Shown piece by piece: positions 1 through 64,000 of a DNA stretch of 64,000 nucleotides (within the stretch, counting starts at the first letter, position 1; each line of letters opens with the position of its first letter). The translations under genes and the position numbers were made by a program. Origin of the DNA: Frankiales bacterium (GTDB lineage: Bacteria > Actinomycetota > Actinomycetes > Mycobacteriales > SCTD01); NCBI GenBank assembly GCA_025966135.1, contig JAOPVP010000077.1, forward strand, positions 3,756 through 67,755. The letters run 5' to 3'. The notes beneath the pieces are model-generated. The model worked only from the letters and a program-made list of their open reading frames with translations, did no database searches and was not told where the DNA came from.

Positions 1-255
1 TCCAGCTCGCATGCCGGGCATGGGACACCCTGGTCGCGCCGGGTCACGTGGACCAACCGCACCTGACCTGACAGGTCGGGAACCCCTCGCAGCTTCGGCT
101 TCCCAGGACGGTGCGCGACCCAGGCGCCGGGCAGATGCTCTCAGCTTGGGCTTGGGAAGGACCGCAATGGCAGGGACGGCGCTCGCCACTGATCCCCCCT
201 CCGTGCGGCCGGCCGACGACGCGGTGCGGCTCGCAGCAGTCACCGAGCCCCTGTC

Positions 256-1047
256 ATGAACGAGGACCGCACCTCTCCCGCCAGTGCCGTGCTCGGTTTC
301 GTCACCGAGCTCCAGTCGCTGTTGCTGGACGGCCACGGGCTGGATGCCTTCCTCGCCGCGGCTGCCGGGCTGCTCGCCGCGCTCACCCATCCGAAGGTTC
401 TGTGCGCGATCAGCCTGCCGGCCGGTGGGCCGTGGGCCGGGCTCGGCGCGAACTGCCCCCGCGCCGCTCGGCTGCACCAGAAAGAGCTGACCATCCTCGA
501 CGGCCCCACGCACCAGGCGCTGCGACGCGGAGCGGTCGTCTACCAGGACGACGTCGACCAGCTCGGCTCGAAGCACTGCAGCCTCCTCGGCCGTCACCAC
601 GTTGCCAGCGTGCTCTCGATGCCGCTCCTGGTCGAAGGCCGCACGGTCGGCGTCAGCACGCTGTACGCCGGTCGGTCCCTAGGGACCGACGAGGTCCGGG
701 ATGTGCTCGTGGCCGGTCATGCGACAGCCACTGCACTGGTTGTCCGGCTCCGGGCCGAGGAGCAGGCGCGCGTCAACGACCAGCTGCGCCAGGCCGCGGC
801 CAGCCGCCCGGTCATCGACCAGGCGCTCGGCATCATGATGGGCTCGCGTGGCTGCACGGCCAGCGAGGCCTTCGACCTGCTGCGCGTGGACTCGCAGGCG
901 GCGAACCAGCCGGTGCGCGAGATTGCCGCCGGTCTGGTCGTCGCAGCCACGGGCAGGGCCCCAGAGGTCGCCCGTCCGTTCATGGTCCGGACGCCCCGCG
1001 CCGGCCTCAGGTGGGACCTCATTCAGACGAAGGACTCGTCGAGGTAG
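256..1047 (+). CDS. GAF + ANTAR domain RNA-binding (antitermination-type) regulator
   Basis: 263-aa ORF. The C-terminal segment 'RPVIDQALGIMMGSRGCTASEAFDLLRVDSQAANQPVREIA' fits the ANTAR pattern. The N-terminal ~160 aa look GAF-like ('VASVLSMPLLVEGRTVGVSTLYA'). Confidence 0.8.
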   Translation: MNEDRTSPASAVLGFVTELQSLLLDGHGLDAFLAAAAGLLAALTHPKVLCAISLPAGGPWAGLGANCPRAARLHQKELTILDGPTHQALRRGAVVYQDDVDQLGSKHCSLLGRHHVASVLSMPLLVEGRTVGVSTLYAGRSLGTDEVRDVLVAGHATATALVVRLRAEEQARVNDQLRQAAASRPVIDQALGIMMGSRGCTASEAFDLLRVDSQAANQPVREIAAGLVVAATGRAPEVARPFMVRTPRAGLRWDLIQTKDSSR

Positions 1048-1289
1048 CACCAGCGCCAGGCCTCGCCCGGCTCGAACGACTGCACGATCGGGTGGTCCTG
1101 GGCGAAGGCGTGCCGACGGGCGTGCCGGTGCGGCGAGGAGTCGCAACAGCCGACGTGGCCGCAGGACAGGCACAGCCGCAGGTGCACCCACGGCGACCCG
1201 ATCAGCAGGCACTCCTCACACCCGGCGGAGTGCGGTCGCACCGGCCGGATGGCGGACACGTGCGGGTCGAGCTGGGACGGGACCGTCAT
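1023..1289 (-). CDS. UBP-type zinc-finger domain protein
   Basis: 88-aa reading 'MTVPSQ...' in the 3' part of track ORF 1023..2408. Cys/His-rich 'CEECLLIGSPWVHLRLCLSCGHVGCCDSSPHRHARRH' is typical of ZnF-UBP. Its ATG overlaps the upstream gene's stop (ATGA at 1286-1289). Confidence 0.7.
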   Translation of the reverse strand: MTVPSQLDPHVSAIRPVRPHSAGCEECLLIGSPWVHLRLCLSCGHVGCCDSSPHRHARRHAFAQDHPIVQSFEPGEAWRWCYLDESFV

Positions 1290-2953
1290 GGCCGGGCCTC
1301 CGCGGCGGTGTGGGCAAAGAACTCGTGCAGGAGCCGGACGGCCATGGCGCCCTCGCCGACGGCCGAGGCGACCCGCTTGGTCGAGCCGCTGCGGACATCG
1401 CCGGCGGCGAAGACACCGGGCAGCGAGGTCGCCAGAGTTGGCGCGTCCCGTCCCGTCAGGATGAAGCCGTGCTCGTCGAGGTCGAGCTGTCCGGCCAGCC
1501 AGTCGACCTGGGGCACCGCCCCGATGAACACAAACAGCGCCCTTGCCGGGACGACCTCGCTGCCGCGCGGTCCTTCGACGACGACCTCGTCCAATCCCTC
1601 GTCGCCGTGCAGCTCGCGGATCTGGGTCCCAGTCCTGACCTCGATCGTGGGATGGCGCTCGATCCGGTCGACGAGGTAGCGGGACATGTTCGCCGGAAGG
1701 TTGTCGCCGCGCACTGCCAGCTGGACGCTGGAGCTGCGTTGGGCCAGGAACAGTGCGGCCTGGCCGGCCGCGTTGCCGCCACCCACGACGACCACGGGGT
1801 CGCCGGCGCAGGTCTGCGCTTCCACCTCGGTGGCCGCGTAGAAGACGCTCCTGGGCTCGAAGCGCTCGAGGTCGGGGACGTCGAGCCGCCGGTAATGCGC
1901 GCCGGTGCAGATGATCACAGCCCGGGTGACCATGTTCTTGCCGTCGTCCAGCCGAACGACGTGGAGGCCGTCCCGCTGGGCGAGGCCGACCGCTCCGGAC
2001 GGCACCCGGAGCTGCGCCCCGAAGCGCTCCGCCTGCAGCACCGCCCGGTCGGTCAGCTCGGCCCCGGAGATCCCGGCCGGGAAGCCCAGGTAGTTCTCGA
2101 TCCGCGACGATGTGCCCGCCTGCCCCCCGGTGGCGATCAGGTCCACGGCGACCGTCTCGAGCCCTTCTGACGCGGCGTAGACGGAGGCCGCAAGACCGGC
2201 AGGCCCTGCGCCGACGATGACGACGTCGGCCACCCCTGTCGGCGACGTGCGCTGTGGTTCGAGACCGAGCTGGGCGGCAAGGTCGGCGTTGCTCGGGTTG
2301 CGGAGCACGTACGAGGCGTTCCACATGACCACCGGGGCCTCTTCGGGCCGCACTCCGACCTCGCGGAGCAGGCTCTCGGCCTCGGCATCGCGCTCCAGGT
2401 CCAGCCATCGGAAGGGCATCCGGTTGCGCGCGGCGAACTCACAGAGCCGACGGGTGTCGGGCGAGTAGCGGGATCCCACGATCCGCAGGCCCGCGCCCAG
2501 GGAGATCAGCAGGGAGCGCCTGGCGAAGTAGGCGTGCAGGATCAGGTTGCCCAGGGCCGGGTCCTGCTCGGTGACCGTGAGCAGCCTGGCCACCGGGACG
2601 GCAAGCACGGATCCGGGCTCCTGCACTACGGCGGTGAGCAGCAGAGGCTGGCCGGTGAGCAGACCGACCCCACCGAGGAAGCGCCCGCGGCGATGGACGC
2701 TGAGGGTGTCGTCGCCGCTCCGCAGCGCCACGCTGCCGTCCAGCACCACGAAGAACTCGTGGCACCGCTGCCCTTCCCGGTACAGGACCTCGCCCGCCGA
2801 GACCGGCCGCTCCTCGCCGTGTTGGCTGAGGAGCGCGAGCTGGTCCTCGCTCAGCCGCGGGTAGGAACCGGTGCGGTCCGAGGTTTCGGCGCATGAGCTG
2901 TCGGGTGCTGAGACGCCTGGCCCTGTGGATGGCGTCGCGGTGTTGGCGGTCAC
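1286..2953 (-). CDS. cyclic-nucleotide-binding domain fused to a thioredoxin-reductase-like FAD/NAD(P) oxidoreductase
   Basis: The C-terminal half has 'VVIVGAGPAGLAASVYAASEG', 'VVVVGGGNAAGQAALFLA' and 'GVFAAGDVRSGSTKRVASAVGEGA'. The N-terminal part is CAP_ED-like ('FFVVLDGSVAL...RRGRFLGGVGLL'). The GTG start at 2953 was chosen 11 nt after the upstream stop; the start is uncertain. Confidence 0.8.
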   Translation of the reverse strand: MTANTATPSTGPGVSAPDSSCAETSDRTGSYPRLSEDQLALLSQHGEERPVSAGEVLYREGQRCHEFFVVLDGSVALRSGDDTLSVHRRGRFLGGVGLLTGQPLLLTAVVQEPGSVLAVPVARLLTVTEQDPALGNLILHAYFARRSLLISLGAGLRIVGSRYSPDTRRLCEFAARNRMPFRWLDLERDAEAESLLREVGVRPEEAPVVMWNASYVLRNPSNADLAAQLGLEPQRTSPTGVADVVIVGAGPAGLAASVYAASEGLETVAVDLIATGGQAGTSSRIENYLGFPAGISGAELTDRAVLQAERFGAQLRVPSGAVGLAQRDGLHVVRLDDGKNMVTRAVIICTGAHYRRLDVPDLERFEPRSVFYAATEVEAQTCAGDPVVVVGGGNAAGQAALFLAQRSSSVQLAVRGDNLPANMSRYLVDRIERHPTIEVRTGTQIRELHGDEGLDEVVVEGPRGSEVVPARALFVFIGAVPQVDWLAGQLDLDEHGFILTGRDAPTLATSLPGVFAAGDVRSGSTKRVASAVGEGAMAVRLLHEFFAHTAAEARP

Positions 2954-2964
2954 AGTGTCAGCGC

Positions 2965-3531
2965 TCAGGCGGTGCTGGCGGCGCGCATCACCACGACCTC
3001 GTAGTTGCGCTCCCAGCGGTGCACCCGCACCGCGAGGACCCCGAGGAGTCCGGCGTAGATGATGGCGTAGATGCCGATCAGCTGCGACAGTGCGAGTGCT
3101 CCGGCGACCGGCGCGACGACGAGCACGACGCCGAAGATCACGGACGCGACGCCTGCCAGGATGAGCACCCACTCGCCTTTGAGCACCTTGCGCCACCGAC
3201 TCGCGGCCACCATCTCCGCCACGCCCGTCACGATCGCCCAGGCCGCGATGAGGACGGTCAAGGCCAAGGCGGTCACGCCCGGCCAGACGAGGGTCAGCAC
3301 GCCCAGCCCGATGCCGGAGAGGGCACCGAAGATCTCGGCTCCGCGGCGGTCGTTGCCCGTTCCGGCACGGATCGTGCTGATAAGGAGGCTGACGCCGTCG
3401 ACCAGGCACCAGGCACCGAACAGCACGACGAGGACGAACAGCGTCACCCCGGGCCAGCTCAGGGCAAGGATGCCGAAGGCGAAGGCCAGCAGGGCGCGGG
3501 CGGCAAGCAGTGGCCAGATGTGGAGCTTCAT
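2965..3531 (-). CDS. HdeD/DUF308 family membrane protein
   Basis: 188-aa six-TM ORF with repeated 'LALSWPGVTL / LTLVWPGVTAL' segments characteristic of HdeD/DUF308. Confidence 0.7.
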   Translation of the reverse strand: MKLHIWPLLAARALLAFAFGILALSWPGVTLFVLVVLFGAWCLVDGVSLLISTIRAGTGNDRRGAEIFGALSGIGLGVLTLVWPGVTALALTVLIAAWAIVTGVAEMVAASRWRKVLKGEWVLILAGVASVIFGVVLVVAPVAGALALSQLIGIYAIIYAGLLGVLAVRVHRWERNYEVVVMRAASTA

Positions 3532-3581
3532 CGTGACTGCCTCTCAGGTGGTGGCACTCGGGTGAGTTCAGCTCGGCTCGA

Positions 3582-4571
3582 TCAACTTGGGAGAGCGGAC
3601 AGCACGACGGACAGGGTCTTTCGGTCCGGCCCCCGCTGGACGGTCATGTCGACCACGTCGGCGGGGCGGTGCCGGCGGACGAGGACCAGCAGGTCGTCCG
3701 CGCTCTTCACGACCTGGCCGTCGAAGCTGATGACGACGTCGCCGGGCCGCACACCTGCCTTGGCCGCGGGTCCTCCCGGGACCACGGAGAGCACCACGGC
3801 ACCCTCGATGACCTTGACGTGCAAAACGCGGGCGATCTCCGGCGTGAGTGTGCGCGGCAGCAGGCCCAGGTAGGCGTGCAGTGCGTGCCCGGTCTCCAGC
3901 AACTGGGGTACGACGTCGCGGACCTCGGCCGTCGGTGTCGCGAAACCGATCGAGACGGCGCCTGCGGCGGGTGGGATGTAGGCCTCGCTGATGCCGATGA
4001 CGCGCCCTTGGCCGTCGACAAGGGCACCGCCGGAGCTGCCGGGCGAGATGGCCGCGTCCGTCTGTATGAGGTCGACCATGGAGAGCTTCCCCGCACCGCC
4101 CGGGATGACGCGGTGCAGGGCGGAGACGACGCCCGCGCTCACCGTCTCCGCCAGACCGAGCGGACTGCCGATGGCGACCGCCGTGTCGCCCGGATCCGGT
4201 TCGTCGTTCCGGAAGATCGCCGGAGTCAATGCAGTGCGTGCGGACCGCACGAGCGCGAGGTCGCTGACGGGGTCGGTGGCCAGCACCTTGCCCGTACTCA
4301 CGATGCCGTCGGCGAAGGCGACGTCGACCGTCGTGGCGCCGCGTACGACGTGCTCGTCGGTGACGATCGTGCCGTTCTGGAGGTAGACCACGCCGCTTCC
4401 GACGCCCTTAGGTGTCGTGATCGTCACGATTGACGGCTGGACCCCACGCACCACCGCGGCGAGCCCCGTCGACGTTGCGGCGGTCGTCGCCGTGGTCGGC
4501 GAGCCGCGCGAACACGCGGCAGCCGTCAGGACCAGACCCGCGGCCAACGTGCGGTTCAAGCCGGCGCTCAC
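3582..4571 (-). CDS. lipoprotein S1C (trypsin-like) serine protease with C-terminal PDZ domain (HtrA-like)
   Basis: Lipobox 'LTAAAC'. 'TDAAISPGSSGGALV' is the catalytic Ser motif. PDZ-like 'GAVVLSVVPGGPAAKAGVRPGDVVISFDG'. Its GTG overlaps the clpB stop (GTGA at 4568-4571). Confidence 0.85.
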   Translation of the reverse strand: MSAGLNRTLAAGLVLTAAACSRGSPTTATTAATSTGLAAVVRGVQPSIVTITTPKGVGSGVVYLQNGTIVTDEHVVRGATTVDVAFADGIVSTGKVLATDPVSDLALVRSARTALTPAIFRNDEPDPGDTAVAIGSPLGLAETVSAGVVSALHRVIPGGAGKLSMVDLIQTDAAISPGSSGGALVDGQGRVIGISEAYIPPAAGAVSIGFATPTAEVRDVVPQLLETGHALHAYLGLLPRTLTPEIARVLHVKVIEGAVVLSVVPGGPAAKAGVRPGDVVISFDGQVVKSADDLLVLVRRHRPADVVDMTVQRGPDRKTLSVVLSALPS

Positions 4572-7213
4572 GCAGACACCGACGCTCGGTCGGAGGCGCG
4601 GTCTCCGGACTCGTCGAAGGTCACAGCCAGCTGGTCGTCCTCGATGTCGACCGTGATGATGCTGCCGTCCTTGACGTCTCCGCCGAGCAACGCACGGCCG
4701 ATCCGTGTCTCGACCTCGTGCGCGACGTACCGGCGCAACGGCCGGGCGCCGTAGACCGGGTCGAAGCCGGCCGCCGCGATGTGGCGCCGTGCCGCCGGCG
4801 TGAGCTCGAGCTGCAGCCGACGGTCAGCGAGCCGACGCCTGAGGTCGTCGAACTGCATGTCGACGACGAACTCGATCTGGGAGAGCGTGAGCGGCTTGAA
4901 GAGCACCACGTCGTCGATGCGGTTGAGGAACTCGGGCCGGAAATGCCCGCGCAACTCGAGCATCACGTGGTCTCGCGCTTCGGTGCTGATGCTGCCATCG
5001 GCGTTGACACCGTCGAGGAGGTAGAGCGACCCGAGGTTGGACGTCAGGATCACGACGGTGTTGCGGAAGTCGACCGTGCGGCCCTGCGCATCGGTGATGC
5101 GGCCGTCGTCGAGTAGCTGCAGCAACGTGTTGAAGACGTCCGCGTGCGCCTTCTCGATCTCGTCGAACAGCACCACCGAGTAGGGCTTGCGACGCACCGC
5201 TTCGGTGAGCTGGCCGCCCTCCTCGTAGCCGATGTAGCCAGGGGGCGCACCGACGAGGCGGCTCACCGTGTGCCTCTCCTGGTACTCGCTCATGTCGAGC
5301 CGGATCAGGTTCTCCTCCGAGTCGAACAGCGCCTCGGCCAGGGCCTTGGCCAGCTCGGTCTTCCCGACGCCGGTGGGGCCGAGGAAGATGAACGACCCGA
5401 TCGGGCGGCGTGGGTCCTTGATGCCGGACCGTGCCCGGATGATCGCGTCAGTGACCAGCTGCACGGCCTCGTCCTGCCCGACGACCCGACGGTGGAGGAC
5501 CTCGTCGAGCCGCAGCACCTTGTCGCGCTCGCCCTCGGTCAGCCGGCTCACCGGGATGTGGGTCCAGGCCGCCACGATCTCGGCGATCTCCTCCTCGGTC
5601 ACGACCTCACGCAGCAGCCGCCGCTGGCCCTGTTTGCTGGCCAGCTGCTCCTCCTGCGCCTCCAGGCGGCGCTCGAGCTCGGCCAGCTGGCCGTAGCGCA
5701 GCTCGGCGGCGCGATTGAGGTCGTAGCTCCGCTCGGCCTCCTCGGCTTCCCGCCGTACCCGCTCGAGCTCCTCGCGGAGCTCCTGGACCTTGCGGATGGC
5801 CTGCCGCTCGGCTTCCCACTGGGCCCGCTTGGCATCGGCCTCACTGCGCAGGTCGGCGAGCTCCCGCTGCAGCTCCTGAAGCCGGGCCTTGCTGGCCTCG
5901 TCGCTCTCTTTCGCGAGCGCGGCCTCCTCGATCTCAAGGCGGGTCACCCGTCGGATCAAGGCATCCAGCTCCGCAGGCATCGAGTCGATCTCGGTGCGCA
6001 GCCGGGCACAGGCCTCGTCGACGAGGTCGATGGCCTTGTCGGGCAGGAAGCGATCGGAAATGTAGCGGTGGCTCAGGGTCACCGCACTGACCAGCGCGGC
6101 ATCGGCGATCTTCACGCCGTGGAAGACCTCCAGTCGCTCGCGCAGGCCGCGCAGGATCGACACCGCGTCTTCGACCGTCGGTTCGTCGACGATCACCGGC
6201 TGGAACCGGCGCTCGAGAGCGGGGTCCTTCTCAACCCGCCGGTACTCGTCCAGCGTCGTCGCGCCGATCAGGTGCAGCTCGCCGCGGGCCAGCATCGGCT
6301 TGAGCATGTTGCCTGCGTCCATCGCGCCTTCAGCGGCGCCGGCACCGACGACGGTGTGGACCTCGTCGACGAACAGCAGGACCCGGCCTTCAGCGGCCTT
6401 GACTTCACCGAGGACTGCCTTGAACCGCTCCTCGAACTCACCGCGGTACTTCGCACCGGCCACCAGGGCACCCATGTCGAGGGCGAAGACCGTGCGGTCC
6501 CGCAGCCCTTCCGGGACGTCGCCGTGCAGGATGCGCTGCGCCAGACCTTCGGCGATCGCTGTCTTGCCGACGCCCGGCTCGCCGATGAGGACGGGGTTGT
6601 TCTTGGTCTTGCGGCTCAGGATCTGGATGACCCGGCGGATCTCGTTGTCGCGGCCGATCACGGGGTCCAGCAGGCCGGCCCGGGCGTCCTGCACGAGGTC
6701 GCGTCCGTACTTCGCGAGCGCCTCGTACGACGCTTCGGGGGTGCTGGAGGTGACGCGCTGGTTCCCCCGCACCGTCGTGAGGGCGGCGAGGAAGGACTCG
6801 CGGTCGATACCGTGCTGGGCCAGCTGCCGGCCGGAGGCCGTCGAGCTGCCCTCCTCGGCGAGCGCGAGCAGCAGGTGCTCGACCGAAACGTACTCGTCCT
6901 TCAAACGGCTGGCCTCACGCTCGGCCGTACCGAGCAGGCGCATGAGCCGCGACGTGACCTTCACGTCGTTCTGCGCGGCACCCGGGCCACTCACCTTCGG
7001 CCTGCGGGCGAGCTCCGCCTCGACATCTACCCGCACCTGTTCGGGGTCGGCGCCGGCCGCCTCCAGCAGTCGCGGGGCCAGCCCGTCGCGTTGCTCGAGG
7101 AGCGCCAGCAGCAGGTGCTCCCCGTCGACCTCCGGATGACCCAGCCGGGCGGCGGCCGACTGAGCCTCCGCCAGCGCCTCGTGCGACTTCGCGGTCAGCT
7201 TGTTCAGGTCCAT
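4568..7213 (-). CDS. clpB: ATP-dependent chaperone/disaggregase ClpB
   Basis: Two AAA+ modules ('[15 protein letters not shown]', '[15 protein letters not shown]') with a long coiled-coil M-domain between them. The internal start 'MDLNKLT' at 7213 replaces the Arg-rich extension of the track ORF. Confidence 0.95.
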
Positions 7214-7542
7214 AGCGCCGCCTGCGCAGGGCCGGCCTCGTCGCGCAGCGCGTCGAGGCGGTGAACGACGTCGAGCAGCAGCCCGATCGTCACGCATTCG
7301 GTCTGCACCCGAAGCGCGCCGGGTACGGCGGTCGCCTCCCCCGGCGACTCGGCCAGGAGGCCGACCGCGACGAACCGCCGTACCAGTTCAGGGCGCAGCC
7401 CTGCCCTGCACGCGAAGTCGTCCAGCCAGGCCCGCTCGCGGTCGAGCTCCGCCCGCAGAGTCTCCTGCCCGGCGTGGGTTTGGGCCAGGAGCCGCTCCAG
7501 CCTCGGAGGGGTATCCAGGTCGAGCATCTGGGACATATTCAC
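7204..7542 (-). CDS. divergent CbpM/MerR_2-like chaperone-modulator paralog
   Basis: 112-aa ORF. 'LDDFACRAGLRPELVRRFVAVGLL' parallels the HTH-like segment of the neighbouring gene. GTG start with GAGGAG 7 nt upstream. GTGA overlap with the upstream stop and a 10-nt overlap with the clpB start. Confidence 0.6.
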   Translation of the reverse strand: MNMSQMLDLDTPPRLERLLAQTHAGQETLRAELDRERAWLDDFACRAGLRPELVRRFVAVGLLAESPGEATAVPGALRVQTECVTIGLLLDVVHRLDALRDEAGPAQAALWT

Positions 7543-7847
7543 GTCGTCACTCCTCGGTGGGGGCGGACTGGTGAGCTGAGGGCTGCCTCGAGGGCAGCGA
7601 CCCGGTCGAGCAGGTCAAGCACGAGTCCGAGGGCCGCATAGTTCAGGCCGAGTCCGGTGCGGAGGCGCTGGGCCCTTGAGACCCGCGCGACGTCTCGTTG
7701 CTGGAAGCGGGCTTCCCCGTCGCGGGCCGGCGTCATGTCGACCAGACCGAGCGCGACGAAGCGTCGCACGAGGTCCGGATGCAGGCCGGCCTGCCGTGCG
7801 AGCGCGTCCAGCGTCAGGCCGTTCCTGCGCACCAGGGCTGATGTCAT
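7539..7847 (-). CDS. CbpM-like / HspR-like MerR-family small protein
   Basis: 102 aa from the internal ATG at 7847 (ATGA overlap with the J-protein stop). 'LTLDALARQAGLHPDLVRRFVALGLV...RAQRLRTGLGLNYAALGLVLDLLDRVAALE' follows the CbpM/MerR_2 pattern. Confidence 0.7.
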   Translation of the reverse strand: MTSALVRRNGLTLDALARQAGLHPDLVRRFVALGLVDMTPARDGEARFQQRDVARVSRAQRLRTGLGLNYAALGLVLDLLDRVAALEAALSSPVRPHRGVTT

Positions 7848-8728
7848 CGATCGGCCTTCCTGGGATCGAACGTGGACACGCGGGCGAGCTGCTCGAACAG
7901 CTCCTTCTCTTCCTTGGTGGGCTTGGGAGGGACCATGACCTCGATCTGCGCGTAGAGGTCGCCGGGCCGGCCCTTGGGGTTGGGCAGGCCCTGTCCCTTG
8001 AGGCGCAGCCGCCGGCCAGTCGAGCTGCCCGCCGGGACGTTGACCTTCACCTCGCCGCCGGGGGTGTCGACGAGCGCCTTGGCACCGAGGACTGCCTCCC
8101 ACGGCGTGACGGGCAGCGGCACGAAGATGTCGCGGCCGCGCACCTCGTACTTCGGGTGCGGTGCCAGCCGGACGACGAGGTACAGGTCGCCGGCCGGTCC
8201 ACCGCGGCCACCCCGTCCGCCCTCGCCGGCGAGGCGGATGCGCTGGCCGTCCGTGACGCCGGCGGGGATGGTGACCTCGAGCTCGCGGTCGCCGAACGAG
8301 AGCCGCCGGCGTCCCCCGGTGTAGGCCTCCTCGACGGTGAGGACCAGCTCTGCCTCCTGGTCGGCTCCGGGCATCGAACCGCCGCCGCGGCCGCCGAAGA
8401 GGCTGCTGAACAGATCTTCCACATCCATCCCGGAGCTGCCGTAGCCGCCAGAGCTGCCGTAGCGGAATGCCTGGCCACCGCCCGGCGCCCGCTCGGCGTC
8501 CTCGGGGTACTGCCGGAAGTCCGGCCCCCAGCGGTCGTAGCGGGCTCGGGTCTGGGGATCGGAGAGCACCTGGTAGGCCTCGTTGATCTCCTTGAACCGG
8601 TCTTCGGACCCCGGGTCCTTGGCGATGTCGGGGTGGTGCTTGCGGGCGAGGGACCGGTAGGCCCGCTGCAGGGCGTCGGCGTCAGCGTCGCGCCCCACCC
8701 CCAGGACCTCGTAGTAGTCGCGCGCCAT
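7844..8728 (-). CDS. cbpA: J-domain co-chaperone, class B (CbpA-like; no zinc-finger region)
   Basis: J-domain 'DYYEVLGVGRDADADALQRAYRSLARKHHPD', a G/F-rich linker, then DnaJ C-terminal domains. No CxxCxGxG repeats are present. Confidence 0.85.
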   Translation of the reverse strand: MARDYYEVLGVGRDADADALQRAYRSLARKHHPDIAKDPGSEDRFKEINEAYQVLSDPQTRARYDRWGPDFRQYPEDAERAPGGGQAFRYGSSGGYGSSGMDVEDLFSSLFGGRGGGSMPGADQEAELVLTVEEAYTGGRRRLSFGDRELEVTIPAGVTDGQRIRLAGEGGRGGRGGPAGDLYLVVRLAPHPKYEVRGRDIFVPLPVTPWEAVLGAKALVDTPGGEVKVNVPAGSSTGRRLRLKGQGLPNPKGRPGDLYAQIEVMVPPKPTKEEKELFEQLARVSTFDPRKADR

Positions 8729-8734
8729 CGCCGA

Positions 8735-9280
8735 TCAGCCCCGCTGCGAGACGGCGACCGCGGCTGGGCGGAGCTGCCGGTCGATCTCGCCGTAGCCGGG
8801 ACGCAGCACCTTGACGACCGTCCCCGCGTCGACCTCCGGGCTCTCCACGACCTCGACGACCTCGTGCCGTGCCGGGTCGAACGCGACCCCTTCCTGGTCG
8901 TCCCGCGGGTAGCCGAGGCTCTCCAGCACCGCGATCGCCTGATCGCGGACCGCCCGCACGCCCTGCAACAGCGACTCCGGATGCGACTGGCCGTGCTCCA
9001 GGGCCCGTTCGAGGTTGTCCACCAGCGGCAGCCACGCTGCTGCGACCCGGCCTCGCTCCACCTCCCGCTCGCGGGTGAGCTCGCGGGTATACCTCTTGCG
9101 CAGGTTGTCGAGGTCGGCCATGCAGCGCCGCCAGCGGTCCTCCTGCTCCGACTCCTCCTGCTGCTTCGCCGACTCCTCCTGCTGCTTCGCCGCGACCCCA
9201 GCCGTTGTGGCCGCAGCACTCGGCTGCCCGTCCGGCTCGTGCTGCTCGGGCGGGGAGTCGTGCGTCGCCGCACTCGTCAC
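8735..9280 (-). CDS. grpE: nucleotide exchange factor GrpE
   Basis: 'DLDNLRKRYTRE...WLPLVDNLERAL...GVAFDPARHEVV' are GrpE signatures. GTG start lies 2 nt after the dnaK stop. Confidence 0.9.
   Translation of the reverse strand: MTSAATHDSPPEQHEPDGQPSAAATTAGVAAKQQEESAKQQEESEQEDRWRRCMADLDNLRKRYTRELTREREVERGRVAAAWLPLVDNLERALEHGQSHPESLLQGVRAVRDQAIAVLESLGYPRDDQEGVAFDPARHEVVEVVESPEVDAGTVVKVLRPGYGEIDRQLRPAAVAVSQRG
9150..9191. repeat. perfect 21-bp tandem duplication inside grpE (in-frame AKQQEES x2)
   Basis: 'gactcctcctgctgcttcgcc' occurs twice back to back (9150-9170 and 9171-9191). It encodes 'AKQQEESAKQQEES' in the disordered GrpE N-terminus. Confidence 0.9.
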
Positions 9281-9282
9281 GG

Positions 9283-11169
9283 TCAGCTCCGGGTGAAGTC
9301 AGCGTCGATGACGTCGTCCTCGGACGACCCGCCGGACTGGCCGGCCGAGGCGCTGGTGCCGCTCTCACCAGCAGGGGTCGCCCGGATGCTCAGTGCCTGC
9401 TCCAGCTGCTGCAGCTCCTGCGTGAGCGCCCGCACCTCGTTGAGGGGCGTCTCGTCCCTGATGGCGTTGCGGGCGTCGACCACCAGTCCCTCGGCGCGCG
9501 CCTTGTCGTGCACCGGGGCGTTGTCGCCGACCTCGGCCAGTTTGCGCTCGACCCGGTAGGCGGCGGCATCGAGCTCGTTGCGCGCATCCACTGCTTCGCG
9601 CAGCTGCTTGTCCGACTCCCGGTTGCGGTCTGCCTCGGCCATCATCCGGTCCACCTCGCCACGGTCGAGGTTGGCGCTCTCGCTGATGGTGATGCTCTGC
9701 TCCTTGCCCGTGTCCTTGTCCTTCGCAGAGGCGTTGAGAATTCCGTTGGCGTCGATGTCGAAGGTGACCTCGACCTGCGGCTCACCGCGCCTGGCCGGCC
9801 GGATGTCCTCCAGCCGGAAGCGCCCGAGCACCCGGTTGTCGGAGGCCTTCTCGCGCTCGCCCTGCAGGACCACCACGTCGACGGCCGACTGGTTGTCCTC
9901 GGCGGTCGAGAAGGTCTCGCTGCGGCGCACCGGGATCGTCGTGTTGCGGTCCACGATCCGGGTCATGACGCCACCGCGGGTCTCGACGCCCAGCGACAGG
10001 GGCGTGACATCGAGCAGCAGCACGTCGGAGACGTCGCCCTTCAGCACACCGGCCTGGATCGCCGCGCCCATCGCGACGACCTCGTCCGGGTTCACCGTCA
10101 TGTTCGGGTCCTTGCCGCCTGTCAAGCGACGGACCAGCGCCTGCACAGCCGGGATCCGCGTCGAGCCACCGACCAGGATGACCTCGTCGATGTCGTTGGC
10201 CGACACCTTCGCGTCCTTCATCGCCTGCTGCACCGGGCCAAGGCAGCGCTCGACGAGGTCGTGGGTGATCTCGTCGAACGTCGACCGCATGATGGTGGCG
10301 GTGAGATGCTTCGGGCCACTCGCGTCCGCGGTGACGAATGGCAGGTTGACCTGCGTCTGCGTGACCGAGCTGAGCTCGACCTTGGCCTTCTCCCCGGCCT
10401 CGAAGAGCCGCTGCAGGGCCTGCGGGTCCTTGCGCAGGTCGATGCCGTTGTCCTTCTGGAACTGGTCGGCTAGATAGTCCACCAGCCGGCGGTCGAAGTC
10501 GTCCCCCCCGAGGTGGGTGTCACCGGAGGTGGATCGCACCTCGACCACGCCGTCGCCGACGTCGAGGATGCTCACGTCGAACGTCCCACCGCCGAGGTCG
10601 AACACCAGCACCGTCTCGTGCTGGCGCTTGTCGAGGCCGTAGGCCAGCGCCGCCGCCGTTGGCTCGTTGATGATGCGCAGTACCTCGAGCCCGGCGATCT
10701 TGCCGGCGTCACGGGTTGCCGTGCGCTGCGCGTCGTTGAAGTAGGCCGGGACCGTGATGACGGCCTCGGTCACCTTCTCCCCCAGGAACTTCGCGGCGTC
10801 GTCGACGAGCTTGCGAAGCACCAGGGCGCTGATCTCCTCCGGCGCGTACTTCTTGCCGTGCACGTCGAACCGCACGGTGCCGTCCGGCCCGGGCACCACG
10901 TCGTACGACACCGCCTTGAGCTCCTCGGTGACCTCGTCGTACTTGCGGCCGATGAAGCGCTTGGCCGAGGAGACAGTGCCCTTCGGATTCATGATCGCCT
11001 GGCGGCGGGCCAGCTGCCCGACGAGTCGCTCACCGCTCTCGGTGAAGGCCACCACGGACGGTGTCGTCCGAGCCCCCTCCGCGTTGGGGATGACGGTGGC
11101 CTGCCCGCCTTCGAAGGTCGCGATGACGGAGTTGGTCGTTCCGAGGTCGATGCCGACTGCGCGTGCCAT
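9283..11169 (-). CDS. dnaK: Hsp70 chaperone DnaK
   Basis: '[12 protein letters not shown]', '[12 protein letters not shown]' and '[14 protein letters not shown]' are present. 628 aa. AGGAGA lies upstream of the ATG. Confidence 0.97.
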
Positions 11170-11229
11170 GAAAGGTCTCCTGTGCTCGCCATGGGTCCCG
11201 GACGGATGTCCGCTCAGGGGACGGCACTG

Positions 11230-11267
11230 GGTGACGAACTCAACGCGTCACCGGTCTTCACGACCGG
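11230..11267. promoter_or_regulatory. two adjacent inverted repeats upstream of dnaK (candidate operator)
   Basis: GGTGACG-N9-CGTCACC (11230-11252) overlaps CCGGTC-TTCAC-GACCGG (11251-11267). They lie 60-100 nt upstream of the dnaK ATG. No canonical CIRCE or full HAIR element was seen. Confidence 0.3.
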
Positions 11268-11509
11268 CCGCCCGAGACGTGGCTCCGGCTGCTGTCTCAA
11301 CCGGGGGGCGGCGATCCGCCCGATCCCACGACCTGGCGATGTCCGCTCGGTCGGGACCCAAACCCCCGGTGACAAAAACTTTCCCAGCGGGGTCGGTCTG
11401 CCCAGTGCCGAGGCGGCGTCGTCGCGAGGGCGCAGATCTCCTCGGCGCGCAACAGACGGGCGATGGGCTGCCTCCTGACCGATGCGCGGGCTGACCTCCG
11501 GAGCGGCTC

Positions 11510-11887
11510 GTGGACCTGGTGGACCTGGTGCCACCCGACGGCCGCCTGGTCGGTCGCTGGCAACGCTCGCTGCTGGCGACCGCCCGCGGGCATCGTGACA
11601 CGACCACGGACGTCAGCTGGCTGCAGGGACGCACGTTGTACGTCGACCTCCGCACGCCGGTCCCCGCGGCCGATTTGTCCGCCGTCCGCTGCCTACGCGA
11701 CCTGTCCACCGACCAGGCAGTCGCGCTCGCCGCGGACGGGCCGTGGGCCCGTTGGGTGCGCTGGTCGACCTCCAGCCACCCGCCCGGGCTGTCGACGAGG
11801 TCGAGGCCGGGGCTCATGCCGCTCCAGCGGCGACCCCAGGTACAGCGGCTCAGCCATGCTCGCCGTCCCGCTCCGGATGCCTCCTAG
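11510..11887 (+). CDS. hypothetical protein
   Basis: 125-aa ORF with high third-position G+C throughout and a plausible sequence 'GRWQRSLLATARGHRDTTTDVSWLQGRTLYVDLRTP'. It begins with a 9-bp tandem 'gtggacctg' x2. No domain recognised. Confidence 0.35.
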   Translation: MDLVDLVPPDGRLVGRWQRSLLATARGHRDTTTDVSWLQGRTLYVDLRTPVPAADLSAVRCLRDLSTDQAVALAADGPWARWVRWSTSSHPPGLSTRSRPGLMPLQRRPQVQRLSHARRPAPDAS

Positions 11888-12936
11888 GCGAGGTAGGCGA
11901 TCAGCGCGGCGGCGAACGCGACGTAGAAGCCAGCCGCACGGAGCAGCCGCATGGGGGTGGCCTGGTTGCGCCGGAAAAGTGTGAGCAGGTACACGACGGA
12001 AGCGAGTGTGGCGATGCCTGCGAGGACAAGCGGCGTGTCGAACTTCCACGGTGTGAACAGGAGGCCGAGCGCGGTCGGGACGGTCGCCTGGATCATCATG
12101 GCGCCGCTGATGTTGGCGAGGGCCAGGGGCGTCTTGCCCTGCCGGACCCAGATGATCGCGTTCATGATCTCCGGGAGCTCGGTCGCGACCGGGCTGAGCA
12201 GCAGCGCGACGACAACGGCCGGGAGGCCGAGCGCCGGGCCGGCCCAGTCGAGCTGGGCGACGAACAGTTGGCTCGCCGCGAAGATGACCGCCAGAGTGAC
12301 CAGGGTCTGCGCGACGACGGCGAACGTAGTCGGGACGGGCCGCTGCTTCTGGAAGGTGAGCGGCTCGAGGCCTTCGGCGCTGGCCTGCTCGCCGGTGCCG
12401 CGCATCTCCCGCACCGCATAGGCGCCGTACGCGAGCAGGAACACGATGCCCAGCCACGGCTTGATGCTGAAGGCGACCAGGCCGAGCGCGACCTTGAAGA
12501 CGAAGATCGACAGGAACCAGGTCTGATCGCGGGCAAGACCGGCTATGTCGGTCCCGTCGAGTGGCCCGCGATCAGCCACAGCCACCGGGCCGCCTGGGCC
12601 GCCGGCCAGTGAGGCGACAGTTGCCGCACCGGCTTTGGTGCGATGCCGGAGCAGAAGCATCCCACCGACGACCGCGTACGCCAGCGTCCCCACCACGAGA
12701 GGACCCCCAAGGGCAGCGCCGACACCGATGTCCTTGCCGGAGTGGCCGCCGAACAGGACAGCGACGAACGTGACCACGCTCTCGGGCAGCGCGGTCCCGA
12801 CGGCGGCCAGGATGGTCCCGACCGCGACCGGTCCGACCTTCATGCGGACCCCGAGCCACTCGACGGCGTTCACGAACGCCTCGCAGGCCAGGTAGATCGT
12901 GACGGCGCAGCCGAGCAGGAGAATGACATGAAGCAC
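11884..12936 (-). CDS. CaCA-family sodium/calcium (cation/Ca2+) exchanger membrane protein
   Basis: 350-aa polytopic ORF with two alpha-repeat-like segments ('GTALPESVVTFVAV' and 'PVATELPEIMNAIIWV'). Confidence 0.8.
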   Translation of the reverse strand: MLHVILLLGCAVTIYLACEAFVNAVEWLGVRMKVGPVAVGTILAAVGTALPESVVTFVAVLFGGHSGKDIGVGAALGGPLVVGTLAYAVVGGMLLLRHRTKAGAATVASLAGGPGGPVAVADRGPLDGTDIAGLARDQTWFLSIFVFKVALGLVAFSIKPWLGIVFLLAYGAYAVREMRGTGEQASAEGLEPLTFQKQRPVPTTFAVVAQTLVTLAVIFAASQLFVAQLDWAGPALGLPAVVVALLLSPVATELPEIMNAIIWVRQGKTPLALANISGAMMIQATVPTALGLLFTPWKFDTPLVLAGIATLASVVYLLTLFRRNQATPMRLLRAAGFYVAFAAALIAYLA

Positions 12937-12980
12937 GAACGGATCCTTCCGCGTGAGCCGCGGACCAGGTGCCCGATGCT

Positions 12981-13035
12981 GGGCGACCTCGGCCCACGGC
13001 AGATAGACATCTGACGTCGGCCGAAGGTCTCGCCC
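12981..13035 (-). other. candidate structured 5' leader of the antiporter mRNA (long imperfect hairpin)
   Basis: On the minus strand GGGCGAGACCUUCGGCC...GGCCGAGGUCGCCC can pair (~14 bp, ~24-nt loop), 45-100 nt upstream of the start at 12936. Confidence 0.25.
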
Positions 13036-13073
13036 ACCCGCACCACGCCAGGTGGTGACGGGCCCGGGAACCG

Positions 13074-13091
13074 GGAACCTCGAGAGGTTCC
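13074..13091. promoter_or_regulatory. 18-bp palindrome GGAACCTC-GA-GAGGTTCC in a divergent intergenic region
   Basis: 8+8 perfect arms with a 2-nt centre. It is preceded by tandem CGGGAAC CGGGAAC and by CACCAC-N5-GTGGTG (13041-13057). It lies between the antiporter (-) and cupredoxin (+) genes. Confidence 0.35.
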
Positions 13092-13264
13092 AGCATGTCG
13101 ACTCACCGGCGGAGCGGGCTACTCCCCTTCAACGCGGGCGACTATACCCAACCTGGCCGGAACCTGACGAATCAGGTCCTAGGACGATTGGTCACTTCCG
13201 ATCAGGCCGGGCGGGCTCGACAGTCTCAGCACCGCCCCTTCCCGCGGATCATCGGAGGTCCATC

Positions 13265-13696
13265 GTGCCGCGCTCACCTTCCCGCCTCACCATCGTCCCG
13301 CTCGTCGTCCTCGTCGGGATCGCGCTGACGGGCTGCTCATCCGGGAGCTCGAAGCAGGCGACCGTCAGCCCCCTCACCGCGACGCAGGCCCCAGCGCCGA
13401 CCACCGACGCGACCACGACAGCACCCACCAGCGACACCGCCACCGGATCATCCCTGCAGATCGCCAACTTCACGTACGACCCGACGCCGCTGACGGTTGC
13501 CCCTGGCACGACCATCCCGGTGAAGAACACCGACGGCGCCGAGCACACCGTCACGTCCGACCTGGCCGGGCTGTTCAAAGCTGACGATGTCAAAACCGGG
13601 AAGACCGTCTCGTTCAAGGCCCCGATTAAGCCGGGGACCTACACCTTCCACTGCGACTACCACGCGCGGATGCACGGCACCCTCATTGTCAAGTAG
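13265..13696 (+). CDS. cupredoxin (plastocyanin/amicyanin-like) blue-copper lipoprotein
   Basis: GTG start with GGAGG 7 nt upstream. Lipobox 'ALTGC'. Type-1 Cu ligand pattern 'AEHTV ... FHCDYHARMHG' (His, Cys, His, Met). Confidence 0.8.
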   Translation: MPRSPSRLTIVPLVVLVGIALTGCSSGSSKQATVSPLTATQAPAPTTDATTTAPTSDTATGSSLQIANFTYDPTPLTVAPGTTIPVKNTDGAEHTVTSDLAGLFKADDVKTGKTVSFKAPIKPGTYTFHCDYHARMHGTLIVK

Positions 13697-13878
13697 TCCG
13701 GGGGAAGCCCGACGCGGCCCGTGACAGCCCGTGGCAGCCGGCGGGGGCTGAGCAGCACGCGACGCATTTCAGCCTTGCACTCGGCCAGATGGCGTCGATC
13801 TGCCGCCGCACTCCTGCCCGGCGCTACCCAGGCGTTCGTTGCGCGGGGCGTCAGCGCACTGACACATCTCTCTGCAGC

Positions 13879-14781
13879 TCAGGGCGGTCTGCGGCGGCCG
13901 TTCCCGTCGAGGTGGTCGCGCCAGCTGCGGCTCGGCCGGTAGCCCAGGAGCCGCTCCGCCTTGGCGCAGCTGATGGACGAGGCATCACGCCGTACCAGGT
14001 CCCTGATCTCGATATTGTCGCCGTAGTGCTCCCGCACCGCGGCAGCGAGATCACGCCCTCCGGCGTTGTCCGGCGAGGCGATGTAGAACACCTCGTGACC
14101 CGGCAGGTCGGACTGCACCGAAAGCACGATCGCGTCGGCGAGGTCCTCGACGTCGATGTAGGCCCAGAGCCCCGCCGTCGTCTCCGACGGGTCGCGGATC
14201 AGCGGGCCGAGGTTGCGCTCGTAGTTGTCCGGCGTCTGCACCCAGCTGGGCCGGATGCTGATGCAGCGGATGTCCGAGCGCCGCACCGCTGCGTCCATGA
14301 GCTGCTCACCGAAGGACTTGCTCAGCGCATAAGGGTCCTGAGGGCGTACCGGGTGCTCCTCGTCGACCGGCACGTAGTCCGGCAGGTCCGCCCGTTCCGG
14401 GAAGAAGAACCCGGGCACGGTCTCGGAGCTGATGTTGACGAACCGCGGCACGCCCCAGCGGACCGCCGCCTCGAGCAGGTTGAACGTCGACATCAGGTTG
14501 TTGTGGAAGACCGTGTGCGGCGGGTTCTGCGTCGGCTCCGGGATCGCGGCCGCGTGGACGACCGCGTCGTGCCCACGCACCAGGGCGTACGCGTCACCTG
14601 CGTCGGTGACGTCGGCCTGCTGGTAGCGCGCCTGGCCCGGCAGCGGACGGTCGAACGTCGGCCGGGCGACGTCGACGCCGGTCACCTTGTGCCCGGCCGC
14701 GAGCAGCGCCTCGGAGGTCGCTCGGCCGACCTTGCCGAGGGCTCCGGTGAGCAGGACGCGCATGGGTCCAGTCTGCGCCAT
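13879..14781 (-). CDS. NAD-dependent epimerase/dehydratase (extended SDR)
   Basis: Rossmann motif 'MRVLLTGALGKVG' and 'YALSKSFGEQL' (YxxxK). The start could instead be the second ATG at 14763. Confidence 0.8.
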   Translation of the reverse strand: MAQTGPMRVLLTGALGKVGRATSEALLAAGHKVTGVDVARPTFDRPLPGQARYQQADVTDAGDAYALVRGHDAVVHAAAIPEPTQNPPHTVFHNNLMSTFNLLEAAVRWGVPRFVNISSETVPGFFFPERADLPDYVPVDEEHPVRPQDPYALSKSFGEQLMDAAVRRSDIRCISIRPSWVQTPDNYERNLGPLIRDPSETTAGLWAYIDVEDLADAIVLSVQSDLPGHEVFYIASPDNAGGRDLAAAVREHYGDNIEIRDLVRRDASSISCAKAERLLGYRPSRSWRDHLDGNGRRRPP

Positions 14782-14805
14782 GAAACGCCGGTCAGGCGAC
14801 CCCGG

Positions 14806-15471
14806 TCAGGCAGTGCGGATCCGGACGCAGCAGAACCCGGGCGCGGGATCGAGCACGGCGGTACGCCGACGCTCCCCCAGCCCGTCGAGCACGCCCGCCA
14901 GGAAGTCGAGGTTCATGCCGCACACCAGCCCGCGGTGCTCGTCGGCCAGGGCGTGGAACGGGCAGTTGACCAGCGTGATCCCGCCGTTCTCCTCCTGCGG
15001 CTCGTAGCCGTGCATGGCCAGGGCGCCGACGAGGCCGCCGCTGCGGCGAGCCCGCTTGCCGACTGCTTGACCGGCGTTGCGAGCGACCTCCGCAACGGCC
15101 TCGCCGACGGGCTCTCCGCTGGCACTCGAGCGGGCGACGGCAGAGGCGAGCAGGGAGCCGGCCAGGTCGTACCGACGTGGCGGCAGTGAGACTTCGATCT
15201 CGAGGTCGGACCGGCCGTAGAGCTTCGCGGGTCGCCCTGCTCCGGGTCCGGTCCGCCCCGAGACCCGCTCGAACCGGGTCGTCAGCAGGCCCGCGTCCAC
15301 CAGCTTGTCGAGGTGGAACGCGGCGACCGACCGCGCCACGTCGAGCACCTCAGCGACGGTGTCCTTGCTGACCCACCGCCATTGCACCGCGAGCTCGTAC
15401 GCCTGCCGGCTCAGGGGGTTGCTGAGGGCGGCGACGCCAGCGACGTGGGCCTCGAGTGGTGGCTGCTCCAT
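14806..15471 (-). CDS. winged-helix (ArsR/HTH_20-like) transcriptional regulator with a C-terminal Cys/His domain
   Basis: 'VSKDTVAEVLDVARSVAAFHLDKLVDAGLL' is wHTH-like. The C-terminal part reads 'VNCPFHALADEHRGLVCGMNLDF'. Confidence 0.65.
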   Translation of the reverse strand: MEQPPLEAHVAGVAALSNPLSRQAYELAVQWRWVSKDTVAEVLDVARSVAAFHLDKLVDAGLLTTRFERVSGRTGPGAGRPAKLYGRSDLEIEVSLPPRRYDLAGSLLASAVARSSASGEPVGEAVAEVARNAGQAVGKRARRSGGLVGALAMHGYEPQEENGGITLVNCPFHALADEHRGLVCGMNLDFLAGVLDGLGERRRTAVLDPAPGFCCVRIRTA

Positions 15472-15519
15472 CCCCTGATTCTAAGACCAAGACTTGTTGA
15501 CGCAAGAGGCAGCGCGGGT

Positions 15520-15540
15520 GTTCTATCGCCAGGTTCTATC
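15520..15540. promoter_or_regulatory. direct repeat GTTCTATC x2 (13-nt period) in a divergent promoter region
   Basis: GTTCTATC occurs at 15520-15527 and 15533-15540, between the HTH regulator (-) and the membrane-protein/folE unit (+). TTGACG lies 18 nt upstream. Confidence 0.3.
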
Positions 15541-15560
15541 ACCGTTAGAGAGGCCCATCC

Positions 15561-15983
15561 ATGAGCACCGCACTCGAGCAGCGCCCCACCCAACTCAGCG
15601 ACCCGGTCTTCCAGGCGTTCACCCTGCTCCGCATCGCGTTCGTCGTCGCACCGATCGCCTTCGGCCTCGACAAGTTCGCGCACGTCCTCGTCAACTGGGA
15701 CAGCTACCTGGCGCCGCGCCTCGACCGGCTGATCCCGGGCACCGCCCACCAGGCGATGTACGTCGTCGGCGTCATCGAGGTCGTGGCCGGCCTCGTCGTC
15801 GCCCTCCGCCCGAAGTACGGCAGCCTGCTGGTCGCCGGATGGCTGGCGGGCATCGTCGTCAACCTGCTGCTCATCCCCGGCTACTACGACATCGCGCTGC
15901 GCGACTTCGGCCTGATGCTGGCAGCGCTCACGCTCTTCCGCCTGGCCAGCGCCTACGACAGCCGCCCGCTGCTCCCCCGATGA
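15561..15983 (+). CDS. small integral membrane protein (4 predicted TM; DoxX-like topology)
   Basis: 140-aa hydrophobic ORF with GAGAGG upstream. Its stop overlaps the folE ATG (ATGA at 15980-15983). Confidence 0.6.
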   Translation: MSTALEQRPTQLSDPVFQAFTLLRIAFVVAPIAFGLDKFAHVLVNWDSYLAPRLDRLIPGTAHQAMYVVGVIEVVAGLVVALRPKYGSLLVAGWLAGIVVNLLLIPGYYDIALRDFGLMLAALTLFRLASAYDSRPLLPR

Positions 15984-16570
15984 CGGTCAGCTACCTCGAC
16001 GAGCGGACCGGCCTCGACCTCCGTGCTGCCGAAGACGCGGTTGCTGACCTGCTCCGGGCGCTCGGCCAGGACGTCGACAGCGAGCACCTGCGCGGGACGC
16101 CCGCGCGGGTCGCCCGCTCCTTCGCCGAGCTGCTCACGCCCAGCACCTTCAGCCCGACCTCGTTCCCCAACCGCCAGGGGTACGACGAGCTGGTGGTCGC
16201 TCGCGACATCCCGTTCCACTCCCTGTGCGAGCACCACCTGCTGCCGTTCCGCGGGGTCGCGCACGTGGGCTACCTCCCCGGGGGGCGGTTCCTCGGACTG
16301 TCCAAGCTGGCCCGGGTGGTCGAGATGTTCGCCCGCCGGCTCCAGGTGCAGGAGCGCCTCACCCAGCAGGTGGCGCACTGGCTCGAGGAGCAGCTCGAAC
16401 CCAAGGGCGTCGGCGTCGTGCTCGAGGCCGAGCACCTGTGCATGTCACTGCGCGGCGTCCGGTCGACCGGCGCCCTCACGGTGACCTCGGCGCTGACCGG
16501 AATCATGCGGGAGGATGCTCGTACCCGGACCGAGTTCCTCGCGCTCACCCGACAGCGGAGGCAGGGCTGA
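15980..16570 (+). CDS. folE: GTP cyclohydrolase I
   Basis: 'GTPARVARSFAELL', 'HSLCEHHLLPFRGVAHVGYLP' and 'LQVQERLTQQVA' are FolE signatures. Internal ATG of track ORF 15494..16570. Confidence 0.92.
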   Translation: MTVSYLDERTGLDLRAAEDAVADLLRALGQDVDSEHLRGTPARVARSFAELLTPSTFSPTSFPNRQGYDELVVARDIPFHSLCEHHLLPFRGVAHVGYLPGGRFLGLSKLARVVEMFARRLQVQERLTQQVAHWLEEQLEPKGVGVVLEAEHLCMSLRGVRSTGALTVTSALTGIMREDARTRTEFLALTRQRRQG

Positions 16571-16765
16571 ACGACTCCAGCAGCCTGCTCGTGATCGGGT
16601 GGTGGTCTCGCCGGCGCCAAGGCCGCTCAGGGCGCCCGGGAGGCCGGCTTCGACGGACAGATCTGTCTCGTCGGTGACGAGCCGGTACCGCCGTACGTGC
16701 CCGCTGTCCAAGGAGATCCTGCGCGGCGAGCAGCCGCTCCACAGCTCGCGGGTGCATGAGGGGAC
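16571..16765 (+). pseudogene. 5' fragment of a ferredoxin-reductase-type FAD/NAD(P) oxidoreductase (two or more frameshifts, truncated)
   Basis: Reading across three frames gives 'LLVIG|GGLAGAKAAQGAREAGFDGQICLVGDEPVPPY|RPLSKEILRGEQPL..VHE'. There is one extra G at the GGG Rossmann motif and a second shift at 'PPYV'. Homology ends after ~65 codons. Confidence 0.65.
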
Positions 16766-16863
16766 TACAACCTGCTTCACCAGGCAGCCGGCACCGTGGT
16801 GACCTGCACCCCTGTGAGTTTTGGGCTGCGCGCCGTGCGGCTTAGCGCTGAGGGAGGGGGCGG

Positions 16864-18603
16864 CTATTCGCTACCTAGCTCTCGCAAATTGGTGCGGACG
16901 AGTTCGAGGATCTCCTCGCCGCCTCCAGAAAGGATCGTGCGCGTGGCGTAAAGCGTGAAGCCTTTGGCCTGTTCGAGGGTGACCTTCGGGGGCAGGGAGA
17001 GTGCCTGCCGTGCGGTGCGCACGTCGACGAGGGCCGGGCCGTCATGCGCGAAGGCAGCGGTGAGAGCGCCTTCAAGATCGACCGCGTGCTCGACGCGGAC
17101 TCCGAACAGCCCGGCGGCGGTGGCGATTGCCGCAAAGTCAGGGTTGTCGAGGTCGGTTCCCCAGTTCACTATTCCGGCCGCCTTCATTTCGAGCTCAACG
17201 AAAGACAGTGCCCCGTTATTGAATACGACCACCTTCACCGGAAGATGCAGCTGGCGAAGTGTGATGAGTTCGCCGAGCAGCATTGCCAGACCGCCGTCTC
17301 CGGACAGTGCAACCACCTGGCGACCAGGTTGGCTCGCCTGTACCCCGATCGCCTGCGGAAGGGCGTTGGCCATGGTCGCGTGCGTGAAGGAACCCACAAG
17401 TCTCCTTTGCCCGTTCATGCGTAGGTAGCGGGCCGCCCAGATCGTTGGCGTTCCAACGTCGGGAAGAAATACCGCGTCTTGGGTTGCAAGACGGTCGACA
17501 GTGGCCGCGACGAACTGCGGGTGGATACCGTCGCGGTCACGCGTGCTCGTCGACAACGCGTCAAGGCGCCGACGCGCCCGCTGGTAGTGGGCGAGCATCG
17601 TATCCAGGTGCCCGGACTCGGACTTCGTCTCCAGCAGGGGAAGCAGCGCTCGCGCCGTGTCCCGTGCCGTACCGACGAGCGGTATCTCGACTGGGACTCG
17701 GCGACCGATCTGTTCACCGCGCACGTCGATTTGGATGACCCGCGTGCCCTCAGGCGGGTAGAACGGGCGGTAGGGAAAGTCGGTACCCACCATCAGCAGC
17801 GCATCGCAGTGCTCCATCGCACGGTAGCCCGAACTCCAGCCGATGAGCCCCGTCATACCGACGTCGTAGGGGTTGTCGTACTCGACAAACTCCTTACCCC
17901 GCAGGGCATGCACGATCGGCGCCTTGAGTGACGCGGCGAGTTCGATCAGCTCCTCATGAGCCCCAGCAACCCCTGCGCCAGCGAGGATCGTGACAGCCTT
18001 GGAGTCGTTTAATACCGCGGCAGCGGCTGCGAGCGCCTCGTCGTTCGGAAACACGACAGGGGCCGTCATGCTGATCGGACGAACCTTGAGGTCCGCGGCC
18101 TGGTCAGCCAGCAATACCTCAGCAGGGATGACGACGACCGAGACACCGCTCTTGCTGATCGCGGTCCGCATCGCGATCTCGAGAACGCGCGGCACTTGCT
18201 CTGGGATACTCACCAGTTCGCAGTACACCGCGAGTTCCCGATAGAAGTCCTGAGGATGTGTTTCCTGGAAATACCCGCTGCCAATCTCGTCCCTCGGGAT
18301 GTGCGCCGCGATCGCGAGCACTGGAACCCGGCTTCGGCACGCGTCCCACAGACCGTTGATCAGGTGAAGATTGCCAGGACCGCAACTCGCCGCCGTCACA
18401 GCGAGTTCGCCAGTGATCGCGGCCTCACCAGCGGCGGCGAAAGCAGCGGCTTCCTCGTGCCGAACGTGCTGCCACGACACATCACCGTCTCGCCGCAATG
18501 CGTCGGTGAAGCCATTCAAAGAGTCGCCCGGAATGCCGTACACCCGGCGCACCCCGGACGCCTTCAATGTCGCAACGATGTAGTCAGCACAGGTCTTCGC
18601 CAT
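16864..18603 (-). CDS. poxB: thiamine-diphosphate/FAD pyruvate dehydrogenase (quinone) / pyruvate oxidase
   Basis: 579 aa. '[14 protein letters not shown]...[21 protein letters not shown]...[14 protein letters not shown]...[12 protein letters not shown]' closely tracks PoxB. The gene is visibly less GC-rich than its surroundings. Confidence 0.9.
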
Positions 18604-18659
18604 GCCACTGATACCTCCTCGAGTTCAGATCACCAATGAGTCGGTGGCGTGCTACCGGG

Positions 18660-18843
18660 TTGAGCATCGCTTGACGGCGGGCGAGCTGCCCGACAAGGCG
18701 TTCACCCGCGTCAGTGAAGGCAACCACCGACGGCGTCCCTCCGTGAGCCTTCCGCGTTGGGGATCACCGTCGGCTGGGCGCCTTCCATGGCAGCGATGAC
18801 GGAGTTGGTAGTGCCCAGATCGATGCCGACTGCCTTGGCCATC
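18660..18843 (-). pseudogene. N-terminal fragment of a second dnaK (frameshifted, truncated at about codon 60)
   Basis: '[34 protein letters not shown]', then a frameshift, then '[27 protein letters not shown]'. Its own GAGGAGAG RBS is retained. Homology stops ~40 nt before the poxB RBS. Confidence 0.8.
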
Positions 18844-18875
18844 AAACTCTCCTCTGTGAATCGAGGGGGTTTGCT

Positions 18876-19230
18876 GGCTCTTGGTACTTGAGCGGGGTCC
18901 TCGACCGCTGATGGTTCACGCGGCCCGGAGGGCTGCGCTGTGCAACATGATGCGCCTTTCGTAGTTGGCTTGGTCGCGGAAGCCGCAGGCGACGCGCTTG
19001 ATCTCCTTGATGACGCGGTTGCAGCCCTCGGTCCTGGCGTTGGTGATACCGAGCTCGAGGAACCCTTCGATCTCGATCGTGCCCGCCAGGCGGGTCGTCT
19101 CGGGCATGGACGCGACCGCGCAGGCGGCCAGGAACCGGGTCCGGCGGTGGGCGGACTCGTGCCGGGTGTGGCGGGTCGGGCCGTGCGCGGCGAGCAGCTG
19201 CCGCAGGATCTCCTCGCAGGCCCACGCTGA
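18876..19230 (-). mobile_element. ISL3-family IS remnant: transposase C-terminal ~105 aa plus terminal inverted repeat
   Basis: '[55 protein letters not shown]' is the ISL3 transposase tail (stop at 18916). The outer end starts 'GGCTCTTGGTACTTGAG' at 18876, typical of an ISL3 IR. The 5' two-thirds of the IS is missing. Confidence 0.75.
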
Positions 19231-19332
19231 TCTCGCTGGTCGGGTCGTCGATGGCGACGCAGTTCCGACTTGCTGGTTGACCAACTGGGCGACACGGTCC
19301 ATCTCTCGGAAGGGGTCGAATCGCATGACCAT
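19231..19332 (-). pseudogene. hsp20 (alpha-crystallin small heat-shock protein) N-terminal stub fused in frame to the IS remnant
   Basis: '[25 protein letters not shown]' matches actinobacterial Hsp18/Hsp20 N-termini. The alpha-crystallin domain is absent. Confidence 0.6.
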
Positions 19333-19369
19333 GATCGCTTCTCCTGTTCTTGCGGACGGAGAGTGCGGA

Positions 19370-19809
19370 TTACGCGGACGGGGGTTTCGTCACGTCAGCC
19401 GCCAGGTGAGCGGAGCCGAGGATGCGCCTCGCGTCCGCGTAGTGGCTCTCGTCCACGACGACGTTGTAGGTGGCGGCTTCGAGTCCGGACACGGACGTGA
19501 AGTCGCGTTGGCCCCCTGTCAGGAGGTGGGCCACTGTGCCCCAGACAGCTCCGAAAAGTGCCCCTTGCCGCACACCGACAGGAGGGCCTCCGGCGCCCAG
19601 GGACCGACGATCCAGACCACGAAACCGATGAATAGCCCCAGCCACACCCCCGTTGCCATTCCGGCAAGCGCGGCGCGGCAGACGGTCAGGCGGCCGATCA
19701 CCTTCTCCGTGATGCGGACATCCTGGCCGAGGATGCTCACGTACTAGACGGGGAAATTCGCATCAGCCAGTCGGTCGACGACGCGTCGCGCGGCTAGGTA
19801 ACCTCGCAT
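19370..19809 (-). pseudogene. general-stress-protein (YflT/GSP17M-like N-domain + 2 TM) pseudogene with one nonsense codon and one frameshift
   Basis: From the ATG at 19809: 'MRGYLAARRVVDRLADANFPV*YVSILGQDVRITEKVIGRLT...GPWAPEALLSV', a frameshift near 19565-19572, then 'GALFGAVWGTVAHLLTGGQRDFTSV...YNVVVDE'. The in-frame TAG is at 19744-19746. Confidence 0.65.
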
Positions 19810-19933
19810 AACTACCGATCATCCTGCTCGTAGCGACGTCGGCGTGACTCTGGGTGACCGTTCCTCCAGTACAGTCGGAGTCCGTGGTCTGTCGGGTGCC
19901 TGTCTCGGCCGTTGCAGCCACGCTGGCCAGCCG

Positions 19934-22111
19934 CTAGCGGCCAGGCATCCCCTGAACGTGTGGTTCGCTCCCGGCGTGACGTGAGACCTTGGCTTCGCCT
20001 GCGTCGTGGCTGTTCAGCACGATGCGCGTCATCTCCACACGCGAGTTGATGCCGAGCTTGCGGAAGCTGTGGCGCACGTGCGAGTCGACAGTGTGCGGCG
20101 ACAGGAACAGCCGCTGTGCGGCCTGCCTGGTGGTCAGTCCTTCGGCGATGACGCGAGAGACCCGTTGCTCGGACTCGGTCAGGCTGTCCCAACCACTGAT
20201 CGGTCGCTCCTTGCGACCGCCATGCGAACGGCGCACACCGAGCCGGCGGAGCCTGGCGCGAACGCGAGCGCTGTCGCGGTCGGCAACGACGCCCTGATAG
20301 CGAGCGAGCGCCTCCGCCAGGGCCGATCGTGCTCTTGAGCTGTCGCCTGTCTCGGTGTGCAGACGTCCGGCGTCCTCCCAAGCGGAGGCAGCTGCCCACG
20401 GCTCGGTCTGGATGGCGGCAGCGCGTTCGAGCCCGTCCGCGTCACGGTCGAGGAGGGCCTTCGCGTGGCTGCGAGCCGCGACCGTCGCCGACGCACCTTG
20501 GCTTGCGGTTGCGAGTCGCTCGATCTGATCCACGATCTCGGCAGCCATTGCCTCATCGCCTGCGGCATCAGCGAGCCGGGTCAACCATGCCGCGACGACG
20601 ACCTCGTCGAGAAGGAGGCGGGGTCGCTCCCGGAGCGTTGCGCACAGCTCTCTCGCCGCGGCCAGTGCGGCCGCCGGCCCGTTTTGAGCCTCGGCGACGG
20701 CGAGGCTCACCCACGCCGTGAAGGAGTCGTCCGACCGTCCAGGTGCGACGAGGTCGCGACGGCGCGCCAACAGCTCGCGTGCCATCCGCAGGTCGCCGCC
20801 CATCAGTGCGGCTCTCGCTCGAATGGTCAATGCGTCGGCCGCGAAAACAGTGGTGCCAAGCTGCTCCGCTGCAGCCAGAGCCGATTCAGCCTCGGTGACC
20901 GTCACTCCGAGCCGTCCCGCGGACAGCGCATTTCGCGCGCGAGCAATCGCGAGGCACGGAGCCCAGAGGGCGTCCGTCGTCGCTGTCAGCTCGGCCGTTG
21001 CCGCGTCGATGCAGGTCTGTGCCCCGGAGAGATCGCCCAGGGAGGTATGCATCGCCGCAAGGCTCAAGCGCGGGTGGTGCCCCGCGGACAGGTCTCGGTC
21101 GAGTCGCCGTACGGCGGCAGCCCCCAGCGTGACAGCATCCCCGGTCCGCCCCTGCTCCCAGGCCTGCTCGGCGAGGACGCTCAGCGCGGCCGCCAGGGTG
21201 GCGTCGCTCCCTGACTGTTGATCTCCGGACAGCGTGTCCGCTGCCGATGCGGTTGCAGCTTCCATGTCGTGCGCCAAGAGCTCGCAGACGATCTTCGTCC
21301 GCTGCGCTTGATCTCGAAGGTGGGCCGGCAGCCCTACGACCGACTGCGCCGAGTCGATCTCCTGAGAGGCCGATTCTGGGTCGCCGCGCAGCACCTCCAT
21401 GATCCCGAGAGCCAAGTTCAGCCGGGCGGTCCACTCGTTAGGGCAGTCCCCTCGCCCGAGCGCGTTCCGGGCCAACTCGGTGGCGAGGAGGGGCTGTCCC
21501 GACGCAACGCGAGCCTCGACGACCGCGACGCAGCGCGGGAGCCACTCGCGTGCACCGTCCGTGGTGAGCTCGAGCGCGAGGCTTGCCACGTTGGCCGCCA
21601 CGGCCGGTTCGCGCCACCTCAGTTGTTGCGCCGCCTCGTCGAGCAGCGCAAGACTATGTTTTTGTCCCTCCTGCGCGCCTGTGCAGACATGCCATGCCGC
21701 TTCCTGAGGCCGATCGCCTCGGGTCAGCAGAGCCAGCCCTAGTTCCCGGTGCATGGCGGACCTGAGTGGCTTCGGGATGCTGTTATAGACGGTGGAGTGG
21801 ATCGCGGCGGAACTGAACACAATATCGTCACTCTCGAACCGCACGACCCCTGCGCTGATGGCGTTGTCGAGCAGGGTCAACGCGTGTCCCAGTGACATGT
21901 CGAACATTTCCGCGGCCAGATCCAAGAGGAAGGACTGACCGCCAACGGCAGCAGCGAGAACCGCAGCAGCCTGCAAGAGGTGCTGCGTTTCAAGACCGAG
22001 AGCCCGCGAAGGCTTGGCGCCTTCCTGACGGAACGGTGTGCGTTTGGCGGCATCGGCGGCCGCGTCATCCGAGGAAACGAGGCGCAAACGCGTCGTCGTG
22101 GAGGCTTCCAT
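19934..22111 (-). CDS. large LuxR-family regulator (LAL-like TPR region + C-terminal HTH, no N-terminal P-loop domain)
   Basis: C-terminal 'LTESEQRVSRVIAEGLTTRQAAQRLFLSPHTVDSHVRHSFRKLGINSRVEM'. A long helical-repeat body precedes it. No Walker A anywhere in the ORF. Confidence 0.8.
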   Translation of the reverse strand: MEASTTTRLRLVSSDDAAADAAKRTPFRQEGAKPSRALGLETQHLLQAAAVLAAAVGGQSFLLDLAAEMFDMSLGHALTLLDNAISAGVVRFESDDIVFSSAAIHSTVYNSIPKPLRSAMHRELGLALLTRGDRPQEAAWHVCTGAQEGQKHSLALLDEAAQQLRWREPAVAANVASLALELTTDGAREWLPRCVAVVEARVASGQPLLATELARNALGRGDCPNEWTARLNLALGIMEVLRGDPESASQEIDSAQSVVGLPAHLRDQAQRTKIVCELLAHDMEAATASAADTLSGDQQSGSDATLAAALSVLAEQAWEQGRTGDAVTLGAAAVRRLDRDLSAGHHPRLSLAAMHTSLGDLSGAQTCIDAATAELTATTDALWAPCLAIARARNALSAGRLGVTVTEAESALAAAEQLGTTVFAADALTIRARAALMGGDLRMARELLARRRDLVAPGRSDDSFTAWVSLAVAEAQNGPAAALAAARELCATLRERPRLLLDEVVVAAWLTRLADAAGDEAMAAEIVDQIERLATASQGASATVAARSHAKALLDRDADGLERAAAIQTEPWAAASAWEDAGRLHTETGDSSRARSALAEALARYQGVVADRDSARVRARLRRLGVRRSHGGRKERPISGWDSLTESEQRVSRVIAEGLTTRQAAQRLFLSPHTVDSHVRHSFRKLGINSRVEMTRIVLNSHDAGEAKVSRHAGSEPHVQGMPGR

Positions 22112-22499
22112 GAGGTCTCAACACCTCTCGTTCGCGACGGGTCGTCGCATCCAGAGACGATCCGGCATCCGCAGCGGCGCCGCTTCGTGTCAAGCGGACG
22201 AAATCAAGGATCCAGCCCCGGCCCAGGGCAGCGGCTCCGAGGATCGCGTGGCCGGCGATGATGCTGTCAAGCCGAGAAATGTGGTCACCGTTCGTCCTGG
22301 CAGACCTAGATGCGAGAAGGGACATCGGAGGGCTGACGAAACGAGCCACCAGACGTATGTTGGGGTCACGGGTGCCTGACCGGGCTCGCTGGCCAGGCAT
22401 GTGCATCAGGCCTTCGGGCAGCGCCAGGGTGAAAGGCGGCTCGCCGTGACACCCGCTCCGACACTCCACGCGGCTGCCATGCCGCAAGGTGAAGTCGTC

Positions 22500-24227
22500 A
22501 TGGCTCCATCGAATCCACCGGTCGCCAGCGAGCCCTCATCCGCGCCCGTTGCCAGCGAAGCCGCGCAGTTGATCACAGGCATGCAAGGACTGCTCGTCCT
22601 GTCCATGTTGATGAACGAAAGCGGCGACGAGCGAGCAATCTTGCGCGTCGCCGGCACTGCGGTTCCCTCATTGATCGACGGCCGGTTGCATGGCGTCTAC
22701 CTTCACAAGGGAGGTTGGCAGCCTACGGACGAGGGCGAGCACGTGATGGCGGGGACGGCCGACCTCGAGGCGCAGTTCGCCGTGCTGAGCAGCGCGGGAG
22801 GTGCCATTGCAGTCGTGGGACAGACTTGGGGCTGGGCTTATCCGTTACGCAGCCTCAAGGGTCAGGCCGGATTCTTCGTCGTCAGCGCAATGCGCGAGCC
22901 TCCTCCAGAGCAGCAGTTCCTGCTGCGCGTGTTGGCCCAACAGACCGGCATTGCGCTGAGCAACACCTCGTTGCATACGCGCGAGCGCTCCCGCTCGACC
23001 GAGCTGCGGGAAGCGAACGAGGCCCTCGAGGCGACCGTGGCTGCCTTGCAGCGCAGCACGACCACGCACCGTCGACTGGACCGGGTTGCAGTGGACGGTG
23101 AGGGCATTGCGGGCATCGCTGCAGCGGTGAACGAGCTCACCGGCTATCCGGTCACGGTGGAAGATCCCGCAGGCAACGTCCTGGCCTCCGCCGGCTCGCC
23201 GCCACCATCGGCTGAGGGCTCGGCTGAACTCGCAGCACTGCTCGCGCGGGGACAGAGCGAGGGGCGGCCGGTCTACGGGGACGGCTGGCTCCTGGTCGCC
23301 ATCAGCGCCGGAAGCGAGGTGCTGGGTTCGTTGACCCTCATCGGCCACGCCGGCACGGCGGACGAGCACGAGACAACAGTCCTCGAACATGGTGCAACGC
23401 TGCTCGCCATGGAGATGTCGAAGCTGCAGAGCGTCGTCGAGGTCGAGCTAAGGATCGGTCGCGACGTCGTCGATGAGCTGCTGGTCGACCTGGTTGGCGA
23501 ACACACATTGGCCCGAGCCCAGGCACTGGGCTTCGACACCGACGCGGCGCACCGGGTCGCCGTCGTGAGTGCCGCTCACAAATGGCAGCCTGGTAGGGCT
23601 ACCTACGTGATCAGGCGCATGGGAAGCCTCGTCGGCAAAGGCTCGTTGTTCGCCGAGCACGCCGGCAGCGTCGTGCTCCTGACCGACGTCGACCGAGACT
23701 GGGCCGCGTTGTGCGACGACTTGTGTCACCACGATCCATCCACCGGCTACCGGCTCGGCGTGGGCGGCGTGAGCGAGAACATCTTCGGTCTGCCACGGGC
23801 CTACCACGAGGCCCAGCTCGCCTTGCGGATGTTTGATCTTGCACGGTTGACAGGGGGCGTCACCGTCTTCGACGACATGGGGGTCTTCCGACTACTCGCG
23901 GAGATCCAGGATCGGTCGGCAATCGAGCGTTACGTGCGGACTTGGCTCGGCGCGCTCATCGACTACGACACCCGGCACGGCGGAAGCCTGGTCGAGACCT
24001 TGGGGAGCTATCTGAATCTCGGTGGCAGCTATGACGCAACATCCACCGCCGTCGCCGTACATCGAAGCACGGTCAGGTACCGCCTCCAACGGATCCGGGA
24101 CATCTCAGGTCGCGACCTCAACGACCCCGATGTGCGATTCAACCTCCAGCTGGCCACCCGGGCGCTGGAGACACTGCACGCCGTGGGCGGTGGACTCAGG
24201 CGCAGCACTGAGAATATGGCGCAATGA
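22500..24227 (+). CDS. PucR/CdaR-family transcriptional regulator with N-terminal GAF-like sensor regions
   Basis: C-terminal 'LVETLGSYLNLGGSYDATSTAVAVHRSTVRYRLQRIRDISG' is the PucR HTH. Start chosen at the ATG at 22500 (AAGGTGA upstream); 22401 and 22479 are alternatives. Confidence 0.8.
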   Translation: MAPSNPPVASEPSSAPVASEAAQLITGMQGLLVLSMLMNESGDERAILRVAGTAVPSLIDGRLHGVYLHKGGWQPTDEGEHVMAGTADLEAQFAVLSSAGGAIAVVGQTWGWAYPLRSLKGQAGFFVVSAMREPPPEQQFLLRVLAQQTGIALSNTSLHTRERSRSTELREANEALEATVAALQRSTTTHRRLDRVAVDGEGIAGIAAAVNELTGYPVTVEDPAGNVLASAGSPPPSAEGSAELAALLARGQSEGRPVYGDGWLLVAISAGSEVLGSLTLIGHAGTADEHETTVLEHGATLLAMEMSKLQSVVEVELRIGRDVVDELLVDLVGEHTLARAQALGFDTDAAHRVAVVSAAHKWQPGRATYVIRRMGSLVGKGSLFAEHAGSVVLLTDVDRDWAALCDDLCHHDPSTGYRLGVGGVSENIFGLPRAYHEAQLALRMFDLARLTGGVTVFDDMGVFRLLAEIQDRSAIERYVRTWLGALIDYDTRHGGSLVETLGSYLNLGGSYDATSTAVAVHRSTVRYRLQRIRDISGRDLNDPDVRFNLQLATRALETLHAVGGGLRRSTENMAQ

Positions 24228-24865
24228 GCGACGTGCAACTTGGCGTGCCCGGGATGGATTTCCAGCCTGGGGACCACGTCTGCGCGATGTACATGGGGAC
24301 TCGTCAACGGGATGAGTTCCTGCTCCCGTTCCTGCGCTCCGGGCTGACGGCCGGGGACAAGTGCCTCTGCATCGTCGACTCCTCCGACCCGGGAACGACT
24401 GTGGAGGCGTTGCGCGGCGGCCTGACGGGAATTGATATCGAGGACTGTCTGGCCGCCGGGCAGCTGGAGGTGATCGGTTCGATCGGCACCTACCTCTCGA
24501 GCGGCGCCTTCGTGAAACAGGATGTGCTCGACTTCTGGGAACGCAACCTCGGGCAAGGGCTTGCGACGGGCCGCTACCAGTTCGCGCGGGCCGCGGGCGA
24601 GATGCCCGAGGGGTTGCGCAGGGTGCCGGGGGGCATCCAGGCGTTCATGGACTACGAGGCAGAACTGAACCTGTTCACGAAGAGGCACCCGCAGCAAGTC
24701 CTGCTCTGCATGTACGACCTGGACCTGTTTGGTGGCGGTATCATCGTCGATCTGCTTCCGACGCACTCGAGGCTGCTTCTCGGCGGACTGGTGCTCGACA
24801 ACCCGCACTTCCAGCCCCCGCCCCACCAGGCAGCGAACACCCGTGCATCGAGCTGGCACAGTTAG
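24224..24865 (+). CDS. MEDS-domain (DcmR-like sensory) protein
   Basis: 213 aa. 'GDHVCAMY...FLLPFLRSGLTAGDKCLCIV' and 'VLLCMYDLDLF' fit the MEDS pattern. ATGA overlap with the PucR-family gene. Confidence 0.65.
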   Translation: MSDVQLGVPGMDFQPGDHVCAMYMGTRQRDEFLLPFLRSGLTAGDKCLCIVDSSDPGTTVEALRGGLTGIDIEDCLAAGQLEVIGSIGTYLSSGAFVKQDVLDFWERNLGQGLATGRYQFARAAGEMPEGLRRVPGGIQAFMDYEAELNLFTKRHPQQVLLCMYDLDLFGGGIIVDLLPTHSRLLLGGLVLDNPHFQPPPHQAANTRASSWHS

Positions 24866-24892
24866 GGAAGAGCTGATCTTGCTCGTGCTCGG

Positions 24893-25348
24893 TCACAGCA
24901 GCAGGTCAAACAGTCGCTCGGCTCGTTCCCAATGCGTTGTCTGGGGGTTCTTCAGATCTGGGTCGAGCAACCGCATGGCTCGCGCCAGCGCCACACTCAC
25001 GCCTCCGGCAACAGAGACGAGGCCGTTCCTCGTCTGCTCGCTGTAGTCGAAGTCCGTTGGCGGTAGCGGCGTGATCTCCCGGAGGGCTCTGGTCAGGTCG
25101 ACCTCGGAATCGACCTTTTCGAACTCGTGCAGACAAGCCTGCAACCCCGCGGTGATCGGCAGGTCCCACAACTCGATCAAGTCACGGCCGTTGGCCTTAG
25201 CGACAGCCTCAGCACGAACGACGAGGCTCCGCAGCCGCGCATCGATGAAGTCCTGGTGCCGTTTGATGTCGTTCTTGTCGATGTTGAGACCTGCCGCCGC
25301 CCGGAAGAACCTTTCCCACGTATTCACGGATGTCACGGCCAACGTCAT
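24893..25348 (-). CDS. DUF1931-like (histone-fold-like) protein
   Basis: 151 aa from the internal ATG (GAGGA upstream). 'WERFFRAAAGLNIDKNDIKRHQDFI...AKANGRDLIELWDLPIT...KNPQTTHWERAERLFDLLL' matches my recollection of DUF1931 proteins. Confidence 0.6.
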   Translation of the reverse strand: MTLAVTSVNTWERFFRAAAGLNIDKNDIKRHQDFIDARLRSLVVRAEAVAKANGRDLIELWDLPITAGLQACLHEFEKVDSEVDLTRALREITPLPPTDFDYSEQTRNGLVSVAGGVSVALARAMRLLDPDLKNPQTTHWERAERLFDLLL

Positions 25349-25499
25349 CGCCGTCCTCACGTCAAGACCAGGTGCGGCGCCGACTCCGCGCCACCTCTCA
25401 GTGTCGCCTCCGACCCACCGCGCATGCATCCCCGAAAGCCGTGACTGCGATGATCCCCTCAGTCTTCACTCGGCCTCAAGGCGAGCGAGTGACACCAGC

Positions 25500-25967
25500 T
25501 CAGTCGGTGCGTTCCGATTCGACCGAAGCGTCGAGGTAGAGAGTCAGATCGCTGTCCGCACGGGGATCCGCACGCAACCAGCGGGCCATGCCGGCTGGGT
25601 CCCGCGCTTCGAGAGCGTCACGGTCGACCTGCCGGGCCTGGCTGATGCGGGCCAACTGGAGCGGGATGGTGGATATCTGGGTCGCCGTATAGCTGCTAGA
25701 CCAGGCACGACATGGCTCCGAGGTGCTCAGCGATTCTCCAGATGCCGTCTCGTGATCCGCGTTGTTGCACTCGCGAACACGCAGCTCGTTCGTGGCGTTC
25801 GTGGCGTCGTCAGCGGCGTCGAAGAACGAGATCCGCCACCACAAGCAGCTGCACCGAGAATAGTTCCTCCGCGACGTACATCCACCCAACTGTGACTTCA
25901 CCGCCGCCCGTGCGCAGTGCAACAACCCCGGCACTAGCTCACACACCGCCATCGCGTCCTGGTTCAT
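25500..25967 (-). CDS. hypothetical protein (no recognisable domain; Cys-rich N-terminal half)
   Basis: 155-aa ORF with GGGAGGG just upstream of the ATG. It starts 15 nt after the upstream stop, in the same orientation as its neighbours. Confidence 0.45.
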   Translation of the reverse strand: MNQDAMAVCELVPGLLHCARAAVKSQLGGCTSRRNYSRCSCLWWRISFFDAADDATNATNELRVRECNNADHETASGESLSTSEPCRAWSSSYTATQISTIPLQLARISQARQVDRDALEARDPAGMARWLRADPRADSDLTLYLDASVESERTD

Positions 25968-25982
25968 GACCCTCCCGCCTCA

Positions 25983-26384
25983 TCACGTGAATGCGGCGCC
26001 CGACTGCGGCCGCGCGCGCCCGTTCTCCGGCGCGTGCATCATCTCTTCTAGTCTCCGGTGCAAGTGGGCGGCAGCAAGTTCGATGTCGGCGCACTTGCGC
26101 TGACCAGCGCGGGACTCTACGGCGAGGACGCCGCATAAGTGCAGCTGCTCGAAGTCGCCGTACGGAAACTTGTAGTGGGACTTGGTTTCGGCGCCGTACC
26201 GGTCGTCGATGCCGAGGTACCAACGGCCGTATTCGGCGAAACCTCCCCGGGCGATGTAGTCGTTCTCCTGCTCAGTAGATGGCCGGTGTTCGCTCCACGC
26301 GTCGCGCTCATCGAGGACGATTCGGCCATCCTCGATCAGGTCGCGGGCAAAGATGTAGGCCCGCCCATTCAACGTCACTGACAC
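25983..26384 (-). CDS. uncharacterised conserved small protein, paralog A ('HYKFPYGDF' family)
   Basis: 133 aa from the GTG at 26384 (GAGAGG upstream). 80/118 residues are identical to the product of 39078..39470 by hand alignment ('WSEHRPS..QEN.YI', 'EYGRWYLG', 'TKSHYKFPYGDFE', 'ESRAGQRK'). Confidence 0.65.
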   Translation of the reverse strand: MSVTLNGRAYIFARDLIEDGRIVLDERDAWSEHRPSTEQENDYIARGGFAEYGRWYLGIDDRYGAETKSHYKFPYGDFEQLHLCGVLAVESRAGQRKCADIELAAAHLHRRLEEMMHAPENGRARPQSGAAFT

Positions 26385-26726
26385 GGCGATGCCTCTCTGC
26401 AGCCATTGCTGCCAAGGATCCGGCGAAGTCCTCGTTCCGGCATCCCGGATACCGATGCATGTTCTTGTTCCGTGCGCGCGGGACGCATACGGCAGCCCCC
26501 GAGCACGTGTTCTGGTGGGAGCGCTCGCAGCCACGGCCTTGCTGCACGTCCTGCTTCTCGCCGTGCCCTATCCCCTGCGGTTCTTCAATGGATCGTTGCA
26601 CTCGCGACAATGGCCGCCGCCACCGTCGCCTCCACCCGACCGGGAGACACCGCCGACCAGGTCGCAGCAGTGGCCATTACTGCGCCCATCGGCATCGTGC
26701 GATCGTGAGGAACTGTTCGTAGTCCA

Positions 26727-27296
26727 TCAGGACGTTGGTTGTTGCTTGATGGCCGACACCTCGATCTCGAGGTTCACCTTGTCGCTTACCAGCAAGCCGC
26801 CGGCCTCCAGCGGGGCGTTCCACGCCACGCCCCAATCCTTGCGATTGAGTGTGCAAGATCCCTCAAACCCCGCACGAACGTTGCCGAAAGGGTCGACCGC
26901 GACGCCGGTGAACACGAAGTCGACTGTTATGGGGCAGGTCGTTCCCTTGATGGTGAGGTCACCGGTCATCTTGTAGTGCTTGTCGTCGATCTTCTCGACG
27001 GCAGTGCTGTGAAACGTGATCTGGGGGTGGTGCTCCATGTCGAGAAAGTCGTTGCTGCGCAGGTGCGCATCCCGGTCCGCGTTGCCGGTGTCGATGCTCC
27101 TGGCCTCGATCACCACCGACGCAGTGGACCGCTCGGGGTGCGCAGCGTCGAGATGAGCGTTGCCCTCGAACTCCCGGAAACGGCCGCGTACTTTGGTCAC
27201 CATGGCGTGACGAGCTACGAACCCCAGTTGGGTGTGGGCAACGTCGAGGACGTAGTCACCGCTGAGATCGATCGCTGGCGATGTCGAAGTGGTCAT
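26727..27296 (-). CDS. YceI-family polyisoprenoid-binding protein
   Basis: 189 aa from the internal ATG (AGGAGA upstream). 'SIDTGNADRDAHLRSNDFLD...ITFHST...GDLTIKGTT' are YceI signatures. Confidence 0.85.
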   Translation of the reverse strand: MTTSTSPAIDLSGDYVLDVAHTQLGFVARHAMVTKVRGRFREFEGNAHLDAAHPERSTASVVIEARSIDTGNADRDAHLRSNDFLDMEHHPQITFHSTAVEKIDDKHYKMTGDLTIKGTTCPITVDFVFTGVAVDPFGNVRAGFEGSCTLNRKDWGVAWNAPLEAGGLLVSDKVNLEIEVSAIKQQPTS

Positions 27297-27825
27297 TGGC
27301 TTTCTCCTGGCAGGGTCTCCGCTGCAGTCGCGGCGGTTGCCGTCAGACTCTCCGCTCAGGCAAGTGCTGGGCATCCCGGGATCGGGCGACTTCTCGGGAT
27401 CCCACAGCAAGACGCAGCGCTGGAAGCCACTGCGCGAGTTGCGCCGCGCCACCGGCGTGCTCAACTTGGCGGCCGGACTGATCATCCTGTGGAAGCCGGC
27501 CGAGTCACTGGTAGCGCTCACCATGCTCGTCGCCGTGTTCCTGCTCGTCGGCGGCCTGTTCCGCATCCTGATCGGCGTCGCGGTCGGCCTCCCCGGATCC
27601 GGCTGGCTCGTGCTTCACGGAGTCGTGGACGTGGTCCTCGCTGTCCTGATCATCGCCAACCTGCCTGAAGCCAGCTTCTCCGTCCTCGGCCTGCTGCTCC
27701 CGATCTCGCTGTTGGTCGACGGCACGGCGCTAGTCGTGCTCGGCAGCGTTGGGCATCGTGGTTTCGGCCGCATTGCGGCCTTCGCCCGGGTGCATGAATC
27801 GCCCAGGTCTCCTCGTCACGCCTGA
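27289..27825 (+). CDS. HdeD/DUF308-like membrane protein (short form; true start probably downstream, about 27364-27457)
   Basis: TM segments 'VLNLAAGLIILWKPAESLVALTMLVAVFLLVGGLFRI' and 'GWLVLHGVVDVVLAVLII'. The track start overlaps the divergent YceI start, so a later GTG/TTG is likelier. Confidence 0.5.
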   Translation: MVIGFLLAGSPLQSRRLPSDSPLRQVLGIPGSGDFSGSHSKTQRWKPLRELRRATGVLNLAAGLIILWKPAESLVALTMLVAVFLLVGGLFRILIGVAVGLPGSGWLVLHGVVDVVLAVLIIANLPEASFSVLGLLLPISLLVDGTALVVLGSVGHRGFGRIAAFARVHESPRSPRHA

Positions 27826-28887
27826 TTCCGGAGCCGGGCTCGCCGGGAGACGCTCCACCTCGGTTCGCAGCCGCGGCAGGCTCTCGGGGTAGTTGCGCTG
27901 GAGGAAGTCGAGGAGTTGCTCGCGGACCTCGCACCGCAGGTCCCAGTTGCTCGGCGCATCGGCGGAGCTCATCAGCCCCCTCAGCACCATCGTGGTTGGC
28001 GTCGTGTCGACGACCTGCAGCACCCAGTCGCGACGGTCCCAGAGTGGAGACGCCTCGACGAGCCGCTGCATCTCGACTCGTAGGCGCTCGACCGGCACCG
28101 AGAAGTCGACGTGCAGGATGACGTTGCCAAGGACGCGCGACTCCTGGCGGGTCCAGTTCTGGAACACGTTCTGTGTGAACCATGACACCGGGAGGATTAG
28201 CCGCCGGTTGTCCCATGTGCGGACGACGACATACGTCAGCGTGATCTCCTCGATTCTGCCCCACTCGCCGTCGACCACGACGACGTCATCGATCCGGATC
28301 GGGTCAGTAAAGGCGATCTGCAGCCCGGCGATCAGGTTGCCCAACGTCGTCTGGGCCGCGAGGCCGGCGACGATGCCTAGCACGCCGGCAGAGGCCAGGA
28401 AGGATGCACCGAGCGTGCGTCCGCGAGGGAAGGTCATGAGTGCTGCCGCGATCGCCACGAAGATGACGATGGCGACAAGCACTCGCCGCAGGACCACGAT
28501 CTGAGTGCGAAGTCGGCGCGCCTGTCTGTTATTGCCAACGCCGCTGGGCATGCGCACCGCGGCGACGTCCTCAACTACCGCGCTGAGCTGGACCAGGAGC
28601 CACGAGACCGAGCCGATCAGCAGCACGGTGAACGCGTGTGAGACTGCCTCGGCCCAGCGCCGATCCGGGGTCGAGTCCGGGAGCACAACCATGATTGCCG
28701 CAACCATGAGCGCCAAGCGAAACGGCCACCGGCAGCGCTTCTGCAGCGAGACCCACACCGGGTCGCCCGAACGCCGCCCTGCGCCGCTGGTTACCCGCCC
28801 GACCAGCACCGCTGTCACCCAGGCGACGACGGCAGCCGCCGCACTCCATCCGAGCACCGGCAGCACATCGCGCGCGCGGCCCGCCAC
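27730..28887 (-). CDS. MscS-family mechanosensitive channel
   Basis: 'GVLGIVAGLAAQTTLGNLIAGLQIAFTDPIRIDDVVVVDGEWGRIEEITLTYVVVRTWDNRRLILP' is the MscS core. GTG at 28887 was chosen downstream of the MFS stop; the start is uncertain. Confidence 0.8.
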   Translation of the reverse strand: MAGRARDVLPVLGWSAAAAVVAWVTAVLVGRVTSGAGRRSGDPVWVSLQKRCRWPFRLALMVAAIMVVLPDSTPDRRWAEAVSHAFTVLLIGSVSWLLVQLSAVVEDVAAVRMPSGVGNNRQARRLRTQIVVLRRVLVAIVIFVAIAAALMTFPRGRTLGASFLASAGVLGIVAGLAAQTTLGNLIAGLQIAFTDPIRIDDVVVVDGEWGRIEEITLTYVVVRTWDNRRLILPVSWFTQNVFQNWTRQESRVLGNVILHVDFSVPVERLRVEMQRLVEASPLWDRRDWVLQVVDTTPTTMVLRGLMSSADAPSNWDLRCEVREQLLDFLQRNYPESLPRLRTEVERLPASPAPESGVTRRPGRFMHPGEGRNAAETTMPNAAEHD

Positions 28888-28916
28888 GTCGAGAGCTGCG
28901 AGCTCCGGGTGCCCCG

Positions 28917-30488
28917 TCAGCCCCGGCCTCCGTGACCGACGAGTGCACGGCGGCGGGCGGCGTCCGGGTTGCGTCGCACGTGCGCGGCACAACCGCCGGT
29001 GAGTCCGCTGGCGCAGGCATCGCTGGCAGTCGCCGCACGCGCGGACAGCGGCGTCGCTACCGACTCGAGGGAGCGACGTTCTGCATCGACACCCCAGATG
29101 GCCTCCACGATCCCGCCGATGACCATCAACGCCGCGGCAAAGGTGTAGCCGAGGAAGACCTTGCCCCGATCGTGGCCGCTGCCGATGAGGGTGGCGAACA
29201 ACCATGGCGCGACAACACCACCGCAGAGAGTCGCGATTGCGAAGAAGAACGCGATCGCCTGTGCCCGGATCTCGATGGGGAACGCCTCGCTCACCGTGAG
29301 GTATGCCGAGGACGCCGCTGCGGAGGCGATGAAGAAAATGATGCACCACAAGAGGGTCTGGCTGAGTGCCGTGAGTGATCCTCGGTTGAACATCCACCCG
29401 GTGATGAACAGCAGGACGCCCGATGCGACATAGGTGCCGCCAACCATGACGCGTCGACCCACCGAGTCGAACAAGGGACCGAGCACGATTGGGCCCAGCA
29501 GGTTGCCGACCGCGAACGGGAAGATGAAGAGGGAGACCTTGTCGCTGCTGATGTCGTAGAATTCGGCCAGGATCAAGGCATATGTGAAGAAGATCGCGTT
29601 GTAGAGGAACGATTGAGTCGTCATCAGTGCGAAGCCAATGAGGGATCGGCGCCGGTAGTCACGAAGCAGAGTGCGGGCAAGATCGCGATAGCTCAACTCC
29701 ACCCGGTCGACGATCTCGATTGCCTCGTGATCGTTCACCGGCTCGACCTTGATGCCCTGCTCGTTGGCCGCGGCCTCGATCTCACTGACGATGCGTTCGG
29801 CCTCCTCAGGCTGGCCGTGCGTCAACAGCCAGCGCGGACTCTCTGGAATGTGGCGTCGCAGCGGCCAGATGGCCAGACCGATGACCGGGCCGATGAGCAG
29901 GCCGAGGCGCCACCCGACGTTCACACCGAAGAGGCCTTCGTTGAGGAAGGCGACGTTTGCCGCTGCACCGATCATCGCGCCGAGCCAGTAGGTGCCGTTG
30001 ACCGCCAGGTCTGTCCGACCGCGGTACGGCGCAGGGATCAACTCGTCGATCGCGGAGTTGATGGCGGCATACTCTCCACCGATGCCGGCACCGGCGACGA
30101 TGCGGGTCAAGGCAAAGTACACGAAGCCCGTCGAACCAGCAGTAAGCGCGTTGCCGACCAAGTAGATGCCCAGAGTGACGATGAACAGCTTCCGCCGACC
30201 GAGCTGGTCGGCGAGTCGCCCGAACACCAGGGCACCGATGACCTCGCCGAACAGATAGAGGCTTGCGCTCAGCCCCACCTGCGACGAGGAGAAGTGCAAG
30301 GTCCCTGCGTCACGGAGCCGGTCGGCGATGGATCCGGCGATGGTGATCTCGACACCGTCGAGCACCCACGTGATGCCCAATGCAACGATGACGCGCCAGT
30401 GGAATCGCGTCCACGGCAACCGGTCGAGACGCGCGGGGACGGTGCTGCGGATCGGTTGCACGGACGGCCGCGCGCGGTCGGTGGTCAT
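28917..30488 (-). CDS. MFS transporter (sugar-porter / metabolite:H+ symporter-like)
   Basis: 523 aa, 12-TM pattern, 'GRLADQLGRRKLF' MFS loop motif. Confidence 0.8.
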   Translation of the reverse strand: MTTDRARPSVQPIRSTVPARLDRLPWTRFHWRVIVALGITWVLDGVEITIAGSIADRLRDAGTLHFSSSQVGLSASLYLFGEVIGALVFGRLADQLGRRKLFIVTLGIYLVGNALTAGSTGFVYFALTRIVAGAGIGGEYAAINSAIDELIPAPYRGRTDLAVNGTYWLGAMIGAAANVAFLNEGLFGVNVGWRLGLLIGPVIGLAIWPLRRHIPESPRWLLTHGQPEEAERIVSEIEAAANEQGIKVEPVNDHEAIEIVDRVELSYRDLARTLLRDYRRRSLIGFALMTTQSFLYNAIFFTYALILAEFYDISSDKVSLFIFPFAVGNLLGPIVLGPLFDSVGRRVMVGGTYVASGVLLFITGWMFNRGSLTALSQTLLWCIIFFIASAAASSAYLTVSEAFPIEIRAQAIAFFFAIATLCGGVVAPWLFATLIGSGHDRGKVFLGYTFAAALMVIGGIVEAIWGVDAERRSLESVATPLSARAATASDACASGLTGGCAAHVRRNPDAARRRALVGHGGRG

Positions 30489-31387
30489 CGGCCCGGACTC
30501 ACGGTGATTGGTTGTTTGCGGAGCAGATCTGTCGCCGCCGCGCCGACGACGCGCTGCCGGTGCAGGCCCCGTCGTACATCCATCTCATGGGGCACGCCTT
30601 CGGCCACACAGGCCGCGAACTCCGAGTACATGGCCTCGTAGGTCTCGCGCCCGACCACCCCGGCGCAGTCGATTGCCGCGGCTCCTCCGGGCCCGAAGAT
30701 CTCGATGTCGCCACGGTCGCGCTCAACGTCGACTGTGCCGCTCAACGGCGCGTCGCTGAACCGACCACGCTCGTGTTCGGGCGCTAGACCAACCCAACCG
30801 TCGAGGTCGCCGTGGGCGAGCACGTCGGCCACCGGCCCGAGTGCGGCGTCGAGCATGTCGATCAGGCGAGGCCCCAGCATCCGCTTCCCGCGCTCCAGTC
30901 GCCAAGTCGCAGTCGCCGAGCCGGCCGCGAAGGCGCTGAACATGAGCTTGTCGATGCCGCCCTGCGGAGGTGTCTTCGGCACCTGAAGGTTCAAGAAGCG
31001 ACGGACGGCTACCGCATAACGCCACGTCAGCGCCACTTGCGACACGACGGCACCCGAAGCCACCGCGGAGGCGAGCTCTTCGGCCCCGGCGACGTCGGCG
31101 GCAATCGGGATCTCGAGCAGCAACGGCTTGTGACGCAAGGCCACCGATGGCGCAAGCTCAGCCTGCACCGCCGGGGGCACCGCGAAATCGATCGCGTCGC
31201 AGGTGTTCAGCAAATCCTCGTAACGGTTGAAAGCAATCACACCGTGCGCCGCCGCCAACTCAGTGGCAATCTTGGGTGAACGGCTCCAGACACCCCCGAA
31301 GGTGATCTCGGGACACCGCGACAGAGAGGGAGCGTGGAGGTTGCGTGCCCGACGACCGGCACCCACGAAATCAACTTTGATCGCCAT
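30485..31387 (-). CDS. Gfo/Idh/MocA-family oxidoreductase
   Basis: N-terminal Rossmann 'IKVDFVGAGRRAR' and family-typical 'KPLLLEIPIA'. Its stop overlaps the MFS ATG (ATGA). Confidence 0.65.
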   Translation of the reverse strand: MAIKVDFVGAGRRARNLHAPSLSRCPEITFGGVWSRSPKIATELAAAHGVIAFNRYEDLLNTCDAIDFAVPPAVQAELAPSVALRHKPLLLEIPIAADVAGAEELASAVASGAVVSQVALTWRYAVAVRRFLNLQVPKTPPQGGIDKLMFSAFAAGSATATWRLERGKRMLGPRLIDMLDAALGPVADVLAHGDLDGWVGLAPEHERGRFSDAPLSGTVDVERDRGDIEIFGPGGAAAIDCAGVVGRETYEAMYSEFAACVAEGVPHEMDVRRGLHRQRVVGAAATDLLRKQPITVSPGR

Positions 31388-31388
31388 G

Positions 31389-31616
31389 TCAAACCCCGGT
31401 GAGCTGGCGCTGCAGCTTCTCGCGCCGCGCCACGAGCCAGGCGATGATCGCCTCCTGCTCCTCAGCGGCGCTCAACGCGACCGACAATTCCTCCGGGTCC
31501 CGCGGGGCGTCGCGTCGCTCGGCGATCTCGCGCCGGAGATGAGCGGCCTCCCGCCGCAGGCGCTCCAAGTCATCGTCGGCTCGGAGCAGCTCATCGACCG
31601 TCTTATGGGCGACCAT
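31389..31616 (-). CDS. small coiled-coil hypothetical protein
   Basis: 75 aa from the ATG at 31616 (GAGAGGA upstream). Charged heptad-like sequence. It ends 2 nt before the oxidoreductase start. Confidence 0.4.
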   Translation of the reverse strand: MVAHKTVDELLRADDDLERLRREAAHLRREIAERRDAPRDPEELSVALSAAEEQEAIIAWLVARREKLQRQLTGV

Positions 31617-31723
31617 GCGAGTCCGTCCTCTCGGCGACGACACCACCTTTGCACCCCAGTTCCGCCTGGCCATCCCCCAACTCCGTGACGCGCGCCGCCC
31701 TACCCGCCCGGCACGGTTCGTGC

Positions 31724-32135
31724 GTGCTTAGGGTGGGTGCCGGGCACGATTTCGTGGTCGTCGCAAACCGTCTGCCGGTCGGACGAGATCCGCGACGAAG
31801 CAACCGGGTCCACCGAGTGGCTGCCGAGCCCGGGTGGACTCGTGACTGCGTTGCTGCTGGTCATGCGTTCTGCGGACGGTGCATGGGTCGGGTGGACCGG
31901 GGCGGGGGCAGCTCCCGAGCCGTTCGACGCCGACGGGTTGCGGCTGGTGCCGGTGGGGCTCACCGATGCCGAGGTCGCGGACCACAGGCGCGAAGACGTC
32001 CGTGCACGCGCGAAGGAGATCCGAGACGCGTTGGGTGACAACGATGTCGCGCGATGGGCGGCCGGTTTCCTCGATGCGTTGCGCGAGGCACCCGGCGATC
32101 CCGCACGGCGTGCCTCTGCCAAGGCAGAGCGGTAG
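31724..32135 (+). pseudogene. otsA: otsA (trehalose-6-phosphate synthase) remnant: N-terminal ~75 codons joined to C-terminal ~45 codons, plus a frameshift
   Basis: 'HDFVVVANRLPV', a frameshift, then 'WLPSPGGLVTALLLV...GAWVGWTG...GLRLVPVGLTDAEVADH', then directly the C-terminal-type 'NDVARWAAGFLDAL'. The ~350-aa catalytic core is missing. Confidence 0.65.
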
Positions 32136-32157
32136 TTCTCGAGATCAGTAGTTCTCG
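32132..32157. repeat. direct repeat GTAGTTCTCG x2 (16-nt period) upstream of the ferritin-like gene
   Basis: 32132-32141 and 32148-32157, in an A/T-richer patch ~125-145 nt upstream of the ATG at 32279. Confidence 0.5.
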
Positions 32158-32278
32158 GGGTGCGCGTTCGCCTGCCTGGCACCTAGTTTTCGGGTCCAGC
32201 GTGGTATGGACTCCGTTCCTACGCACTCGGTAGGAGGCTGTCGCGCGCGATGAGGGGACGGACAGCGAGGAGAGCGAA

Positions 32279-32812
32279 ATGAACGACTTTGCGCTGGACC
32301 TGGACCGCATCCGAGTCGCCGCTCGACAGCACCTCGAGACCGGCCCGGTCACGGACGAGTACGGCATGGACGTTGCCAGGGTCATCGACGTCCTGAACGA
32401 CGTTCTCGCCACTGAGCTTGTGTGCGTGCTGCGCTACAAGCGCCACTACTACATGGCGAAAGGCCTGCATGGCGCTGCCGTGGCAGCCGAGTTCCTGGAG
32501 CACGCCGCTGACGAACAGCGCCACGCGGATCTGGCGGCCGAACGGATCGCTCAGCTGGGCGGCGAGCCAGACTTCAATCCCGACGTGTTGGCCAAGCGAA
32601 GTCACACCGAGTATGTGGACCGCGGCGACCTGTTGGACATGATCCGCGAGGATCTGGTGGCTGAGCGGATCGCCGTCGCGACGTACGCCGAGATTGTTCG
32701 GTGGCTTGGTGACGGCGACCCGACGACGCGTCGGCTCATCGAACGGCTGCTGGCCGAAGAGGAGGGCCACGCCGAGGACCTGCGGAACCTGCTAGATCGG
32801 CTCCACACTTGA
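32279..32812 (+). CDS. bacterioferritin-family / ferritin-like di-iron protein
   Basis: 'LNDVLATELVCVLRYKRHYYMAKG...EFLEHAADEQRHADLAAERI...LVAERIAVATYAE...LLAEEEGHAEDL' shows a four-helix ferroxidase ligand pattern (E, ExxH, E, ExxH). Confidence 0.8.
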   Translation: MNDFALDLDRIRVAARQHLETGPVTDEYGMDVARVIDVLNDVLATELVCVLRYKRHYYMAKGLHGAAVAAEFLEHAADEQRHADLAAERIAQLGGEPDFNPDVLAKRSHTEYVDRGDLLDMIREDLVAERIAVATYAEIVRWLGDGDPTTRRLIERLLAEEEGHAEDLRNLLDRLHT

Positions 32813-32827
32813 CGGGCGCCTTGCGGG

Positions 32828-33385
32828 ATGACGCCTTCCACCGCGGGGTTCCCGGCCCGGGAAGACGCCGACGCCGGCAACCTCACCGGGCCGGGTTCGT
32901 TGTCGGCGGAGACGGTCGCGGACCCACGACTGGGTAGCGGCCGACGACCTGATGCGGCGCTGTTGCGGATGCTGGCCTATGCCGAGGACGCGGTTCTCTA
33001 CGTCGTGGCGCTGCTTCTGCTGGTACTAGGCAGCGGTGTCTTGGTCCGCAGCATCAGCGAGTTGCTGGGCAGCGAAGCTTCGTGGCCGGAGCGATTCGTG
33101 GTGGTTCTCGAGGAGCTGCTTCTGGTCCTCATCATCCTGGAAATCTTCGTCACGGTCCTGACGCACCTGCAAGGCGGGCGCCTTCAGCTCGAGCCGTTCA
33201 TCACCGTGGCGGTCATTGCCGTGGTCCGTCACATTTTGTCGATCGTGGTTCGGCTAGCCATCCCGGGCGCGCCGGTGCAGAGCCGGTTCGGGCTCGCTGA
33301 GCTCGCTGCCAACGCAGGCGTGGCGTTCCTCCTGGTCGCTGCGCTCGCGCTGAACCGCTGGTCAGAGAGCCGACATTCCGCCTGA
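32828..33385 (+). CDS. PsiE-family (phosphate-starvation-inducible) membrane protein-like
   Basis: 'LLLVLIILEIFVTVLTHL...LEPFITVAVIAVVRHIL' parallels the PsiE core. Four TM segments. Confidence 0.55.
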   Translation: MTPSTAGFPAREDADAGNLTGPGSLSAETVADPRLGSGRRPDAALLRMLAYAEDAVLYVVALLLLVLGSGVLVRSISELLGSEASWPERFVVVLEELLLVLIILEIFVTVLTHLQGGRLQLEPFITVAVIAVVRHILSIVVRLAIPGAPVQSRFGLAELAANAGVAFLLVAALALNRWSESRHSA

Positions 33386-33603
33386 GCCACGGCTGACGCG
33401 GTGACGTATGGGCGGCGTTAGTGACAGCAGAGCCGACCGAGCAGCCAATCGTAAAGCCGTGTCCACCGGGTGCATAGGCGGCGGCGGCGCTAAGAACTTG
33501 CGAACCAGCGGGGGCATCCGATCGGCGCCGGAATGTAACCAGTTCTTGGGAGGTTCGCCGCGCTGCCTCTTGGCAGAGTAGGGCCACGGCAACCGGCCTG
33601 GCG

Positions 33604-35664
33604 GTGACTCCCATGACTACACAGGCGGCCCCGCGCACGGGGCAACGGGTGTTTCGTGACCGGCGCGACGCCGGTCGCGTGCTGGCGAGGATGCTCGAGG
33701 GCTACCGCGGCCGGAACGACGTCGTCGTCATGGCACTGCCACGAGGCGGGGTGCCGGTCGCGTATGAGGTCGCGACAGCGCTGGGCGCACCTCTGGATGT
33801 GGTCGTCGTCCGAAAGCTGGGCGTGCCCGGGCACGAAGAGGTGGCGATGGGCGCCATCGCCAGCGGCGGAGTGGCGGTTCTCAATGACGATGTGATCCGC
33901 GGTCTCGGGATCTCGCCCGAAGCACTGCAACAAGTGGCTGAGCGGGAGGGCCGCGAGTTGCTGCGCCGCGAGCGGGCCTACCGAGAGGGCCGCCGGCCGC
34001 CAGACCTGTCCGGCAAGACCGTCATCCTGGTCGACGACGGCCTGGCCACCGGCGCCAGCATGAGGGCCGCCATCCGGGCGCTGCTTCAACAACACGCCGG
34101 GCGCATTGTGGTCGCCGTGCCCGCCGCGCCGGCGCCGACATGCGGCGAGCTTGCTGACCTGGTCGACGATGTCGTGTGCGCCAGCACGCCGACGCCCTTC
34201 GTGGCAGTCGGCGAGTCCTATTGGGATTTCACCCAGACCACCGACGAAGAGGCACGCGAGCTGTTGCGTGCCGCGGCGACGACGTCTGAGGCCGCGCGTA
34301 GCGCATGGCCGGCGCAGAGCGACGCCGAGGTCATCCGAGAGGAATCAATGCCGGTTCAGGACGGCGCGCCCGGCGACTCGGCGCTGTTCGATCTCGTCGG
34401 CGATGCCCAGTACGTGCTACTCGGAGAGGCCTCGCACGGTACTCACGAGTTCTACGACGCGCGTGCTCGGATGACGCGGCGCCTGATCGAGGAAAAGGGG
34501 TTCACGGCAGTAGCGGTCGAGGCGGACTGGCCGGACGCATATCGGGTGAACCGCTACGTGCGAGCCCGCAGCGACGACGAAGTGGCGGAGGAGGCGCTGC
34601 GCGGCTTCGTCCGCTTCCCGACCTGGATGTGGCGCAACACGGTGGTGCTGGACTTCGTCGGGTGGCTGCGCGAGCACAACGATCGCGTCGGTCGCGAGGG
34701 GGGCGAGCTAGCCAAGGCGGGCTTCTACGGCCTGGACCTGTACAGCCTGCAGCGATCCATCCAGGAGGTCATCGCCTACCTCGATCGGGTCGACCCGGCG
34801 GCCGCCACTCGAGCTCGCGAACGATATTCCTGCTTCGACCACGCCGCCGAGAGCACCGACGCTGGCCAGTCCTACGGCTTCGCGGCAGCGTTCGGCGCCG
34901 GCGAGTCGTGCGAGCAGGAGGTGATCGACCAGTTGACCGACCTGCAGCGCCACGCAGTCGAGTATGCCCAGCGAGACGGCTTGCTCGCGGAGGACGAGCT
35001 GTTCTACGCCCAGCAGAACGCGGTTACCGTGAAGAACGCGGAGCAGTACTACCGTGCCATGTTCTCCAGCCGTGCGAACACCTGGAATCTTCGCGACCGG
35101 CACATGGTCGACACCCTCGACGCGCTCGCCGCCCATGTCGGCCAACAGCGCGGCGAACCCGCCAAGATCGTGGTGTGGGCGCACAACACGCACCTGGGGG
35201 ACGCCCGCGCGACCGAGATGGGCGCCCGCGGCGAGCACAATGTGGGCCAACTCGTGCGGGAGCGCCACCCCGAGAACTGCAGCCTGGTCGGCTTCACCAC
35301 CTACACCGGGACCGTCACCGCGGCCGACGACTGGGGAGGCCCGGCCGAACGCAAGTGGGTCCGGCCAGGACTTCCGGACAGCGTCGAGGAGCTGTTCCAC
35401 GAGACTGCAGCGAAGGCCTTCCTGCTCCCGTTCGGCCAGGCACCGCGGGCCACCACCGTGCTGAGCTCCGCGCTGCTTGAACGAGCGATCGGCGTGATCT
35501 ACCGGCCCGAGACCGAACGCGAAAGCCACTTCTTCCTTGCTCGTGTGGCCGACCAGTTTGACGCGGTCATCCACATCGCCGAAACACGAGCAGTCGAACC
35601 CCTCGAACGCACCGCCCGCTGGGAACAAGGAGAGGTTCCCGAGACCTACCCATTCGCGCTCTGA
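33604..35664 (+). CDS. fusion protein: phosphoribosyltransferase domain + erythromycin-esterase-like domain
   Basis: N-terminal '[18 protein letters not shown]...[16 protein letters not shown]' (PRT PRPP loop). C-terminal '[42 protein letters not shown]...[15 protein letters not shown]' (Ere-like). Confidence 0.8.
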
Positions 35665-35936
35665 ACACCGTCCCCGTCCTCGTTGGAGGCACCGTGTCCG
35701 TAGTCCAGCAGCTCCTCAGGAACAACTGAATGGTCATGAAGCCAATGGACAAGGCCGCCGACTTCGTGCCAGCCGAGGCTCACTCTGTCGAGGCAGGTGT
35801 GTTTGTGCGGCCTGGCTGTTGGGAGCTGCGGAGTGCCCGAGGTTCTATCCAGGTGGCGCCTCGTCGAGTGCCCGTACCTTGTTGAGGTCCCCAGAGGCGG
35901 ACTGGGGCACTCATCAAACCTCCTCGATGGCGAAGA

Positions 35937-37316
35937 GTGGGAGTGACGGTGGACAACGGCACGGCGTCGCGACGCGTTGTCATCGTTGGCAGCGGATTCG
36001 GGGGGCTGTTTGCGGCTAAGGCACTGAAGCGGGCGCGGGTCGAGGTGATCCTCGTGTCGCGCACCACCCACCACCTGTTCCAGCCGTTGCTGTACCAGGT
36101 GGCCACCGGGATCTTGTCCGAGGGTGAGATCGCCCCAGCGACCCGAGAGGTGCTGCGCGGACAGCACAACGCTCGCGTGCTGCTCGGCGATGTGATCGGC
36201 CTCGACCTCGCCACGCGGACCGTCACGTCTGACCTGCTGGGGGAGACCACGATTACCCCCTACGACTACCTGATTGTTGCGGCCGGGGCCACGCAGGACT
36301 ACTTCGGGAACCGCCATTTCGTCGACCATGCGCCGGGCATGAAGACAATCGAGGACGCGCTGGAGCTGCGGTCGTGCATTTTCGGCGCCTTCGAACTCGC
36401 CGAGGCGGCCACGGATCCGGCCGAGATCGATCGGCTGTTGACGTTCGTGGTCATCGGCGCTGGGCCTACTGGGGTCGAGATGGCGGGTCAGATCAGCGAG
36501 CTCGCCCGCCGGACGCTGCCCGGGGTCTATCGCAACATCGATCCGCGCGCCGCGCATGTCGTCCTGCTCGACGCAGCGCCCACCGTGCTGGCCAGCTTCG
36601 GCAACAAGCTGTCCGGTAAGACCGCCCGGCATCTGCGCAAGATCGGCGTGGAGCTGCGACTGTGCGCGAGGGTCGTGGACGTGGATGCGACCGGCGTGGA
36701 AGTAGAGGACCTCCAAGGCCGGCGCCGCATCCCTTCGTTGTGCAAGATCTGGGCCGCAGGCGTCGCCGCATCGCCGCTGGGCGCTCAGCTGGCTGCCCAG
36801 TCGGGGGCCAAGGTGGATCGGGCGGGTCGGGTGCAGGTCCAGGCGGATCTCACGCTGCCCGGATATCCGCGGGTGTTTGTTGTCGGCGACATGGTCAGCT
36901 TCCCTGGGCTGCCGGGTGTAGCGCAGGTCGCGATCCAGGGTGGTCGATACGCCGCCAACCAAATTGCTCGTGACTGCGCGGGCCTGCCGACCGGTCAGCC
37001 ATTTCGCTACCACGACAAGGGCAACATGGCCACTGTGTCACGCTCCTACGCGGTTGCAAGCATCGGCCCGCTACGCATCGCGGGTTTCGGTGCCTGGCTG
37101 CTGTGGCTGGTCGTGCACTTGATCTACCTGGTCGGGTTCAAAAACCGGTTCACCACTCTGGTCGACTGGGCGGTGGCCTTCATTGGTCGCGGGCGCTCCG
37201 AGCGAACGGTGATCACCCAACATGTCCTCTCCCGTAACGCCGCCCGACCACGACGCAACACGCACGATGACTCACCCACCGCCAGCCGGCAACACGCCCC
37301 CACACCCAAGCGGTGA
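35937..37316 (+). CDS. ndh: type II NADH:quinone oxidoreductase (NDH-2)
   Basis: 'RVVIVGSGFGGLFAAKAL...HHLFQPLLYQVATG' and 'FVVIGAGPTGVEMAGQI'. The C-terminal membrane-anchoring helix is present. GTG start is uncertain by a few codons. Confidence 0.88.
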   Translation: MGVTVDNGTASRRVVIVGSGFGGLFAAKALKRARVEVILVSRTTHHLFQPLLYQVATGILSEGEIAPATREVLRGQHNARVLLGDVIGLDLATRTVTSDLLGETTITPYDYLIVAAGATQDYFGNRHFVDHAPGMKTIEDALELRSCIFGAFELAEAATDPAEIDRLLTFVVIGAGPTGVEMAGQISELARRTLPGVYRNIDPRAAHVVLLDAAPTVLASFGNKLSGKTARHLRKIGVELRLCARVVDVDATGVEVEDLQGRRRIPSLCKIWAAGVAASPLGAQLAAQSGAKVDRAGRVQVQADLTLPGYPRVFVVGDMVSFPGLPGVAQVAIQGGRYAANQIARDCAGLPTGQPFRYHDKGNMATVSRSYAVASIGPLRIAGFGAWLLWLVVHLIYLVGFKNRFTTLVDWAVAFIGRGRSERTVITQHVLSRNAARPRRNTHDDSPTASRQHAPTPKR

Positions 37317-37520
37317 CTGTGGCCAGGCCGCGTCCGCCACGTCGACCAACTCTCGCTGGGTCCGATGGAGGACGCCGAACCTTCGCCGAGTAGCCGAGTC
37401 CGGTTGCTGGCGCTAGACCCCAATCGTCACGAGAGGATGGCTGCAACAAGCGCGCACACAACGCACGACCGCCGACGCGGCTCTCGGACCCTGGTGCCGC
37501 GCGCGGTTCGCCGCGACCAG

Positions 37521-37697
37521 TTACATGTGCTCGGAGACGCCCTCCGCGAACTCCCACCACTGCAGTGGGAGCCAGTCACCGCCGACGAATGCATCCAGCG
37601 TCGCCCCCTGACCGGTCAATAGCACGCTGGTTCCCGCTGGGTAGACGATGCCGGACAGCCCGGGCACCTGCACGAGCAGCGTCCCGATGCGTCGCAA
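37521..37697 (-). CDS. unlisted small ORF (58 aa), hypothetical protein
   Basis: TTG start with AAGGAG 7 nt upstream. 'LRRIGTLLVQVPGLSGIVYPAGTSVLLTGQGATLDAFVGGDWLPLQWWEFAEGVSEHM'. About 85% G/C at third positions by my count. Below the track's 60-aa cutoff. Confidence 0.45.
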   Translation of the reverse strand: MRRIGTLLVQVPGLSGIVYPAGTSVLLTGQGATLDAFVGGDWLPLQWWEFAEGVSEHM

Positions 37698-37898
37698 CTC
37701 GCTTCTCCTTCTTCGTGGTTCATCTATCTGGGGGATGACAGCAAAGCTGCGTCAAGGTTACGTGAGGTTGTGCGTGCCGGCAGCCAGCGATGGCGCCGCC
37801 CCTGCCCAGCAGCGTCGGGCCAGTCACTCGGCACCGGTCCCCGAGCAGACATGCGTGCGTCGAACGGGCGTCTGCATCACTGAGGAGAGTGGGCGCTG

Positions 37899-39032
37899 GT
37901 GAAGGCTGTCGTCTACAAAGCACCGTTCCAGGTAGCGGTCGAAGAGGTTGAAGATCCGCGGATCGAGCACCCGAACGACGTGATCGTCCGGATCACGACG
38001 ACGGCGATCTGCGGCTCGGACCTGCATATGTACGAGGGCCGCACGGCGGCCGAGCCCAACATCGTGTTCGGGCACGAGAACCTGGGCATCGTCGAGCAGG
38101 TCGGGTCGGGTGTTGTCTCGATCAGGCAGGGCGACCGGGTCGTGATGCCCTTCAACGTCGCCTGCGGCTTCTGCAAGAACTGCATCGCCGGCGACACCGG
38201 CTTCTGCCTCACCGTGAACCCCGGCTTCGCCGGTGGCGCCTTCGGGTACGTGGCCATGGGCCCTTACCAGGGAGGCCAGGCGGAATACCTGCGCGTCCCC
38301 TACGCCGACTTCAACTGCCTGAAGCTGCCCCCGGGTACCGACCATGAGTCCGATTTCGCGTTGTTGGCCGACATCTTCCCGACGGGCTATTACGGCTGCC
38401 AGCTGGCCGAGGTCTCCCCGGGCGAGAGTGTCGCCGTCTACGGCGGGGGACCGGTCGGTCTGATGGCCGCCTACTCCGCGCTCCTCCGAGGCGCCTCCAT
38501 GGTTCTGGTTGTCGACCGGGTGCCCGAGCGGCTGCAGAAGGCGGCCGAGATCGGGGCGATTCCCATCAACTTCCAGGAAGCCGACGCGGTCGAGCAGATC
38601 AGGCAGCACACGAACGGTGAAGGCGCCGACAAAGGCGTGGACGCCGTCGGGTACCAGGCACAGGCATCGACGGGCTCTCGAGAGGAGCCGGCCGTCGTGA
38701 TCAACTCGCTCATCCATGCCGTGAGAGCCACCGGAAGGCTCGGCGTCCCGGGCCTCTACGTCCCCGCGGATCCCGGTGCTCCGGACGAGTCGGCGAAACA
38801 CGGGATGCTCCTGGTTGCCGTCGGCAAGCTCTTCGAGAAGGGGCTGCGCATGGGCACCGGGCAGTGCAATGTCAAGCGCTACAACCGGCAGCTGCGCGAC
38901 CTCATCATCACCGGCCGGGCAAAGCCAAGCTTCGTCGTTTCCCACGAGCTGCCCCTCGACCAGGCACCGGTCGCGTACGAGAAGTTCGACAAGCGCATCG
39001 AGGGCTACACCAAGGTGCTTTTGCACCCGTAG
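37899..39032 (+). CDS. fdhA: zinc-dependent, glutathione-independent formaldehyde dehydrogenase-like alcohol dehydrogenase
   Basis: 'ICGSDLHMYEGRT...GHENLGIVEQVG...PFNVACGFCKNCIAGDTGFC' and 'VYGGGPVGLMAA'. GAGGAGAG lies upstream. Confidence 0.85.
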   Translation: MKAVVYKAPFQVAVEEVEDPRIEHPNDVIVRITTTAICGSDLHMYEGRTAAEPNIVFGHENLGIVEQVGSGVVSIRQGDRVVMPFNVACGFCKNCIAGDTGFCLTVNPGFAGGAFGYVAMGPYQGGQAEYLRVPYADFNCLKLPPGTDHESDFALLADIFPTGYYGCQLAEVSPGESVAVYGGGPVGLMAAYSALLRGASMVLVVDRVPERLQKAAEIGAIPINFQEADAVEQIRQHTNGEGADKGVDAVGYQAQASTGSREEPAVVINSLIHAVRATGRLGVPGLYVPADPGAPDESAKHGMLLVAVGKLFEKGLRMGTGQCNVKRYNRQLRDLIITGRAKPSFVVSHELPLDQAPVAYEKFDKRIEGYTKVLLHP

Positions 39033-39077
39033 CCATCAGGCCCGCGCGACAACGCCAACAGCGGCAGGAGGCGTCAC

Positions 39078-39470
39078 ATGGCAGCCAGGTTGAACGAACG
39101 AGGGTACGAGTACGCCCGTCGACTGATCGAGCAGGGGCGCGTAGTCCTCGACGACCGGGACGAGTGGAGCGAACACCGCCCGTCGGCCCAGCAAGAGAAC
39201 GGCTACATCGACGAGCACGGATTTGACGAGTACGGCCGTTGGTATCTCGGCGTCGACGACGAGGTGAACGGGAACACCAAGTCCCACTACAAGTTCCCGT
39301 ACGGCGACTTCGAGAAGGTGCACCGATGCGGCGTGCTGACCGCCGAGTCTCGGGCTGGGCAGCGCAAGTACGTCGACATCGAGCTCGCCGTCGCCCACCT
39401 GCACGGGATGCTCGAGGAGTTGATGCACACCGCCGGCGCCCGTCGTCAGACGCCGCGGCAACAGGCCTAG
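39078..39470 (+). CDS. uncharacterised conserved small protein, paralog B ('HYKFPYGDF' family)
   Basis: 130 aa with GGAGG upstream, 45 nt after the fdhA-like stop. Paralogous to 25983..26384 and in inverted orientation. Confidence 0.7.
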   Translation: MAARLNERGYEYARRLIEQGRVVLDDRDEWSEHRPSAQQENGYIDEHGFDEYGRWYLGVDDEVNGNTKSHYKFPYGDFEKVHRCGVLTAESRAGQRKYVDIELAVAHLHGMLEELMHTAGARRQTPRQQA

Positions 39471-39492
39471 CGATTCATCCAGCCGCCTCAGG

Positions 39493-40368
39493 TCATCCCC
39501 TGCGTTGGCGGCGGCGCCAATCGATCGGGCCTGGTCGGGCTGGCTCCGACCGCTCGCCCGGCCGGTAGGGCACCGGGATGTACTCCACGCTCGGGCGTCG
39601 GCCGCGGGGCTGGGGGTAGAGGCCCATCAACTGGCGCACCTCGTTGGGCAGATCCGCGGACACCGTGAGTCCGAGCGTGCGGGCCAGTTCGACGGTGATG
39701 GGGAAGTCGTGGGTCCAGCGTCCCTCGCTCAGGGTCTGGGCGAGCTCGTCAGCCTGCTCGGCGGGTAGCTGCCGGCGCAGCAGGCCGGCGGCGAAGTCGC
39801 GTACCTGAGTCTGCGCCTTTCGGGAGAGGTCGGCCAGGATGAAAGTCTTGTCATCGATCTCGTTGGGGTCCTTCTGCGCGATCGCATACAGGATCGAGGC
39901 GGCCGGGTACTCCCCGAGTTGCGGATCGATCGGGCCAAGCACCGCGGTGGGCGCCAACACGATACTGTCCGCGGCCAGCGCGATGAGCGTGCCGCCGCTC
40001 ATGGCGTAGTGCGGCACGAACACCGTGACGGGGGCGGGGTGCGCGGCCAGCGCGGAGGCGATCTGCTCAGCGGCAAGGACTAGTCCGCCCGGGGTGTGCA
40101 GCACCAACTGGATCGGCACCTGCTTACCAGTCATCTCGATCGCGCGGATGACCGCCTCGGAGTCGTCGATGTCGATGAAGCCGCCGAACGGGATCCCGAG
40201 GAAAGAGAACTGCTCACGGCGGTGGATCAAGGTGATCGCGCGCCCGCCGCACCGCTTTTCCAGCTTTCGCAACGTGTGAAGCCGTCGCGAGTCCAGGACC
40301 CGTTGCTGGAACAGCGGCTGCAGGCTGGAGATGATGAAGAACAACCAGAGCAGATCCAGTGGAGTCAC
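39493..40368 (-). CDS. SDH-family (serine dehydrogenase proteinase) Clp-fold serine protease
   Basis: N-terminal TM segment, then 'ITLIHRRE...IDIDDSEAVIRAI...PIQLVLHTPGGLVLAAEQIA...HYAMSGGTLIALAAD', typical of PF01972-type proteins. Confidence 0.7.
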   Translation of the reverse strand: MTPLDLLWLFFIISSLQPLFQQRVLDSRRLHTLRKLEKRCGGRAITLIHRREQFSFLGIPFGGFIDIDDSEAVIRAIEMTGKQVPIQLVLHTPGGLVLAAEQIASALAAHPAPVTVFVPHYAMSGGTLIALAADSIVLAPTAVLGPIDPQLGEYPAASILYAIAQKDPNEIDDKTFILADLSRKAQTQVRDFAAGLLRRQLPAEQADELAQTLSEGRWTHDFPITVELARTLGLTVSADLPNEVRQLMGLYPQPRGRRPSVEYIPVPYRPGERSEPARPGPIDWRRRQRRG

Positions 40369-40793
40369 GTCGGCCCTCCCTTTCTATCCGGAGATACTGA
40401 TGGGGACACGGACTGCCGCACCGACATCTGGCTCGAGTCCGCTCGAGGAGATGCCGCCGCCACGGTCCCGCACCGGCTTGTTGCCAACCGAATCGCCACC
40501 TTCGGGGATGAGTCCGAAATGTCGAGCCAGAATGTCCCGACTAGCGACTCCGTCTATCGCCTGGTCGGCGTAGGCGGTGTCCCCGGGCGCGGTTCAAGCC
40601 GCCCACGTCGACTATCCCCGCTGTGACGGCGTTGGCGCCACATCCCCGGTCGAACGCATTTGGACAACCATGTGGTCAGAGCGCCACGGGCCTCCGCCCC
40701 CATATCCCAAGCTTCCGCCGACGCGGGCCGGCCCGGTCGACTCCACAATTTCAGAGTGCAGTGCCTCTCGGGCGGCTGCGGCCGGCGTGAGAT

Positions 40794-41288
40794 TCAGCTG
40801 CTGGAGGACAGTCCCAGGCGCTGCCGGGCCGGCCGCAGCCAGCCGTCGAGCGCGTCGGGGGCGTCCCACTCGCTGTCGAGCAGGTAGAGACCAACGGTCG
40901 GCGTGCTGGCACCGATCTCGTTCAGCACCGGCTTGAGGAAGACCTCCGGCGCCAGCGCATGCTTCCAGTGCCCGCCGAGCATCAGGGGCACTGCCTGCAC
41001 GCCGGCCAGCGAGCCGGCACCAAAGCGGTCGAGGAACAGCTTCAGCAGGCCCGTGTAGGTGCCCTTGTACGTCGGACTCGCAACGATCACGAGCTCGCTG
41101 GCCTGGACCTGCTTCACCGCCTGGCTGACCTCCGCGTCCTCCCCGTCGAGCAGCCCGGCACCGTAGGTCGCCAGGTCGAGGTCGACGTCGGCGGGACGGC
41201 CGGTCAGCTCCCTCGCGAGCCGGAGGGCGGAGAGGCGGGTGCGCGACTGGGGCTTCGGGTTGCCGACGACGACGGTGACAGTCACCAC
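40794..41288 (-). CDS. NAD(P)H-dependent FMN reductase (SsuE/MsuE-like)
   Basis: 'VVVGNPKPQSRT...VIVASPTYKGTYTGLLKLFLD' flavodoxin-like reductase signature. The GTG start overlaps the hydrolase stop by 7 nt. Confidence 0.8.
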   Translation of the reverse strand: MVTVTVVVGNPKPQSRTRLSALRLARELTGRPADVDLDLATYGAGLLDGEDAEVSQAVKQVQASELVIVASPTYKGTYTGLLKLFLDRFGAGSLAGVQAVPLMLGGHWKHALAPEVFLKPVLNEIGASTPTVGLYLLDSEWDAPDALDGWLRPARQRLGLSSSS

Positions 41289-42028
41289 GCGCTGCTCTCT
41301 GCGCTGACGATCGGCACGAGCGACGACACGTCGCGAAGCGACTCCAGGAACGTGATGATCTCCGCGGCGACCGACCGGTGCTGCAGGTCGTTGAGCACGT
41401 CGTGATGGCCTCCGCGCACGATGACGAGCCGGGCACGGGGAAGGCCCTTGGCCGCCCGCGTGAGGGCGTCGCGGTCGGCGTACTCGTCGGCGTCGCCCAC
41501 GAGCAGCAGGTGCGGGACGTCGGCGATGCTGCCGTAGGCAGCGTCGAGCAGCGCAGCCGGGAGCGCCTCGTCGAGGGCTCCCCGCTGCAGCGCCGCGTCC
41601 TCGGACAGGACGTTGCGCTGGACCGTGCAGTGGGTCCTAGCGTCGAGCTCGTCGTCCCAGGCCTGGGCGTCGTGCGAGGCGTACCCGGGCAGGCCGGCGA
41701 GGACGACAGCGGCAGGTGACCACTCGGCTCGGGCTACCAGAGCGCCGACCGCTGCCGCACCGGAGTCGGAGCCGATCAGCACCAGCGGCGCGACCGGGTC
41801 CAGGTCTGCCACGGCCGCCGCGACCTGGTCGGCCAACCGGTCGAGCGACCCCTCGAGGTCGTCCACGTCGAGGACCGGGGTGTCGAGCACGCGAACGCGG
41901 TAGGAGTCGGCGGCGATGCGCGAGCCGAACCGCGTGTAGCTGCGCGCGGTCTCCCCGCGACCGGGCACGATGAGGACAGTTCCCCTGGTGCGCAAGCCTT
42001 CTGGGCCTACGTAGTCGTGGTCGGACAT
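41282..42028 (-). CDS. alpha/beta-fold hydrolase
   Basis: 'GTVLIVPGRGETARSY...VRVLD', nucleophile-elbow region 'LVLIGSDSGAAAV', C-terminal 'GGHHDVLND'. Confidence 0.65.
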   Translation of the reverse strand: MSDHDYVGPEGLRTRGTVLIVPGRGETARSYTRFGSRIAADSYRVRVLDTPVLDVDDLEGSLDRLADQVAAAVADLDPVAPLVLIGSDSGAAAVGALVARAEWSPAAVVLAGLPGYASHDAQAWDDELDARTHCTVQRNVLSEDAALQRGALDEALPAALLDAAYGSIADVPHLLLVGDADEYADRDALTRAAKGLPRARLVIVRGGHHDVLNDLQHRSVAAEIITFLESLRDVSSLVPIVSAESSAW

Positions 42029-42030
42029 GG

Positions 42031-43761
42031 TCAGACTCCTGCCAGTTGATCGAGCTTGCGAGGGGGTTCGAGGCCGGCGACGGCGAGACCGAGGACCACG
42101 TCCAGCACGGCACCCGCACCTGCCTCGGGCGTGCTGTCACCGCGCCAGGCCACGTGCTGGTCGGGGCGGATCAGGACGTTGCCGGCTGCGTAGAGCTCGC
42201 GCACCTCGGGACTGCTGAGGTGGATCACCGTGAAGCCCAGACCGCGGCGAGCCGCCTCGGCGACGAACGCGGCTTCGACGTCGCGGTCCGGCGTGAGGAC
42301 GAGCAGCGCGAGGTCGTTGCCGATGCGGTCGTAGAGCGTGCCGCCGTAGGGGTCGATGACGCCGTCGGGCGCGCGGTGACCCGGGCGGGCGTCGTCGACG
42401 TACACGTCCGGCCGCCAGGCGGGCTCGGACGCTAGCTGCCCGTCCTCGTACCAGAGGACGGTCGAGTCGTCGTAGCGCTCGTCGAACGTCACCCCTGTGG
42501 CGTCGATCCGATCGGCACCGAGCCGGGCGGCGATGTCGGCGCGTCGCTGGGCGGCCTCGGGGCTGAGGTCGGCGTCGTCAGGGACTCCGATCCGCCGGAT
42601 GTCGGCCAGCGCGACCTGCGACCGCTGGGCGCGCTTGAGGGCGAAGTCCGCGACCCGCCAGTTGTGCGGCCGGCGCTCCCGGTCATAGGAGTCGAGCAGC
42701 GCCTCCGAGGCCTGACCACCGAGTACGGCGGCGAGCTTCCAGCCGAGGTTCACGACGTCGCCGAAGCCCTCGCCGAGGTTGCCACCGGGGGTCCGCACAT
42801 GGGCGGCGTCACCGGTGAGCAGCACCCGTCCGGACCGGAACGTGCTGGCGATCCGGGTGGCTTGGTAGAAGGTCGTGGACGAGGCGATCTCGAGGTCGAG
42901 GTCGAACCCGAAGGCGGCCTGGGCCACCTCGACCAGCTCCTGCTCGGTAGGCGTGTGGTCCAGCGGGTACGGACCGGCGTAGACCCGCCACTCGCGGCTG
43001 CTGACCGCGGCGAGGAACCCCGACGCCTTGTCGTTGAAGACGATGTTGGTGCCGCTCGGAGCCGGGCCGACGCGGTCGGCGATGTCGCCGGTGCGGACGA
43101 TCAGCCGGAACCGCTTCTCGGTGGCGTGCTCGCCCTCGCGCTCGATGCCCGACAGCCGCCGGACCGTGCTGCTTCCCCCGTCCGCGCCGAGGACGTACTG
43201 GGACCGGACGGTGCGGGTCGTGCCGTGGTCGACGTCGAGCAGGTCGGCCTCGGCGCCGTGCTCGTCCTGCCGGAGCGCGATCAGCTGCCAGCCTCCGGCG
43301 ACGCTGACCCCGCGCTCGGCGAGATGGCCGAGGAACACCTGCTGCAGCGCGGACTGCGGACGCCGCAGGGCCTCCTCCGTCGAGTGGCGTCCGGATCCCT
43401 GACCGGTGAACGACGGCGCGCGGGTGGGAACCAGCTCGTGCCCGACGAGCGAGGTGACCAGGCGGATGCCCTTGTTCCACTCGGGAGGGAACGTCCACTC
43501 GTCACGGACGCGCTGCAGCACCCCCCAGCGCCGGAAGTGCTCGACGACACGGGGCGTGTGACCCATGGCGCCGGCCCGGATCAGGGTCGCGTTGCGCGCC
43601 CGGTCGACGACCGCGACCTTGACGCCGCGCCCACTCAGCTCGATGGCGGCGGAGAGCCCGACCGGCCCCGCGCCGACGACCAGGACGTCGACGTCAGCCG
43701 GCGGGGTCGCGACCGGGAAGTGCACGGTGTGGACGTCACGGCCACCAGTCAGCGCCGTCAC
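42031..43761 (-). CDS. FAD-dependent aromatic-ring-hydroxylase-type monooxygenase
   Basis: 'VDVLVVGAGPVGLSAAIELSGRGVKVAVVDR', 'LLTGDAAHVRTPGGNLGEGFGDVVNLGWKL', plus a C-terminal thioredoxin-like domain. 576 aa. Confidence 0.85.
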   Translation of the reverse strand: MTALTGGRDVHTVHFPVATPPADVDVLVVGAGPVGLSAAIELSGRGVKVAVVDRARNATLIRAGAMGHTPRVVEHFRRWGVLQRVRDEWTFPPEWNKGIRLVTSLVGHELVPTRAPSFTGQGSGRHSTEEALRRPQSALQQVFLGHLAERGVSVAGGWQLIALRQDEHGAEADLLDVDHGTTRTVRSQYVLGADGGSSTVRRLSGIEREGEHATEKRFRLIVRTGDIADRVGPAPSGTNIVFNDKASGFLAAVSSREWRVYAGPYPLDHTPTEQELVEVAQAAFGFDLDLEIASSTTFYQATRIASTFRSGRVLLTGDAAHVRTPGGNLGEGFGDVVNLGWKLAAVLGGQASEALLDSYDRERRPHNWRVADFALKRAQRSQVALADIRRIGVPDDADLSPEAAQRRADIAARLGADRIDATGVTFDERYDDSTVLWYEDGQLASEPAWRPDVYVDDARPGHRAPDGVIDPYGGTLYDRIGNDLALLVLTPDRDVEAAFVAEAARRGLGFTVIHLSSPEVRELYAAGNVLIRPDQHVAWRGDSTPEAGAGAVLDVVLGLAVAGLEPPRKLDQLAGV

Positions 43762-45104
43762 GACCGCACGTCCACGAGCTGGCGCGCGTGGGCGTTCTCC
43801 GGGACCGGCAGTCCGAGGTGACCGCGCAGGGTCTCGGCCTCGTACTCAGTGCGGAACAGGCCGCGTCCCTGCAGGATCGGGACAACACCGTCGACGAACA
43901 GCTCGAGCTCGGCGTTGGTGCGGAACGCGAGGTTGATGCCGTCGAAGGTGTCGGCCTCGAACCAGCTCTGGATGGTGTCCGCGACGGTCTGCGGCGAGCC
44001 GACGAACGGCGAGTGCTTGAAGTCCAACGCGGTCTCGACCACCTGGCGCAGCGAGAGGTTGTCGCGCCGCGCCCGCTCGATGATCTTCGCGGCGCCGGTG
44101 CGCCCGCCCTTCTCCGCCAGGTGGGCGACGTCCGGGAACGGCGCGTCCGGGTCGTACTGGCTGAAGTCGTGCGCGCCGAACCCGCGGCCGAGCAGGGCGA
44201 GGTTGCTCGCGAAGTCGTTGTCCTCCTCGAAGATCTCGCGCTCGCGACGCCGCGCGCCGTCATCGGTGGAGGCGACGATCGGGCCGCCGTGGATGAAGAC
44301 CTTGATGTGCTCGGGGTCGCGCCCGGCCTCGGCGGTGCGGCGCTTGATGTCGCGGTAGTACTCGTGCGCCGACTCCAGCGTGCCGCCCGGGGCGTAGATG
44401 CCCTCGGCGACCTGGGCAGCGAGGTTGCGTCCCTCCTCCGAGACGCCGGCCTGGAAGATCACCGGCTGGCCCTGCGGGGAGCGGGACAGGTTGAGCGGCC
44501 CGGCGACCCGGAAGTGCTCGCCGACGTGCTCAAGGGCGTGCAGCTTGCTCGGGTCCAGGAAGACACCTCTCTCCACGTCGGCCGGGAAGGCGTCGTCCTC
44601 GTAGGAGTCCCACAGGCCCCGGATGACCTGCACGGACTCCAGGGCGCGGCCGTACCGCGTCGTGTAGTCCAGGTGCTCGTCGAGCCCGAAGTTGCGCGAG
44701 GTCCCGGTGTCGAAGCTGGTCACGACGTTCCAGCCCGCGCGGCCGCCGCTGATGTGGTCCAACGACCCGAACCGGCGGGCCAGGTTGAAGGGCGAGTTGT
44801 ACGTCGAACTCGCCGTCCCGACGAGGCCGATGCGGCTGGTGTGGACCGCTACCGCGGAGAGCAGGGTGAGCGGCTCGAGGCGGTTCAGGTAATGCGACGG
44901 GTAGGTGCTGTTGATGAACTGGCTGTCGACGATGAACAGCGCGTCGAACAGCGCGTGCTCGGCCGCCTGTGCCTGCTGGATGTAGTAGCGGATGTCCGTG
45001 CTCGCGTTCTTGGCGATGCTCGGGTCCTTCCAGAGGCCGTGTTGGCCGGGACCGCCGACGCCGTACGGGTGCAGGGCGAGATGGAGCTTGCGGGTCAAGG
45101 TCAT
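43758..45104 (-). CDS. LLM-class flavin-dependent monooxygenase, NtaA/SnaA/DszA family (copy 1)
   Basis: 448 aa from the internal ATG. 'HGLWKDP...ALFDALFIVDSQF...LEPLTLLSAVA...LDHISGGRAGWNVVTS'. ATGA overlap with the FAD monooxygenase. Confidence 0.85.
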   Translation of the reverse strand: MTLTRKLHLALHPYGVGGPGQHGLWKDPSIAKNASTDIRYYIQQAQAAEHALFDALFIVDSQFINSTYPSHYLNRLEPLTLLSAVAVHTSRIGLVGTASSTYNSPFNLARRFGSLDHISGGRAGWNVVTSFDTGTSRNFGLDEHLDYTTRYGRALESVQVIRGLWDSYEDDAFPADVERGVFLDPSKLHALEHVGEHFRVAGPLNLSRSPQGQPVIFQAGVSEEGRNLAAQVAEGIYAPGGTLESAHEYYRDIKRRTAEAGRDPEHIKVFIHGGPIVASTDDGARRREREIFEEDNDFASNLALLGRGFGAHDFSQYDPDAPFPDVAHLAEKGGRTGAAKIIERARRDNLSLRQVVETALDFKHSPFVGSPQTVADTIQSWFEADTFDGINLAFRTNAELELFVDGVVPILQGRGLFRTEYEAETLRGHLGLPVPENAHARQLVDVRS

Positions 45105-45147
45105 GCGGGGGGTTCCTCTCGTGGGGCATGCTCTTCGGGAGTGCCGT

Positions 45148-45978
45148 TCAGGCGTGGAGCAGCGCGCGGAGAGCCGCGCGTTCGGAGCGATTGGCGGCGG
45201 CGGAGCGCAACGTGGGCGCCGAGCCGATGAGCAGTCGGGTGTAGACGTGCTGGGGTGCCGTGATGACGTCACGGGCGGGCCCGTTCTCGACGAGCTGGCC
45301 CTGGTACATCACGGCGATGCGGTCGGCGACGCCGGCGACGGAGCCGAGGTCGTGCGAGATGAAGACGAGGGAGACTTCCGCGCTGCGGAGCTCCTTGAGG
45401 ATCTCCAGCACGCCGACGCGGTTCGCGGAGTCGAGGGCGCTGACCGGCTCGTCGAGGATGATGAGCGCCGGCTCGGTGACGAGCGCACGGGCGACGGCCA
45501 CGCGCTGCCGCTGACCGCCCGAGAGTTCGCCGGGCAGCCGCGGGAGCAGCTCGTCGTCGAGGTGGACGCGGCTGAGCAGCGGCCGGATGCGGGCGACCGC
45601 GTCGGCGCGGCTGTCACCGCGGATGAGCAGCGGCTCGACGAGCGAGTCCTCGATCGTGGCGTCGGGGTCCAGGCTCCGCAGGGGGTCCTGGAACACGTAC
45701 TGGATGACGCCGCGGCGACGCAGCTCGCGCCACTTGCGCTGCGAGTGGCCGGTGACGTCCTCGCCGTCGATGAGGACCTGGCCGCGGGAGAACGGCACGA
45801 GTCCGAGGACCGCGCGGGCGAAGGTCGACTTGCCCGAGCCGGTCTCGCCGATGAGGCCGACGACCTCGCCACGTCCTACCTCGAGCGAGACGCCGTTGAG
45901 GGCCTGCCGGCGGCGACGGCGGGCGCCGTAGTGGACCTCGAGGTCGGTGACCGTCAGGACCGGGTTGTCAGTGCTCAT
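45148..45978 (-). CDS. ABC transporter ATP-binding protein (DppF/OppF-like)
   Basis: 'GLIGETGSGKST', 'LSGGQRQRVAVARAL' and 'IILDEPVSALD'. The internal ATG overlaps the upstream stop by 11 nt. Confidence 0.9.
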   Translation of the reverse strand: MSTDNPVLTVTDLEVHYGARRRRRQALNGVSLEVGRGEVVGLIGETGSGKSTFARAVLGLVPFSRGQVLIDGEDVTGHSQRKWRELRRRGVIQYVFQDPLRSLDPDATIEDSLVEPLLIRGDSRADAVARIRPLLSRVHLDDELLPRLPGELSGGQRQRVAVARALVTEPALIILDEPVSALDSANRVGVLEILKELRSAEVSLVFISHDLGSVAGVADRIAVMYQGQLVENGPARDVITAPQHVYTRLLIGSAPTLRSAAANRSERAALRALLHA

Positions 45979-46819
45979 CGAGGTACCTGTCCAGTCCGTA
46001 CTGCTCGTGCTCGGCGATGAGCATCCGGGTGTACTCGTGCCGCGGGTGCTGGAGGACCTCGGTGGTCGGGCCCTGCTCGACGACATGCCCCTCGCGCATC
46101 ACGAGGACCTCGTCGCAGAGCTGCGCGACGACGGCCAGGTCGTGGGAGACGACGAGCAGCGCGAGGCCGGTGCGCTCCTGCAGGTCGGCGAGCAGGTCGA
46201 GGATCTCGGCCTGCACCGTCACGTCCAGAGCCGTGGTCGCCTCGTCGGCGATCAGCACCGTCGGGTCGGCGGCGATCGCGGTCGCGATGAGGACGCGCTG
46301 GAGCATGCCGCCGGAGAGCTCGAAGGTGTACTGGTCGTAGACCAGAGCGGGGTCGCGCAGGTGCACGAGGGCAAGCAGCTCAAGGGCACGGTGGCGGGCC
46401 TGCCGACGGGATGCCCTGGTCTTCACGCGGATCACCTCGGCGATCTGCGAGCCGACCCGGATCGAGGGGTTGAGGTAGGACGCGGGGTCCTGGAAGACCG
46501 CGCTGATCGTCGCGCCACGCAGGTCCGTCCACTCCGCCGGGGTGAGCTGGGCGATGTTGCGGCCAGTGATGTCGATCTGCCCCCCGGAGACGGCGAAGTG
46601 CTCGGGGAGGATGCCCAGCGCCGCTCGGCAGGTCAGTGTCTTGCCGCTGCCGGACTCGCCGACGATGCCGACGACCTTGCCCGGGGTGAGCTGGAAGGAG
46701 ATGCCGTGCACGATCTCCCGGTCGTTGACCTGGTCGTAGATCCGCACGTCATGGACCGCGAGGACCACCTCGTCCGTGACCGGAGGGGCCACCACGCGCT
46801 GCTCGGAGAGAGTCGTCAT
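45968..46819 (-). CDS. ABC transporter ATP-binding protein (DppD/OppD-like)
   Basis: 'GIVGESGSGKTL', 'LSGGMLQRVLIATAI' and 'LIADEATTALD'. ATGA overlap with the permease stop. Confidence 0.9.
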   Translation of the reverse strand: MTTLSEQRVVAPPVTDEVVLAVHDVRIYDQVNDREIVHGISFQLTPGKVVGIVGESGSGKTLTCRAALGILPEHFAVSGGQIDITGRNIAQLTPAEWTDLRGATISAVFQDPASYLNPSIRVGSQIAEVIRVKTRASRRQARHRALELLALVHLRDPALVYDQYTFELSGGMLQRVLIATAIAADPTVLIADEATTALDVTVQAEILDLLADLQERTGLALLVVSHDLAVVAQLCDEVLVMREGHVVEQGPTTEVLQHPRHEYTRMLIAEHEQYGLDRYLDEH

Positions 46820-47700
46820 CCGGTCCTGCTTTCCACGGGGAGGAGGCGAGCGCCGTTGGCGCGGGCCTTGCGGGTGTTGACCAGTGCCCGTCCGTTCTCG
46901 CCGGAGACGTCGCGGATGGCGTCGGCGAGCAGGTTGCAGCCCCAGACGGTCGCCATGATCAGCGCGGCGGGGGCGATCGGCGCGTAGGGCTGGAAGTGCA
47001 GGTAGTTCAGGTCCGAGGCGAGCAGCCCGCCCCACGTCGGCGCCGGCGGCTGCACGCCGATTCCCAGGAAGCTCAGGCTCGAGACGACGATGAAGCCGAC
47101 CCCGATCGTCTGCGCGAGCGCCACCGCGATAGCGGGCAGGACCTTCACCCACACGTGACGACGTACGACCCAGCCGATGGAGGCACCGGAAATCAGGGCG
47201 GCTTCGACGTACTGCGACCGGGCGACCGCCAGGGTCGCGGCGCGAGACACCCTGAAGAACAAGGGCGAGACGAGGACGCCGACGACGAGCATCGCCTGCG
47301 TGATCCCGTTGCCGAGCAGGGCCGTGACAGCGACCGCGAAGACCAGGAACGGCAGGGCGATCAGGGTGTCGGCGAGGCGCAGGCTGGTCCACTCGAAGAC
47401 CCGGCCGAGGTAGACAGAGAGCAGTCCCGGGACGACCCCGACGACGAGGGCCACGAGGGCCACCTCGACCGAGCCGAGCACGCTGGTGCGCGAGCCGGCG
47501 AGCAGTCGGCTGGACACATCCCGGCCGAGGTAGTCGGTGCCGAGCCAGTGCTTCCAGGACGACCCGGCGAGGGTCGTCGTCGAGCTTGCCAGCGGGTCGT
47601 GCGGGGCGAGGTAGGGCCCCAGGACAGCGAGCAGGCCGATGAAGACGAGGATGCCGACGGCGAGCCGTCCGGTGCCCAGGGCGAAGACGCGACGGGTCAT
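46816..47700 (-). CDS. ABC transporter permease (DppC/OppC-like)
   Basis: 294 aa, six TM. 'YVEAALISGASIGWVVRRHVWVKVLP' is the EAA-loop region. Confidence 0.88.
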   Translation of the reverse strand: MTRRVFALGTGRLAVGILVFIGLLAVLGPYLAPHDPLASSTTTLAGSSWKHWLGTDYLGRDVSSRLLAGSRTSVLGSVEVALVALVVGVVPGLLSVYLGRVFEWTSLRLADTLIALPFLVFAVAVTALLGNGITQAMLVVGVLVSPLFFRVSRAATLAVARSQYVEAALISGASIGWVVRRHVWVKVLPAIAVALAQTIGVGFIVVSSLSFLGIGVQPPAPTWGGLLASDLNYLHFQPYAPIAPAALIMATVWGCNLLADAIRDVSGENGRALVNTRKARANGARLLPVESRTG

Positions 47701-47701
47701 C

Positions 47702-48730
47702 TCACACTCCTCGCTGCGAGGCCGGGGTGACCTTGCCCAGCACGATGTTGACGACGAGGTTGAAGGTCACGACCAGCACGATCGACACCACCAGGACGCC
47801 CTGCACGGACGGCACGTCGCCGGCCTGGGCGGAGTCGTTGGCGAACCGCCCGAAGCCCTGCAGACCGAAGATCCACTCGGTGACGACGGAGCCGCCGATG
47901 AGCGCCGGGAATTTCAGCCCCAGCACGGTGAGTGCCGGACCGGCACCGTTGCGCAGCACGTGCCGGAAGAAGATCCGGCGGTCGCTGAGCCCCCGTACGA
48001 CGGCCCCGGTCACGTAGTTCTCCTGGTAGGCGCCGATCAGGCCTGCCCGCAGCTGCCGGGCGACGTCAGCGACGGTGTCGAAGCTGAGCGCCAGCGCCGG
48101 CAGCAGCAGGTGCGCGAACCACGGCGAGGCGCCCGCAGCGAAGGGGACGTAGCCCGCCGAGGGGAACCAGTTCAGCCCCACCGCGAACACCCCGACCAGC
48201 ACGATCCCCACCACGAACGGCGGCATCACGGCGAACACCGTGAGGACGGCCGTGATGGTCCGGTCAATCCACGTCGTGCGTCGTACCGCGGCGAGCGTGC
48301 CGAGCCCGAAGCCGAACACGATGCCGATGACGAGCGCGAGCGTGGCCACCGACAGGCTGATGGCCAGGCCGTCCCCGATGAGCCGGGAGACGTCCGCGCC
48401 GTTGGACCAGCTGCGGCCGAGGTTGCCGTGGAGTACATCGTCGAACCAGGACCAGTACTGCGACAGGAACGGGCGGTCCAGGCCCCAGTGGTGCTCGATG
48501 CGGTGCACCGCCTCGGGCGTCGCGTCCTCCCCCAGCGTGATCCGTGCCGGGCTGAGCCCGCTGATCGACCGGAGCGCGAAGGTCACGAACGTCCCCAGCA
48601 GGAACACCGGCACGAAGATCGCGATCGAGCGCCCCAGGGTGAACGCCGTGCGGGTGACCGCCCGCCGCACCCTGATTAGTCCGAATGAGGGACGGCTCGG
48701 CGCGTAGCCGAGGGTCGCGCTGAGGGTCAT
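47702..48730 (-). CDS. ABC transporter permease (DppB/OppB-like)
   Basis: 342 aa. 'YVTGAVVRGLSDRRIFFRHVLRNGAGPALTVLG' is the EAA-loop region. ATGA overlap with the binding-protein stop. Confidence 0.88.
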   Translation of the reverse strand: MTLSATLGYAPSRPSFGLIRVRRAVTRTAFTLGRSIAIFVPVFLLGTFVTFALRSISGLSPARITLGEDATPEAVHRIEHHWGLDRPFLSQYWSWFDDVLHGNLGRSWSNGADVSRLIGDGLAISLSVATLALVIGIVFGFGLGTLAAVRRTTWIDRTITAVLTVFAVMPPFVVGIVLVGVFAVGLNWFPSAGYVPFAAGASPWFAHLLLPALALSFDTVADVARQLRAGLIGAYQENYVTGAVVRGLSDRRIFFRHVLRNGAGPALTVLGLKFPALIGGSVVTEWIFGLQGFGRFANDSAQAGDVPSVQGVLVVSIVLVVTFNLVVNIVLGKVTPASQRGV

Positions 48731-50274
48731 CCGATGGTCACCCCGGTCCAGTCGATGTGACCCGGGTTGGCGGGCAGGGCCGAGATGCTCTTGCTCTTCG
48801 CGTAGAGGTTCGGCGAGGAGTAGGTGAACACCAGCGCCGTGCTCTGCAGACCGGCGCGCGTCGCGTCCTGCAGGACCGTCGCGTAGTCAGCAGCATCGAG
48901 CGGGGTCTGCCGCACCTTCGCGATGGCCGCCTCGAAACCGGCGGGCTCGTATGGCGAGCTCAGGTTCAGCGGGCCGTGCGGGCCGAAGTGCGCGGTGAGG
49001 GTCTGGACCGCTGAGTCACGACCGGTCGTGCCGTAGAGCGAGAAGGCCAGGTCCTTGGCGAAGAACGGCGTCGCCCAGTTCTTGTCGACCTTGATGGTGA
49101 CGTTGATGCCGACCGCGCCGAGCTGCGACTGCACGATCTCCGCGTCCGGCTCGGCGGACGGGATGTCCAGCGTCAGCTTGATCTGGCCAGCCTTGAAGCC
49201 GGCCTCCGAGAGCAACTGCTTGGCCTTCGTCGGGTTGTACGGGTAGGGGTCGACGGACTTCGGGTCGTACGCGACGTAGCCGGGCGGGAATGGCTGGGCC
49301 GTCGCCTCGCCACTCCCGAACGTGAGCTTGTCCACGAACTCCTTACGGTTGACGGCGTACCGCACCGCGTCGACGACCTTCGGGTTCGTGAAGGGCGCCT
49401 TGTTGACGTTCAGGCTGATGTTGTTGGCGTTGAAGCCGGGCTGGATGAACGTCGCGAGCCCCGCCGCCTTCGCGGCCGCCTGCTGGCTGGGCGGGATGTC
49501 GGCGAAGTTGTAAACGCCGGTCTGCAGTCCGGAGACCACGGTCGCCACGTCGGGGGCCGAGACCAGCTGCACGTTGTCGATGTGGATGTTCTTGGCGTCC
49601 CAGTAGTTCGGGTTCTTCTTCAGGACCGCCTTGGTGCCGGGGATCAGCTCGGTCTCGATGAACGGACCTGCACCGACCGGCTTCTGGTCCAGCGCCGTCG
49701 GGTCGGCCGCCGCCTTGGGGCTGGCGATCTGGAGCACGCGCTCCCCGAACAGCAGCGGGATCTGGTAATCGGTCTGGGTCAGGTTCACGACGACGTCGAG
49801 GTCACCGCCCGTCGTGACGTCCTTGATCGAGGTGAGGTCTCCGAAGATGGCCGAGTCCTTCTGGTTCTTGGCGCGGTCGATGGCGAACTTGACGGCCGCA
49901 GCGTTCAGGGGCGTCCCGTCGCTGAAGGTCAGCCCGGAGCGGAGGTGGAAGGTGATGACATCGCCGGTGGTGTTGTACTTCCAGCTCTCGGCGAGGTCCG
50001 GGACGGCGTTGCCCTTCTCGTCGGTCTTGGTCAGGGCCGCATAGACGAGAGCGAGCTCGCGGAACTGCGCGCCGCTGCCGCCGACCACCGGGTCCCAGTG
50101 CTTCGGGAAGTAGGACGTGGCCCACTTCAGGGTGGAGCTTCCGCCGCTGGACGGGCTGACTGCCGCACCGCTGCCGGCGCAGCCGCTGACGAGGAGCGCC
50201 GGCACGGCGACCGAAGCCGCGAGGAGGGCGCCACGCCGGAGGCGGCTGGCGGGGAGCTGGGGTCGTGCGGACAT
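48727..50274 (-). CDS. ABC transporter family-5 substrate-binding lipoprotein (peptide/nickel/opine type)
   Basis: Signal plus lipobox 'LLVSGC'. 515 aa. 'LALVYAALTKTDEKGNAVPDLAESW...FHLRSGLTFSDGTPLNA' is typical of SBP_bac_5. Confidence 0.88.
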   Translation of the reverse strand: MSARPQLPASRLRRGALLAASVAVPALLVSGCAGSGAAVSPSSGGSSTLKWATSYFPKHWDPVVGGSGAQFRELALVYAALTKTDEKGNAVPDLAESWKYNTTGDVITFHLRSGLTFSDGTPLNAAAVKFAIDRAKNQKDSAIFGDLTSIKDVTTGGDLDVVVNLTQTDYQIPLLFGERVLQIASPKAAADPTALDQKPVGAGPFIETELIPGTKAVLKKNPNYWDAKNIHIDNVQLVSAPDVATVVSGLQTGVYNFADIPPSQQAAAKAAGLATFIQPGFNANNISLNVNKAPFTNPKVVDAVRYAVNRKEFVDKLTFGSGEATAQPFPPGYVAYDPKSVDPYPYNPTKAKQLLSEAGFKAGQIKLTLDIPSAEPDAEIVQSQLGAVGINVTIKVDKNWATPFFAKDLAFSLYGTTGRDSAVQTLTAHFGPHGPLNLSSPYEPAGFEAAIAKVRQTPLDAADYATVLQDATRAGLQSTALVFTYSSPNLYAKSKSISALPANPGHIDWTGVTIG

Positions 50275-50319
50275 GGTGGTGATCTCTTTTCAGGAAAGGG
50301 GTGTGTGGGTGAAGGAGGA

Positions 50320-51699
50320 CTAGGAGGCGAGGACGGGCTCGGACGGCAGGACGACCGCTTGATCGGGAGAGGCCGCAGCAGCGGCGGTGTGGCGGTTGGC
50401 AGGGATCGGTAGGCCGAGGTTGCCGCGCAAGGTGGTCGACTCGTACTCGCTGCGGACGACGCCGCGCTCCCGCAGGATCGGGAGCACCTGGTCGGTGAAG
50501 CGGGCGAACTCGGCGGGTGCGTTGACGCTGATGCTGATGCCGTCGAAGGCGCCGCCCTCGAACCAGCGCTGGATCTCGTTCGCCACCGTGAGGGGCGAGC
50601 CCACGAAGGGCGAGCGGTTGGCGTTCAGCTGGCGCTGCACGACCTGGCGAAGGGTCAGGTCGTTGTCGCGGGCCAGCTTGGTGATGGCGTCGGCATGCGT
50701 CCGGAAGCTGCGCTCGCCGAGACCGCTCACGTCCGGGAACGGCGCGTCCAAGTCGTACTGGCTGAAGTCGTGCCAGCCGAACGGTCGGCCGAGCTCGGCC
50801 AGCGCCTTGTCGAAGCTCTTGGCACCAAGGATCGCGGCCTCCTTGGCCTGCGCCTCCTCGTCGGTGTCGGCGAGGATCGGGTAGATGCCCGGCACGATCA
50901 GCACCTCGTCGGGGTTGCGGCCCTTCTCGGCAGCGCGACGACGGAGCTCGGTGCGGAAGGCGGCGGCCTGCTCGAGGGTCGGGGCGTGCGTGAAGATCGC
51001 GTCGGCGATGCTGGCCCCGAGGTCGCGGCCCTCGTCCGAGTCACCGGCCTGGAAGATGACCGGCTGGCCCTGCGGTGAGCGCTCGAGGTTGAGCGGTCCG
51101 ACGACCGAGAAGTGCTCGCCCCTGTGGTTGAGGGCGTGCTGCTTGCTGCGGTCGAAGAAGACGCCGGTCTCCTTGTCACGCGGGAAGGCGCCCTCCTCGT
51201 AGGAGTCCCACAGCCCCTGAGCGACGCGGACGGACTCGAGGGCCCGGCCGTAGCGCGTCGGGTAGTCGAAGTGCTCGTCGCGGCTGTAGTTGCCGGCCGT
51301 GCCCGCGTCCCCGCTGGTGACGACGTTCCACCCGGCGCGGCCGCCGCTGATGTGGTCGAGCGAGTAGAGGCGGCGGGCCAGGTTGAACGGCTCGTTGTAC
51401 GACGTGGTCAGCGTGCCGACCAGACCGATGTTCGTGGTGTGCACGGCGATCGCCGACAGGAGCGTCAGCGGCTCGAGGCGGCTGAGGTAGTGGTTCGGCG
51501 AGTCCGGGGTGATGAACTGGCTGTCGACGATGAAGACGAGGTCGAACTTCGCCGCCTCGGCCTCCTTGGCACGGGCGATGTACCACTGCACGTCGACGCT
51601 GGCGTCGGCGGAGACGTCGGGGCTGAGCCAGGTGTTGTGCTGACCCGGGCCACCGACTCCGAGGAGGATGGCGCCGAGCTTGAGGGTGCGGCCAGACAT
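50320..51699 (-). CDS. LLM-class flavin-dependent monooxygenase, NtaA/SnaA/DszA family (copy 2)
   Basis: 459 aa from the ATG at 51699. Collinear paralog of 43758..45104 ('FDLVFIVDSQF...LEPLTLLSAIA...LDHISGGRAGWNVVTS'). Confidence 0.85.
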   Translation of the reverse strand: MSGRTLKLGAILLGVGGPGQHNTWLSPDVSADASVDVQWYIARAKEAEAAKFDLVFIVDSQFITPDSPNHYLSRLEPLTLLSAIAVHTTNIGLVGTLTTSYNEPFNLARRLYSLDHISGGRAGWNVVTSGDAGTAGNYSRDEHFDYPTRYGRALESVRVAQGLWDSYEEGAFPRDKETGVFFDRSKQHALNHRGEHFSVVGPLNLERSPQGQPVIFQAGDSDEGRDLGASIADAIFTHAPTLEQAAAFRTELRRRAAEKGRNPDEVLIVPGIYPILADTDEEAQAKEAAILGAKSFDKALAELGRPFGWHDFSQYDLDAPFPDVSGLGERSFRTHADAITKLARDNDLTLRQVVQRQLNANRSPFVGSPLTVANEIQRWFEGGAFDGISISVNAPAEFARFTDQVLPILRERGVVRSEYESTTLRGNLGLPIPANRHTAAAAASPDQAVVLPSEPVLAS

Positions 51700-52009
51700 G
51701 GGAGAGCCTTTCGGGGCGAGGGGAACACGGCGCATCCAGCGGATGCCGACGGGTCCGCGGCGTGCGGAACCGGCGCTGAAGTGCTGAGGGCGCGGCAGCA
51801 GCCGCGCATCGCGCTACAGGGACGTCTGCGTCAACGACACAGCGAGGAGCCCTGGCGGGCGTAGTCGAGCCAGCGACAGCACGTGAGCATCACGTAGGTG
51901 GGCCGACTCATGTCCATGAGGTTGCTGGACCCCGCCCAGGAAGTCCAACGACGCTTCGTGATGGGGGGTCATCACCAAGCCTGATCAATTACCTAGTAAG
52001 TTGGTAGGC

Positions 52010-52921
52010 ATGAACAGGACCCTGGACATCGGACCGCTGCGCAGCTTCGTCGCCGTGGCCGACTGCGGCGGCTTCCAGCGCGCAGCGGGGTCGCTGCACC
52101 TGAGCCAGGGCGCGATCAGCCAGCACGTACGCCGGCTCGAGGCCGCCGTCGGCCGACCCCTGGTCGTGCGGCACGGCCGCGGCTCCCGCTTCACCCCTGA
52201 CGGCGAGCAGCTGCTGGCGCAGGCCCGGCTCATCCTGGACCTCCACGACGTGACCCTCCTCGCCTTCGACGTCGACACCGAGCAGACCCTCGTCATCGGG
52301 TCGACCGAGCACGCAGCAGCACAGCTGCTCCCCCACCTGTCGTCCGCCCTCGAGGACGAGCTGCCCGGCTACCGCGCGCGCTTCCGCGTCGACCGCGGGT
52401 CGCAGCTGCGCGAGGGCCTAGCCGCTGGACGCATCGACCTCGCTCTGCTGCTCGGAGCGACCGAGGACCCGCACGCGGTGCAGGTCGGCGAGCTCGAGCT
52501 GACCTGGTACGCCGCTCCTTCCTGGACGCCTCCGATCTCCGGACCGATGCCTGTCGTGGCCTTCGACGACCCGTGCGTCTTGCGTACGAGGGCTCTAGAA
52601 ACCCTTGCGCAGCAAGGGATCCCAGCCGAGATCAGCGCTGAAGCAACGCAGCTCGCCGGAGTCCAGGCTGGCGTCGGGGCAGGTCTCGGCGTCGCGCTCA
52701 TGGCTACGCTCGGCCAGCCCCCGGAAGGACTGGTGGCACGCCACGACCTGCCCGCGCCTCGGCCGTTGCCGCTTGCGGTGTGGTCCAGGCACGGTCTGAG
52801 CGCCGGCCTCACGAGCTCCGTCGCCGACGCCGTCCGGCAGCTGCTGAACCCGTCCCACGAGGTGTCCACCCTCCACCCGCTCGTCCCGACCCAGCCGACC
52901 GCTTTCGCGCGGGGTGCCTGA
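52010..52921 (+). CDS. LysR-family transcriptional regulator
   Basis: 'LRSFVAVADCGGFQRAAGSLHLSQGAISQHVRRLEAAVGRPLV' is the LysR HTH. Divergent from the ten-gene operon. Confidence 0.9.
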   Translation: MNRTLDIGPLRSFVAVADCGGFQRAAGSLHLSQGAISQHVRRLEAAVGRPLVVRHGRGSRFTPDGEQLLAQARLILDLHDVTLLAFDVDTEQTLVIGSTEHAAAQLLPHLSSALEDELPGYRARFRVDRGSQLREGLAAGRIDLALLLGATEDPHAVQVGELELTWYAAPSWTPPISGPMPVVAFDDPCVLRTRALETLAQQGIPAEISAEATQLAGVQAGVGAGLGVALMATLGQPPEGLVARHDLPAPRPLPLAVWSRHGLSAGLTSSVADAVRQLLNPSHEVSTLHPLVPTQPTAFARGA

Positions 52922-53466
52922 TGCCCGCTCTCCACGTCCCTGACGGCTCGAGCCCTGACGACCTGGTCCGCACACCCAGTGGCGTCCTGCTGCCGACCGC
53001 CATCGACCCGTTCCACCGTCGGCTCCACCACGTGGCGCCGGCCGCGTTGATCGGCCAAACCGCGCAGACCAGCGGCATGCAGCGTCGCGAGGCCATCAGC
53101 GGCAAGACGGTCGGCGCGCAGCACCTCTGGATGGGGCAGACGCACGTCCCCGCCTCGACCAGTTCGGGGAACCACCACCACGGCGCTTCGGAGACCGCAA
53201 TCTACGTGGTCAGCGGGACGCCGGTGTTCGTGTTCGTTGACCTTGAAGGCGAGGAGCCCGTCGAGACGCGGGTCCAGACAGCACCGGGTGACTACGTCTT
53301 CGTCCCCCCGTTCGTCCCGCACCGCGAGGAGAACCCCGACCCGGTCGTCGAAGCGATCGTCGTCATAGCCCGAACCACGCAGGAGTCCATCGTCGTGAAC
53401 CTCGACCACCTCGACTGGGCCGAGATCTGGAGCAGTGGCGGGAACGCGCCCGGGGCCGCCACCTGA
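52921..53466 (+). CDS. cupin-domain protein
   Basis: 'GNHHHGASETAIYVVSG...GDYVFVPPFVPHRE' are cupin motifs 1 and 2. The ATG overlaps the LysR stop (TGATG). Confidence 0.7.
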   Translation: MPALHVPDGSSPDDLVRTPSGVLLPTAIDPFHRRLHHVAPAALIGQTAQTSGMQRREAISGKTVGAQHLWMGQTHVPASTSSGNHHHGASETAIYVVSGTPVFVFVDLEGEEPVETRVQTAPGDYVFVPPFVPHREENPDPVVEAIVVIARTTQESIVVNLDHLDWAEIWSSGGNAPGAAT

Positions 53467-53585
53467 GCGAGCGCTGTCCGGAGGGGGGCTAGGGCGGCCG
53501 GTCGATTTTCGTGATGGCCGTCTGGCTGGTCATCGGCAGCGTCTTCGAGGTGCGCAAGTTCACTGGGAATCGAGAAGTCCGTGGG

Positions 53586-54209
53586 TCACGCGGCGAGGGC
53601 GAGGTCGATCATCGCCGCAGCCGCCGACCGCGCCGACCGGGCAGCCGATTGGTTATGGTCGAGCCGGGCCGACACGGTCGCGCCGTCGTAGAGCAGGACC
53701 AGTTGCTGGGCCAGTACCTCGGGCTGGCCGACCCGGGCCTCGCGCGCCAGGTCGGTGAACAGACCTCGGATCCACGCCCGGATGCTCTCGCACACGGTCT
53801 CGACCACGTCGCCCGGCTTGGCCTCAGCGCTGGCGTTCATGAACGCACAGCCGCGGAAACCCGGCTCGGCGAACACCTCGTCGAGCATGTCGAAGACGCC
53901 AAGCATCCGGTCCCGTGGGTTGTCGTACTCCGCGAGCGTGCGAGTGATCCGAGCCTGCTGGGCGTCTCGCCGGGCGGAGAGGTAGGAGCGGACCAACTCG
54001 TCCTTGCTGCCGAACGTGTTGTACAGCGAAGCCTTGGCCACGCCGGCCCGCTTGATCACCCGGTCGATGCCGACCGTGTGCACGCCTTCGCTGTAGAACA
54101 GCTCGTTGGCCGCGGCCAGCAGCCGCTCGCGGGCCGAGCCTTGATCCAGGGTCTTCCTTCCGGGCGCCGGCATGGGTTGACAGTACCAGACAGGTCTGTC
54201 TACCGTCAT
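53586..54209 (-). CDS. TetR-family transcriptional regulator
   Basis: 'RERLLAAANELFYSEGVHTVGIDRVIKRAGVAKASLYNTFGSKDELV' is the TetR HTH. The alternative start ATG at 54173 would place both operators upstream. Confidence 0.88.
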   Translation of the reverse strand: MTVDRPVWYCQPMPAPGRKTLDQGSARERLLAAANELFYSEGVHTVGIDRVIKRAGVAKASLYNTFGSKDELVRSYLSARRDAQQARITRTLAEYDNPRDRMLGVFDMLDEVFAEPGFRGCAFMNASAEAKPGDVVETVCESIRAWIRGLFTDLAREARVGQPEVLAQQLVLLYDGATVSARLDHNQSAARSARSAAAAMIDLALAA

Positions 54210-54228
54210 GGGCCAGACAGACCTGTCT
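54188..54228. promoter_or_regulatory. twin 14-bp palindromic operators AGACAG-NN-CTGTCT (likely TetR sites)
   Basis: AGACAGGTCTGTCT (54188-54201) and AGACAGACCTGTCT (54215-54228), both flanked by CC..AC, centres 27 bp apart. They lie in the tetR/MFS divergent region. Confidence 0.55.
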
Positions 54229-54270
54229 ACTCAACGGGAGGGCACGCCGAATGACCGAGGGAAGCAGGCG

Positions 54271-55521
54271 ATGACCAAGCCAACGGCGAGGCGGTTACCG
54301 CCTGGGGTGACGTTCTACCTTCTGGCGTCGATCGTCGTGTCGTTCCTTGCCGGCTCCAGCGCGCCGACCCCGCTCTACTCGATCTACCAGAGCCAATGGC
54401 ACTTCTCGCCGATCACCACGACCGCCGTGTACGGCATCTATGCCCTCGCCGTTCTGGTGGCGCTGCTCGTGGTCGGCTCGCTCTCTGACCACGTGGGTCG
54501 CCGTCCGGTGCTGCTGACCGCGATCGCGGTGCAGGCGCTGACGATGCTGGTCTTCGCCGACGCCGGCGGGGTGGCGCAGCTGATCGCGGCTCGGGTACTG
54601 CAGGGCCTGTCCACCGGAGCCGCCGTCGGCGCTGTCGGGGCTGGCATGCTCGACCTCGACCATGCCCGCGGCACCATCGCCAACGCCGTCGCCCCGGTGC
54701 TGGGCACCGCAATCGGCGGGCTGCTCTCCGGACTGCTCGTCCAGCTGCTCCCCTATCCCACGGAGCTGGTCTACCTCGTGCTGCTCGGCGTGTTCGTGCT
54801 GCAGGGTGTCGGCGTGGCGCTGATGGCCGAGTCGTCGTCCCGCCGTCCGGGCGCCCTCGCGTCGATGCGGCTACGGTTCGCCCTTCCGCCGCAGATCCGC
54901 ACGCCGTTCCTGCTGGCCGCACCGGCAATCGTCGCGGTGTGGGCGCTGGGCGGCTTCTACGGCTCACTCGGGCCGGCCTTGACCAGGCTGGTATCCGGCT
55001 CCGGCTCGTACGTGCTCGGTGGCCTGTCATTGTTCACCCTCGCAGCGAGTGGTGCAGGCGCCGTCCTGCTGCTGCGTGCGACCGCCACCCGTACGGTGCT
55101 GTCCCTCGGCACCATCGCCCTAGTCGCCGGTGTCGGTACGACCCTGCTGGCGCTCGTCGCCGGCTCCACGGTGACGTTCTTCGTGGGGACAGCCATCGCA
55201 GGTGTCGGCTTCGGCGCCGGCTTGCAAGGCGCGATCCGCAGCGTCATCCCACTGGCGGCTCCGCACGAGCGGGCCGGCGTGCTCTCGCTCCTTTACCTGG
55301 TCTCCTACCTCGCGATGGGCCTGCCTGCGGTCATCGGCGGCTTCCTGGTCGTCGACGGCGGAGGTCTCCTGACCACGGCGCGGGAGTACGGCGCGGCTGT
55401 CATCGCCCTCGCCCTCCTCGCCATGCTCGGGCTGGCCAGGTCGTCGGAACCGAAAACGACTGCCCCGCAGGCGATCGCGGTCATGCGACCGCAGCAAGAG
55501 CTGGCCGGCGAGCGACGCTGA
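54271..55521 (+). CDS. MFS transporter (drug/metabolite efflux type)
   Basis: About 416 aa from the ATG at 54271 (GAGGGAAG upstream), 12 TM, 'GSLSDHVGRRPVLL' MFS motif. Confidence 0.85.
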   Translation: MTKPTARRLPPGVTFYLLASIVVSFLAGSSAPTPLYSIYQSQWHFSPITTTAVYGIYALAVLVALLVVGSLSDHVGRRPVLLTAIAVQALTMLVFADAGGVAQLIAARVLQGLSTGAAVGAVGAGMLDLDHARGTIANAVAPVLGTAIGGLLSGLLVQLLPYPTELVYLVLLGVFVLQGVGVALMAESSSRRPGALASMRLRFALPPQIRTPFLLAAPAIVAVWALGGFYGSLGPALTRLVSGSGSYVLGGLSLFTLAASGAGAVLLLRATATRTVLSLGTIALVAGVGTTLLALVAGSTVTFFVGTAIAGVGFGAGLQGAIRSVIPLAAPHERAGVLSLLYLVSYLAMGLPAVIGGFLVVDGGGLLTTAREYGAAVIALALLAMLGLARSSEPKTTAPQAIAVMRPQQELAGERR

Positions 55522-55725
55522 CCTGTCTCAGGTGACGGCGCCGCGTACGCGCTGCTTCGAGGCTGGCCAAGCAGCTCGAGTACTGCCGATCAACGTGAGG
55601 TAGAAGAGCATCGCTCCAAAGCGCGGACTTGTTCGCCCGGCGCTGCCGGTTTCGCCGGTCGCGCGCGATGTCCGCCCTCACCTCCTTCCGCCCAGGGCTA
55701 ATTCCTACTGCTTGCATAGGCAAAG

Positions 55726-56610
55726 ATGAGTGACGAGCGCAATAACAGGCACACTTCGCATGTGGAGAGCTGCTGCGCGCCCTCGCGACCGACGATCGAA
55801 GCGGGTCCGACGACCGCTCGGGGCGGTCGCGCCGCCGGACTGGAGACCGTGCCCCAGGGCAGCTTCGACATGGGGTATGAGGGTCCGCTCGCCAATCCCG
55901 GCGAGGGTGAGGGACCTGTCCGCCGGGTCGAGCTGCCGTCGTACGAGATCGGCGCGACTAGCGTCACCAACCAGCAGTTCGCAACCTTCGCGAAGGCGAC
56001 CGGGTATGTCACCGCAGCGGAGCGCGACGGCTGGTCGTTCGTGTTCGCCGGCCTGGTCAGCGACCCGACCGCGGTGACCGGTCGGGTGGCCGGGGCGGAG
56101 TGGTGGTGCGCCGTCGTAGGTGCGAGCTGGCGCACACCGCATGGGCCGGGGTCGTCGTTCGACCGGATCGCCAACCACCCCGTCGTTCACGTGTCCGCGC
56201 ACGACGCCGAGGCCTACTGCACCTGGACCGGCACCCGCCTCCCGACCGAGAGCGAGTGGGAACGGGCCGCGCGCGGAGGACTCGACGGAGCCGTGTATCC
56301 CTGGGGCGACGAACTCGAACCCGATGGCCAGCCCCGCTGCAACATCTGGCAGGGCTCGTTCCCCCGCCATCACACAGGGACCGCGGGCACTGTACCGGTG
56401 AAGAGCTACCGCCCGAACGGCTTCGGCCTGTGGCAGTGCGTCGGCAACGTGTGGGAGTGGACCGCCTCCGAGCAGGACGGGAAGCGGATACGCAGGGGTG
56501 GGTCCTACCTGTGCCACGACTCGTACTGCAACCGCTACCGCGTCGCCGCCCGTGACAGCAGCCTCGCTGGCGACGCTACCGGCAACATCGGCTTCCGCGT
56601 CGCGCGCTGA
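55726..56610 (+). CDS. formylglycine-generating enzyme (FGE/SUMF1 family)
   Basis: 'HPVVHVSAHDAEAYCTWTGTRLPTESEWERAARGG', 'CNIWQGSFP', 'GNVWEWT' and the active-site pair 'GGSYLCHDSYCNRYRVAAR'. Confidence 0.9.
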   Translation: MSDERNNRHTSHVESCCAPSRPTIEAGPTTARGGRAAGLETVPQGSFDMGYEGPLANPGEGEGPVRRVELPSYEIGATSVTNQQFATFAKATGYVTAAERDGWSFVFAGLVSDPTAVTGRVAGAEWWCAVVGASWRTPHGPGSSFDRIANHPVVHVSAHDAEAYCTWTGTRLPTESEWERAARGGLDGAVYPWGDELEPDGQPRCNIWQGSFPRHHTGTAGTVPVKSYRPNGFGLWQCVGNVWEWTASEQDGKRIRRGGSYLCHDSYCNRYRVAARDSSLAGDATGNIGFRVAR

Positions 56611-56703
56611 CCAACGGCTGACCGCATCCTTCCGCTCAGTTGATCGTTTAACCTAGGGGTCCAATAGGATTTACCGACTGCCCCCAGCCAGAAGGATCCT
56701 CAC

Positions 56704-58374
56704 GTGCTCTCCCGCCGCCGCCTGCTGCAGGCGACTGCCCTCGCCGCCACCGGAACCCTTGGCACCGCACCCACCACCGACGCAGCTGTGCGTCCGACCG
56801 GGGGTCGACGCCCCAACATCGTGCTGATCCTGGCCGACGACCTCGGCTACGGGACCCTAGGCGCCTACGGGCAGAAGTTCGTGAAGACGCCGCACCTGGA
56901 CCGTCTGGCCGCGGAGGGCATCCGCTTCACCCAGGGCTATTCCGGCGCGGCCGTGTGCGCCCCGTCCCGTGCCAGCCTGCTGACCGGCATGGACGGCGGC
57001 CACGCCAGAGTCCGCTCCAACTCCATGCGCGAGACCGGAGTCCAGCCCCGGTTCCTGCCTGAGGACGAGACGCTCGGCAAGATCCTCAAAACCGCCGGCT
57101 ACCGCACCGGCGCCTTCGGTAAATGGGGCTTCGGCAACGACGCGTACTTCACCCCTTCGCCGATCGGCGTCACCTGCGACGTCACACTGCCCGTAACGCC
57201 AGGAGGTGGCCTGCAAGGCGGCGCACCCCACAACGGTGGCGGGGTGTTCACCACCTCCGACCGCGGAGACGGCAGCCACCCGCTGCAGCAGGGGTTCGAC
57301 GAGTTCGTCGGCATCGTGACGACCGAGGCCGCGTTCCAGTACTGGCCGGACTACCTCTGGCACGGCAACCGCCGGGTCACGCTCCCAGGAAACGCCGGCG
57401 AGTCCCGCGGCACCTACGCGCCGCAGGTCTACAAGGACGCGACCCTCGACTTCATCGACCGGCATGCGAAGGAGGAGTTCTTCGTCTACTTCGCGCCGCA
57501 GCTCGCGCACTGGCCCACCCAGGTCCCCGACACCAAGGCCTACGACGACCAGATCACGTGGACCGAGGACATGAAGCGGTACGCCTCGCAGATCACCCTG
57601 CTCGACACCTATGTCGGGCAGATCGTCGCCCGGCTCCGGAAGCACGGGATCGCTGACGACACACTGCTGGTCTTCACCGCAGACAACGGGCCGACCCCCA
57701 ACGAGCACGCCCTCGTCGGATCCGGCGGGTGCACCGACGCCGACACCCCCTCCCCCGACAGCGCCCTCGCTGACGTCCTGTGGAACACCAACGGCGGTCT
57801 GCGCGCAGGCAAGCACTCGCTCTACGAAGGCGGCATCCGCGTCCCCCTCATCGCCTGGGGCCCTCGGGTCGTGCGCAAGGACGCGCCTATTGTCGCGGAC
57901 CGCCCCTGGAGCTCGGTAGACCTGCTCCCCACCCTGGCCGACATCGCCGGCATCACCGCCCCCACGGACGTGGACGGCATCAGCGTGCGCGACTGGATCA
58001 CGGGCGAGAAGCGTGCCTCTGCCCGTCCGCACCCCGCGCTCTACTGGGAACGTCCCAAGGCGCAGGATCAGAACGTCGACGGCGGCCCACCCTCCGCTGT
58101 CGTCTACACCACGGCCATGCGCGCCGGAAAGTGGAAGGCGCTGCGGCACGCGCCGGGCGATGACCCGGCCGTCCCCGACGCACAGGCGAAGTTCGAGCTC
58201 TACGACCTGGACTCCGACCCTGCGGAGACGCGTGACGTCGCGCTGCTGCAACCCGACATCGCGGCTGCCCTGCAACGCCAGATGCGGCAGCGGCACGCGC
58301 CCATGCCCTTCAAACGCAAGCCTTATCGGCCGCGCCGGACAGGTGGGGAGCTTCGGCTCAGGGGATCACGATGA
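56704..58374 (+). CDS. Cys-type sulfatase (arylsulfatase family) with Tat signal
   Basis: 'SRRRLLQATALAA' twin-arginine signal. 'NIVLILADDLGYG' and 'CAPSRASLLTG' (FGly motif at 56956-56970). Confidence 0.9.
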   Translation: MLSRRRLLQATALAATGTLGTAPTTDAAVRPTGGRRPNIVLILADDLGYGTLGAYGQKFVKTPHLDRLAAEGIRFTQGYSGAAVCAPSRASLLTGMDGGHARVRSNSMRETGVQPRFLPEDETLGKILKTAGYRTGAFGKWGFGNDAYFTPSPIGVTCDVTLPVTPGGGLQGGAPHNGGGVFTTSDRGDGSHPLQQGFDEFVGIVTTEAAFQYWPDYLWHGNRRVTLPGNAGESRGTYAPQVYKDATLDFIDRHAKEEFFVYFAPQLAHWPTQVPDTKAYDDQITWTEDMKRYASQITLLDTYVGQIVARLRKHGIADDTLLVFTADNGPTPNEHALVGSGGCTDADTPSPDSALADVLWNTNGGLRAGKHSLYEGGIRVPLIAWGPRVVRKDAPIVADRPWSSVDLLPTLADIAGITAPTDVDGISVRDWITGEKRASARPHPALYWERPKAQDQNVDGGPPSAVVYTTAMRAGKWKALRHAPGDDPAVPDAQAKFELYDLDSDPAETRDVALLQPDIAAALQRQMRQRHAPMPFKRKPYRPRRTGGELRLRGSR

Positions 58375-59918
58375 GAACCTTCGACCAACCCGTCAGCCGC
58401 CGCGGGCTGCTCACCGGCGCTGCCGCGGCGACCTTGCTCGGCGCGGCCGGCACCGCAACGGCCACGGGCCGTCGCGACGATCGCCCGAACGTCGTCGTCA
58501 TCCTCGCCGACGACCTCGGCTACGGCGCACTCGGCGCCTACGGGCAGCAGGTGCTGAGCACCCCGAACCTCGACAGGCTTGCTCGCGAGGGGATCGCCTT
58601 TGCGGACGCGCACTCCGGCGCCCCCATCTGCGCGCCGTCGCGCTGCGCGCTGCTCACCGGCAACCACACGGGCCACACGTCCGTCCGGGACAACTCCTTC
58701 ACCGTCACCGGCATCCCGCCATCGTTCAAGCCGTCGGACACCACGTGGGCAAAGGCCCTGCACGACGTCGGCTACGCGACCGGCGCCTTCGGCAAGTGGG
58801 GATTCGGACCAGACCACTGCTACGAGAGCGTGCCGCAAGGCTTCGCCCGCGGGAACCCCGGTGGTCCCGACGGCTCGCTGCTGCAGGACGTGGGGCACGA
58901 GAGCCACCCGCTGCAGAAGGGCTTTGACGAGTTCCTAGGCCTCGTGACCCACGACCAGGCCACGGACGGGTACTTCCCCAACTACATATGGGACGGCAAC
59001 CGGCGACGCATCCTGCCCGAGAACGCCAACAATGCGCAGAAGACCTACGCCCCCGACCTCTACGTCCACCGAGCACTGGACTTCATCCGCAGGCACCGGT
59101 CGCGGCCCTTCGCCGTCTACCTCGCGCCGCAGCTCGTGCACTGGCCCAACCTCATCCCGTCCACCTCCCCCTACGATGACAAGCAGTGGACGACCGAGCT
59201 CAAGCGCTACGCCGCCATGTACAGCCGGCTCGACACCTACGTGGGCGTGGTTCGGCGGCAGCTCGAGAACCTCGGGCTCGCGCACAACACCCTGCTGCTG
59301 TTCACCAGCGACAACGGCAGCACCGTGGAGCGGCTCGCGACCGGCAGCGGCGAGAGCTCCATGTACCACCGCCCGTCCGAGTCCTACCTCGGCGACAAGC
59401 TCTGGAACATCCAAGGCGGACTCCGGTCCGAGAAGCACGCGCTCTACGAAGGCGGCATCCGCGTCCCATTCATCGCCTGGGGACCGGGCATCGTGCGCAC
59501 GTCCGGCAAGAGCCAGGTCGCCGACCGCGCCTTCGCCAGCTGGGACATCTTCCCGACCCTGACCGAGCTCGCCGGGGCGCGCAACCCGCGCGGCCTGGAC
59601 GGCCACTCCCTGCTGGGATGGATCACCGGCCACTCCACCCGCCCCGCACAGCCGCTGTACTGGGAGCGGCAACAGGTCGACATGGTCTTCGACGTCTCAC
59701 CACCAGGCTTCGCACAGGCAGCAAGCATCGGCGACTGGAAGGCGATCCGGTACACCGTCGCTGGACAGGACCCGCACACCCCCGACGCACGCTGGGAGTT
59801 CGAGCTGTACGACCTGGCGGCCGACCGCGGCGAGACGCGGAACGTCGCAGCACTGCACCCCGACATCCGAGCACGCATGGAGCACTACATGAACACTTCG
59901 CACGTGGACCCGACATGA
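58371..59918 (+). CDS. Cys-type sulfatase (arylsulfatase family) with Tat signal, paralog
   Basis: 'SRRGLLTGAAAA' signal. 'NVVVILADDLGYG' and 'CAPSRCALLTG' (58629-58643). ATGA overlap with the upstream sulfatase. Confidence 0.9.
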   Translation: MRTFDQPVSRRGLLTGAAAATLLGAAGTATATGRRDDRPNVVVILADDLGYGALGAYGQQVLSTPNLDRLAREGIAFADAHSGAPICAPSRCALLTGNHTGHTSVRDNSFTVTGIPPSFKPSDTTWAKALHDVGYATGAFGKWGFGPDHCYESVPQGFARGNPGGPDGSLLQDVGHESHPLQKGFDEFLGLVTHDQATDGYFPNYIWDGNRRRILPENANNAQKTYAPDLYVHRALDFIRRHRSRPFAVYLAPQLVHWPNLIPSTSPYDDKQWTTELKRYAAMYSRLDTYVGVVRRQLENLGLAHNTLLLFTSDNGSTVERLATGSGESSMYHRPSESYLGDKLWNIQGGLRSEKHALYEGGIRVPFIAWGPGIVRTSGKSQVADRAFASWDIFPTLTELAGARNPRGLDGHSLLGWITGHSTRPAQPLYWERQQVDMVFDVSPPGFAQAASIGDWKAIRYTVAGQDPHTPDARWEFELYDLAADRGETRNVAALHPDIRARMEHYMNTSHVDPT

Positions 59919-61477
59919 GACGAGCCAACACCGCGCGGTCGCTGTTGGCGGTCGCGGCCTTAGCCTCCCTCCTCATCGCGGTGCCTGTGGGCGCCGCGAC
60001 GCCAAGCCGTCCCGCCCTGCTGCCGGCCTGCGCCTACGGCAGCTCCGCACCGGGCGTCAGCGGGTTCGCCGTGCGCGTCCAGCACGACGCGTGGCGCTAT
60101 GCGGACCGCCAGACCGTTGACGCGACGGCCCGATCGGCTGCGGCACGCGCCTTCGCAGCTGCCGAAGTCGCCTACGTCTACGGCCTCCCGCTGGTCGAGG
60201 TGCACGACACCGTGCGGCAGTTCCGCTTCCGCAACACAACCGTCAGCATCGCCGAGCTCACCACGGCGGCGTCCCGACGCGTCGTGTCCCCCAACGTCGA
60301 CACCCTGTACACCGTCGGCTGGCTGAGCCTCACCCAGCAGCCCCTCGTGCTGGACGTCCCCGACACCGGCGGCCGCTTCTACACCTTCCAGCTCATGGAC
60401 GCCTGGTCGAACTCCTTCGCCTACCTCGGATCCGGCTCCACCGGAACGCACGCCGGGTCCTACCTGCTGGTCCCGCCCGGATGGACTGGCACCGTCCCGC
60501 CCGGAGTGCACCTGCTGCGTAGCCCCACCCGCACCGTGTGGCTGCTCGGGCGCACCCTCGTTGACGGCGCCGCCGATCTGCAGAAGGCCCGCCCGGTGCT
60601 TCAGCAGTACACCGCCACGCCGCTCACCGCCTGGGTGGCCGGTGTCCGGGGCCGGCCCGTCGTCTTCGACAAGGCACCGCCCGCCCAGGCGAGGCCGGCG
60701 ACGCCCACCGGCAGCGACTTCATCAGCACACTCAACCGGCAACTGGTCCTCGACCCGCCGCCAGCGGATCAAACGTGCGTGCTCGACGCGCTGGCGCCGG
60801 CTGGCGTCCAACGACCCAGCTCGTCGGCCCTCGCCGTCCAAGCCGCCGATGCCGCCGACATCGCGGGCGACCCCTCCGCCTCGCCGCTGCCGGCCCCTGA
60901 CCCAGCCGTGACGGCGGGCACGACCGCAGCCGTGCGGCTCATCGCAGACGCAGCACGCACCTACCGGGCCACCACCTCCAACGGCCGGGCCGGTTGGAGC
61001 GTCATGACCGACCCCTGGATCGGGAACTTCGACCGGCAGTACCTCGGCCGCGCCATCATCGCCACCGACCTGCTCGGCGCCAACGTGCCACGCATCGCCG
61101 TCTACCCCACCAGCTACGCCGACCGCAGCGGACGGCCGCTCACCGGGCGGAGCCGCTACACGATCACCTTCCCCAAGGGGGAGCTGCCGCCAGTCAAGGC
61201 CTTCTGGTCCCTCACCATGTACCAGAGCGACAACTTCCTCTACGCCAACAGCAGCAACCGGTATGCCGTCGGCGACCGCACAGCCGGACTGCACTACGGC
61301 AAGGACGGATCACTCACGCTGTACGTGCAGCACGACCCGCCCGCAACCACCGCGCAGCGGGCCAACTGGCTACCCGCCCCGGCCGACGCATTCCACCTCA
61401 TCTTGAGGCTGTACCTGCCGCGGGCCACGGCACTCAACGGCACCTACCGCATCCCACCGTTCGTCCGCGTCAGCTGA
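59915..61477 (+). CDS. secreted DUF1254 + DUF1214 two-domain protein
   Basis: 520 aa from the internal ATG (ATGA overlap with the sulfatase stop), with a Sec-type signal. 'PNVDTLYTVGWLSL...PLVLDVPDTGGRFYTFQLMDAWSN' is DUF1254-like. 'FWSLTMYQSDNFLYANSSNRYAVGDRT...ANWLPAP...FHLILRLYLP' is DUF1214-like. Confidence 0.8.
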   Translation: MRRANTARSLLAVAALASLLIAVPVGAATPSRPALLPACAYGSSAPGVSGFAVRVQHDAWRYADRQTVDATARSAAARAFAAAEVAYVYGLPLVEVHDTVRQFRFRNTTVSIAELTTAASRRVVSPNVDTLYTVGWLSLTQQPLVLDVPDTGGRFYTFQLMDAWSNSFAYLGSGSTGTHAGSYLLVPPGWTGTVPPGVHLLRSPTRTVWLLGRTLVDGAADLQKARPVLQQYTATPLTAWVAGVRGRPVVFDKAPPAQARPATPTGSDFISTLNRQLVLDPPPADQTCVLDALAPAGVQRPSSSALAVQAADAADIAGDPSASPLPAPDPAVTAGTTAAVRLIADAARTYRATTSNGRAGWSVMTDPWIGNFDRQYLGRAIIATDLLGANVPRIAVYPTSYADRSGRPLTGRSRYTITFPKGELPPVKAFWSLTMYQSDNFLYANSSNRYAVGDRTAGLHYGKDGSLTLYVQHDPPATTAQRANWLPAPADAFHLILRLYLPRATALNGTYRIPPFVRVS

Positions 61478-61740
61478 GACATCGCCCCTGGCCTTCACGG
61501 CTCCCCGATTCCCAGGAAGCCGCGGAACTGGGCTCGGCGCAGACTCGGCGAGCCAGGGGTGCAACAGCACCGTGTGCGCAGCCTTCCGACGGCTGACCTT
61601 GGGCCTCGCTGACGACATGGCGCGCCGCGTCCTGCGGCCGCTGGCTACGCGGCCCGAGTGAGGCACCGCTGACTCCGTCTCGGCCGTCAGGGTCGAAGGG
61701 GTCGAAGGTGCTCCTCCCGAAAGAGTTGTGCCCAGTCCCG

Positions 61741-62493
61741 TCAGGGTTTGGCCCGCTGCCAGCGCCTGATCTCACCATCCGCCGCTGCGTCGGAGAGTTC
61801 GGCATAGCGCAGGGTGGTGTTGATGTTCGCGTGCCCAAGGCGCTTCCTGATGGTCGCCAGGCTGACGCCACCATTCACTAGAGCCTGGGCGTGACCATGC
61901 CGCAGGTCATGCAGGGAACCTGAGAGGCCGGCGGCGACGAGGTAGCTGGCGAACCTGGCCTGCACCGACTGGTAGCGCAACGGCGAGTTGCACTCGCCCC
62001 GCTCGGCCCGGAACAGAGGGCCGTGCCGGTAGCCGGTCTCCAGCAGGTAGCGGCGCACCAGCCGAAGCAAGCCCGGATCGTCGAGCAGCAGTGTGCGGTG
62101 CCGGCCACCCTTGCCCAAGACGGTAAGGCGTTCATCGTCGCGGGCCAGGTGCAGGTCGTCGACGCCGAGCCTGAGCGCCTCCCCCACGCGCAGCCCGGTG
62201 GTGGCCAGCAAGGTGAACAGCATCCGATCTCGTAACCGGCCGGTGGGGATCGCAGCGAGCAAGGCGGTGACCTGGCCTGGGGTGAACCCCCGCGGCGGGG
62301 GCTGCTCGATGCGGATCCGCAGCACCCGCCCCATCGGGTCGGAGGCGAGCAGGCCCTCGCGGTAGGCCCAGGCGCAGAAGCTGGCGACGCTGGCCTGCCG
62401 GCGGGCTCGAGTGCTCGCGGCGAGGTCGGCCTGGCTGGCGAAGAAGGTCCGCAGGACGTCCGGAGTCAGGTCGGCCAGCCGGTCCGGGGCCAC
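61741..62493 (-). CDS. tyrosine recombinase / phage-type integrase (5' end apparently frameshifted)
   Basis: 'TGLRVGEALRL', 'HDLRHGHAQAL' and 'LGHANINTTLRYAEL' carry the catalytic R..HxxR..Y. The N-terminal SAM-like segment 'VVGDFLDDLEQA' lies upstream in another frame (about 62545-62600). Confidence 0.8.
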   Translation of the reverse strand: MAPDRLADLTPDVLRTFFASQADLAASTRARRQASVASFCAWAYREGLLASDPMGRVLRIRIEQPPPRGFTPGQVTALLAAIPTGRLRDRMLFTLLATTGLRVGEALRLGVDDLHLARDDERLTVLGKGGRHRTLLLDDPGLLRLVRRYLLETGYRHGPLFRAERGECNSPLRYQSVQARFASYLVAAGLSGSLHDLRHGHAQALVNGGVSLATIRKRLGHANINTTLRYAELSDAAADGEIRRWQRAKP

Positions 62494-62897
62494 TTGGGCG
62501 AGCTGAGCGAGGTCGGAGGCGTAGGCGCGGCGGGTGTGGCTGCTGCGGCCTGCTCGAGATCGTCCAGGAAGTCCCCGACCACGGCGCTCAACAGCGCCGG
62601 ACCGGCACCAACCTGCGATAAGTGATGGACGGTGCCGGCGATGTGAGTCCCCCTTGAGCGTGCGGTAGCCCCGCCTGCTGCCTAGATTCTGTGATAACTC
62701 ATCCTATCGCAGGAACTTGGTGACTTGAGTGGGTCGGCGGCAATCGAGGTCCACTTTCACTACGCGTACGCAGGTTGACCGTCGATCAGGCTCCGGCGCG
62801 GGCCTGGAGAGCGGTGATGATCGACCCAACACGGAACGTGGGTGCCGATCGATAACCTGCGCTTCTAGGACACTCGAGTGGGAGCAGGCACCAACAC

Positions 62898-64000
62898 GTG
62901 GAAGACTTGTTCGCGCAGCTGCAGGCCCATCCGCTCCGAATCAACGACACGGGTCTCTCGCGGCACATCAATCAAATGCGACGCTCCTTTCCAGTGGTCG
63001 CCCAACACGAAGCGATGCTTCGTGTCCTCGGCTCAGGCTTCAGCTTCGCCCAAGCCCATGAGGCCACCGCCGGCTGGACGGCAGTCATCGAACTCCATCC
63101 CAGACTGCAACGGCTGTTCGGCATGTCACAGGGGCTCAGAGTCTTCTATAGCGATTATGCGGACTTGCAGTTACGGACCTTTGAGGCACTCCTCGGCGTC
63201 AAGATCACAAGGCCGCATCATCGGCATGTGTATGGCCTGTGGTCCCGGGATCCGCGGCTGGCAACCAAGCTTGACCAGTGGACGATGACGGAGCCCTACG
63301 CGATGGTGGCGCTGCCGCACGGCGACTCAGCAGAAGATGCTGCCCGCGAGTTCCTAAAGGGCCTCGTCGCGCAGCTCTCCAGACACAACCCCTACGAACG
63401 AACCAATCCCGTCAATGGCGCGGACTTCTTCGGTCGTAAAGCGCTATTGAGGGACCTGGCCGCGGAACTTCGGGAAGGCCGCGTCTGCGGGGTGTTCGGG
63501 CTTCGGAAGACTGGCAAGACCAGCCTCGTCACCGAACTAGGCCGGCAGTGGACGAAGGACGAGCCAACACAGCGAGTCTTCGTGCTCCGCGATCTCGAGA
63601 CTCTTCCAAGCGAACCATCACAACAGGTCGGACAACTGATCTCCGACCTTGCGCAGCAAATGATGCAGAAGTTCAAGGAGGTTGGCTTACGTACACACGA
63701 ACTGTCGCTCTTAGGTGACAGACCTGCAGTAGGCCAGTGGCGTCAAGCCGTCCAAGCAGGTCTCGCCCACCCCACGGGCAAAGACAAGCAGGTCGTGGTT
63801 GCCCTCGATGAGATTGAGTCGCTCGTGGGGCCCGACGCAGCCACGTCGATGGACAAGCCACAGATCGCCGAGTTCTTCGGAGCCCTCCGCTCGCTAGTCC
63901 AAGAGAACGCCAACTTCAATGTGCTCATCTCGGGAATTACGGCTACTCCGCTAAAGTTGCCCACGCTTTACGGGCGAGAGAACCCACTCTTTGCCTGGGC
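62898..64000 (+). CDS. P-loop NTPase (Arch-ATPase/AAA_16/STAND-like), 3'-truncated by the window edge
   Basis: An open frame, absent from the track, runs from the stop at 62853 to the window end with no stop codon. Walker A 'GVFGLRKTGKTSL' (63489-63527); Walker B 'VVVALDEIE' (63792-63818). An unrecognised ~190-aa N-terminal domain precedes them. Visibly lower G+C. Confidence 0.65.
   Translation, partial: MEDLFAQLQAHPLRINDTGLSRHINQMRRSFPVVAQHEAMLRVLGSGFSFAQAHEATAGWTAVIELHPRLQRLFGMSQGLRVFYSDYADLQLRTFEALLGVKITRPHHRHVYGLWSRDPRLATKLDQWTMTEPYAMVALPHGDSAEDAAREFLKGLVAQLSRHNPYERTNPVNGADFFGRKALLRDLAAELREGRVCGVFGLRKTGKTSLVTELGRQWTKDEPTQRVFVLRDLETLPSEPSQQVGQLISDLAQQMMQKFKEVGLRTHELSLLGDRPAVGQWRQAVQAGLAHPTGKDKQVVVALDEIESLVGPDAATSMDKPQIAEFFGALRSLVQENANFNVLISGITATPLKLPTLYGRENPLFAW

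Follow-up and report, generated by a model that had tools for sequence, protein, structure and literature searches.

DafA of Thermus and CbpM of E. coli have both been described as modulators that act by binding protein (DafA, PMC3727329; CbpM, PMC4063869). The Thermus DnaJ belongs to class B (PMC3727329). Glu62 of CbpM is essential and contacts the His of the HPD motif, and CbpM and HspR have been argued to be evolutionarily related in the paper on the CbpM structure (PMC4063869). CbpM is given as conserved in gamma-proteobacteria in the Mayer 2021 review. The cbpA-cbpM locus of E. coli and Klebsiella is comprised of only two genes, a class B J-protein gene followed at once by that of a small MerR_2 protein, without dnaK, grpE or clpB. 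The T. thermophilus locus is longer and has the order dnaK-grpE-dnaJ-dafA-clpB, in which dnaJ encodes 280 aa and dafA 78 aa; DafA is itself a member of the MerR_2 family, PF13591. Its products include the DnaK-DnaJ-DafA complex. The textbook actinobacterial operon is dnaK-grpE-dnaJ-hspR, and clpB stands apart from it under HspR control. A literature search on an actinobacterial dnaK2/clpB operon returned only the monocistronic dnaK2/3 genes of Streptomyces and the paralogues of Propionibacterium, which do not have the architecture described below.

The window, the whole 64,000-nt stretch of Frankiales DNA that was analysed, carries the following features:

9283-11169, minus strand: dnaK, 628 aa, Hsp70 of the probable accessory operon
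8735-9280, minus strand: grpE, 181 aa, GTG start, PF01025 (E 2e-32)
7844-8728, minus strand: J-protein, 294 aa, class B, PF00226 and PF01556 only
7539-7847, minus strand: DafA/CbpM-like modulator (MerR_2), 102 aa, PF13591
7204-7542, minus strand: X, 112 aa, GTG start with an ATG two codons further on
4568-7213, minus strand: clpB, full-length disaggregase, 881 aa from the ATG at 7213
3582-4571, minus strand: htrA-like S1C protease, 329 aa, GTG start, Trypsin_2 and PDZ_2
2965-3531, minus strand: DUF308/HdeD-like membrane protein, 188 aa, PF03729 (E 1e-26) in three repeats
1286-2953, minus strand: cNMP-binding/TrxR-like flavoprotein, 555 aa from the GTG at 2953, PF00027 and PF07992
11251-11267, minus strand: palindrome CCGGTC-N5-GACCGG, about 85-100 nt 5' of the dnaK ATG

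The ATG at 7213 is the plausible start of clpB; the mechanically defined reading frame extends back to 7297. The initial annotation described seven minus-strand genes at 3582-11169 that abut or overlap, and both the list of open reading frames and the junction sequences agree with it. DnaK and grpE are 2 nt apart (TGA-CC-GTG) and grpE and the J-protein gene 6 nt apart (TGA-TCGGCG-ATG). The stop of the J-protein gene overlaps the start of the modulator gene in ATGA, the modulator gene and X share GTGA, X and clpB overlap by 10 nt (ATGGACCTGA), and clpB and htrA again share GTGA, so that the clpB and lipoprotein protease genes do stand in one array, as had been proposed. Stop/start overlaps are found at four of the six junctions and are kept in two related contigs, L002 and L013, in which identical junctions were called independently. 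The unit of seven is correct as listed, but the array runs further. The DUF308 gene lies on the same strand 50 nt 3' of htrA, with a good Shine-Dalgarno sequence in the gap, and the cNMP-TrxR gene, about 11 nt 3' of the DUF308 gene and on the same strand, is the last of the co-directional array. AGGAG stands 8 nt 5' of the dnaK ATG. The family assignments of all seven genes but X are backed by Pfam and NCBIfam models.

The core of the array resembles the Thermus locus in both gene order and protein sequence. The five genes dnaK, grpE, J-protein, modulator and clpB have the T. thermophilus order on one strand, and the top PDB match of DnaK, the J-protein, the modulator and ClpB is in each case a T. 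thermophilus chain. DnaK (PF00012, E 1e-242; NF001413, 945 bits) matches 9dvi_B with 756 bits, ahead of the E. coli (683 bits) and M. tuberculosis (6w6e_I, 667 bits) proteins. An N-terminal insert of 22 residues aligns in the window DnaK, in all DnaKs of the accessory operons and in Thermus; it is missing from M. tuberculosis DnaK, whose sequence in the alignment was verified against PDB 4rtf/6w6e, and by this character the window protein falls outside the canonical actinobacterial lineage. The J-protein has a J domain and DnaJ_C without a zinc-finger domain, as initially annotated, and its top match is T. thermophilus DnaJ 2 (6psi/9dvi, 214 bits). The protein stays below the NCBIfam equivalog cut-offs of both CbpA (NF007618, 245.7 bits against 403) and DnaJ. 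ClpB exceeds the TIGR03346 cut-off (1310.5 against 1232.1 bits), contains Clp_N, AAA, AAA_lid_9, AAA_2 and ClpB_D2-small, and matches 1qvr_A (1051 bits) better than M. tuberculosis ClpB (6dju, 992 bits).

In both the window and Thermus the gene of a small PF13591 protein stands between dnaJ, whose end it overlaps, and clpB. The differences are that the window modulator has 102 aa to the 78 aa of DafA, with about 36% identity, that a second, diverged modulator gene, X, is present in the window, and that clpB overlaps the preceding gene, whereas a 150-nt gap precedes it in Thermus. Downstream of clpB, Thermus has a rubrerythrin-like gene and then HSP20 and trx; the window has htrA, DUF308 and cNMP-TrxR. 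The canonical actinobacterial operon likewise starts with dnaK, grpE and a J-protein gene and has a MerR-superfamily gene in fourth place. In the window, by contrast, DnaK carries the insert, the J-protein is zinc-less, a MerR_2 protein takes the place of HspR, HAIR is lacking and clpB is part of the array. The framing of the locus as a remodelled textbook dnaK-grpE-dnaJ-hspR operon with clpB added is therefore replaced by that of a separate operon family, with the Thermus gene order and Thermus proteins as best PDB matches.

The first of the two small proteins is a clear member of PF13591 (49.6 bits, cut-off 29), and its scores on both the CbpM equivalog (NF007617, 30.4 bits, cut-off 138) and the HspR equivalog (NF047375, 38.3 bits, cut-off 105) are below threshold. 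Its top PDB match is 9dvi_S, 'Protein DafA' (E 1.4e-7), against E 0.0036 for CbpM 3ucs. The label 'CbpM-like' given to both small proteins is right, the second being a diverged paralogue of the first; the first is closer to DafA than to CbpM. Its homologues number more than 2,396, and those of actinobacteria bear the NCBI name 'chaperone modulator CbpM'. When the protein is aligned with 3ucs_A by HMMER, the equivalent of CbpM Glu62 is Gly65, within an invariant GLGLNY motif; DafA has an Asp where the window modulator has this Gly. Without the acidic residue, the binding mode may differ from that of CbpM. The resemblance to cbpA-cbpM extends to the adjacency of a class B J-protein and a MerR_2 protein; in the window, both proteins are under the CbpA and CbpM equivalog cut-offs and Glu62 is not conserved.

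X goes back to a tandem duplication of the modulator gene; it has diverged and is under purifying selection. BLASTP aligns it to the adjoining modulator with 42% identity over 74 aa (E 3e-10), and a search with a profile derived from X recovers MerR_2-like proteins (E 1e-4 to 5e-9). In the alignment X is extended at its N-terminus and shows no counterpart of the 'RxQRLRTGLGLN' segment. The family is small: only seven homologues were found among 5.8 billion proteins, a library of 1.84 billion proteins gave one cluster, a scan of genome contigs with X-specific patterns matched one genome, and about eight sequences are known in total. It is highly improbable that X is a decaying remnant of the duplication or a spurious frame in GC-rich DNA. 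Such a reading could appeal to the failure of any Pfam or NCBIfam model to match, to an antisense reading frame of high GC3 that overlaps X, and to the low confidence of the AlphaFold2 model (built from an alignment of eight sequences, mean pLDDT 52, too poor for a fold search). Yet the eight homologues are 63-95% identical, with 47 invariant columns and in-frame indels, dN/dS is 0.19-0.49, the same range as in the adjoining modulator, GAGGAG stands 7 nt 5' of the GTG, and the 10-nt overlap with clpB is conserved.

The combination of this core with clpB is widespread. In 80 metagenome loci, a DnaJ gene lies directly upstream of the modulator gene in 72 of 72 cases, and clpB directly downstream in 62 of the 65 that could be assessed. 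Protein look-ups in cultured genomes place clpB immediately after the modulator gene in Rhodococcus, Streptomyces, Mycobacterium and Actinopolymorpha as well, and a Nocardia plasmid has it there too. These counts, together with the cultured genera and plasmids, indicate that clpB joined to dnaK is the norm in this operon family. The modulator gene or the core is present on 19 actinobacterial plasmids, usually followed by trx, zf-UBP and cNMP-TrxR, and the core with these three genes occurs in Rhodococcus, Streptomyces, Mycobacterium and Actinopolymorpha. On a mobilizable plasmid of Nocardia farcinica the island is complete, flanked by IS3 and accompanied by an HtrA-like protease gene in divergent orientation. 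In the window, the operon has a fragment of an ISL3 transposase and further stress-island genes in its vicinity. The typical island of Rhodococcus, Nocardia, Mycobacterium and Streptomyces reads yflT-dnaK-grpE-J-cbpM-clpB-trxA-zfUBP-cNMP/TrxR-DUF1931, with htrA divergent. Its core proteins are 60-79% identical to those of the window, it has the same cNMP-TrxR gene, and the HtrA-like lipoprotein associated with it is 51% identical. It differs in having one modulator gene only, a divergent htrA on the upstream side, and trxA and zf-UBP after clpB; dnaK is often preceded by yflT or hsp20.

What follows clpB in the window is rarer. The HtrA-like protein (Trypsin_2, E 7.5e-27; PDZ_2, E 1.2e-15, with a single PDZ region covered) has the His/Asp/Ser triad motifs DEHVV, SDLAL and GSSGG in its translation; its score of 246.8 is under the Do-family subfamily cut-off of 416. 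The N-terminus is of the lipoprotein type, with a Cys after the hydrophobic stretch in all four homologues. The protein is 75% identical to its counterpart at the same position in L002, and the 51% relative in Rhodococcus is the divergently placed HtrA beside the operon. The DUF308 gene has the same position in L002, L013, L001 and L006, while X and htrA occur together in L002 and L013 and X without htrA in L001 and L006. The cNMP-TrxR protein scores 211 bits on TIGR01292, below its cut-off, and its gene comes after clpB, trx and zf-UBP in Rhodococcus, Streptomyces, Mycobacterium, the Nocardia plasmid and many metagenome loci. Among the 80 metagenome loci, clpB is followed by htrA in none and by DUF308 in one, and the only contigs seen with htrA and DUF308 in line after clpB form a small Frankiales-like clade. 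The exact seven-gene order recurs in a few close metagenome contigs (L002, L013). What is unusual here is confined to the duplicated modulator and to htrA/DUF308 in line; the five-gene core is widespread in Actinobacteria.

The region upstream of dnaK offers few signals. HAIR (CTTGAGT-N7-ACTCAAG) has no match in the window with up to three mismatches, the window search revealed no CIRCE upstream of dnaK, and an Rfam scan of the whole window gave no match at gathering thresholds. When folded, the 260 nt of the dnaK leader showed no structure of significance (z = -1.7). A dual hairpin in this leader as the target of the neighbouring GAF-ANTAR regulator was considered and rejected, since loops of the ANTAR type are missing from the hairpins. 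About 210 nt upstream of dnaK there is a SigF/SigB-like GTTT-N16-GGGT motif; no claim is drawn from it, as it is present in only two of 37 related upstream regions. K-mer and HAIR-like scans detected no operator shared by these 37 regions. Many related operons begin further upstream, with hsp20 or yflT. The palindrome CCGGTC-N5-GACCGG, a candidate operator or hairpin, is conserved in L013 and imperfect in L006, with no counterpart detected in loci further removed.

Judging from the way in which stop and start codons overlap or abut, the genes from dnaK to htrA probably share a single transcript and are translationally coupled, and the transcript probably continues through the TrxR-like gene. 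In Thermus, clpB is reportedly co-transcribed with dafA (Motohashi et al., 1996/1999), across the 150-nt gap at that position. A contrary reading, in which the tight spacing reflects genome compaction and htrA, DUF308 and the TrxR-like gene have promoters of their own, is unlikely but deserves some weight. The 50-nt gap with its Shine-Dalgarno sequence and the longer gap before clpB in Thermus would fit it, and the divergent htrA of Rhodococcus and Nocardia indicates that this gene can work as a separate unit. It is opposed by the conserved stop/start overlaps and by a scan that detected neither terminator-like nor sigma-70-like sites inside the array on the coding strand of 3582-11169, using an E. 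coli-type consensus that fits high-GC actinobacteria poorly, so that internal promoters may exist, the gap before DUF308 being one candidate. That the operon is the organism's only, housekeeping dnaK, having replaced the canonical dnaK-grpE-dnaJ-hspR in this Frankiales lineage, is quite unlikely. No other dnaK lies within the visible 64 kb, but the same operon type is found on plasmids of Rhodococcus, Nocardia, Gordonia and Streptomyces, where it is thus an extra copy, the window DnaK has the insert that M. tuberculosis DnaK does not, and the transposase fragment and stress-island genes are close by. We consider with good confidence that the region is an accessory Thermus-type proteostasis operon and not the housekeeping dnaK, on the assumption that a canonical dnaK-hspR locus is present elsewhere.

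The role of the small proteins can also be read in another way, namely that both MerR_2-family members are HspR-like autoregulatory repressors and not modulators of chaperones at the protein level. The first protein does match MerR_1 (24.8 bits, cut-off 21.6) and, weakly, HspR, so it may bind DNA; CbpM and HspR have been argued to be related, and the palindrome upstream of dnaK is conserved in three related loci. We nevertheless find this reading rather unlikely, in view of an HspR equivalog score far under its cut-off, the lack of HAIR anywhere in the window even with three mismatches, the lack of a motif common to the 37 loci, and the identity of the top structural relatives, DafA and CbpM, both of which bind protein. 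Moreover, X has lost its equivalent of the helix-3 region.

On the favoured reading, the core constitutes a self-contained, cognate Hsp70/Hsp40/NEF/Hsp100 disaggregation set accompanied by a small MerR_2-family modulator. If Thermus DafA and E. coli CbpM are taken as guides, the class B J-protein is the most likely binding partner of the modulator, which would keep DnaK and DnaJ as a pair in an inactive or stored form; stress would release the pair, and the freed DnaK, DnaJ and GrpE would work with the co-encoded ClpB to dissolve aggregates. The operon probably functions in stress tolerance. The actinobacterial core is probably part of a horizontally mobile stress island that also carries the redox genes trx, zf-UBP, cNMP-TrxR and DUF1931, with the HtrA-like lipoprotein protease nearby. 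In the Frankiales lineage the modulator would have undergone a tandem duplication, the downstream copy, X, keeping the clpB overlap, losing the helix-3 segment and gaining an N-terminal helix; X probably works together with the intact modulator or competes with it. In the same lineage htrA and DUF308/hdeD would have moved directly behind clpB, replacing trx and zf-UBP.

The tLST/LHR island is mobile and joins a disaggregase to the envelope genes HdeD and DegP and the redox gene Trx (PMC8290217). The actinobacterial island is similar in combining disaggregase, envelope and redox genes in a mobile island. It differs in that the tLST/LHR disaggregase is a stand-alone ClpK/ClpG, whereas the window ClpB, which scores about 760 bits on the ClpK and ClpG models (cut-offs 1900), has its own DnaK system. 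Furthermore, the unit in the window has no sHSP/HSP20 or YfdX, the genes are not orthologous and come from another phylum, and the resemblance is functional only. PsiE-like and cation-exchanger genes are present elsewhere in the window. We tentatively raise the possibility that the locus represents an undescribed actinobacterial counterpart of the proteobacterial tLST, a mobile stress-tolerance island around an orthogonal, Thermus-type bichaperone set, in which, in a Frankiales lineage, a two-part modulator (the intact copy and X) might tune release of the chaperones and an HtrA/HdeD-like module might be co-translated with the disaggregase.

These results do not overturn current understanding; they extend a known system to a new phylum and add a new variant with a duplicated modulator and htrA/DUF308. 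Cooperation between DnaK and ClpB is species-specific, and the transfer of dnaK, its co-chaperones and clpB together fits this specificity. DafA/CbpM-type control of Hsp70 is usually discussed either as peculiar to Thermus or as gamma-proteobacterial. It appears to be wider than is usually stated: in Actinobacteria it lies at the core of an accessory chaperone operon that is widespread and in part carried on plasmids. The duplicated modulator is in effect an experiment made by nature on the gating of J-proteins by small MerR-like proteins, and the in-line htrA/hdeD genes suggest that the repair of cytosolic and envelope proteins is coordinated.

The dnaK array of the window is a variant of the Thermus-type dnaK-dafA-clpB operon, with a duplicated modulator gene and with htrA and hdeD genes in line. 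The seven-gene array with abutting or overlapping ends, described in the initial annotation, is borne out by the ORF list, the translations and the reads of all six junctions. A 100% identical protein (P0013) traces the window to a metagenome-assembled 'Frankiales bacterium'. In this window of about 70% G+C, the array runs further than was first described, with two more genes following that of the HtrA-like protease:

9283-11169, minus strand, dnaK
8735-9280, minus strand, grpE
7844-8728, minus strand, J-protein gene
7539-7847, minus strand, gene of the small MerR_2 protein (the modulator)
7204-7542, minus strand, X, gene of the second small protein
4568-7213, minus strand, clpB
3582-4571, minus strand, HtrA-like protease gene
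2965-3531, DUF308/HdeD-like gene, after a 50-nt gap
1286-2953, cNMP-binding/thioredoxin-reductase-like gene, next in order

The minus-strand junctions are TGA-CC-GTG (dnaK/grpE, 2 nt), TGA-TCGGCG-ATG (grpE/J-protein, 6 nt), an ATGA overlap (J-protein/modulator), GTGA overlaps (modulator/X and clpB/HtrA-like protease) and ATGGACCTGA (X/clpB, 10-nt overlap). The clpB start was placed at 7213 (MDLNKLT) in preference to a longer mechanical ORF. Shine-Dalgarno-like sequences are found for dnaK (AGGAG), grpE (GGAG), the modulator (AGGAAGG) and X (GAGGAG). A simple scan of the coding strand found no terminator-like or sigma-70-like sites inside the array, the consensus being a poor guide for such genomes.

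DnaK and ClpB both exceed their NCBIfam equivalog cut-offs; Pfam also confirms GrpE, which lies under every NCBIfam GrpE equivalog cut-off. The J-protein is of class B because its only Pfam domains are J and DnaJ_C. It had been assigned to the zinc-finger-less CbpA class; the zinc finger is indeed missing, but the score is under the equivalog cut-off for CbpA and under that for DnaJ. Similarly, the modulator belongs to PF13591 MerR_2 (49.6 bits), but falls far short of the NCBIfam CbpM model (30 bits, cut-off 138), and X has no match among the Pfam and NCBIfam models. The HtrA-like protease contains Trypsin_2 and one PDZ domain (Pfam).

All four chaperone proteins compared have a T. thermophilus chain as the top PDB sequence match. 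DnaK matches 9dvi_B with 756 bits (E. coli, 683; M. tuberculosis, 667), the J-protein matches DnaJ 2 (6psi/9dvi) with 214 bits, and ClpB matches 1qvr_A with 1051 bits (M. tuberculosis ClpB, 992). The modulator matches 9dvi_S, 'Protein DafA', with E 1.4e-7, as against 0.0036 for CbpM (3ucs). The DafA chain, used as a query, retrieves Thermus proteins named dafA, every one of them PF13591. The T. thermophilus chromosome has the order dnaK (615 aa)-grpE-dnaJ (280 aa)-dafA (78 aa)-clpB, followed by rubrerythrin-like, HSP20, thioredoxin, DUF1931, PsiE and cation/proton-exchanger genes. Motohashi et al. reportedly place clpB in the Thermus dnaK operon; what is shown here is the gene order.

The initial annotation had interpreted the locus as a remodelled textbook dnaK-grpE-dnaJ-hspR layout, which the following results contradict. 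An alignment of the N-terminal 160 residues, in which the M. tuberculosis reference was identical to PDB chains 4rtf/6w6e, revealed a 22-residue insert common to the DnaKs of the window, of all related actinobacterial loci and of Thermus, and missing from M. tuberculosis DnaK. A search of the window found neither HAIR nor CIRCE elements, and the modulator scores 38 bits on the NCBIfam HspR model, far short of its cut-off of 105. The earlier interpretation as a whole is supported in part, the operon being of the Thermus type and not of the hspR type.

Modulator homologues number more than 2,396; across many genera of actinobacteria, NCBI labels them 'chaperone modulator CbpM'. The order dnaK-grpE-J-modulator-clpB recurs in all genomic contexts from Rhodococcus, Streptomyces, Mycobacterium and Actinopolymorpha. 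Downstream there are usually genes for thioredoxin, a UBP-type zinc-finger protein, the cNMP/TrxR fusion known from the window and DUF1931; on the upstream side, yflT or hsp20 is often present. A metagenome contig scan gave 80 loci, with synteny scored by tblastn. DnaJ lies immediately upstream of the modulator in 72/72 assessable loci and ClpB immediately downstream in 62/65 (thioredoxin in the other three); thioredoxin is the next gene past clpB in 17/24. A separate X gene and DUF308 each occur in 1/80, and HtrA in 0/80. In the window, clpB and a lipoprotein protease do share one array, as had been noted; for clpB, a place after the modulator is the usual one in this operon family. The modulator gene was found on 19 actinobacterial plasmids, including a mobilizable plasmid of Nocardia farcinica where the whole island is annotated, with IS3 transposases on either side and a trypsin-like peptidase divergently upstream. 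That the island is widespread and mobile in Actinobacteria seems to have received little attention in the literature searched.

Over its whole length, the window HtrA shares 51% identity with this divergent island peptidase type; each has a conserved Cys in an N-terminus of the lipoprotein type. The protease is thus a recurrent companion of the island that has shifted into the operon in the lineage of the window.

Homologues of X are few: seven among 5.8 billion proteins, and a single cluster when 1.84 billion representatives were searched exhaustively with a profile. Among 185,579 species representatives, X occurs in one genome, a Frankiales MAG; weak profile matches are ordinary MerR_2 modulators. 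X is 42% identical to the adjoining modulator over 74 residues (E 3e-10). In their alignment, the 'AGLxPxLVRRFVAxGLL' helices and the C-terminal 'GLLLDVxxRLxxL' helix are retained in X. Some 11 residues, the RxQRLRTGLGLN segment, are missing from it, and its N-terminus is longer by about 25 residues. Single-copy modulators of other genomes have WT as their last residues and a gene overlap with clpB; in the window, both properties belong to X, not to the modulator, with an overlap of 10 nt. At 7204-7213 and at three comparison junctions (L007, L009 and L010), WT is set by the overlapped clpB ATG GAC, which gives TGG ACx in the other frame. The C-terminal WT of actinobacterial CbpM/DafA-like proteins is a constraint imposed by the clpB overlap. 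The sequences fit an origin of X by tandem duplication, with divergence of the downstream copy. The alignment of eight X sequences has 47 invariant columns, and dN/dS is 0.19-0.49, the range of the intact modulator; by these measures X is a real gene. X occurs together with htrA-DUF308 in the related contigs L002, L013 and probably L003, and without htrA in L001 and L006. The exact seven-gene order therefore recurs in relatives, though within a small clade only. In L013 (10638-13219) clpB is split into two gene calls (741 aa and 112 aa), because it is a frameshifted pseudogene or because the assembly is in error.

No known operators were found for the dnaK array, no Rfam elements, no significant RNA structure or ANTAR-type dual hairpin in the dnaK leader, and no motif common to 37 related upstream regions. 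A palindrome, CCGGTC-N5-GACCGG (11251-11267, minus strand), lies about 85-100 nt upstream of dnaK, is kept in L013, imperfect in L006 and absent from more distant loci, and is a candidate operator or RNA hairpin. The gap between dnaK and the upstream Na/Ca-exchanger gene is unusually long (about 714 nt, 11170-11883) and contains several imperfect inverted repeats and a plus-strand ORF (11495-11887, GC3 0.86, no Pfam match). GAF-ANTAR (or PAS-ANTAR) RNA-binding regulators adjoin the operon in three loci: the window (256-1047, plus strand), L001 (1830-3289) and L008 (16406-17050). A PucR-like regulator (GGDEF_2 and HTH_30; 22380-24227, plus strand) is followed by a MEDS-domain protein (24212-24865, plus strand), and the accessory dnaK operon of Streptomyces likewise has a PucR-like gene on its upstream side, in divergent orientation (L009, 3236-4996). 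The PucR-like protein is a possible regulator of the island.

The genes for DUF1931 (24893-25465, minus strand), a ferritin/rubrerythrin-like protein (32234-32812, plus strand) and PsiE (32813-33385, plus strand) lie 14-22 kb from the operon. These families follow clpB in Thermus, and DUF1931 closes the Rhodococcus and Nocardia islands, which suggests a larger, dispersed stress-gene neighbourhood. An ISL3-family transposase fragment (DDE_Tnp_ISL3, C-terminal part only; 18916-19389, minus strand) lies about 8 kb from the operon and fits a region that is mobile or has been rearranged. Together with the DUF1931, PsiE, ferritin-like and PucR-like genes, it matches the neighbourhoods of Thermus and Streptomyces. 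Also present are an unusual 728-aa fusion of phosphoribosyltransferase and erythromycin-esterase domains (33478-35664, plus strand) and, between the Na/Ca exchanger and epimerase genes, a cupredoxin-domain protein with a weak anti-sigma-K (RskA_C) match (13052-13696, plus strand).

DafA joins DnaK and class B DnaJ in a complex from which substrate drives it out (PMC3727329), and CbpM, which has a MerR-like structure, blocks the CbpA J-domain (PMC4063869). The unit of the window is most likely a self-contained disaggregation machine, in which the DafA/CbpM-like protein would gate J-protein/DnaK activity. The gating may differ in detail from that by CbpM, because at the position of the essential CbpM Glu62 the invariant GLGLNY motif of actinobacteria has Gly; Thermus DafA has Asp. 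Since X keeps the putative dimerisation helix and lacks the helix-3 segment, which makes J-domain contacts in CbpM, it could heterodimerise with the intact modulator or compete against it and so alter the threshold for chaperone release. In gene content, the unit resembles the proteobacterial tLST/LHR island (clpK, shsp, yfdX, hdeD, trx, kefB, psiE-like, degP; PMC8290217), but it is not homologous as an island, and a test for ClpK/ClpG membership was negative. With its envelope protease, HdeD-like membrane protein and TrxR-like flavoprotein, the unit would widen the response so that envelope and redox damage are covered too.

Follow-up and report, generated by a model that had tools for sequence, protein, structure and literature searches.

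In Mycobacterium tuberculosis, the DosR (DevR) regulon includes Rv2030c, a gene of the hspX operon Rv2028c-Rv2031c. The SigB regulons of Bacillus and Streptomyces and the SigF regulon of Mycobacterium contain a pyruvate oxidase/PoxB-type enzyme, YflT, a CsbC-like Sugar_tr-type transporter, Dps/ferritin-like proteins, and Zn-dependent dehydrogenases. The tLST is an accessory island mixing proteostasis, envelope, and oxidative/ion modules (PMC8290217). Among regulators, pairs of PucR and MEDS proteins such as EtnR1/EtnR2 of Mycobacterium sp. NBB4 are common in Actinobacteria, mostly without known function (bioRxiv 10.1101/2024.02.19.581074).

We analyzed a 64-kb window of an uncultured Frankiales chromosome from a metagenome-assembled genome (64,000 nt in all), in which a first-pass annotation had outlined a 15-kb block of stress-type genes (24893-40368) and proposed it as a co-regulated stress island. 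The block makes up the right two thirds of an accessory region of ~24 kb (~16.6-40.8 kb) that has partly decayed. This region is a real, non-random, mosaic stress island, and as an explanation of the whole we lean toward a mosaic of stress families that are recurrent neighbors, under several regulatory inputs.

Comparison with described systems

The window encodes a phosphoribosyltransferase (PRT) and erythromycin-esterase fusion whose domain architecture is that of Rv2030c (PMC4410610). Mycobacterial homologues of this PRT-esterase (57-64% identity) carry DosR-type boxes, some homologues follow hsp20 as in M. tuberculosis, an Rv1733c-like gene lies between the unannotated family P39k and the PRT-esterase in one locus (L175), and the theme of non-growing survival is common to both systems. 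In contrast to the DosR regulon, the window had no DosR boxes and its PRT-esterase has an ECF-type candidate promoter. The window proteins that were scanned included no identifiable REC-GerE response regulator, USP, nitroreductase, or hsp20. To our knowledge, most block families (YceI, DUF308, PsiE, MscS, DUF1931, SDH protease) are not members of the DosR regulon. The region holds the same kinds of genes as the SigB/SigF regulons, but their defining promoter, GTTT-N14-18-GGGTA, was absent from the 64-kb window, and the scan of window proteins revealed neither a sigma factor gene nor one for an RsbW-type anti-sigma factor.

The tLST and the window share HdeD/DUF308, PsiE-like proteins, a DegP-type protease, a Clp-type disaggregase, a thioredoxin-system protein, and a cation channel or exchanger (PMC8290217). 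However, the tLST belongs to another phylum, the window lacks the dna-shsp20-clpG core, gene order is not conserved, and there was no sign of transfer of the region as a whole. Several of the shared families sit at 0.2-13 kb, outside the low-GC3 region, while the PRT-esterase, P39k, DUF1931, NDH-2, and PoxB of the region have no tLST counterpart.

Boundaries and composition of the region

The block is not itself a natural unit, as its edges differ from those of the compositional and accessory unit running from ~16.6 to ~40.8 kb. GC3 was 0.81 in the 19 region genes versus 0.90 in 28 flank genes (Mann-Whitney p = 4e-8) and changed sharply at both edges, and GC was 0.660 over the whole of 16.8-40.8 kb versus 0.70 in the flanks. 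Of two parts previously described as less GC-rich, 24.9-27.3 kb was indeed low (0.631), but 35.6-37.9 kb (0.660) equaled the block mean (0.661). The lower GC3 could come partly from weak codon bias of rarely expressed native genes rather than from foreign origin.

The left junction was set by composition and a gene remnant only, and the right junction by comparison with a relative. On the left, folE (~15980-16570) directly precedes the frameshifted N-terminal remnant of a FAD ferredoxin-reductase-like gene (16585-16770, + strand), identified by three-frame translation at the GC3 shift. The right junction occupies 40369-40815: collinearity with contigs L165-L168 of the closest available relative (blastn, gene tables) starts at 40816, with 84% nucleotide identity over 40816-53435 and no blastn match leftward. 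Flank genes had 86-87% amino acid identity to this relative, with gene order kept only right of 40.8 kb; past the junction, the relative's contigs carry GerE, PAS, JetD_C, and integrase genes, an unrelated accessory cargo. No tRNA, integrase, or flanking repeat was found for the region. The best homologues of region genes were scattered among Nocardioides, Pseudonocardiales, Sporichthyaceae, and others at 75-90% identity. We infer that the region was probably built by several acquisitions and rearrangements and later partly decayed.

Gene content of the region

The first intact island gene encodes a PoxB-type ubiquinone-dependent pyruvate dehydrogenase (16864-18603, - strand; Pfam TPP_enzyme N/M/C; NCBIfam NF006591, 917 bits, cutoff 792) and has a GC3 of 0.73. 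Beyond it lie the 5' remnant of a second dnaK gene (18666-18856, -), with 78% nucleotide identity to the dnaK start at 10994-11184 and 75-81% identity to dnaK of L010, L013, and L066; an ISL3-family transposase fragment (18916-19332, -) matching only profile positions 141-240 of 240 in Pfam DDE_Tnp_ISL3; and a YflT-type general-stress-protein remnant (19370-19740, -) with a partial Pfam YflT match and ORFs in two overlapping frames, between which it is apparently split, as judged by eye. With the otsA and reductase remnants, these are the traces of decay in the region.

A large LuxR-type regulator (19934-22111, -) has a C-terminal GerE HTH (Pfam, residues 642-697) and matched only NarL/DevR HTH domains in the PDB; its N-terminal 640 aa had no family assignment in Pfam. 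The gene of a PucR/CdaR-family regulator (22401-24227) appears translationally coupled, by a 4-nt overlap of coordinates, to that of a MEDS-only protein (24224-24865), and together they form a putative EtnR1/EtnR2-like sensor-activator pair (22401-24865, +; Pfam HTH_30, GGDEF_2, MEDS). In both systems a PucR/CdaR activator with a C-terminal HTH is followed by a coupled single-MEDS protein, but the window pair is not beside alkene catabolic genes and its PucR has a GGDEF_2-like domain (Pfam), not a GAF domain. The regulators (LuxR, PucR, MEDS) and decayed dnaK that had been placed left of the block are thus present, but the hsp20 reported with them was undetectable with an actinobacterial Hsp20 query.

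Within the block, Pfam and NCBIfam reproduced all 12 family calls of the first-pass annotation, formaldehyde dehydrogenase at the family level only. The DUF1931 (histone-fold family) gene (24893-25429, -; PF09123, E=7e-47, match over the full length) probably starts at 25351. The adjoining stretch (25430-25982) is probably non-coding or decayed, with a 155-aa ORF that had no family match and a poor codon signature (GC1/2/3 = 0.59/0.55/0.77). P26k (25983-26390, -) is a diverged inverted paralogue of the P39k gene at 39078-39470 (79% nucleotide, 64% amino acid identity), and the alignment shows four near-invariant P39k-family positions substituted. A YceI-like gene (26727-27296, -; E=2e-50, 150/150 Pfam profile positions) is followed by one for a DUF308/HdeD-like membrane protein (~27400-27825, +; Pfam) with a single matched repeat versus three in the HdeD at 2965-3531. 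The latter gene is possibly 5'-truncated; its long ORF version would run head to head into the YceI start.

A probable operon of four genes (27730-31673, -; Pfam, NCBIfam), judged from overlapping stop and start codons in the coordinates, encodes a small coiled-coil ORF (31389-31673, -), a Gfo/Idh/MocA oxidoreductase (30485-31387, -; Pfam GFO_IDH_MocA), a Sugar_tr/MFS transporter (28917-30488, -; Pfam), and an MscS-type channel (27730-~28900, -; Pfam MscS beta-domain). The otsA remnant noticed earlier (31742-32129, +) is real: with full-length OtsA from L134 as the query, tblastn recovered residues ~34-114 with a frameshift, then ~470-509 of the 517-aa homologue, so that the N-terminal ~80 and C-terminal ~40 codons are kept and about 355 are deleted. 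Next are a ferritin-like (DpsA/bacterioferritin-related) protein (32279-32812, +; Pfam; weak NCBIfam DpsA/bfr matches), a PsiE-family membrane protein starting 15 nt after it (32828-33385, +; Pfam), and the PRT-esterase (33604-35664, +; Pfam Pribosyltran and Erythro_esteras, E=4e-132). An NDH-2-type flavoprotein (35937-37316, +; Pfam Pyr_redox_2, E=2e-43) fell just below the NDH2_C cutoff (26.1 bits, cutoff 27.7). The gene called formaldehyde dehydrogenase (37899-39032, +; Pfam ADH_N/ADH_zinc_N, NCBIfam) encodes a Zn-dependent dehydrogenase related to the glutathione-independent enzyme, but the specific enzyme was not sustained (fdhA_non_GSH 354 bits, cutoff 637). P39k (39078-39470, +) starts 45 nt downstream. 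The last island gene encodes an SDH-family Clp-fold serine protease (39493-40368, -; Pfam SDH_protease, E=1e-108; NCBIfam equivalog NF047768, 389 bits, cutoff 250).

Judging from family functions, the overall role would be survival of non-growing cells. MscS, DUF308, PsiE, YceI, and the MFS transporter with its oxidoreductase may serve membrane and osmotic homeostasis; NDH-2, PoxB, and the Zn-ADH low-energy respiration and redox balance; the ferritin-like protein iron and oxidative protection; and the SDH protease, with the dnaK remnants, proteostasis.

Promoters and regulation

The co-regulation proposed for the block, under one regulator, is unsupported by sequence. By our count from orientation and gaps, the block divides into seven or more transcription units, encoded on both strands, and no promoter or operator motif was found to be common to all of it. 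Scans for the SigF/SigB, DosR, and SigH/ECF consensus sites gave no block-wide signal: the SigF/SigB consensus had 0 strict matches in 64 kb, DosR boxes occurred nowhere in the window, and the ECF-type scan gave only one well-placed site in the block. An enumerative dyad and k-mer search of 12 upstream regions found no shared motif in excess over shuffled controls, although a divergent or gapped shared regulator site could escape so simple a search.

The well-placed element is a candidate ECF-sigma-type promoter upstream of the PRT-esterase (GGAAT-N18-GTT; 33530-33555, +; consensus scan, alignment). By itself the motif is statistically ordinary (7 matches in the window), and its credibility comes from conservation across only four related upstream regions, those of the window, L057, L001, and L002, which have GGAAY-N17/18-GTY in common at a kept position. 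The PRT-esterase had 204 relatives. DosR-type boxes (GGGACTTCGGYCCCTAC) lay upstream of ~16 homologues, mostly in Mycobacterium/Mycolicibacterium-titled loci. The promoter type thus appears lineage-specific, which suggests gene-by-gene wiring. Since at least seven apparent units lack a common promoter signature, several regulatory inputs are expected rather than one: an ECF-type sigma factor would be expected to drive the PRT-esterase, and the adjacent PucR-MEDS pair and the LuxR protein may act as further inputs on neighboring units.

Recurrence of the gene families in other genomes

The block was found as a syntenic unit in none of ~175 fetched loci. The first-pass annotation had equated such an absence with random juxtaposition, but this conclusion fails, since the families come together again elsewhere in different orders, adjoining one another in distant Actinomycetota. 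The best single locus, metagenome contig L173, holds about 9-10 window families within 20 kb (MEDS, PRT-esterase, P39k, DUF1931, ferritin, ClpB, DnaJ, GrpE, DnaK, YflT). P39k adjoins the PRT-esterase in 11/80 anchored loci, Hsp20 is immediately upstream of it in 5 loci, and clpB and/or dnaJ-grpE-dnaK are nearby in L010, L013, and L017; PsiE, HdeD, DUF1931, MFS, and PoxB-like genes are further neighbors. The ferritin neighbors YceI (L081), SDH protease and PRT-esterase (L083), or an OtsA-like gene (L084), and MFS genes neighbor DnaK, DUF1931, otsA, P39k, and DegP. In L174, P39k lies with a dnaK operon and LuxR, and in L175 it keeps company with an ANTAR regulator, an Rv1733c-like gene, and a PRT-esterase. 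Across 160 sampled loci, none of four right-flank control genes was ever found alongside the anchors, while many stress-region families were. These figures, which are counts in anchored samples and not a genome-wide enrichment statistic, suggest pairwise co-localization across Actinomycetota beyond random. The recurring neighbor set would comprise Rv2030c-like PRT-esterase, P39k, DUF1931, DpsA-like ferritin, PsiE, HdeD/DUF308, YceI, an MFS transporter, PoxB, a second dnaK/clpB set, and MEDS regulators. With the distinct composition, the end of collinearity at 40.8 kb, and the IS fragment and remnants, this recurrence supports the term stress island.

Alternative explanations

A single regulon, with all block units under one regulator (e.g., PucR-MEDS or LuxR) and one signal (hypoxia, stationary phase, or osmotic stress), would fit the functional theme common to the families, the regulators directly left of the block, and the presence of MEDS or LuxR-type genes close to these families in L173, L133, and L174; PucR and MEDS also make a proven two-protein activator in Mycobacterium NBB4 (bioRxiv 10.1101/2024.02.19.581074). 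We consider it unlikely given that the 12 upstream regions share no motif above shuffled expectation, SigF/SigB and DosR sites are absent and only one ECF-type site is well placed, the units face both directions with pseudogenes interrupting, and the lineage-dependent PRT-esterase promoter suggests separate wiring of each gene. Somewhat less probable still is a recombination junkyard of unrelated accessory genes and pseudogenes whose stress theme reflects labeling bias. Several "stress" labels are family names only, remnants are numerous, unit synteny was absent from the ~175 loci, and the relative holds different cargo at the same site, which implies a variable hotspot. Against this are the re-association of the families in differing orders in distant genomes, led by L173, the P39k and PRT-esterase adjacency in anchored loci, and the control flank genes without such co-occurrence.

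The mosaic accessory region was also weighed against an ancestral, vertically inherited stress locus in which weak expression would account for the low GC3 and the relative would have lost or replaced the region. The adjacent clpB-dnaJ-grpE-dnaK, HdeD, and DegP genes (0.2-13 kb) are of native composition, homologues of genes at 0.2-13 kb adjoin PRT-esterase genes elsewhere, and in L002 the folE-side genes directly adjoin PsiE and the PRT-esterase. Such descent is nonetheless the least probable of these accounts: GC3 shifts abruptly at each boundary, an IS fragment and gene remnants are found on or close to the left boundary, and island genes have their best homologues (75-90%) in scattered taxa, whereas flank genes match one relative at 86-87% with order kept.

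Extent and origin of the island

The region is a stress-gene island of a known kind, built from known families and one conserved unannotated protein, which we call P39k (39078-39470(+)), and in this window it is a decayed mosaic rather than a tidy regulon. The first-pass annotation had placed a stress island at 24893-40368. The island reading was supported, with different borders: this block makes up the right two thirds of a wider unit at 16.6-40.8 kb. GC content is ~0.70 in the window, as in high-GC Actinomycetota, and falls to 0.660 in the island vs 0.70 in the flanks. Third-position GC (GC3) was 0.73–0.87 (mean 0.81) for 19 genes in 16.8-40.4 kb and 0.85–0.95 (mean 0.90) for 28 genes on both flanks (Mann-Whitney p = 4e-8). 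The lowest GC3 among the window genes measured (0.73) belonged to PoxB, a ubiquinone-dependent pyruvate dehydrogenase (16864-18603(-)) and TPP enzyme that matched its equivalog model at 917 bits.

On the right side, contigs of the nearest relative (L165-L168; 86–87% amino acid and 84% nucleotide identity) were collinear with window positions 40816-53435 across a complete cluster of LysR, luciferase-like monooxygenase, ABC transporter, FAD monooxygenase, hydrolase, and FMN-reductase genes. Left of 40816 no similarity to these contigs was found; on that side the relative instead encodes GerE, PAS, and JetD_C proteins and an integrase. On the left side, composition steps directly past folE (GTP cyclohydrolase I), a true gene at ~15980-16570. 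Right after it lies the frameshifted N-terminal stump of a ferredoxin-reductase-like FAD gene (site 15980-16770(+)), which marks the left composition break. Because of the GC3 and GC step, the end of collinearity at 40816, and the reductase stump after folE, we interpret 16.6-40.8 kb from sequence as an accessory region at a variable site, probably assembled horizontally. The region thus has two hallmarks of genomic islands, deviating composition and absence at the same site in a relative (right junction, one relative lineage). The only mobility gene was an ISL3 transposase fragment left of the block; no integrase was found in the region, no tRNA or Rfam family was found, and the two junctions shared no direct or inverted repeats ≥12 nt. 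Derivation from a known plasmid was rejected, as a plasmid collection returned no meaningful match. The right flank, of native composition, contains two tandem pairs of diverged paralogues (66–71% nucleotide identity over both pairs), luciferase-like monooxygenases at 43776-44968/50390-51561 and a second pair at 56809-58260/58482-59867.

Gene content and decay

Pfam and NCBIfam reproduced all family labels given to the block in the first-pass annotation. These were DUF1931, YceI, one DUF308 repeat, an MscS beta-domain, a Sugar_tr-type MFS transporter, a Gfo/Idh/MocA Rossmann domain, a ferritin-like protein with weak DpsA-/bacterioferritin-like similarity, PsiE, a phosphoribosyltransferase + erythromycin-esterase fusion (PRT-esterase, 33604-35664(+)), an NDH-2-type flavoprotein, a Zn-dependent dehydrogenase, and an SDH-family Clp-fold serine protease. 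The protease scored above its equivalog cutoff (NF047768, 389 vs 250 bits). The NDH-2 assignment stood at the level of flavoprotein type, with the NDH2_C domain slightly under threshold. The gene labeled formaldehyde dehydrogenase encodes a Zn-dependent dehydrogenase related to the glutathione-independent enzyme FdhA, whose equivalog cutoff it does not reach (TIGR02819, 354 vs 637 bits). Four ORFs had no family match (25500-25967, 25983-26390, 31389-31673, and 39078-39470). The 580 nt gap between the NDH-2 and dehydrogenase genes is empty but for a 58-aa ORF (37521-37697(-)), whose codon signature is good (GC1/2/3 = 0.69/0.48/0.84). An exact-sequence look-up of the ferritin protein returned no record.

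Internal decay, also proposed earlier, was confirmed by the otsA remnant and the reduced DUF308 gene. Compared with the full-length OtsA of L134, the remnant at 31742-31985 corresponds to residues ~34–114 with a frame change inside, and similarity resumes at ~32040-32129 with the last ~40 residues; ~355 codons are absent between them. The DUF308 gene matched one repeat vs three in the intact HdeD at 2965-3531, and 25430-25982 is without a convincing gene. Left of the block are a 190 nt copy of a dnaK 5′ end, which has 78% identity with the complete gene at 9283-11169, and a YflT gene apparently split across two frames. The dnaK remnant lies directly upstream of the PoxB gene.

Co-regulation

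The block had also been proposed to be a single co-regulated unit, and for this the sequence gave no support. Judging by orientation and spacing, there appear to be at least seven transcription units: DUF1931; P26k, a P39k paralogue; YceI; DUF308; a small ORF with Gfo, MFS, and probably MscS; ferritin with PsiE; PRT-esterase; NDH-2; the dehydrogenase with P39k; and the SDH protease. The SigF/SigB promoter GTTT-N14-18-GGGTA(T/C) had no strict matches and three relaxed ones, none upstream of block genes, and GGGTA[CT] was absent from the block intergenic regions. The DosR box had no exact match in the window and 14 matches with ≤2 mismatches vs 36.7 expected, which is fewer than in shuffled sequence, and no block gene had one upstream; the same scan found clear boxes upstream of mycobacterial homologues. 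A SigH/ECF consensus search across the window returned only one well-placed site. Enumerating dyads and k-mers in the upstream regions, 12 in all, gave no shared motif above shuffled controls. Since no known stress promoter or operator was shared and the dyad/k-mer search was null, there is no sequence support for one regulator, while a single regulator with a degenerate site is still conceivable.

The best candidates for regulators are the neighboring PucR-MEDS pair (22401-24865(+)) and a 725-aa LuxR protein (19934-22111(-)). The pair overlaps by 4 nt and has HTH_30 at 530–588 of 608 aa and MEDS at 17–181 of 213 aa. The LuxR protein was the only GerE protein found, and no receiver domain was detected in it. 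A sigma-70 promoter and terminator scan was uninformative. We discarded two intergenic elements spotted by eye, ‘GGGGAT’ and ‘AGTTCT’, which were equally frequent inside genes or coincided with start codons. The ferritin upstream region contains TAGTT(C/T)TCG(A/G)G three times (32133-32195(+), spacing 16 and 35 nt), a sequence that the other block genes lack upstream.

PRT-esterase promoters

Rv2030c of M. tuberculosis has the same PRT and erythromycin-esterase domain pair and belongs to the hspX operon and the DosR regulon (PMC4410610). At the level of domain architecture, the window PRT-esterase matches Rv2030c. A DosR-type box, GGGACTTCGGYCCCTAC, occurred ≤300 nt upstream of ~16 PRT-esterase homologues, mostly in loci titled Mycobacterium or Mycolicibacterium, and 12 of these boxes had ≤1 mismatch to GGGAC-N4-GTCCC. 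The box lies directly upstream of the Rv2030c-like gene in the environmental loci L021, L023-L031, L033, L036, L038, L043, L054, L067, and L068. The other sampled PRT-esterase loci had no comparable DosR-type box.

The window gene shares a different conserved upstream element with the three homologues closest to it, those of L057, L001, and L002: GGAAT-N18-GTT in the window (33530-33555), GGAAC-N17-GTT in L001, and GGAAG-N18-GTC in L002. Its form is that of SigH/SigR/SigE-type ECF promoters. The motif alone is not rare, with seven matches in the window, and the predicted ECF-type promoter rests on positional conservation and applies to the PRT-esterase gene only. A PhoP-like tandem, GTTC-N7-GTTC, overlaps this element as a single copy upstream of PRT-esterase; one such site is no evidence for a Pho regulon, which we rejected.

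Recurrence of the families elsewhere

Under the first-pass annotation, a block not syntenic as a unit in any relative would have pointed to random juxtaposition of its genes. We searched 80 loci anchored on PRT-esterase homologues in GTDB genomes and 80 anchored on MFS homologues in metagenomes. The block as a unit was absent everywhere searched, its gene order being reproduced in 0/160 loci, but its families did meet as neighbors. Among the 80 PRT-esterase loci, the P39k family adjoined PRT-esterase in 11, often as its immediate neighbor on either side in the same orientation, and an Hsp20 gene was immediately upstream in five (L011, L015, L016, L019, and L022), an arrangement also seen in the hspX operon of M. 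tuberculosis. Also near PRT-esterase were clpB and/or dnaJ-grpE-dnaK genes (L010, L013, and L017), PsiE (L002-L004), HdeD (L003 and L004), DUF1931 and MFS (L005), and PoxB-like genes (three loci). Homologues of folE-side genes lay directly beside PsiE and PRT-esterase in L002. Ferritin homologues neighbored YceI (L081), the SDH protease and PRT-esterase (L083), and an OtsA-like gene (L084), the last paralleling the otsA remnant beside ferritin in the window. MFS homologues neighbored DnaK, DUF1931, otsA, P39k, or DegP in single loci each; the metagenome scan with the MFS protein returned no close relative on a long contig (best identity 62–74%).

The most telling locus is L173, which within 20 kb contains MEDS, STAS, PRT-esterase, P39k, DUF1931, ferritin, a Pyr_redox fragment, thioredoxin, ClpB, a MerR-type HspR, DnaJ, GrpE, DnaK, and YflT. 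As controls we used four genes of the right flank, which has native composition; they occurred in 0/160 anchored loci. Because the families meet again in other loci and the control genes never do, these co-occurrences, given as counts from anchored loci and not as a formal enrichment statistic, argue clearly against pure-chance juxtaposition.

P39k and leads to Rv2030c

P39k and P26k (25983-26390(-)) are inverted paralogues with 79% nucleotide and 64% amino acid identity. The P39k family is ~125 aa long with >3800 homologues, all ‘hypothetical’, and has the invariant motifs WSEH, EN, FPYxDF, HxCG, and HLH; P26k is substituted at four near-invariant positions. Sequence searches of Pfam, NCBIfam, and the PDB found no match for P39k, and AlphaFold2, given an alignment of 32 sequences, produced an unreliable model (pLDDT 44.6). 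Elsewhere the family neighbors PRT-esterase, Hsp20, DUF1931, or dnaK operons. P39k-anchored contexts were of four kinds: Hsp20 in L169-L171; DUF1931 in L172; a dnaK operon together with a MalT-type LuxR in L174; and ANTAR, an Rv1733c-like gene, and PRT-esterase in L175.

Rv2030c is a core dormancy-regulon member of M. tuberculosis and has long been uncharacterised, and the neighborhood gives concrete leads to its function. Its family travels with the small, highly conserved, and wholly unannotated P39k, and across Actinomycetota with DUF1931, ferritin-like, Hsp20, and DnaK/ClpB genes, and control of its promoter appears to have switched between the DosR and ECF types. The most useful of these leads are the P39k partnership and the lineage-specific rewiring of PRT-esterase.

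We consider it possible, though on balance rather unlikely, that these loci represent a widespread, undescribed actinobacterial dormancy/stress-tolerance neighborhood. Its core would be an Rv2030c-like PRT-esterase, P39k, a DUF1931 histone-fold protein, a DpsA-like ferritin, Hsp20 or a second dnaK-clpB set, and MEDS-type regulators. Like the proteobacterial tLST, the neighborhood would be rearranged and passed on horizontally, and each lineage would have placed it under its own master regulator (DosR in mycobacteria, ECF sigma here). If so, P39k would be a new conserved partner of Rv2030c. The region suggests more generally that actinobacteria in soil maintain modular loci for stress survival which can be exchanged and are tLST-like in concept.

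Comparison with known systems

DosR/DevR regulon. The likeness is thematic and extends to one signature gene, PRT-esterase; the defining box was missing upstream of block genes, and no DosR-type REC-GerE response regulator with sensor kinase was found, the only GerE protein having no detected receiver domain. Among other DosR-regulon homologues, hsp20 was not found in the window, and the proteins scanned included no USP or nitroreductase.

SigB/SigF regulons. These general stress regulons have similar gene types, but the block lacks their promoter.

tLST. The proteobacterial tLST is the closest system in concept, an exchangeable island of proteostasis, envelope, and oxidative/ion modules with HdeD-, PsiE-, DegP-, Clp-, and Trx-type genes (PMC8290217). 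Counting in the region at 0.2-13 kb, which has native composition, strengthens the likeness. There, 256-12936 encodes an ANTAR-GAF regulator, a cNMP-binding TrxR-like flavoprotein, the intact HdeD, a DegP-like protease, ClpB, DnaJ, GrpE, DnaK, and a Na/Ca exchanger, a family content that recalls the tLST, and clpB-dnaJ-grpE-dnaK homologues adjoin PRT-esterase genes in other genomes. However, we rejected tLST membership: there is no shsp20-clpG core, the order is not conserved, and the phylum is another. The window disaggregase is built like ClpB and includes a Clp_N domain, in contrast to clpG(K) of the tLST, and, besides the missing hsp20, the window gene order is unrelated to that listed in PMC8290217.

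EtnR1/EtnR2. The PucR-MEDS pair has the same two-protein architecture as EtnR1/EtnR2, a CdaR/PucR protein with C-terminal HTH plus a MEDS-only protein, and is by this measure a putative EtnR1/EtnR2-type pair. EtnR1/EtnR2 of Mycobacterium NBB4 is an experimentally proven epoxide-sensing activator with many uncharacterised homologues in Actinobacteria (bioRxiv 10.1101/2024.02.19.581074). In L173 and L133, too, these stress families have a MEDS gene nearby.

Follow-up and report, generated by a model that had tools for sequence, protein, structure and literature searches.

The ytmI/cmo operon of Bacillus subtilis (SnaA, CmoO, CmoI, CmoJ/YtnJ, SndA and TcyJKLMN), which is regulated by CymR/YtlI, carries out S-alkylcysteine salvage; alongside an ABC importer and a flavin reductase it encodes an NtaA-type LLM monooxygenase that cleaves a C-S bond and returns sulfur to cysteine. 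CmoJ acts in cysteine salvage by cleaving a C-S bond of N-acetyl-S-alkylcysteine sulfoxide (PMC10863075), and its homologue YxeK performs C-S cleavage on N-acetyl-S-succinocysteine (PMC9706529). A reductase, an LLM enzyme and an ABC importer are likewise found, under LysR-family control and with low-sulfur proteins, in the sulfonate/sulfone operons ssuEADCB, msuEDC and sfnFG, which sulfate starvation induces. DszABCD, which serves sulfur acquisition by 4S desulfurisation of dibenzothiophene, joins a reductase and a hydrolytic last step to a two-component flavin monooxygenase from the same branch of the superfamily. The EDTA and NTA monooxygenase clusters (EmoA/EmoB and NtaA/NtaB) share the LLM family name and cleave C-N bonds for carbon and nitrogen; in the EDTA cluster of Chelativorans, EmoA/EmoB is paired with a Dpp-like transporter. 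At the level of control, experiments in mycobacteria have established polycysteine leaderless small ORFs (Ms5788A and others) as cysteine-responsive attenuators (Canestrari et al., bioRxiv 10.1101/834739). For other actinobacteria, predictions include Cys leader peptides that lack a terminator and carry a Cys close to their stop (Seliverstov et al. 2005, PMC1262725).

Here we describe an operon that shares features with each of these systems. It lies in a 64,000-nucleotide stretch of DNA (the window) from a Frankiales bacterium, a host known only as a MAG. Pfam and NCBIfam profile matches returned ten minus-strand genes with the content and order given in the original prediction, and a lysR and a cupin gene divergent from them (Table 1); by ORF coordinates the ten genes overlap by 4, 4, 11, 4 and 7 nt or are separated by gaps of 45, 1, 43 and 2 nt. 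Taken whole, the cluster is far from a chance arrangement: dozens of genomes keep the core in synteny, and one locus (L004) has all ten genes in identical order. The idea of a ten-gene operon as the functional unit was not supported by this comparison. In more than 15 genera of actinobacteria only LLM1, the five transporter genes and the lysR-cupin pair are kept, whereas the four genes at the operon's end (LLM2, FAD monooxygenase, hydrolase and reductase) come and go among orthologous clusters and are accessory. A short LLM is present only in some related clusters, one of which (L016) carries it in the FAD enzyme's place, recalling the sulfoxidase CmoO of B. subtilis. As originally stated, no characterised pathway matches the cluster, with all NCBIfam equivalogs below cut-off and none found in literature searches; it is a widely conserved actinobacterial operon without prior characterisation. 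Cultured carriers include Frankia sp. QA3, Actinokineospora auranticolor DSM 44650 and Nocardioides sp. URHA0020. Genes for a formylglycine-generating enzyme and for two sulfatases are located 4 kb from the operon, a neighbourhood that is not kept in the orthologous loci.

Table 1. Features of the operon, its leader and the divergent genes (positions in the window)
Feature	Position	Strand	Evidence or remark
SsuE-like NAD(P)H:FMN reductase	40794-41288	-	FMN_red (Pfam/NCBIfam)
Alpha/beta hydrolase	41282-42028	-	Pfam
FAD monooxygenase, class A, RebC-like (PRK06126 type)	42031-43761	-	FAD_binding_3 and Rng_hyd_C
LLM2	43758-45104	-	TIGR03860, 479 bits (479.3)
ABC ATPase, DppF/OppF type	45148-45978	-	Pfam/NCBIfam; chosen start
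ABC ATPase, NikD/CntD/DppD type	45968-46819	-	Pfam/NCBIfam; chosen start
ABC permease, DppC/NikC type	46816-47700	-	Pfam/NCBIfam
ABC permease, DppB/NikB type	47702-48730	-	Pfam/NCBIfam
SBP_bac_5 lipoprotein	48727-50274	-	Lipobox VSGC; Pfam/NCBIfam
LLM1	50320-51699	-	TIGR03860, 482 bits (481.8), cut-off 280 (279.7)
Untranslated spacer, small ORF to LLM1	51700-51830	-	C-rich, G-poor
LLM1 Shine-Dalgarno GAAAGG, in spacer	51707-51712
GC hairpin, in spacer	51790-51807
Leader small ORF, 26 codons	51911-51831	-	MSRPTYVMLTCCRWLDYARQGSSLCR, then stop; conserved, coding signature
Operon -10 box CAACCT	51919-51924	-	Predicted; 7 nt upstream of small-ORF ATG
Operon -35 box TTGGAC	51943-51948	-	Predicted; conserved promoter geometry
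Conserved dyad GCTTCGTGATG-N6-CATCACCAAGC	51953-51980		Contains T-N11-A; longest inverted repeat in region
lysR -10 box TAAGTT	51997-52002	+	Predicted; 7 nt before ATG 52010
LysR-type regulator	52010-52921	+	HTH_1 and LysR_substrate; divergent from LLM1 in about 30 loci
Cupin, metal-binding type (HxH...E, P..H...N motifs)	52921-53466	+	Cupin_2

Both LLM proteins, which are 59% identical to each other, pass the NtaA/DmoA family cut-off over the full-length model. We found that the best PDB match of both is B. subtilis YtnJ/CmoJ (420 bits and 46% identity for LLM1, 377 bits for LLM2), and that other solved relatives score far lower (DszA 227, DmoA 205, LadA 184 and EmoA 179 bits). Closer still is a Pseudomonas orthologue (62% identity) whose gene is translationally coupled to that of an SsuA-family sulfonate-binding protein, with an overlap at the stop of the latter. 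Judged from these relationships, LLM1 and LLM2 are FMNH2-dependent monooxygenases that probably belong to a CmoJ-like clade. Furthermore, the separate FMN reductase gene gives a two-component arrangement, although many orthologous clusters lack a reductase, and the gene families bear out the earlier claim of import plus flavin-dependent oxidation with a dedicated reductase. Unlike the enzymes of ssu, msu and sfn, with which the operon shares its general make-up, the LLMs here belong to the long NtaA/DszA/CmoJ group (40-80 bits against SsuD/MsuD/SfnG models) and the transporter belongs to family 5 rather than to the SsuA/TauA type. The operon also departs from cmo: the importer is of the peptide/nickel and not the amino-acid type, there is no counterpart of the acetyltransferase SnaA or the M20 deacetylase SndA (neither a GNAT acetyltransferase nor an M20 deacetylase/amidohydrolase was found among the operon genes or in the flanking DNA), a class A FAD monooxygenase and a predicted Asp-nucleophile hydrolase are added, and the putative control is by LysR and a leader peptide instead of CymR/YtlI.

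The operon proteins are strikingly poor in sulfur. Of their 3595 residues only 14 are Cys or Met (0.39%), whereas the share in 14 neighbouring proteins is 1.94% (binomial P = 2.7e-16). LLM1 and LLM2 have no Cys and no internal Met, the FAD monooxygenase has no Cys and one Met in 576 aa, and the lipid-anchor (lipobox) Cys is the only Cys of the mature binding protein. This depletion is kept in the orthologues. In Rhodococcus and Gordonia, LLMs annotated as NtaA are induced when sulfate is absent. In sulfate-limited, biodesulfurising Rhodococcus, Cys/Met-rich proteins are reported to be avoided and paralogues with little or none to be favoured (PMC8557817).

The importer consists of an SBP_bac_5 binding protein of the family-5 peptide/nickel/opine type, two BPD_transp_1 permeases and two ATPases with an oligo_HPY tail. 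No Nik, Dpp, Opp, Gsi or Cnt equivalog in NCBIfam reaches its cut-off; the parts score best against the Nik/Cnt (nickel, staphylopine) models, yet far below cut-off, and the nearest solved relatives of the binding protein (AapF, AgaA, NikA and DppA) bind unrelated ligands. The Nik/Cnt scores, the membership of both LLMs in a family named after NtaA (TIGR03860) and the Dpp-type importer that the EDTA cluster also possesses would all fit the catabolism of an aminopolycarboxylate or other organonitrogen compound, as in the degradation of nitrilotriacetate or EDTA, in which a nickel/peptide-type ABC system takes up a chelator or opine and an NtaA/EmoA-type enzyme cleaves its C-N bonds. This reading is very unlikely, as those same transporter scores are far from cut-off, EmoA, at 179 bits where CmoJ reaches 420, ranks with the remotest of the solved relatives, and neither the sulfur economy, the Cys leader peptide described below nor the SsuA-linked Pseudomonas orthologue is expected for nitrogen or carbon catabolism of the EDTA/NTA kind. 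The original prediction had left the choice between an organosulfur and an organonitrogen substrate; we favour sulfur because of the Cys/Met depletion, CmoJ as nearest solved relative, the SsuA-linked orthologue and the Cys-codon leader peptide. We consider it likely that this is a sulfur- or cysteine-limitation operon that scavenges an organosulfur compound.

Next we consider the accessory enzymes. The FAD monooxygenase is kin to aromatic-ring hydroxylases (RebC 205 bits, 2-hydroxybiphenyl monooxygenase about 108 bits). The hydrolase model (pLDDT 89) has TM scores of 0.70-0.73 to monoacylglycerol lipases (MGLs; Hydrolase_4 type), and its elbow reads G86-x-D88-x-G90-A, with Asp replacing the nucleophile Ser in 35 of 36 homologues; no Ser nucleophile in G-x-S-x-G was found at the strand-turn-helix elbow, the flanking Ser is not conserved among homologues, and one Cys (Cys134) is invariant. 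Together these enzymes raise the question of a 4S-like desulfurisation of an aromatic or xenobiotic organosulfur compound. By analogy with DszC/A/B/D, the FAD enzyme and the LLMs would oxidise an aryl thioether, sulfone or sulfonate and open it up, leaving the hydrolase to free sulfite. The signals of sulfur limitation apply equally to this scheme, and the logic of LLM, hydrolase and reductase resembles Dsz. We nevertheless regard it as quite improbable, given that the FAD monooxygenase and hydrolase are missing from many clusters, that DszA is distant and no DszB or DszC homologue is present, and that a peptide-type importer, which Dsz lacks, would suit hydrophilic rather than aromatic hydrophobic substrates. 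Family resemblance (SnaA-like LLMs and a RebC-like FAD enzyme) could also suggest tailoring genes of secondary metabolism. For this we see next to no chance: the window holds no core biosynthetic genes, an importer with a lipoprotein binding protein is present, the cluster is conserved across many orders and in Pseudomonas, and its proteins are sulfur-poor.

We next turned to the region between the operon and lysR. The operon end at 51699 in the original prediction is the LLM1 start codon, and the transcription unit most likely starts at 51911. The roughly 300-bp "leader" comprises two back-to-back predicted promoters for leaderless transcripts, a dyad and a small ORF, none of which the original prediction mentions. 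The pattern TT[GA]GAC-N18/19-nAnnnT-N6/7-ATG matches 26 of 29 orthologous intergenic regions, whose most conserved 7-mer is GTCCAAC. A -10 box 6-7 nt before the small-ORF ATG would imply a leaderless transcript, and the small ORF is, from this spacing, probably leaderless. In three loci (L009, L026 and L029) the ATG found at this distance from the promoter is that of LLM1 itself, and no small ORF is found there. On the other strand, TAnnnT-N7-ATG recurs in the sequences of orthologous loci; the lysR ORF spans 52001-52921, and its true start is probably ATG 52010.

In at least 15 loci the distance between the dyad core, GTGATG-N5/6-CATCAC, and the -35 box is exactly 9 nt. The dyad covers the lysR -35 region and, counted from the operon start, spans about -47 to -64; we propose it as the LysR binding site. 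The regulator reaches no NCBIfam equivalog cut-off (best LrhA, 124 bits against 530) and is not a recognisable CysB/Cbl. Its stop overlaps the start of the cupin gene, which is translationally coupled to it; the cupin is conserved beside lysR at 74-81% identity in 18 loci, and no PDB sequence relative was found for it. The two palindromes highlighted in the original prediction do lie at their given coordinates, but neither is conserved in the orthologous leaders and we do not regard them as meaningful features. The AT-rich one (51989-51999) overlaps the predicted lysR -10 box and is not conserved as a palindrome, and the GCATCC hairpin of the operon leader is neither conserved nor rarer than chance, as the window contains 0.97 perfect stems of at least 6 bp (loops of 3-8 nt) for every 300 nt.

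The small ORF occurs only at the head of this type of operon, in 21 other genome loci and five distinct metagenome contigs; with the window copy this gives 27 peptides (a sixth contig, L101, duplicates L091 and was left out). It bears the signature of a coding sequence: entropy is 0.84 at codon position 3 and 0.44 at position 2, pN/pS is 0.45, synonymous variation leaves the amino acids unchanged, and indels are in frame. RWLD is found in 26 of the 27 peptides, and a Cys within the last three residues in 26 as well (21/22 among the genome-derived). The window copy has Cys codons at positions 11 and 12 (TGC TGT) and at position 25, the last adjoining the stop. A Cys-Cys pair is seen in 16/27 peptides (11/22 genome-derived, three of which have no Cys at that site). 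By analogy with the actinobacterial leaders, we propose that the small ORF encodes a previously unnoticed cysteine-sensing attenuator peptide. As the Cys pair is less well conserved than RWLD, the peptide may do more than sense Cys.

The spacer that follows varies from 84 to 370 nt among loci, and its C/G ratio is 1.43 compared with 1.17 in the LLM1 CDS, being higher in 20 of 21 loci. The hairpin signal just 3' of the small-ORF stop is weak (mean z -0.62), no canonical terminator was found in the operon leader, and duplexes of the small-ORF segment with the LLM1 initiation region were energetically no better than those of shuffles in 21 loci. Like the leaders of mycobacteria and those of Seliverstov et al., the element is an unannotated short ORF, probably leaderless, with Cys codons that include a stop-adjacent one (and, in the window copy, at least two consecutive), with no canonical terminator and at the head of a cysteine-related actinobacterial operon. 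Unlike them, it has only 1-3 Cys codons and a strongly conserved non-Cys RWLD. It further differs from the mycobacterial leaders in being conserved across several orders rather than one genus, in its combination with a LysR regulator, in heading a scavenging and not a biosynthetic operon, and in having no detected pairing with the downstream ribosome-binding site, although pairing that hides the Shine-Dalgarno need not hold at every locus (Canestrari et al., bioRxiv 10.1101/834739).

The conservation of RWLD, with free synonymous variation, over that of the adjacent Cys pair allows a different view, namely that the small ORF is a nascent-peptide arrest sequence that senses a small molecule, or a small protein with its own function, and not a Cys-tRNA sensor. 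TnaC, which senses tryptophan in the ribosome tunnel, provides a model, and the tna operon has the layout seen here: a long, C-rich spacer of variable length without a conserved terminator. Rho involvement has already been proposed for actinobacterial Cys leaders (PMC1262725), which would also accord with this view. On the other side, the Cys codon within the last three codons is as conserved as RWLD, and other features of the operon point to cysteine or sulfur as the signal. We know of no arrest motif with the sequence RWLD. On balance we find this alternative unlikely, and favour cysteine sensing.

Collectively, these observations suggest the following model. The lipoprotein and ABC transporter would import a small hydrophilic organosulfur molecule, at best guess a cysteine derivative substituted at sulfur, or else a conjugate or short peptide of such a derivative. 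[quoted passage not shown] As lineage-specific additions, the FAD monooxygenase may carry out a preparatory oxygenation such as S-oxidation and the unusual hydrolase a finishing step. Control, presumably responding to sulfur limitation, would have two layers. In the first, the divergent LysR may bind the dyad just upstream of the -35 box. In the second, the transcript would start at the small-ORF ATG, and scarcity of Cys-tRNA would stall ribosomes at Cys codons 11, 12 and 25, which may let transcription or translation run through the C-rich spacer into LLM1.

A more far-reaching hypothesis joins an RWLD peptide as a new class of sulfur-status sensor, an arrest that shields the spacer, and cysteine salvage with an Asp-nucleophile hydrolase; that all of these hold together is rather unlikely. 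Under this hypothesis, the RWLD sensor would span several actinobacterial orders, and arrest would come either from a lack of Cys-tRNA at the stop-adjacent Cys codon or from ligand-dependent nascent-chain arrest. The arrested ribosome would guard the C-rich spacer from Rho or a terminator hairpin and so turn the operon on. An MGL-fold hydrolase with an Asp nucleophile would be unprecedented. The operon would then salvage cysteine, via CmoJ-like C-S monooxygenases, from N-acyl- or peptide-linked S-substituted cysteines, candidate substrates including the mercapturic acids that actinobacteria excrete after mycothiol-dependent detoxification.

The original prediction of ten co-directional minus-strand genes was confirmed by ORF listing and by Pfam and NCBIfam scans, with coordinates that place consecutive genes in overlaps of 4-11 nt or at gaps of 1-45 nt. 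As also predicted, a lysR gene and a cupin gene diverge from the operon, the lysR stop codon being overlapped by the cupin ATG. Using tblastn of the window proteins against 80 genome loci, we found that the conserved unit consists of the divergent lysR together with LLM1 (the first of two NtaA/DmoA-type, TIGR03860 monooxygenases), the binding protein, two permeases and two ATPases, and that the presence of the second such monooxygenase (LLM2), the FAD monooxygenase, the hydrolase and the reductase varies among loci. The gene set is real, then, but what is conserved is a six-gene core with four add-ons rather than a ten-gene operon. One Pseudonocardiales MAG (L004) carries all ten genes in an order identical to that of the window.

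Features of the operon and its divergent flank (operon genes from ORF listing with Pfam and NCBIfam; positions in the window)
Feature	Position	Strand	Remarks
FMN reductase	40794-41288	-	SsuE-like
Alpha/beta hydrolase	41282-42028	-	
Class A FAD monooxygenase	42031-43761	-	aromatic-hydroxylase C-terminal domain
LLM2	43758-45104	-	NtaA/DmoA family
ATPase	45148-45978	-	
ATPase	45968-46819	-	
Permease	46816-47700	-	
Permease	47702-48730	-	
Family-5 binding protein	48727-50274	-	lipobox VSGC
LLM1	50320-51699	-	NtaA/DmoA family
Small ORF	51911-51831	-	peptide MSRPTYVMLTCCRWLDYARQGSSLCR
Predicted operon promoter	TTGGAC 51948-51943, CAACCT 51924-51919, ATG 51911	-	spacings of 18 nt and 7 nt; from comparative alignment
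Dyad	51953-51980		GCTTCGTGATG-N6-CATCACCAAGC; longest inverted repeat of the region
lysR start	probable ATG 52010	+	TAAGTT 51997-52002, then 7-nt spacer
Cupin	52921-53466	+	intact metal-binding motifs; translationally coupled to lysR

The LLM1 protein matches at 100% identity an NCBI entry from a Frankiales MAG (76-kb contig). Its orthologous group shows very tight conservation, with 75-89% identity in Frankia, Parafrankia, Jatrophihabitans, Cryptosporangium, Kineosporia, Actinokineospora, Amycolatopsis, Actinoplanes, Hamadaea, Phytohabitans, Nocardioides and Cellulomonas, about 65% in Microbacterium, Paenarthrobacter, Pseudonocardia and Nakamurella, and 61-63% in Pseudomonas. The cupin is 72-84% identical across many actinobacteria; in 18 loci, where its identity is 74-81%, it follows lysR.

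The 300-bp stretch between lysR and LLM1 had been taken for the operon leader. Alignment of 29 lysR-LLM1 intergenic regions shows instead that predicted promoters, a dyad and a small ORF are conserved there. On the operon side, the arrangement TT[GA]GAC-N18/19-nAnnnT-N6/7-ATG is matched in 26 of the 29 loci, and in most of these the ATG opens the small ORF. Three loci (L009, L026 and L029, from Cryptosporangium japonicum and two Actinoplanes genomes) have neither small ORF nor spacer, and there the same promoter geometry puts the ATG of LLM1 at the predicted transcription start, which supports the transcription-start assignment. LLM1 itself would be leaderless in these three loci, which constitute a natural deletion experiment for the proposed attenuator. 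On the lysR side, TAAGTT is most likely the -10 box for a leaderless lysR mRNA. Neither the leader nor the operon 3′ end yielded a promoter or terminator in consensus scans. The promoters differ from the E. coli consensus, and comparative alignment alone revealed them.

In at least 15 loci, the core of the dyad, GTGATG-N5/6-CATCAC, and the -35 box downstream of it are separated by exactly 9 nt. This placement is the one expected for a LysR site overlapping the regulator's own promoter, making the dyad a candidate site. Both palindromes singled out earlier do exist in the sequence, but neither appears to be a meaningful feature: GCATCC-AGC-GGATGC (51732-51746) is missing from close relatives, and hairpins equally large turn up about once in every 300 nt, while TTAC-CTA-GTAA (51989-51999) overlaps the lysR -10 box and is not palindromic in orthologues.

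Anchored on R-W-L-D, a regular expression recovered the small ORF in 21 of the 29 intergenic regions, the window included. In a six-frame scan of all loci, each locus that has it shows a single copy, invariably heading the operon; this position is kept even in L023, a locus in which the first gene after the small ORF is that of the binding protein and not LLM1. We also scanned metagenomes with a DNA pattern for T-C-C-R-W-L-D, which therefore required Cys-Cys. Among its 56 matches, the full peptide was present on six contigs (two with an identical peptide), all adjoining LLM1, the binding protein, lysR or the cupin; the remaining 50 were unrelated and attributed to chance. The collection comprises 27 distinct peptides, 18 of them exactly 26 residues long, 26 with RWLD and 26 with a cysteine in the last three residues. 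Cys-Cys precedes RW in 16/27 of all copies and in 11/22 of those derived from genomes, the latter being the unbiased count because the metagenome pattern demanded Cys-Cys.

The small ORF bears a signature of translation. Synonymous codons vary where residues are constant (Arg as CGC, CGT, CGG or CGA; Leu as CTC, CTG, CTT or TTG; Asp as GAC or GAT), entropies at the three codon positions are 0.60, 0.44 and 0.84, pN/pS is 0.45, and the only internal indels are of 9 nt. Rfam gave no match in the whole window at the gathering threshold, and in the leader at E <= 10 its sole hit was ROSE_3 with 12.5 bits, consistent with chance. Two other Cys-Cys small ORF candidates in the window (36124 and 55049) were rejected, both lying inside long ORFs.

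In Mycobacterium smegmatis, leaderless polycysteine small ORFs upstream of cysteine-related operons are proven cysteine-responsive attenuators, in which a shortage of Cys-tRNA stalls ribosomes and relieves attenuation (bioRxiv 10.1101/834739). For Mycobacterium, P. acnes and B. longum, an earlier comparative study had predicted Cys leader peptides in which Cys codons lie close to the stop and no terminator follows, and had proposed a role for Rho as in tna (PMC1262725). The small ORF of the window fits this kind of element. Pairing between the small-ORF segment and the ribosome-binding region of LLM1 was no better than in shuffles across 21 loci, and single-sequence folds were not significant for either the leader (z = -1.0) or the operon 3′ end (z = 0.04). 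The first 48 nt 3′ of the small-ORF stop are slightly more structured than shuffles, a weak effect (mean z -0.62) over non-independent loci. The spacer between small ORF and LLM1 measures 84 to 370 nt, depending on the locus. It is rich in C and poor in G, with a C/G ratio of 1.43 against 1.17 in the LLM1 coding sequence and a higher value in 20 of 21 loci, a composition compatible with a Rho loading region. We favour a mechanism in which the ribosome would stall at the Cys codon beside the small-ORF stop and protect the beginning of the spacer against Rho or a local hairpin. RWLD is more strongly conserved than the Cys pair, which leaves room for a contribution of nascent-peptide arrest.

We examined whether the operon serves sulfur or nitrogen, as the original prediction allowed for an organosulfur or an organonitrogen substrate. 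LLM1 and LLM2 contain no cysteine and no methionine other than the initiator, the FAD monooxygenase (576 aa) has a single methionine, and the only cysteine of the binding protein is that of its lipid anchor. Altogether, the ten operon proteins hold 14 Cys+Met in 3595 residues (0.39%) compared to 1.94% in 14 neighbouring proteins (P = 2.7e-16). The same holds among orthologues, with a median internal Cys/Met of 0 for LLM1 (120 sequences) and medians of 0.21% for the binding protein and 0.18% for the FAD monooxygenase; lysR and the cupin show no such depletion. NtaA-annotated LLMs are switched on in Gordonia and Rhodococcus without sulfate. Under sulfur limitation, Rhodococcus uses sulfur-poor paralogues (PMC8557817).

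The relatives of the LLMs bear on the same question. LLM1 shares 59% identity with LLM2. The solved structures closest to the two are B. subtilis YtnJ/CmoJ (420 bits for LLM1, at 46% identity, and 377 bits for LLM2) and an uncharacterised Burkholderia protein, with DszA, DmoA, LadA, RcaE, EmoA and HcbA1 far away. In cysteine salvage, CmoJ breaks a C-S bond of N-acetyl-S-alkylcysteine sulfoxide (PMC10863075); the paper gives no active-site residues to compare with the LLMs. The substrate cleaved by the CmoJ homologue YxeK is N-acetyl-S-(2-succino)cysteine (PMC9706529). In Pseudomonas fluorescens (L069, 8955-11308), a 62%-identical LLM1 orthologue overlaps by 4 nt the stop of a gene for an SsuA-family sulfonate-binding protein; this two-gene unit recurs in the Pseudomonas loci L059-L081, and the pair is sulfur-poor relative to its neighbours. 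It is flanked by RND efflux and nucleoside catabolism genes, and no transporter membrane component was found near it. Composition, kinship to CmoJ, the Pseudomonas context and expression elsewhere favour a role in sulfur over nitrogen, in line with the organosulfur rather than the organonitrogen half of the prediction.

The logic of the cluster resembles that of sulfate-starvation-induced two-component monooxygenase operons and of B. subtilis cysteine salvage. As anticipated, it is not a member of a characterised pathway, because no operon component reaches an NCBIfam equivalog cut-off, the partner enzymes of CmoJ are absent, and the Dsz and Emo/Nta enzymes are distant relatives. Literature searches for a characterised equivalent cluster turned up no more than general indications of a response of NtaA-annotated LLMs to sulfur limitation.

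Among the accessory enzymes, the FAD monooxygenase is nearest to RebC (205 bits) and other aromatic hydroxylases. The AlphaFold model of the hydrolase (pLDDT 89) has monoacylglycerol lipases as nearest folds (TM 0.70-0.73). Its strand-turn-helix elbow reads G86-x-D88-x-G90-A, with Asp and not Ser at this nucleophile elbow in 35 of 36 homologues and variable flanking residues; the protein is not an ordinary serine hydrolase. H209-D210 and D181 are invariant, as is the single cysteine of this otherwise sulfur-poor protein, C134 in R-T-H-C (36/36 homologues). The cupin has no sequence relative in the PDB and no NCBIfam match, and its AlphaFold model (pLDDT 48) is too poor for a fold search.

Some related clusters carry a short third LLM beside LLM2 (L016, 17934-18974, and L017, about 19400-20450, from Nocardioides and Actinokineospora), whose best model is TIGR04027 LLM_KPN_01858 at 268 bits, below cut-off. 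As it takes the place of the FAD monooxygenase in Nocardioides, this suggests that the two are alternative solutions to one step. Ahead of the lipobox, the binding-protein signal peptide contains S-R-L-R-R-G-A-L-L, and the resemblance to a twin-arginine motif suggests export via Tat.

Beyond the cupin, 53586-59918 holds a TetR regulator, an MFS transporter, a gene for a formylglycine-generating enzyme (FGE; 55726-56610) and two overlapping sulfatase genes (56704-58374 and 58371-59918). The FGE and sulfatase genes are a second, sulfur-ester scavenging module beside the operon, with proteins of normal Cys/Met content; since TetR, MFS, FGE and sulfatases are not conserved with the cluster, we rejected this neighbourhood as support for a sulfur role. 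On the other side, a same-strand gene for a ClpP-like SDH-type serine protease (39493-40368, minus strand) lies 425 bp downstream of the reductase with no detectable terminator between them, and it is not conserved with the cluster. The window has a G+C of about 69-70%, with 0.64-0.68 at 16000-40000 and 62000-64000 against 0.69-0.72 in most of the remainder. Genes at 16000-40000 are unrelated to sulfur and encode a TPP enzyme, LuxR-type and PucR-type regulators, YceI, an MFS sugar transporter and an erythromycin-esterase/phosphoribosyltransferase fusion (33604-35664).

The cluster is real and conserved, and more sharply defined than originally predicted. For annotation, the lesson is that the informative element sat in a 300-bp stretch taken as intergenic. 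Soil sulfur is mostly organic and, to our knowledge, its acquisition by actinobacteria, including the nitrogen-fixing Frankia, is poorly mapped; this highly conserved operon offers a clearly delimited target for phenotyping on sulfur sources and for ligand screens. The RWLD motif provides a handle for telling tRNA-limited stalling from peptide-mediated arrest. Furthermore, the small ORF would widen ribosome-mediated cysteine sensing from mycobacteria, the only place where it has been shown so far, to Frankiales, Pseudonocardiales, Micromonosporales and Propionibacteriales.
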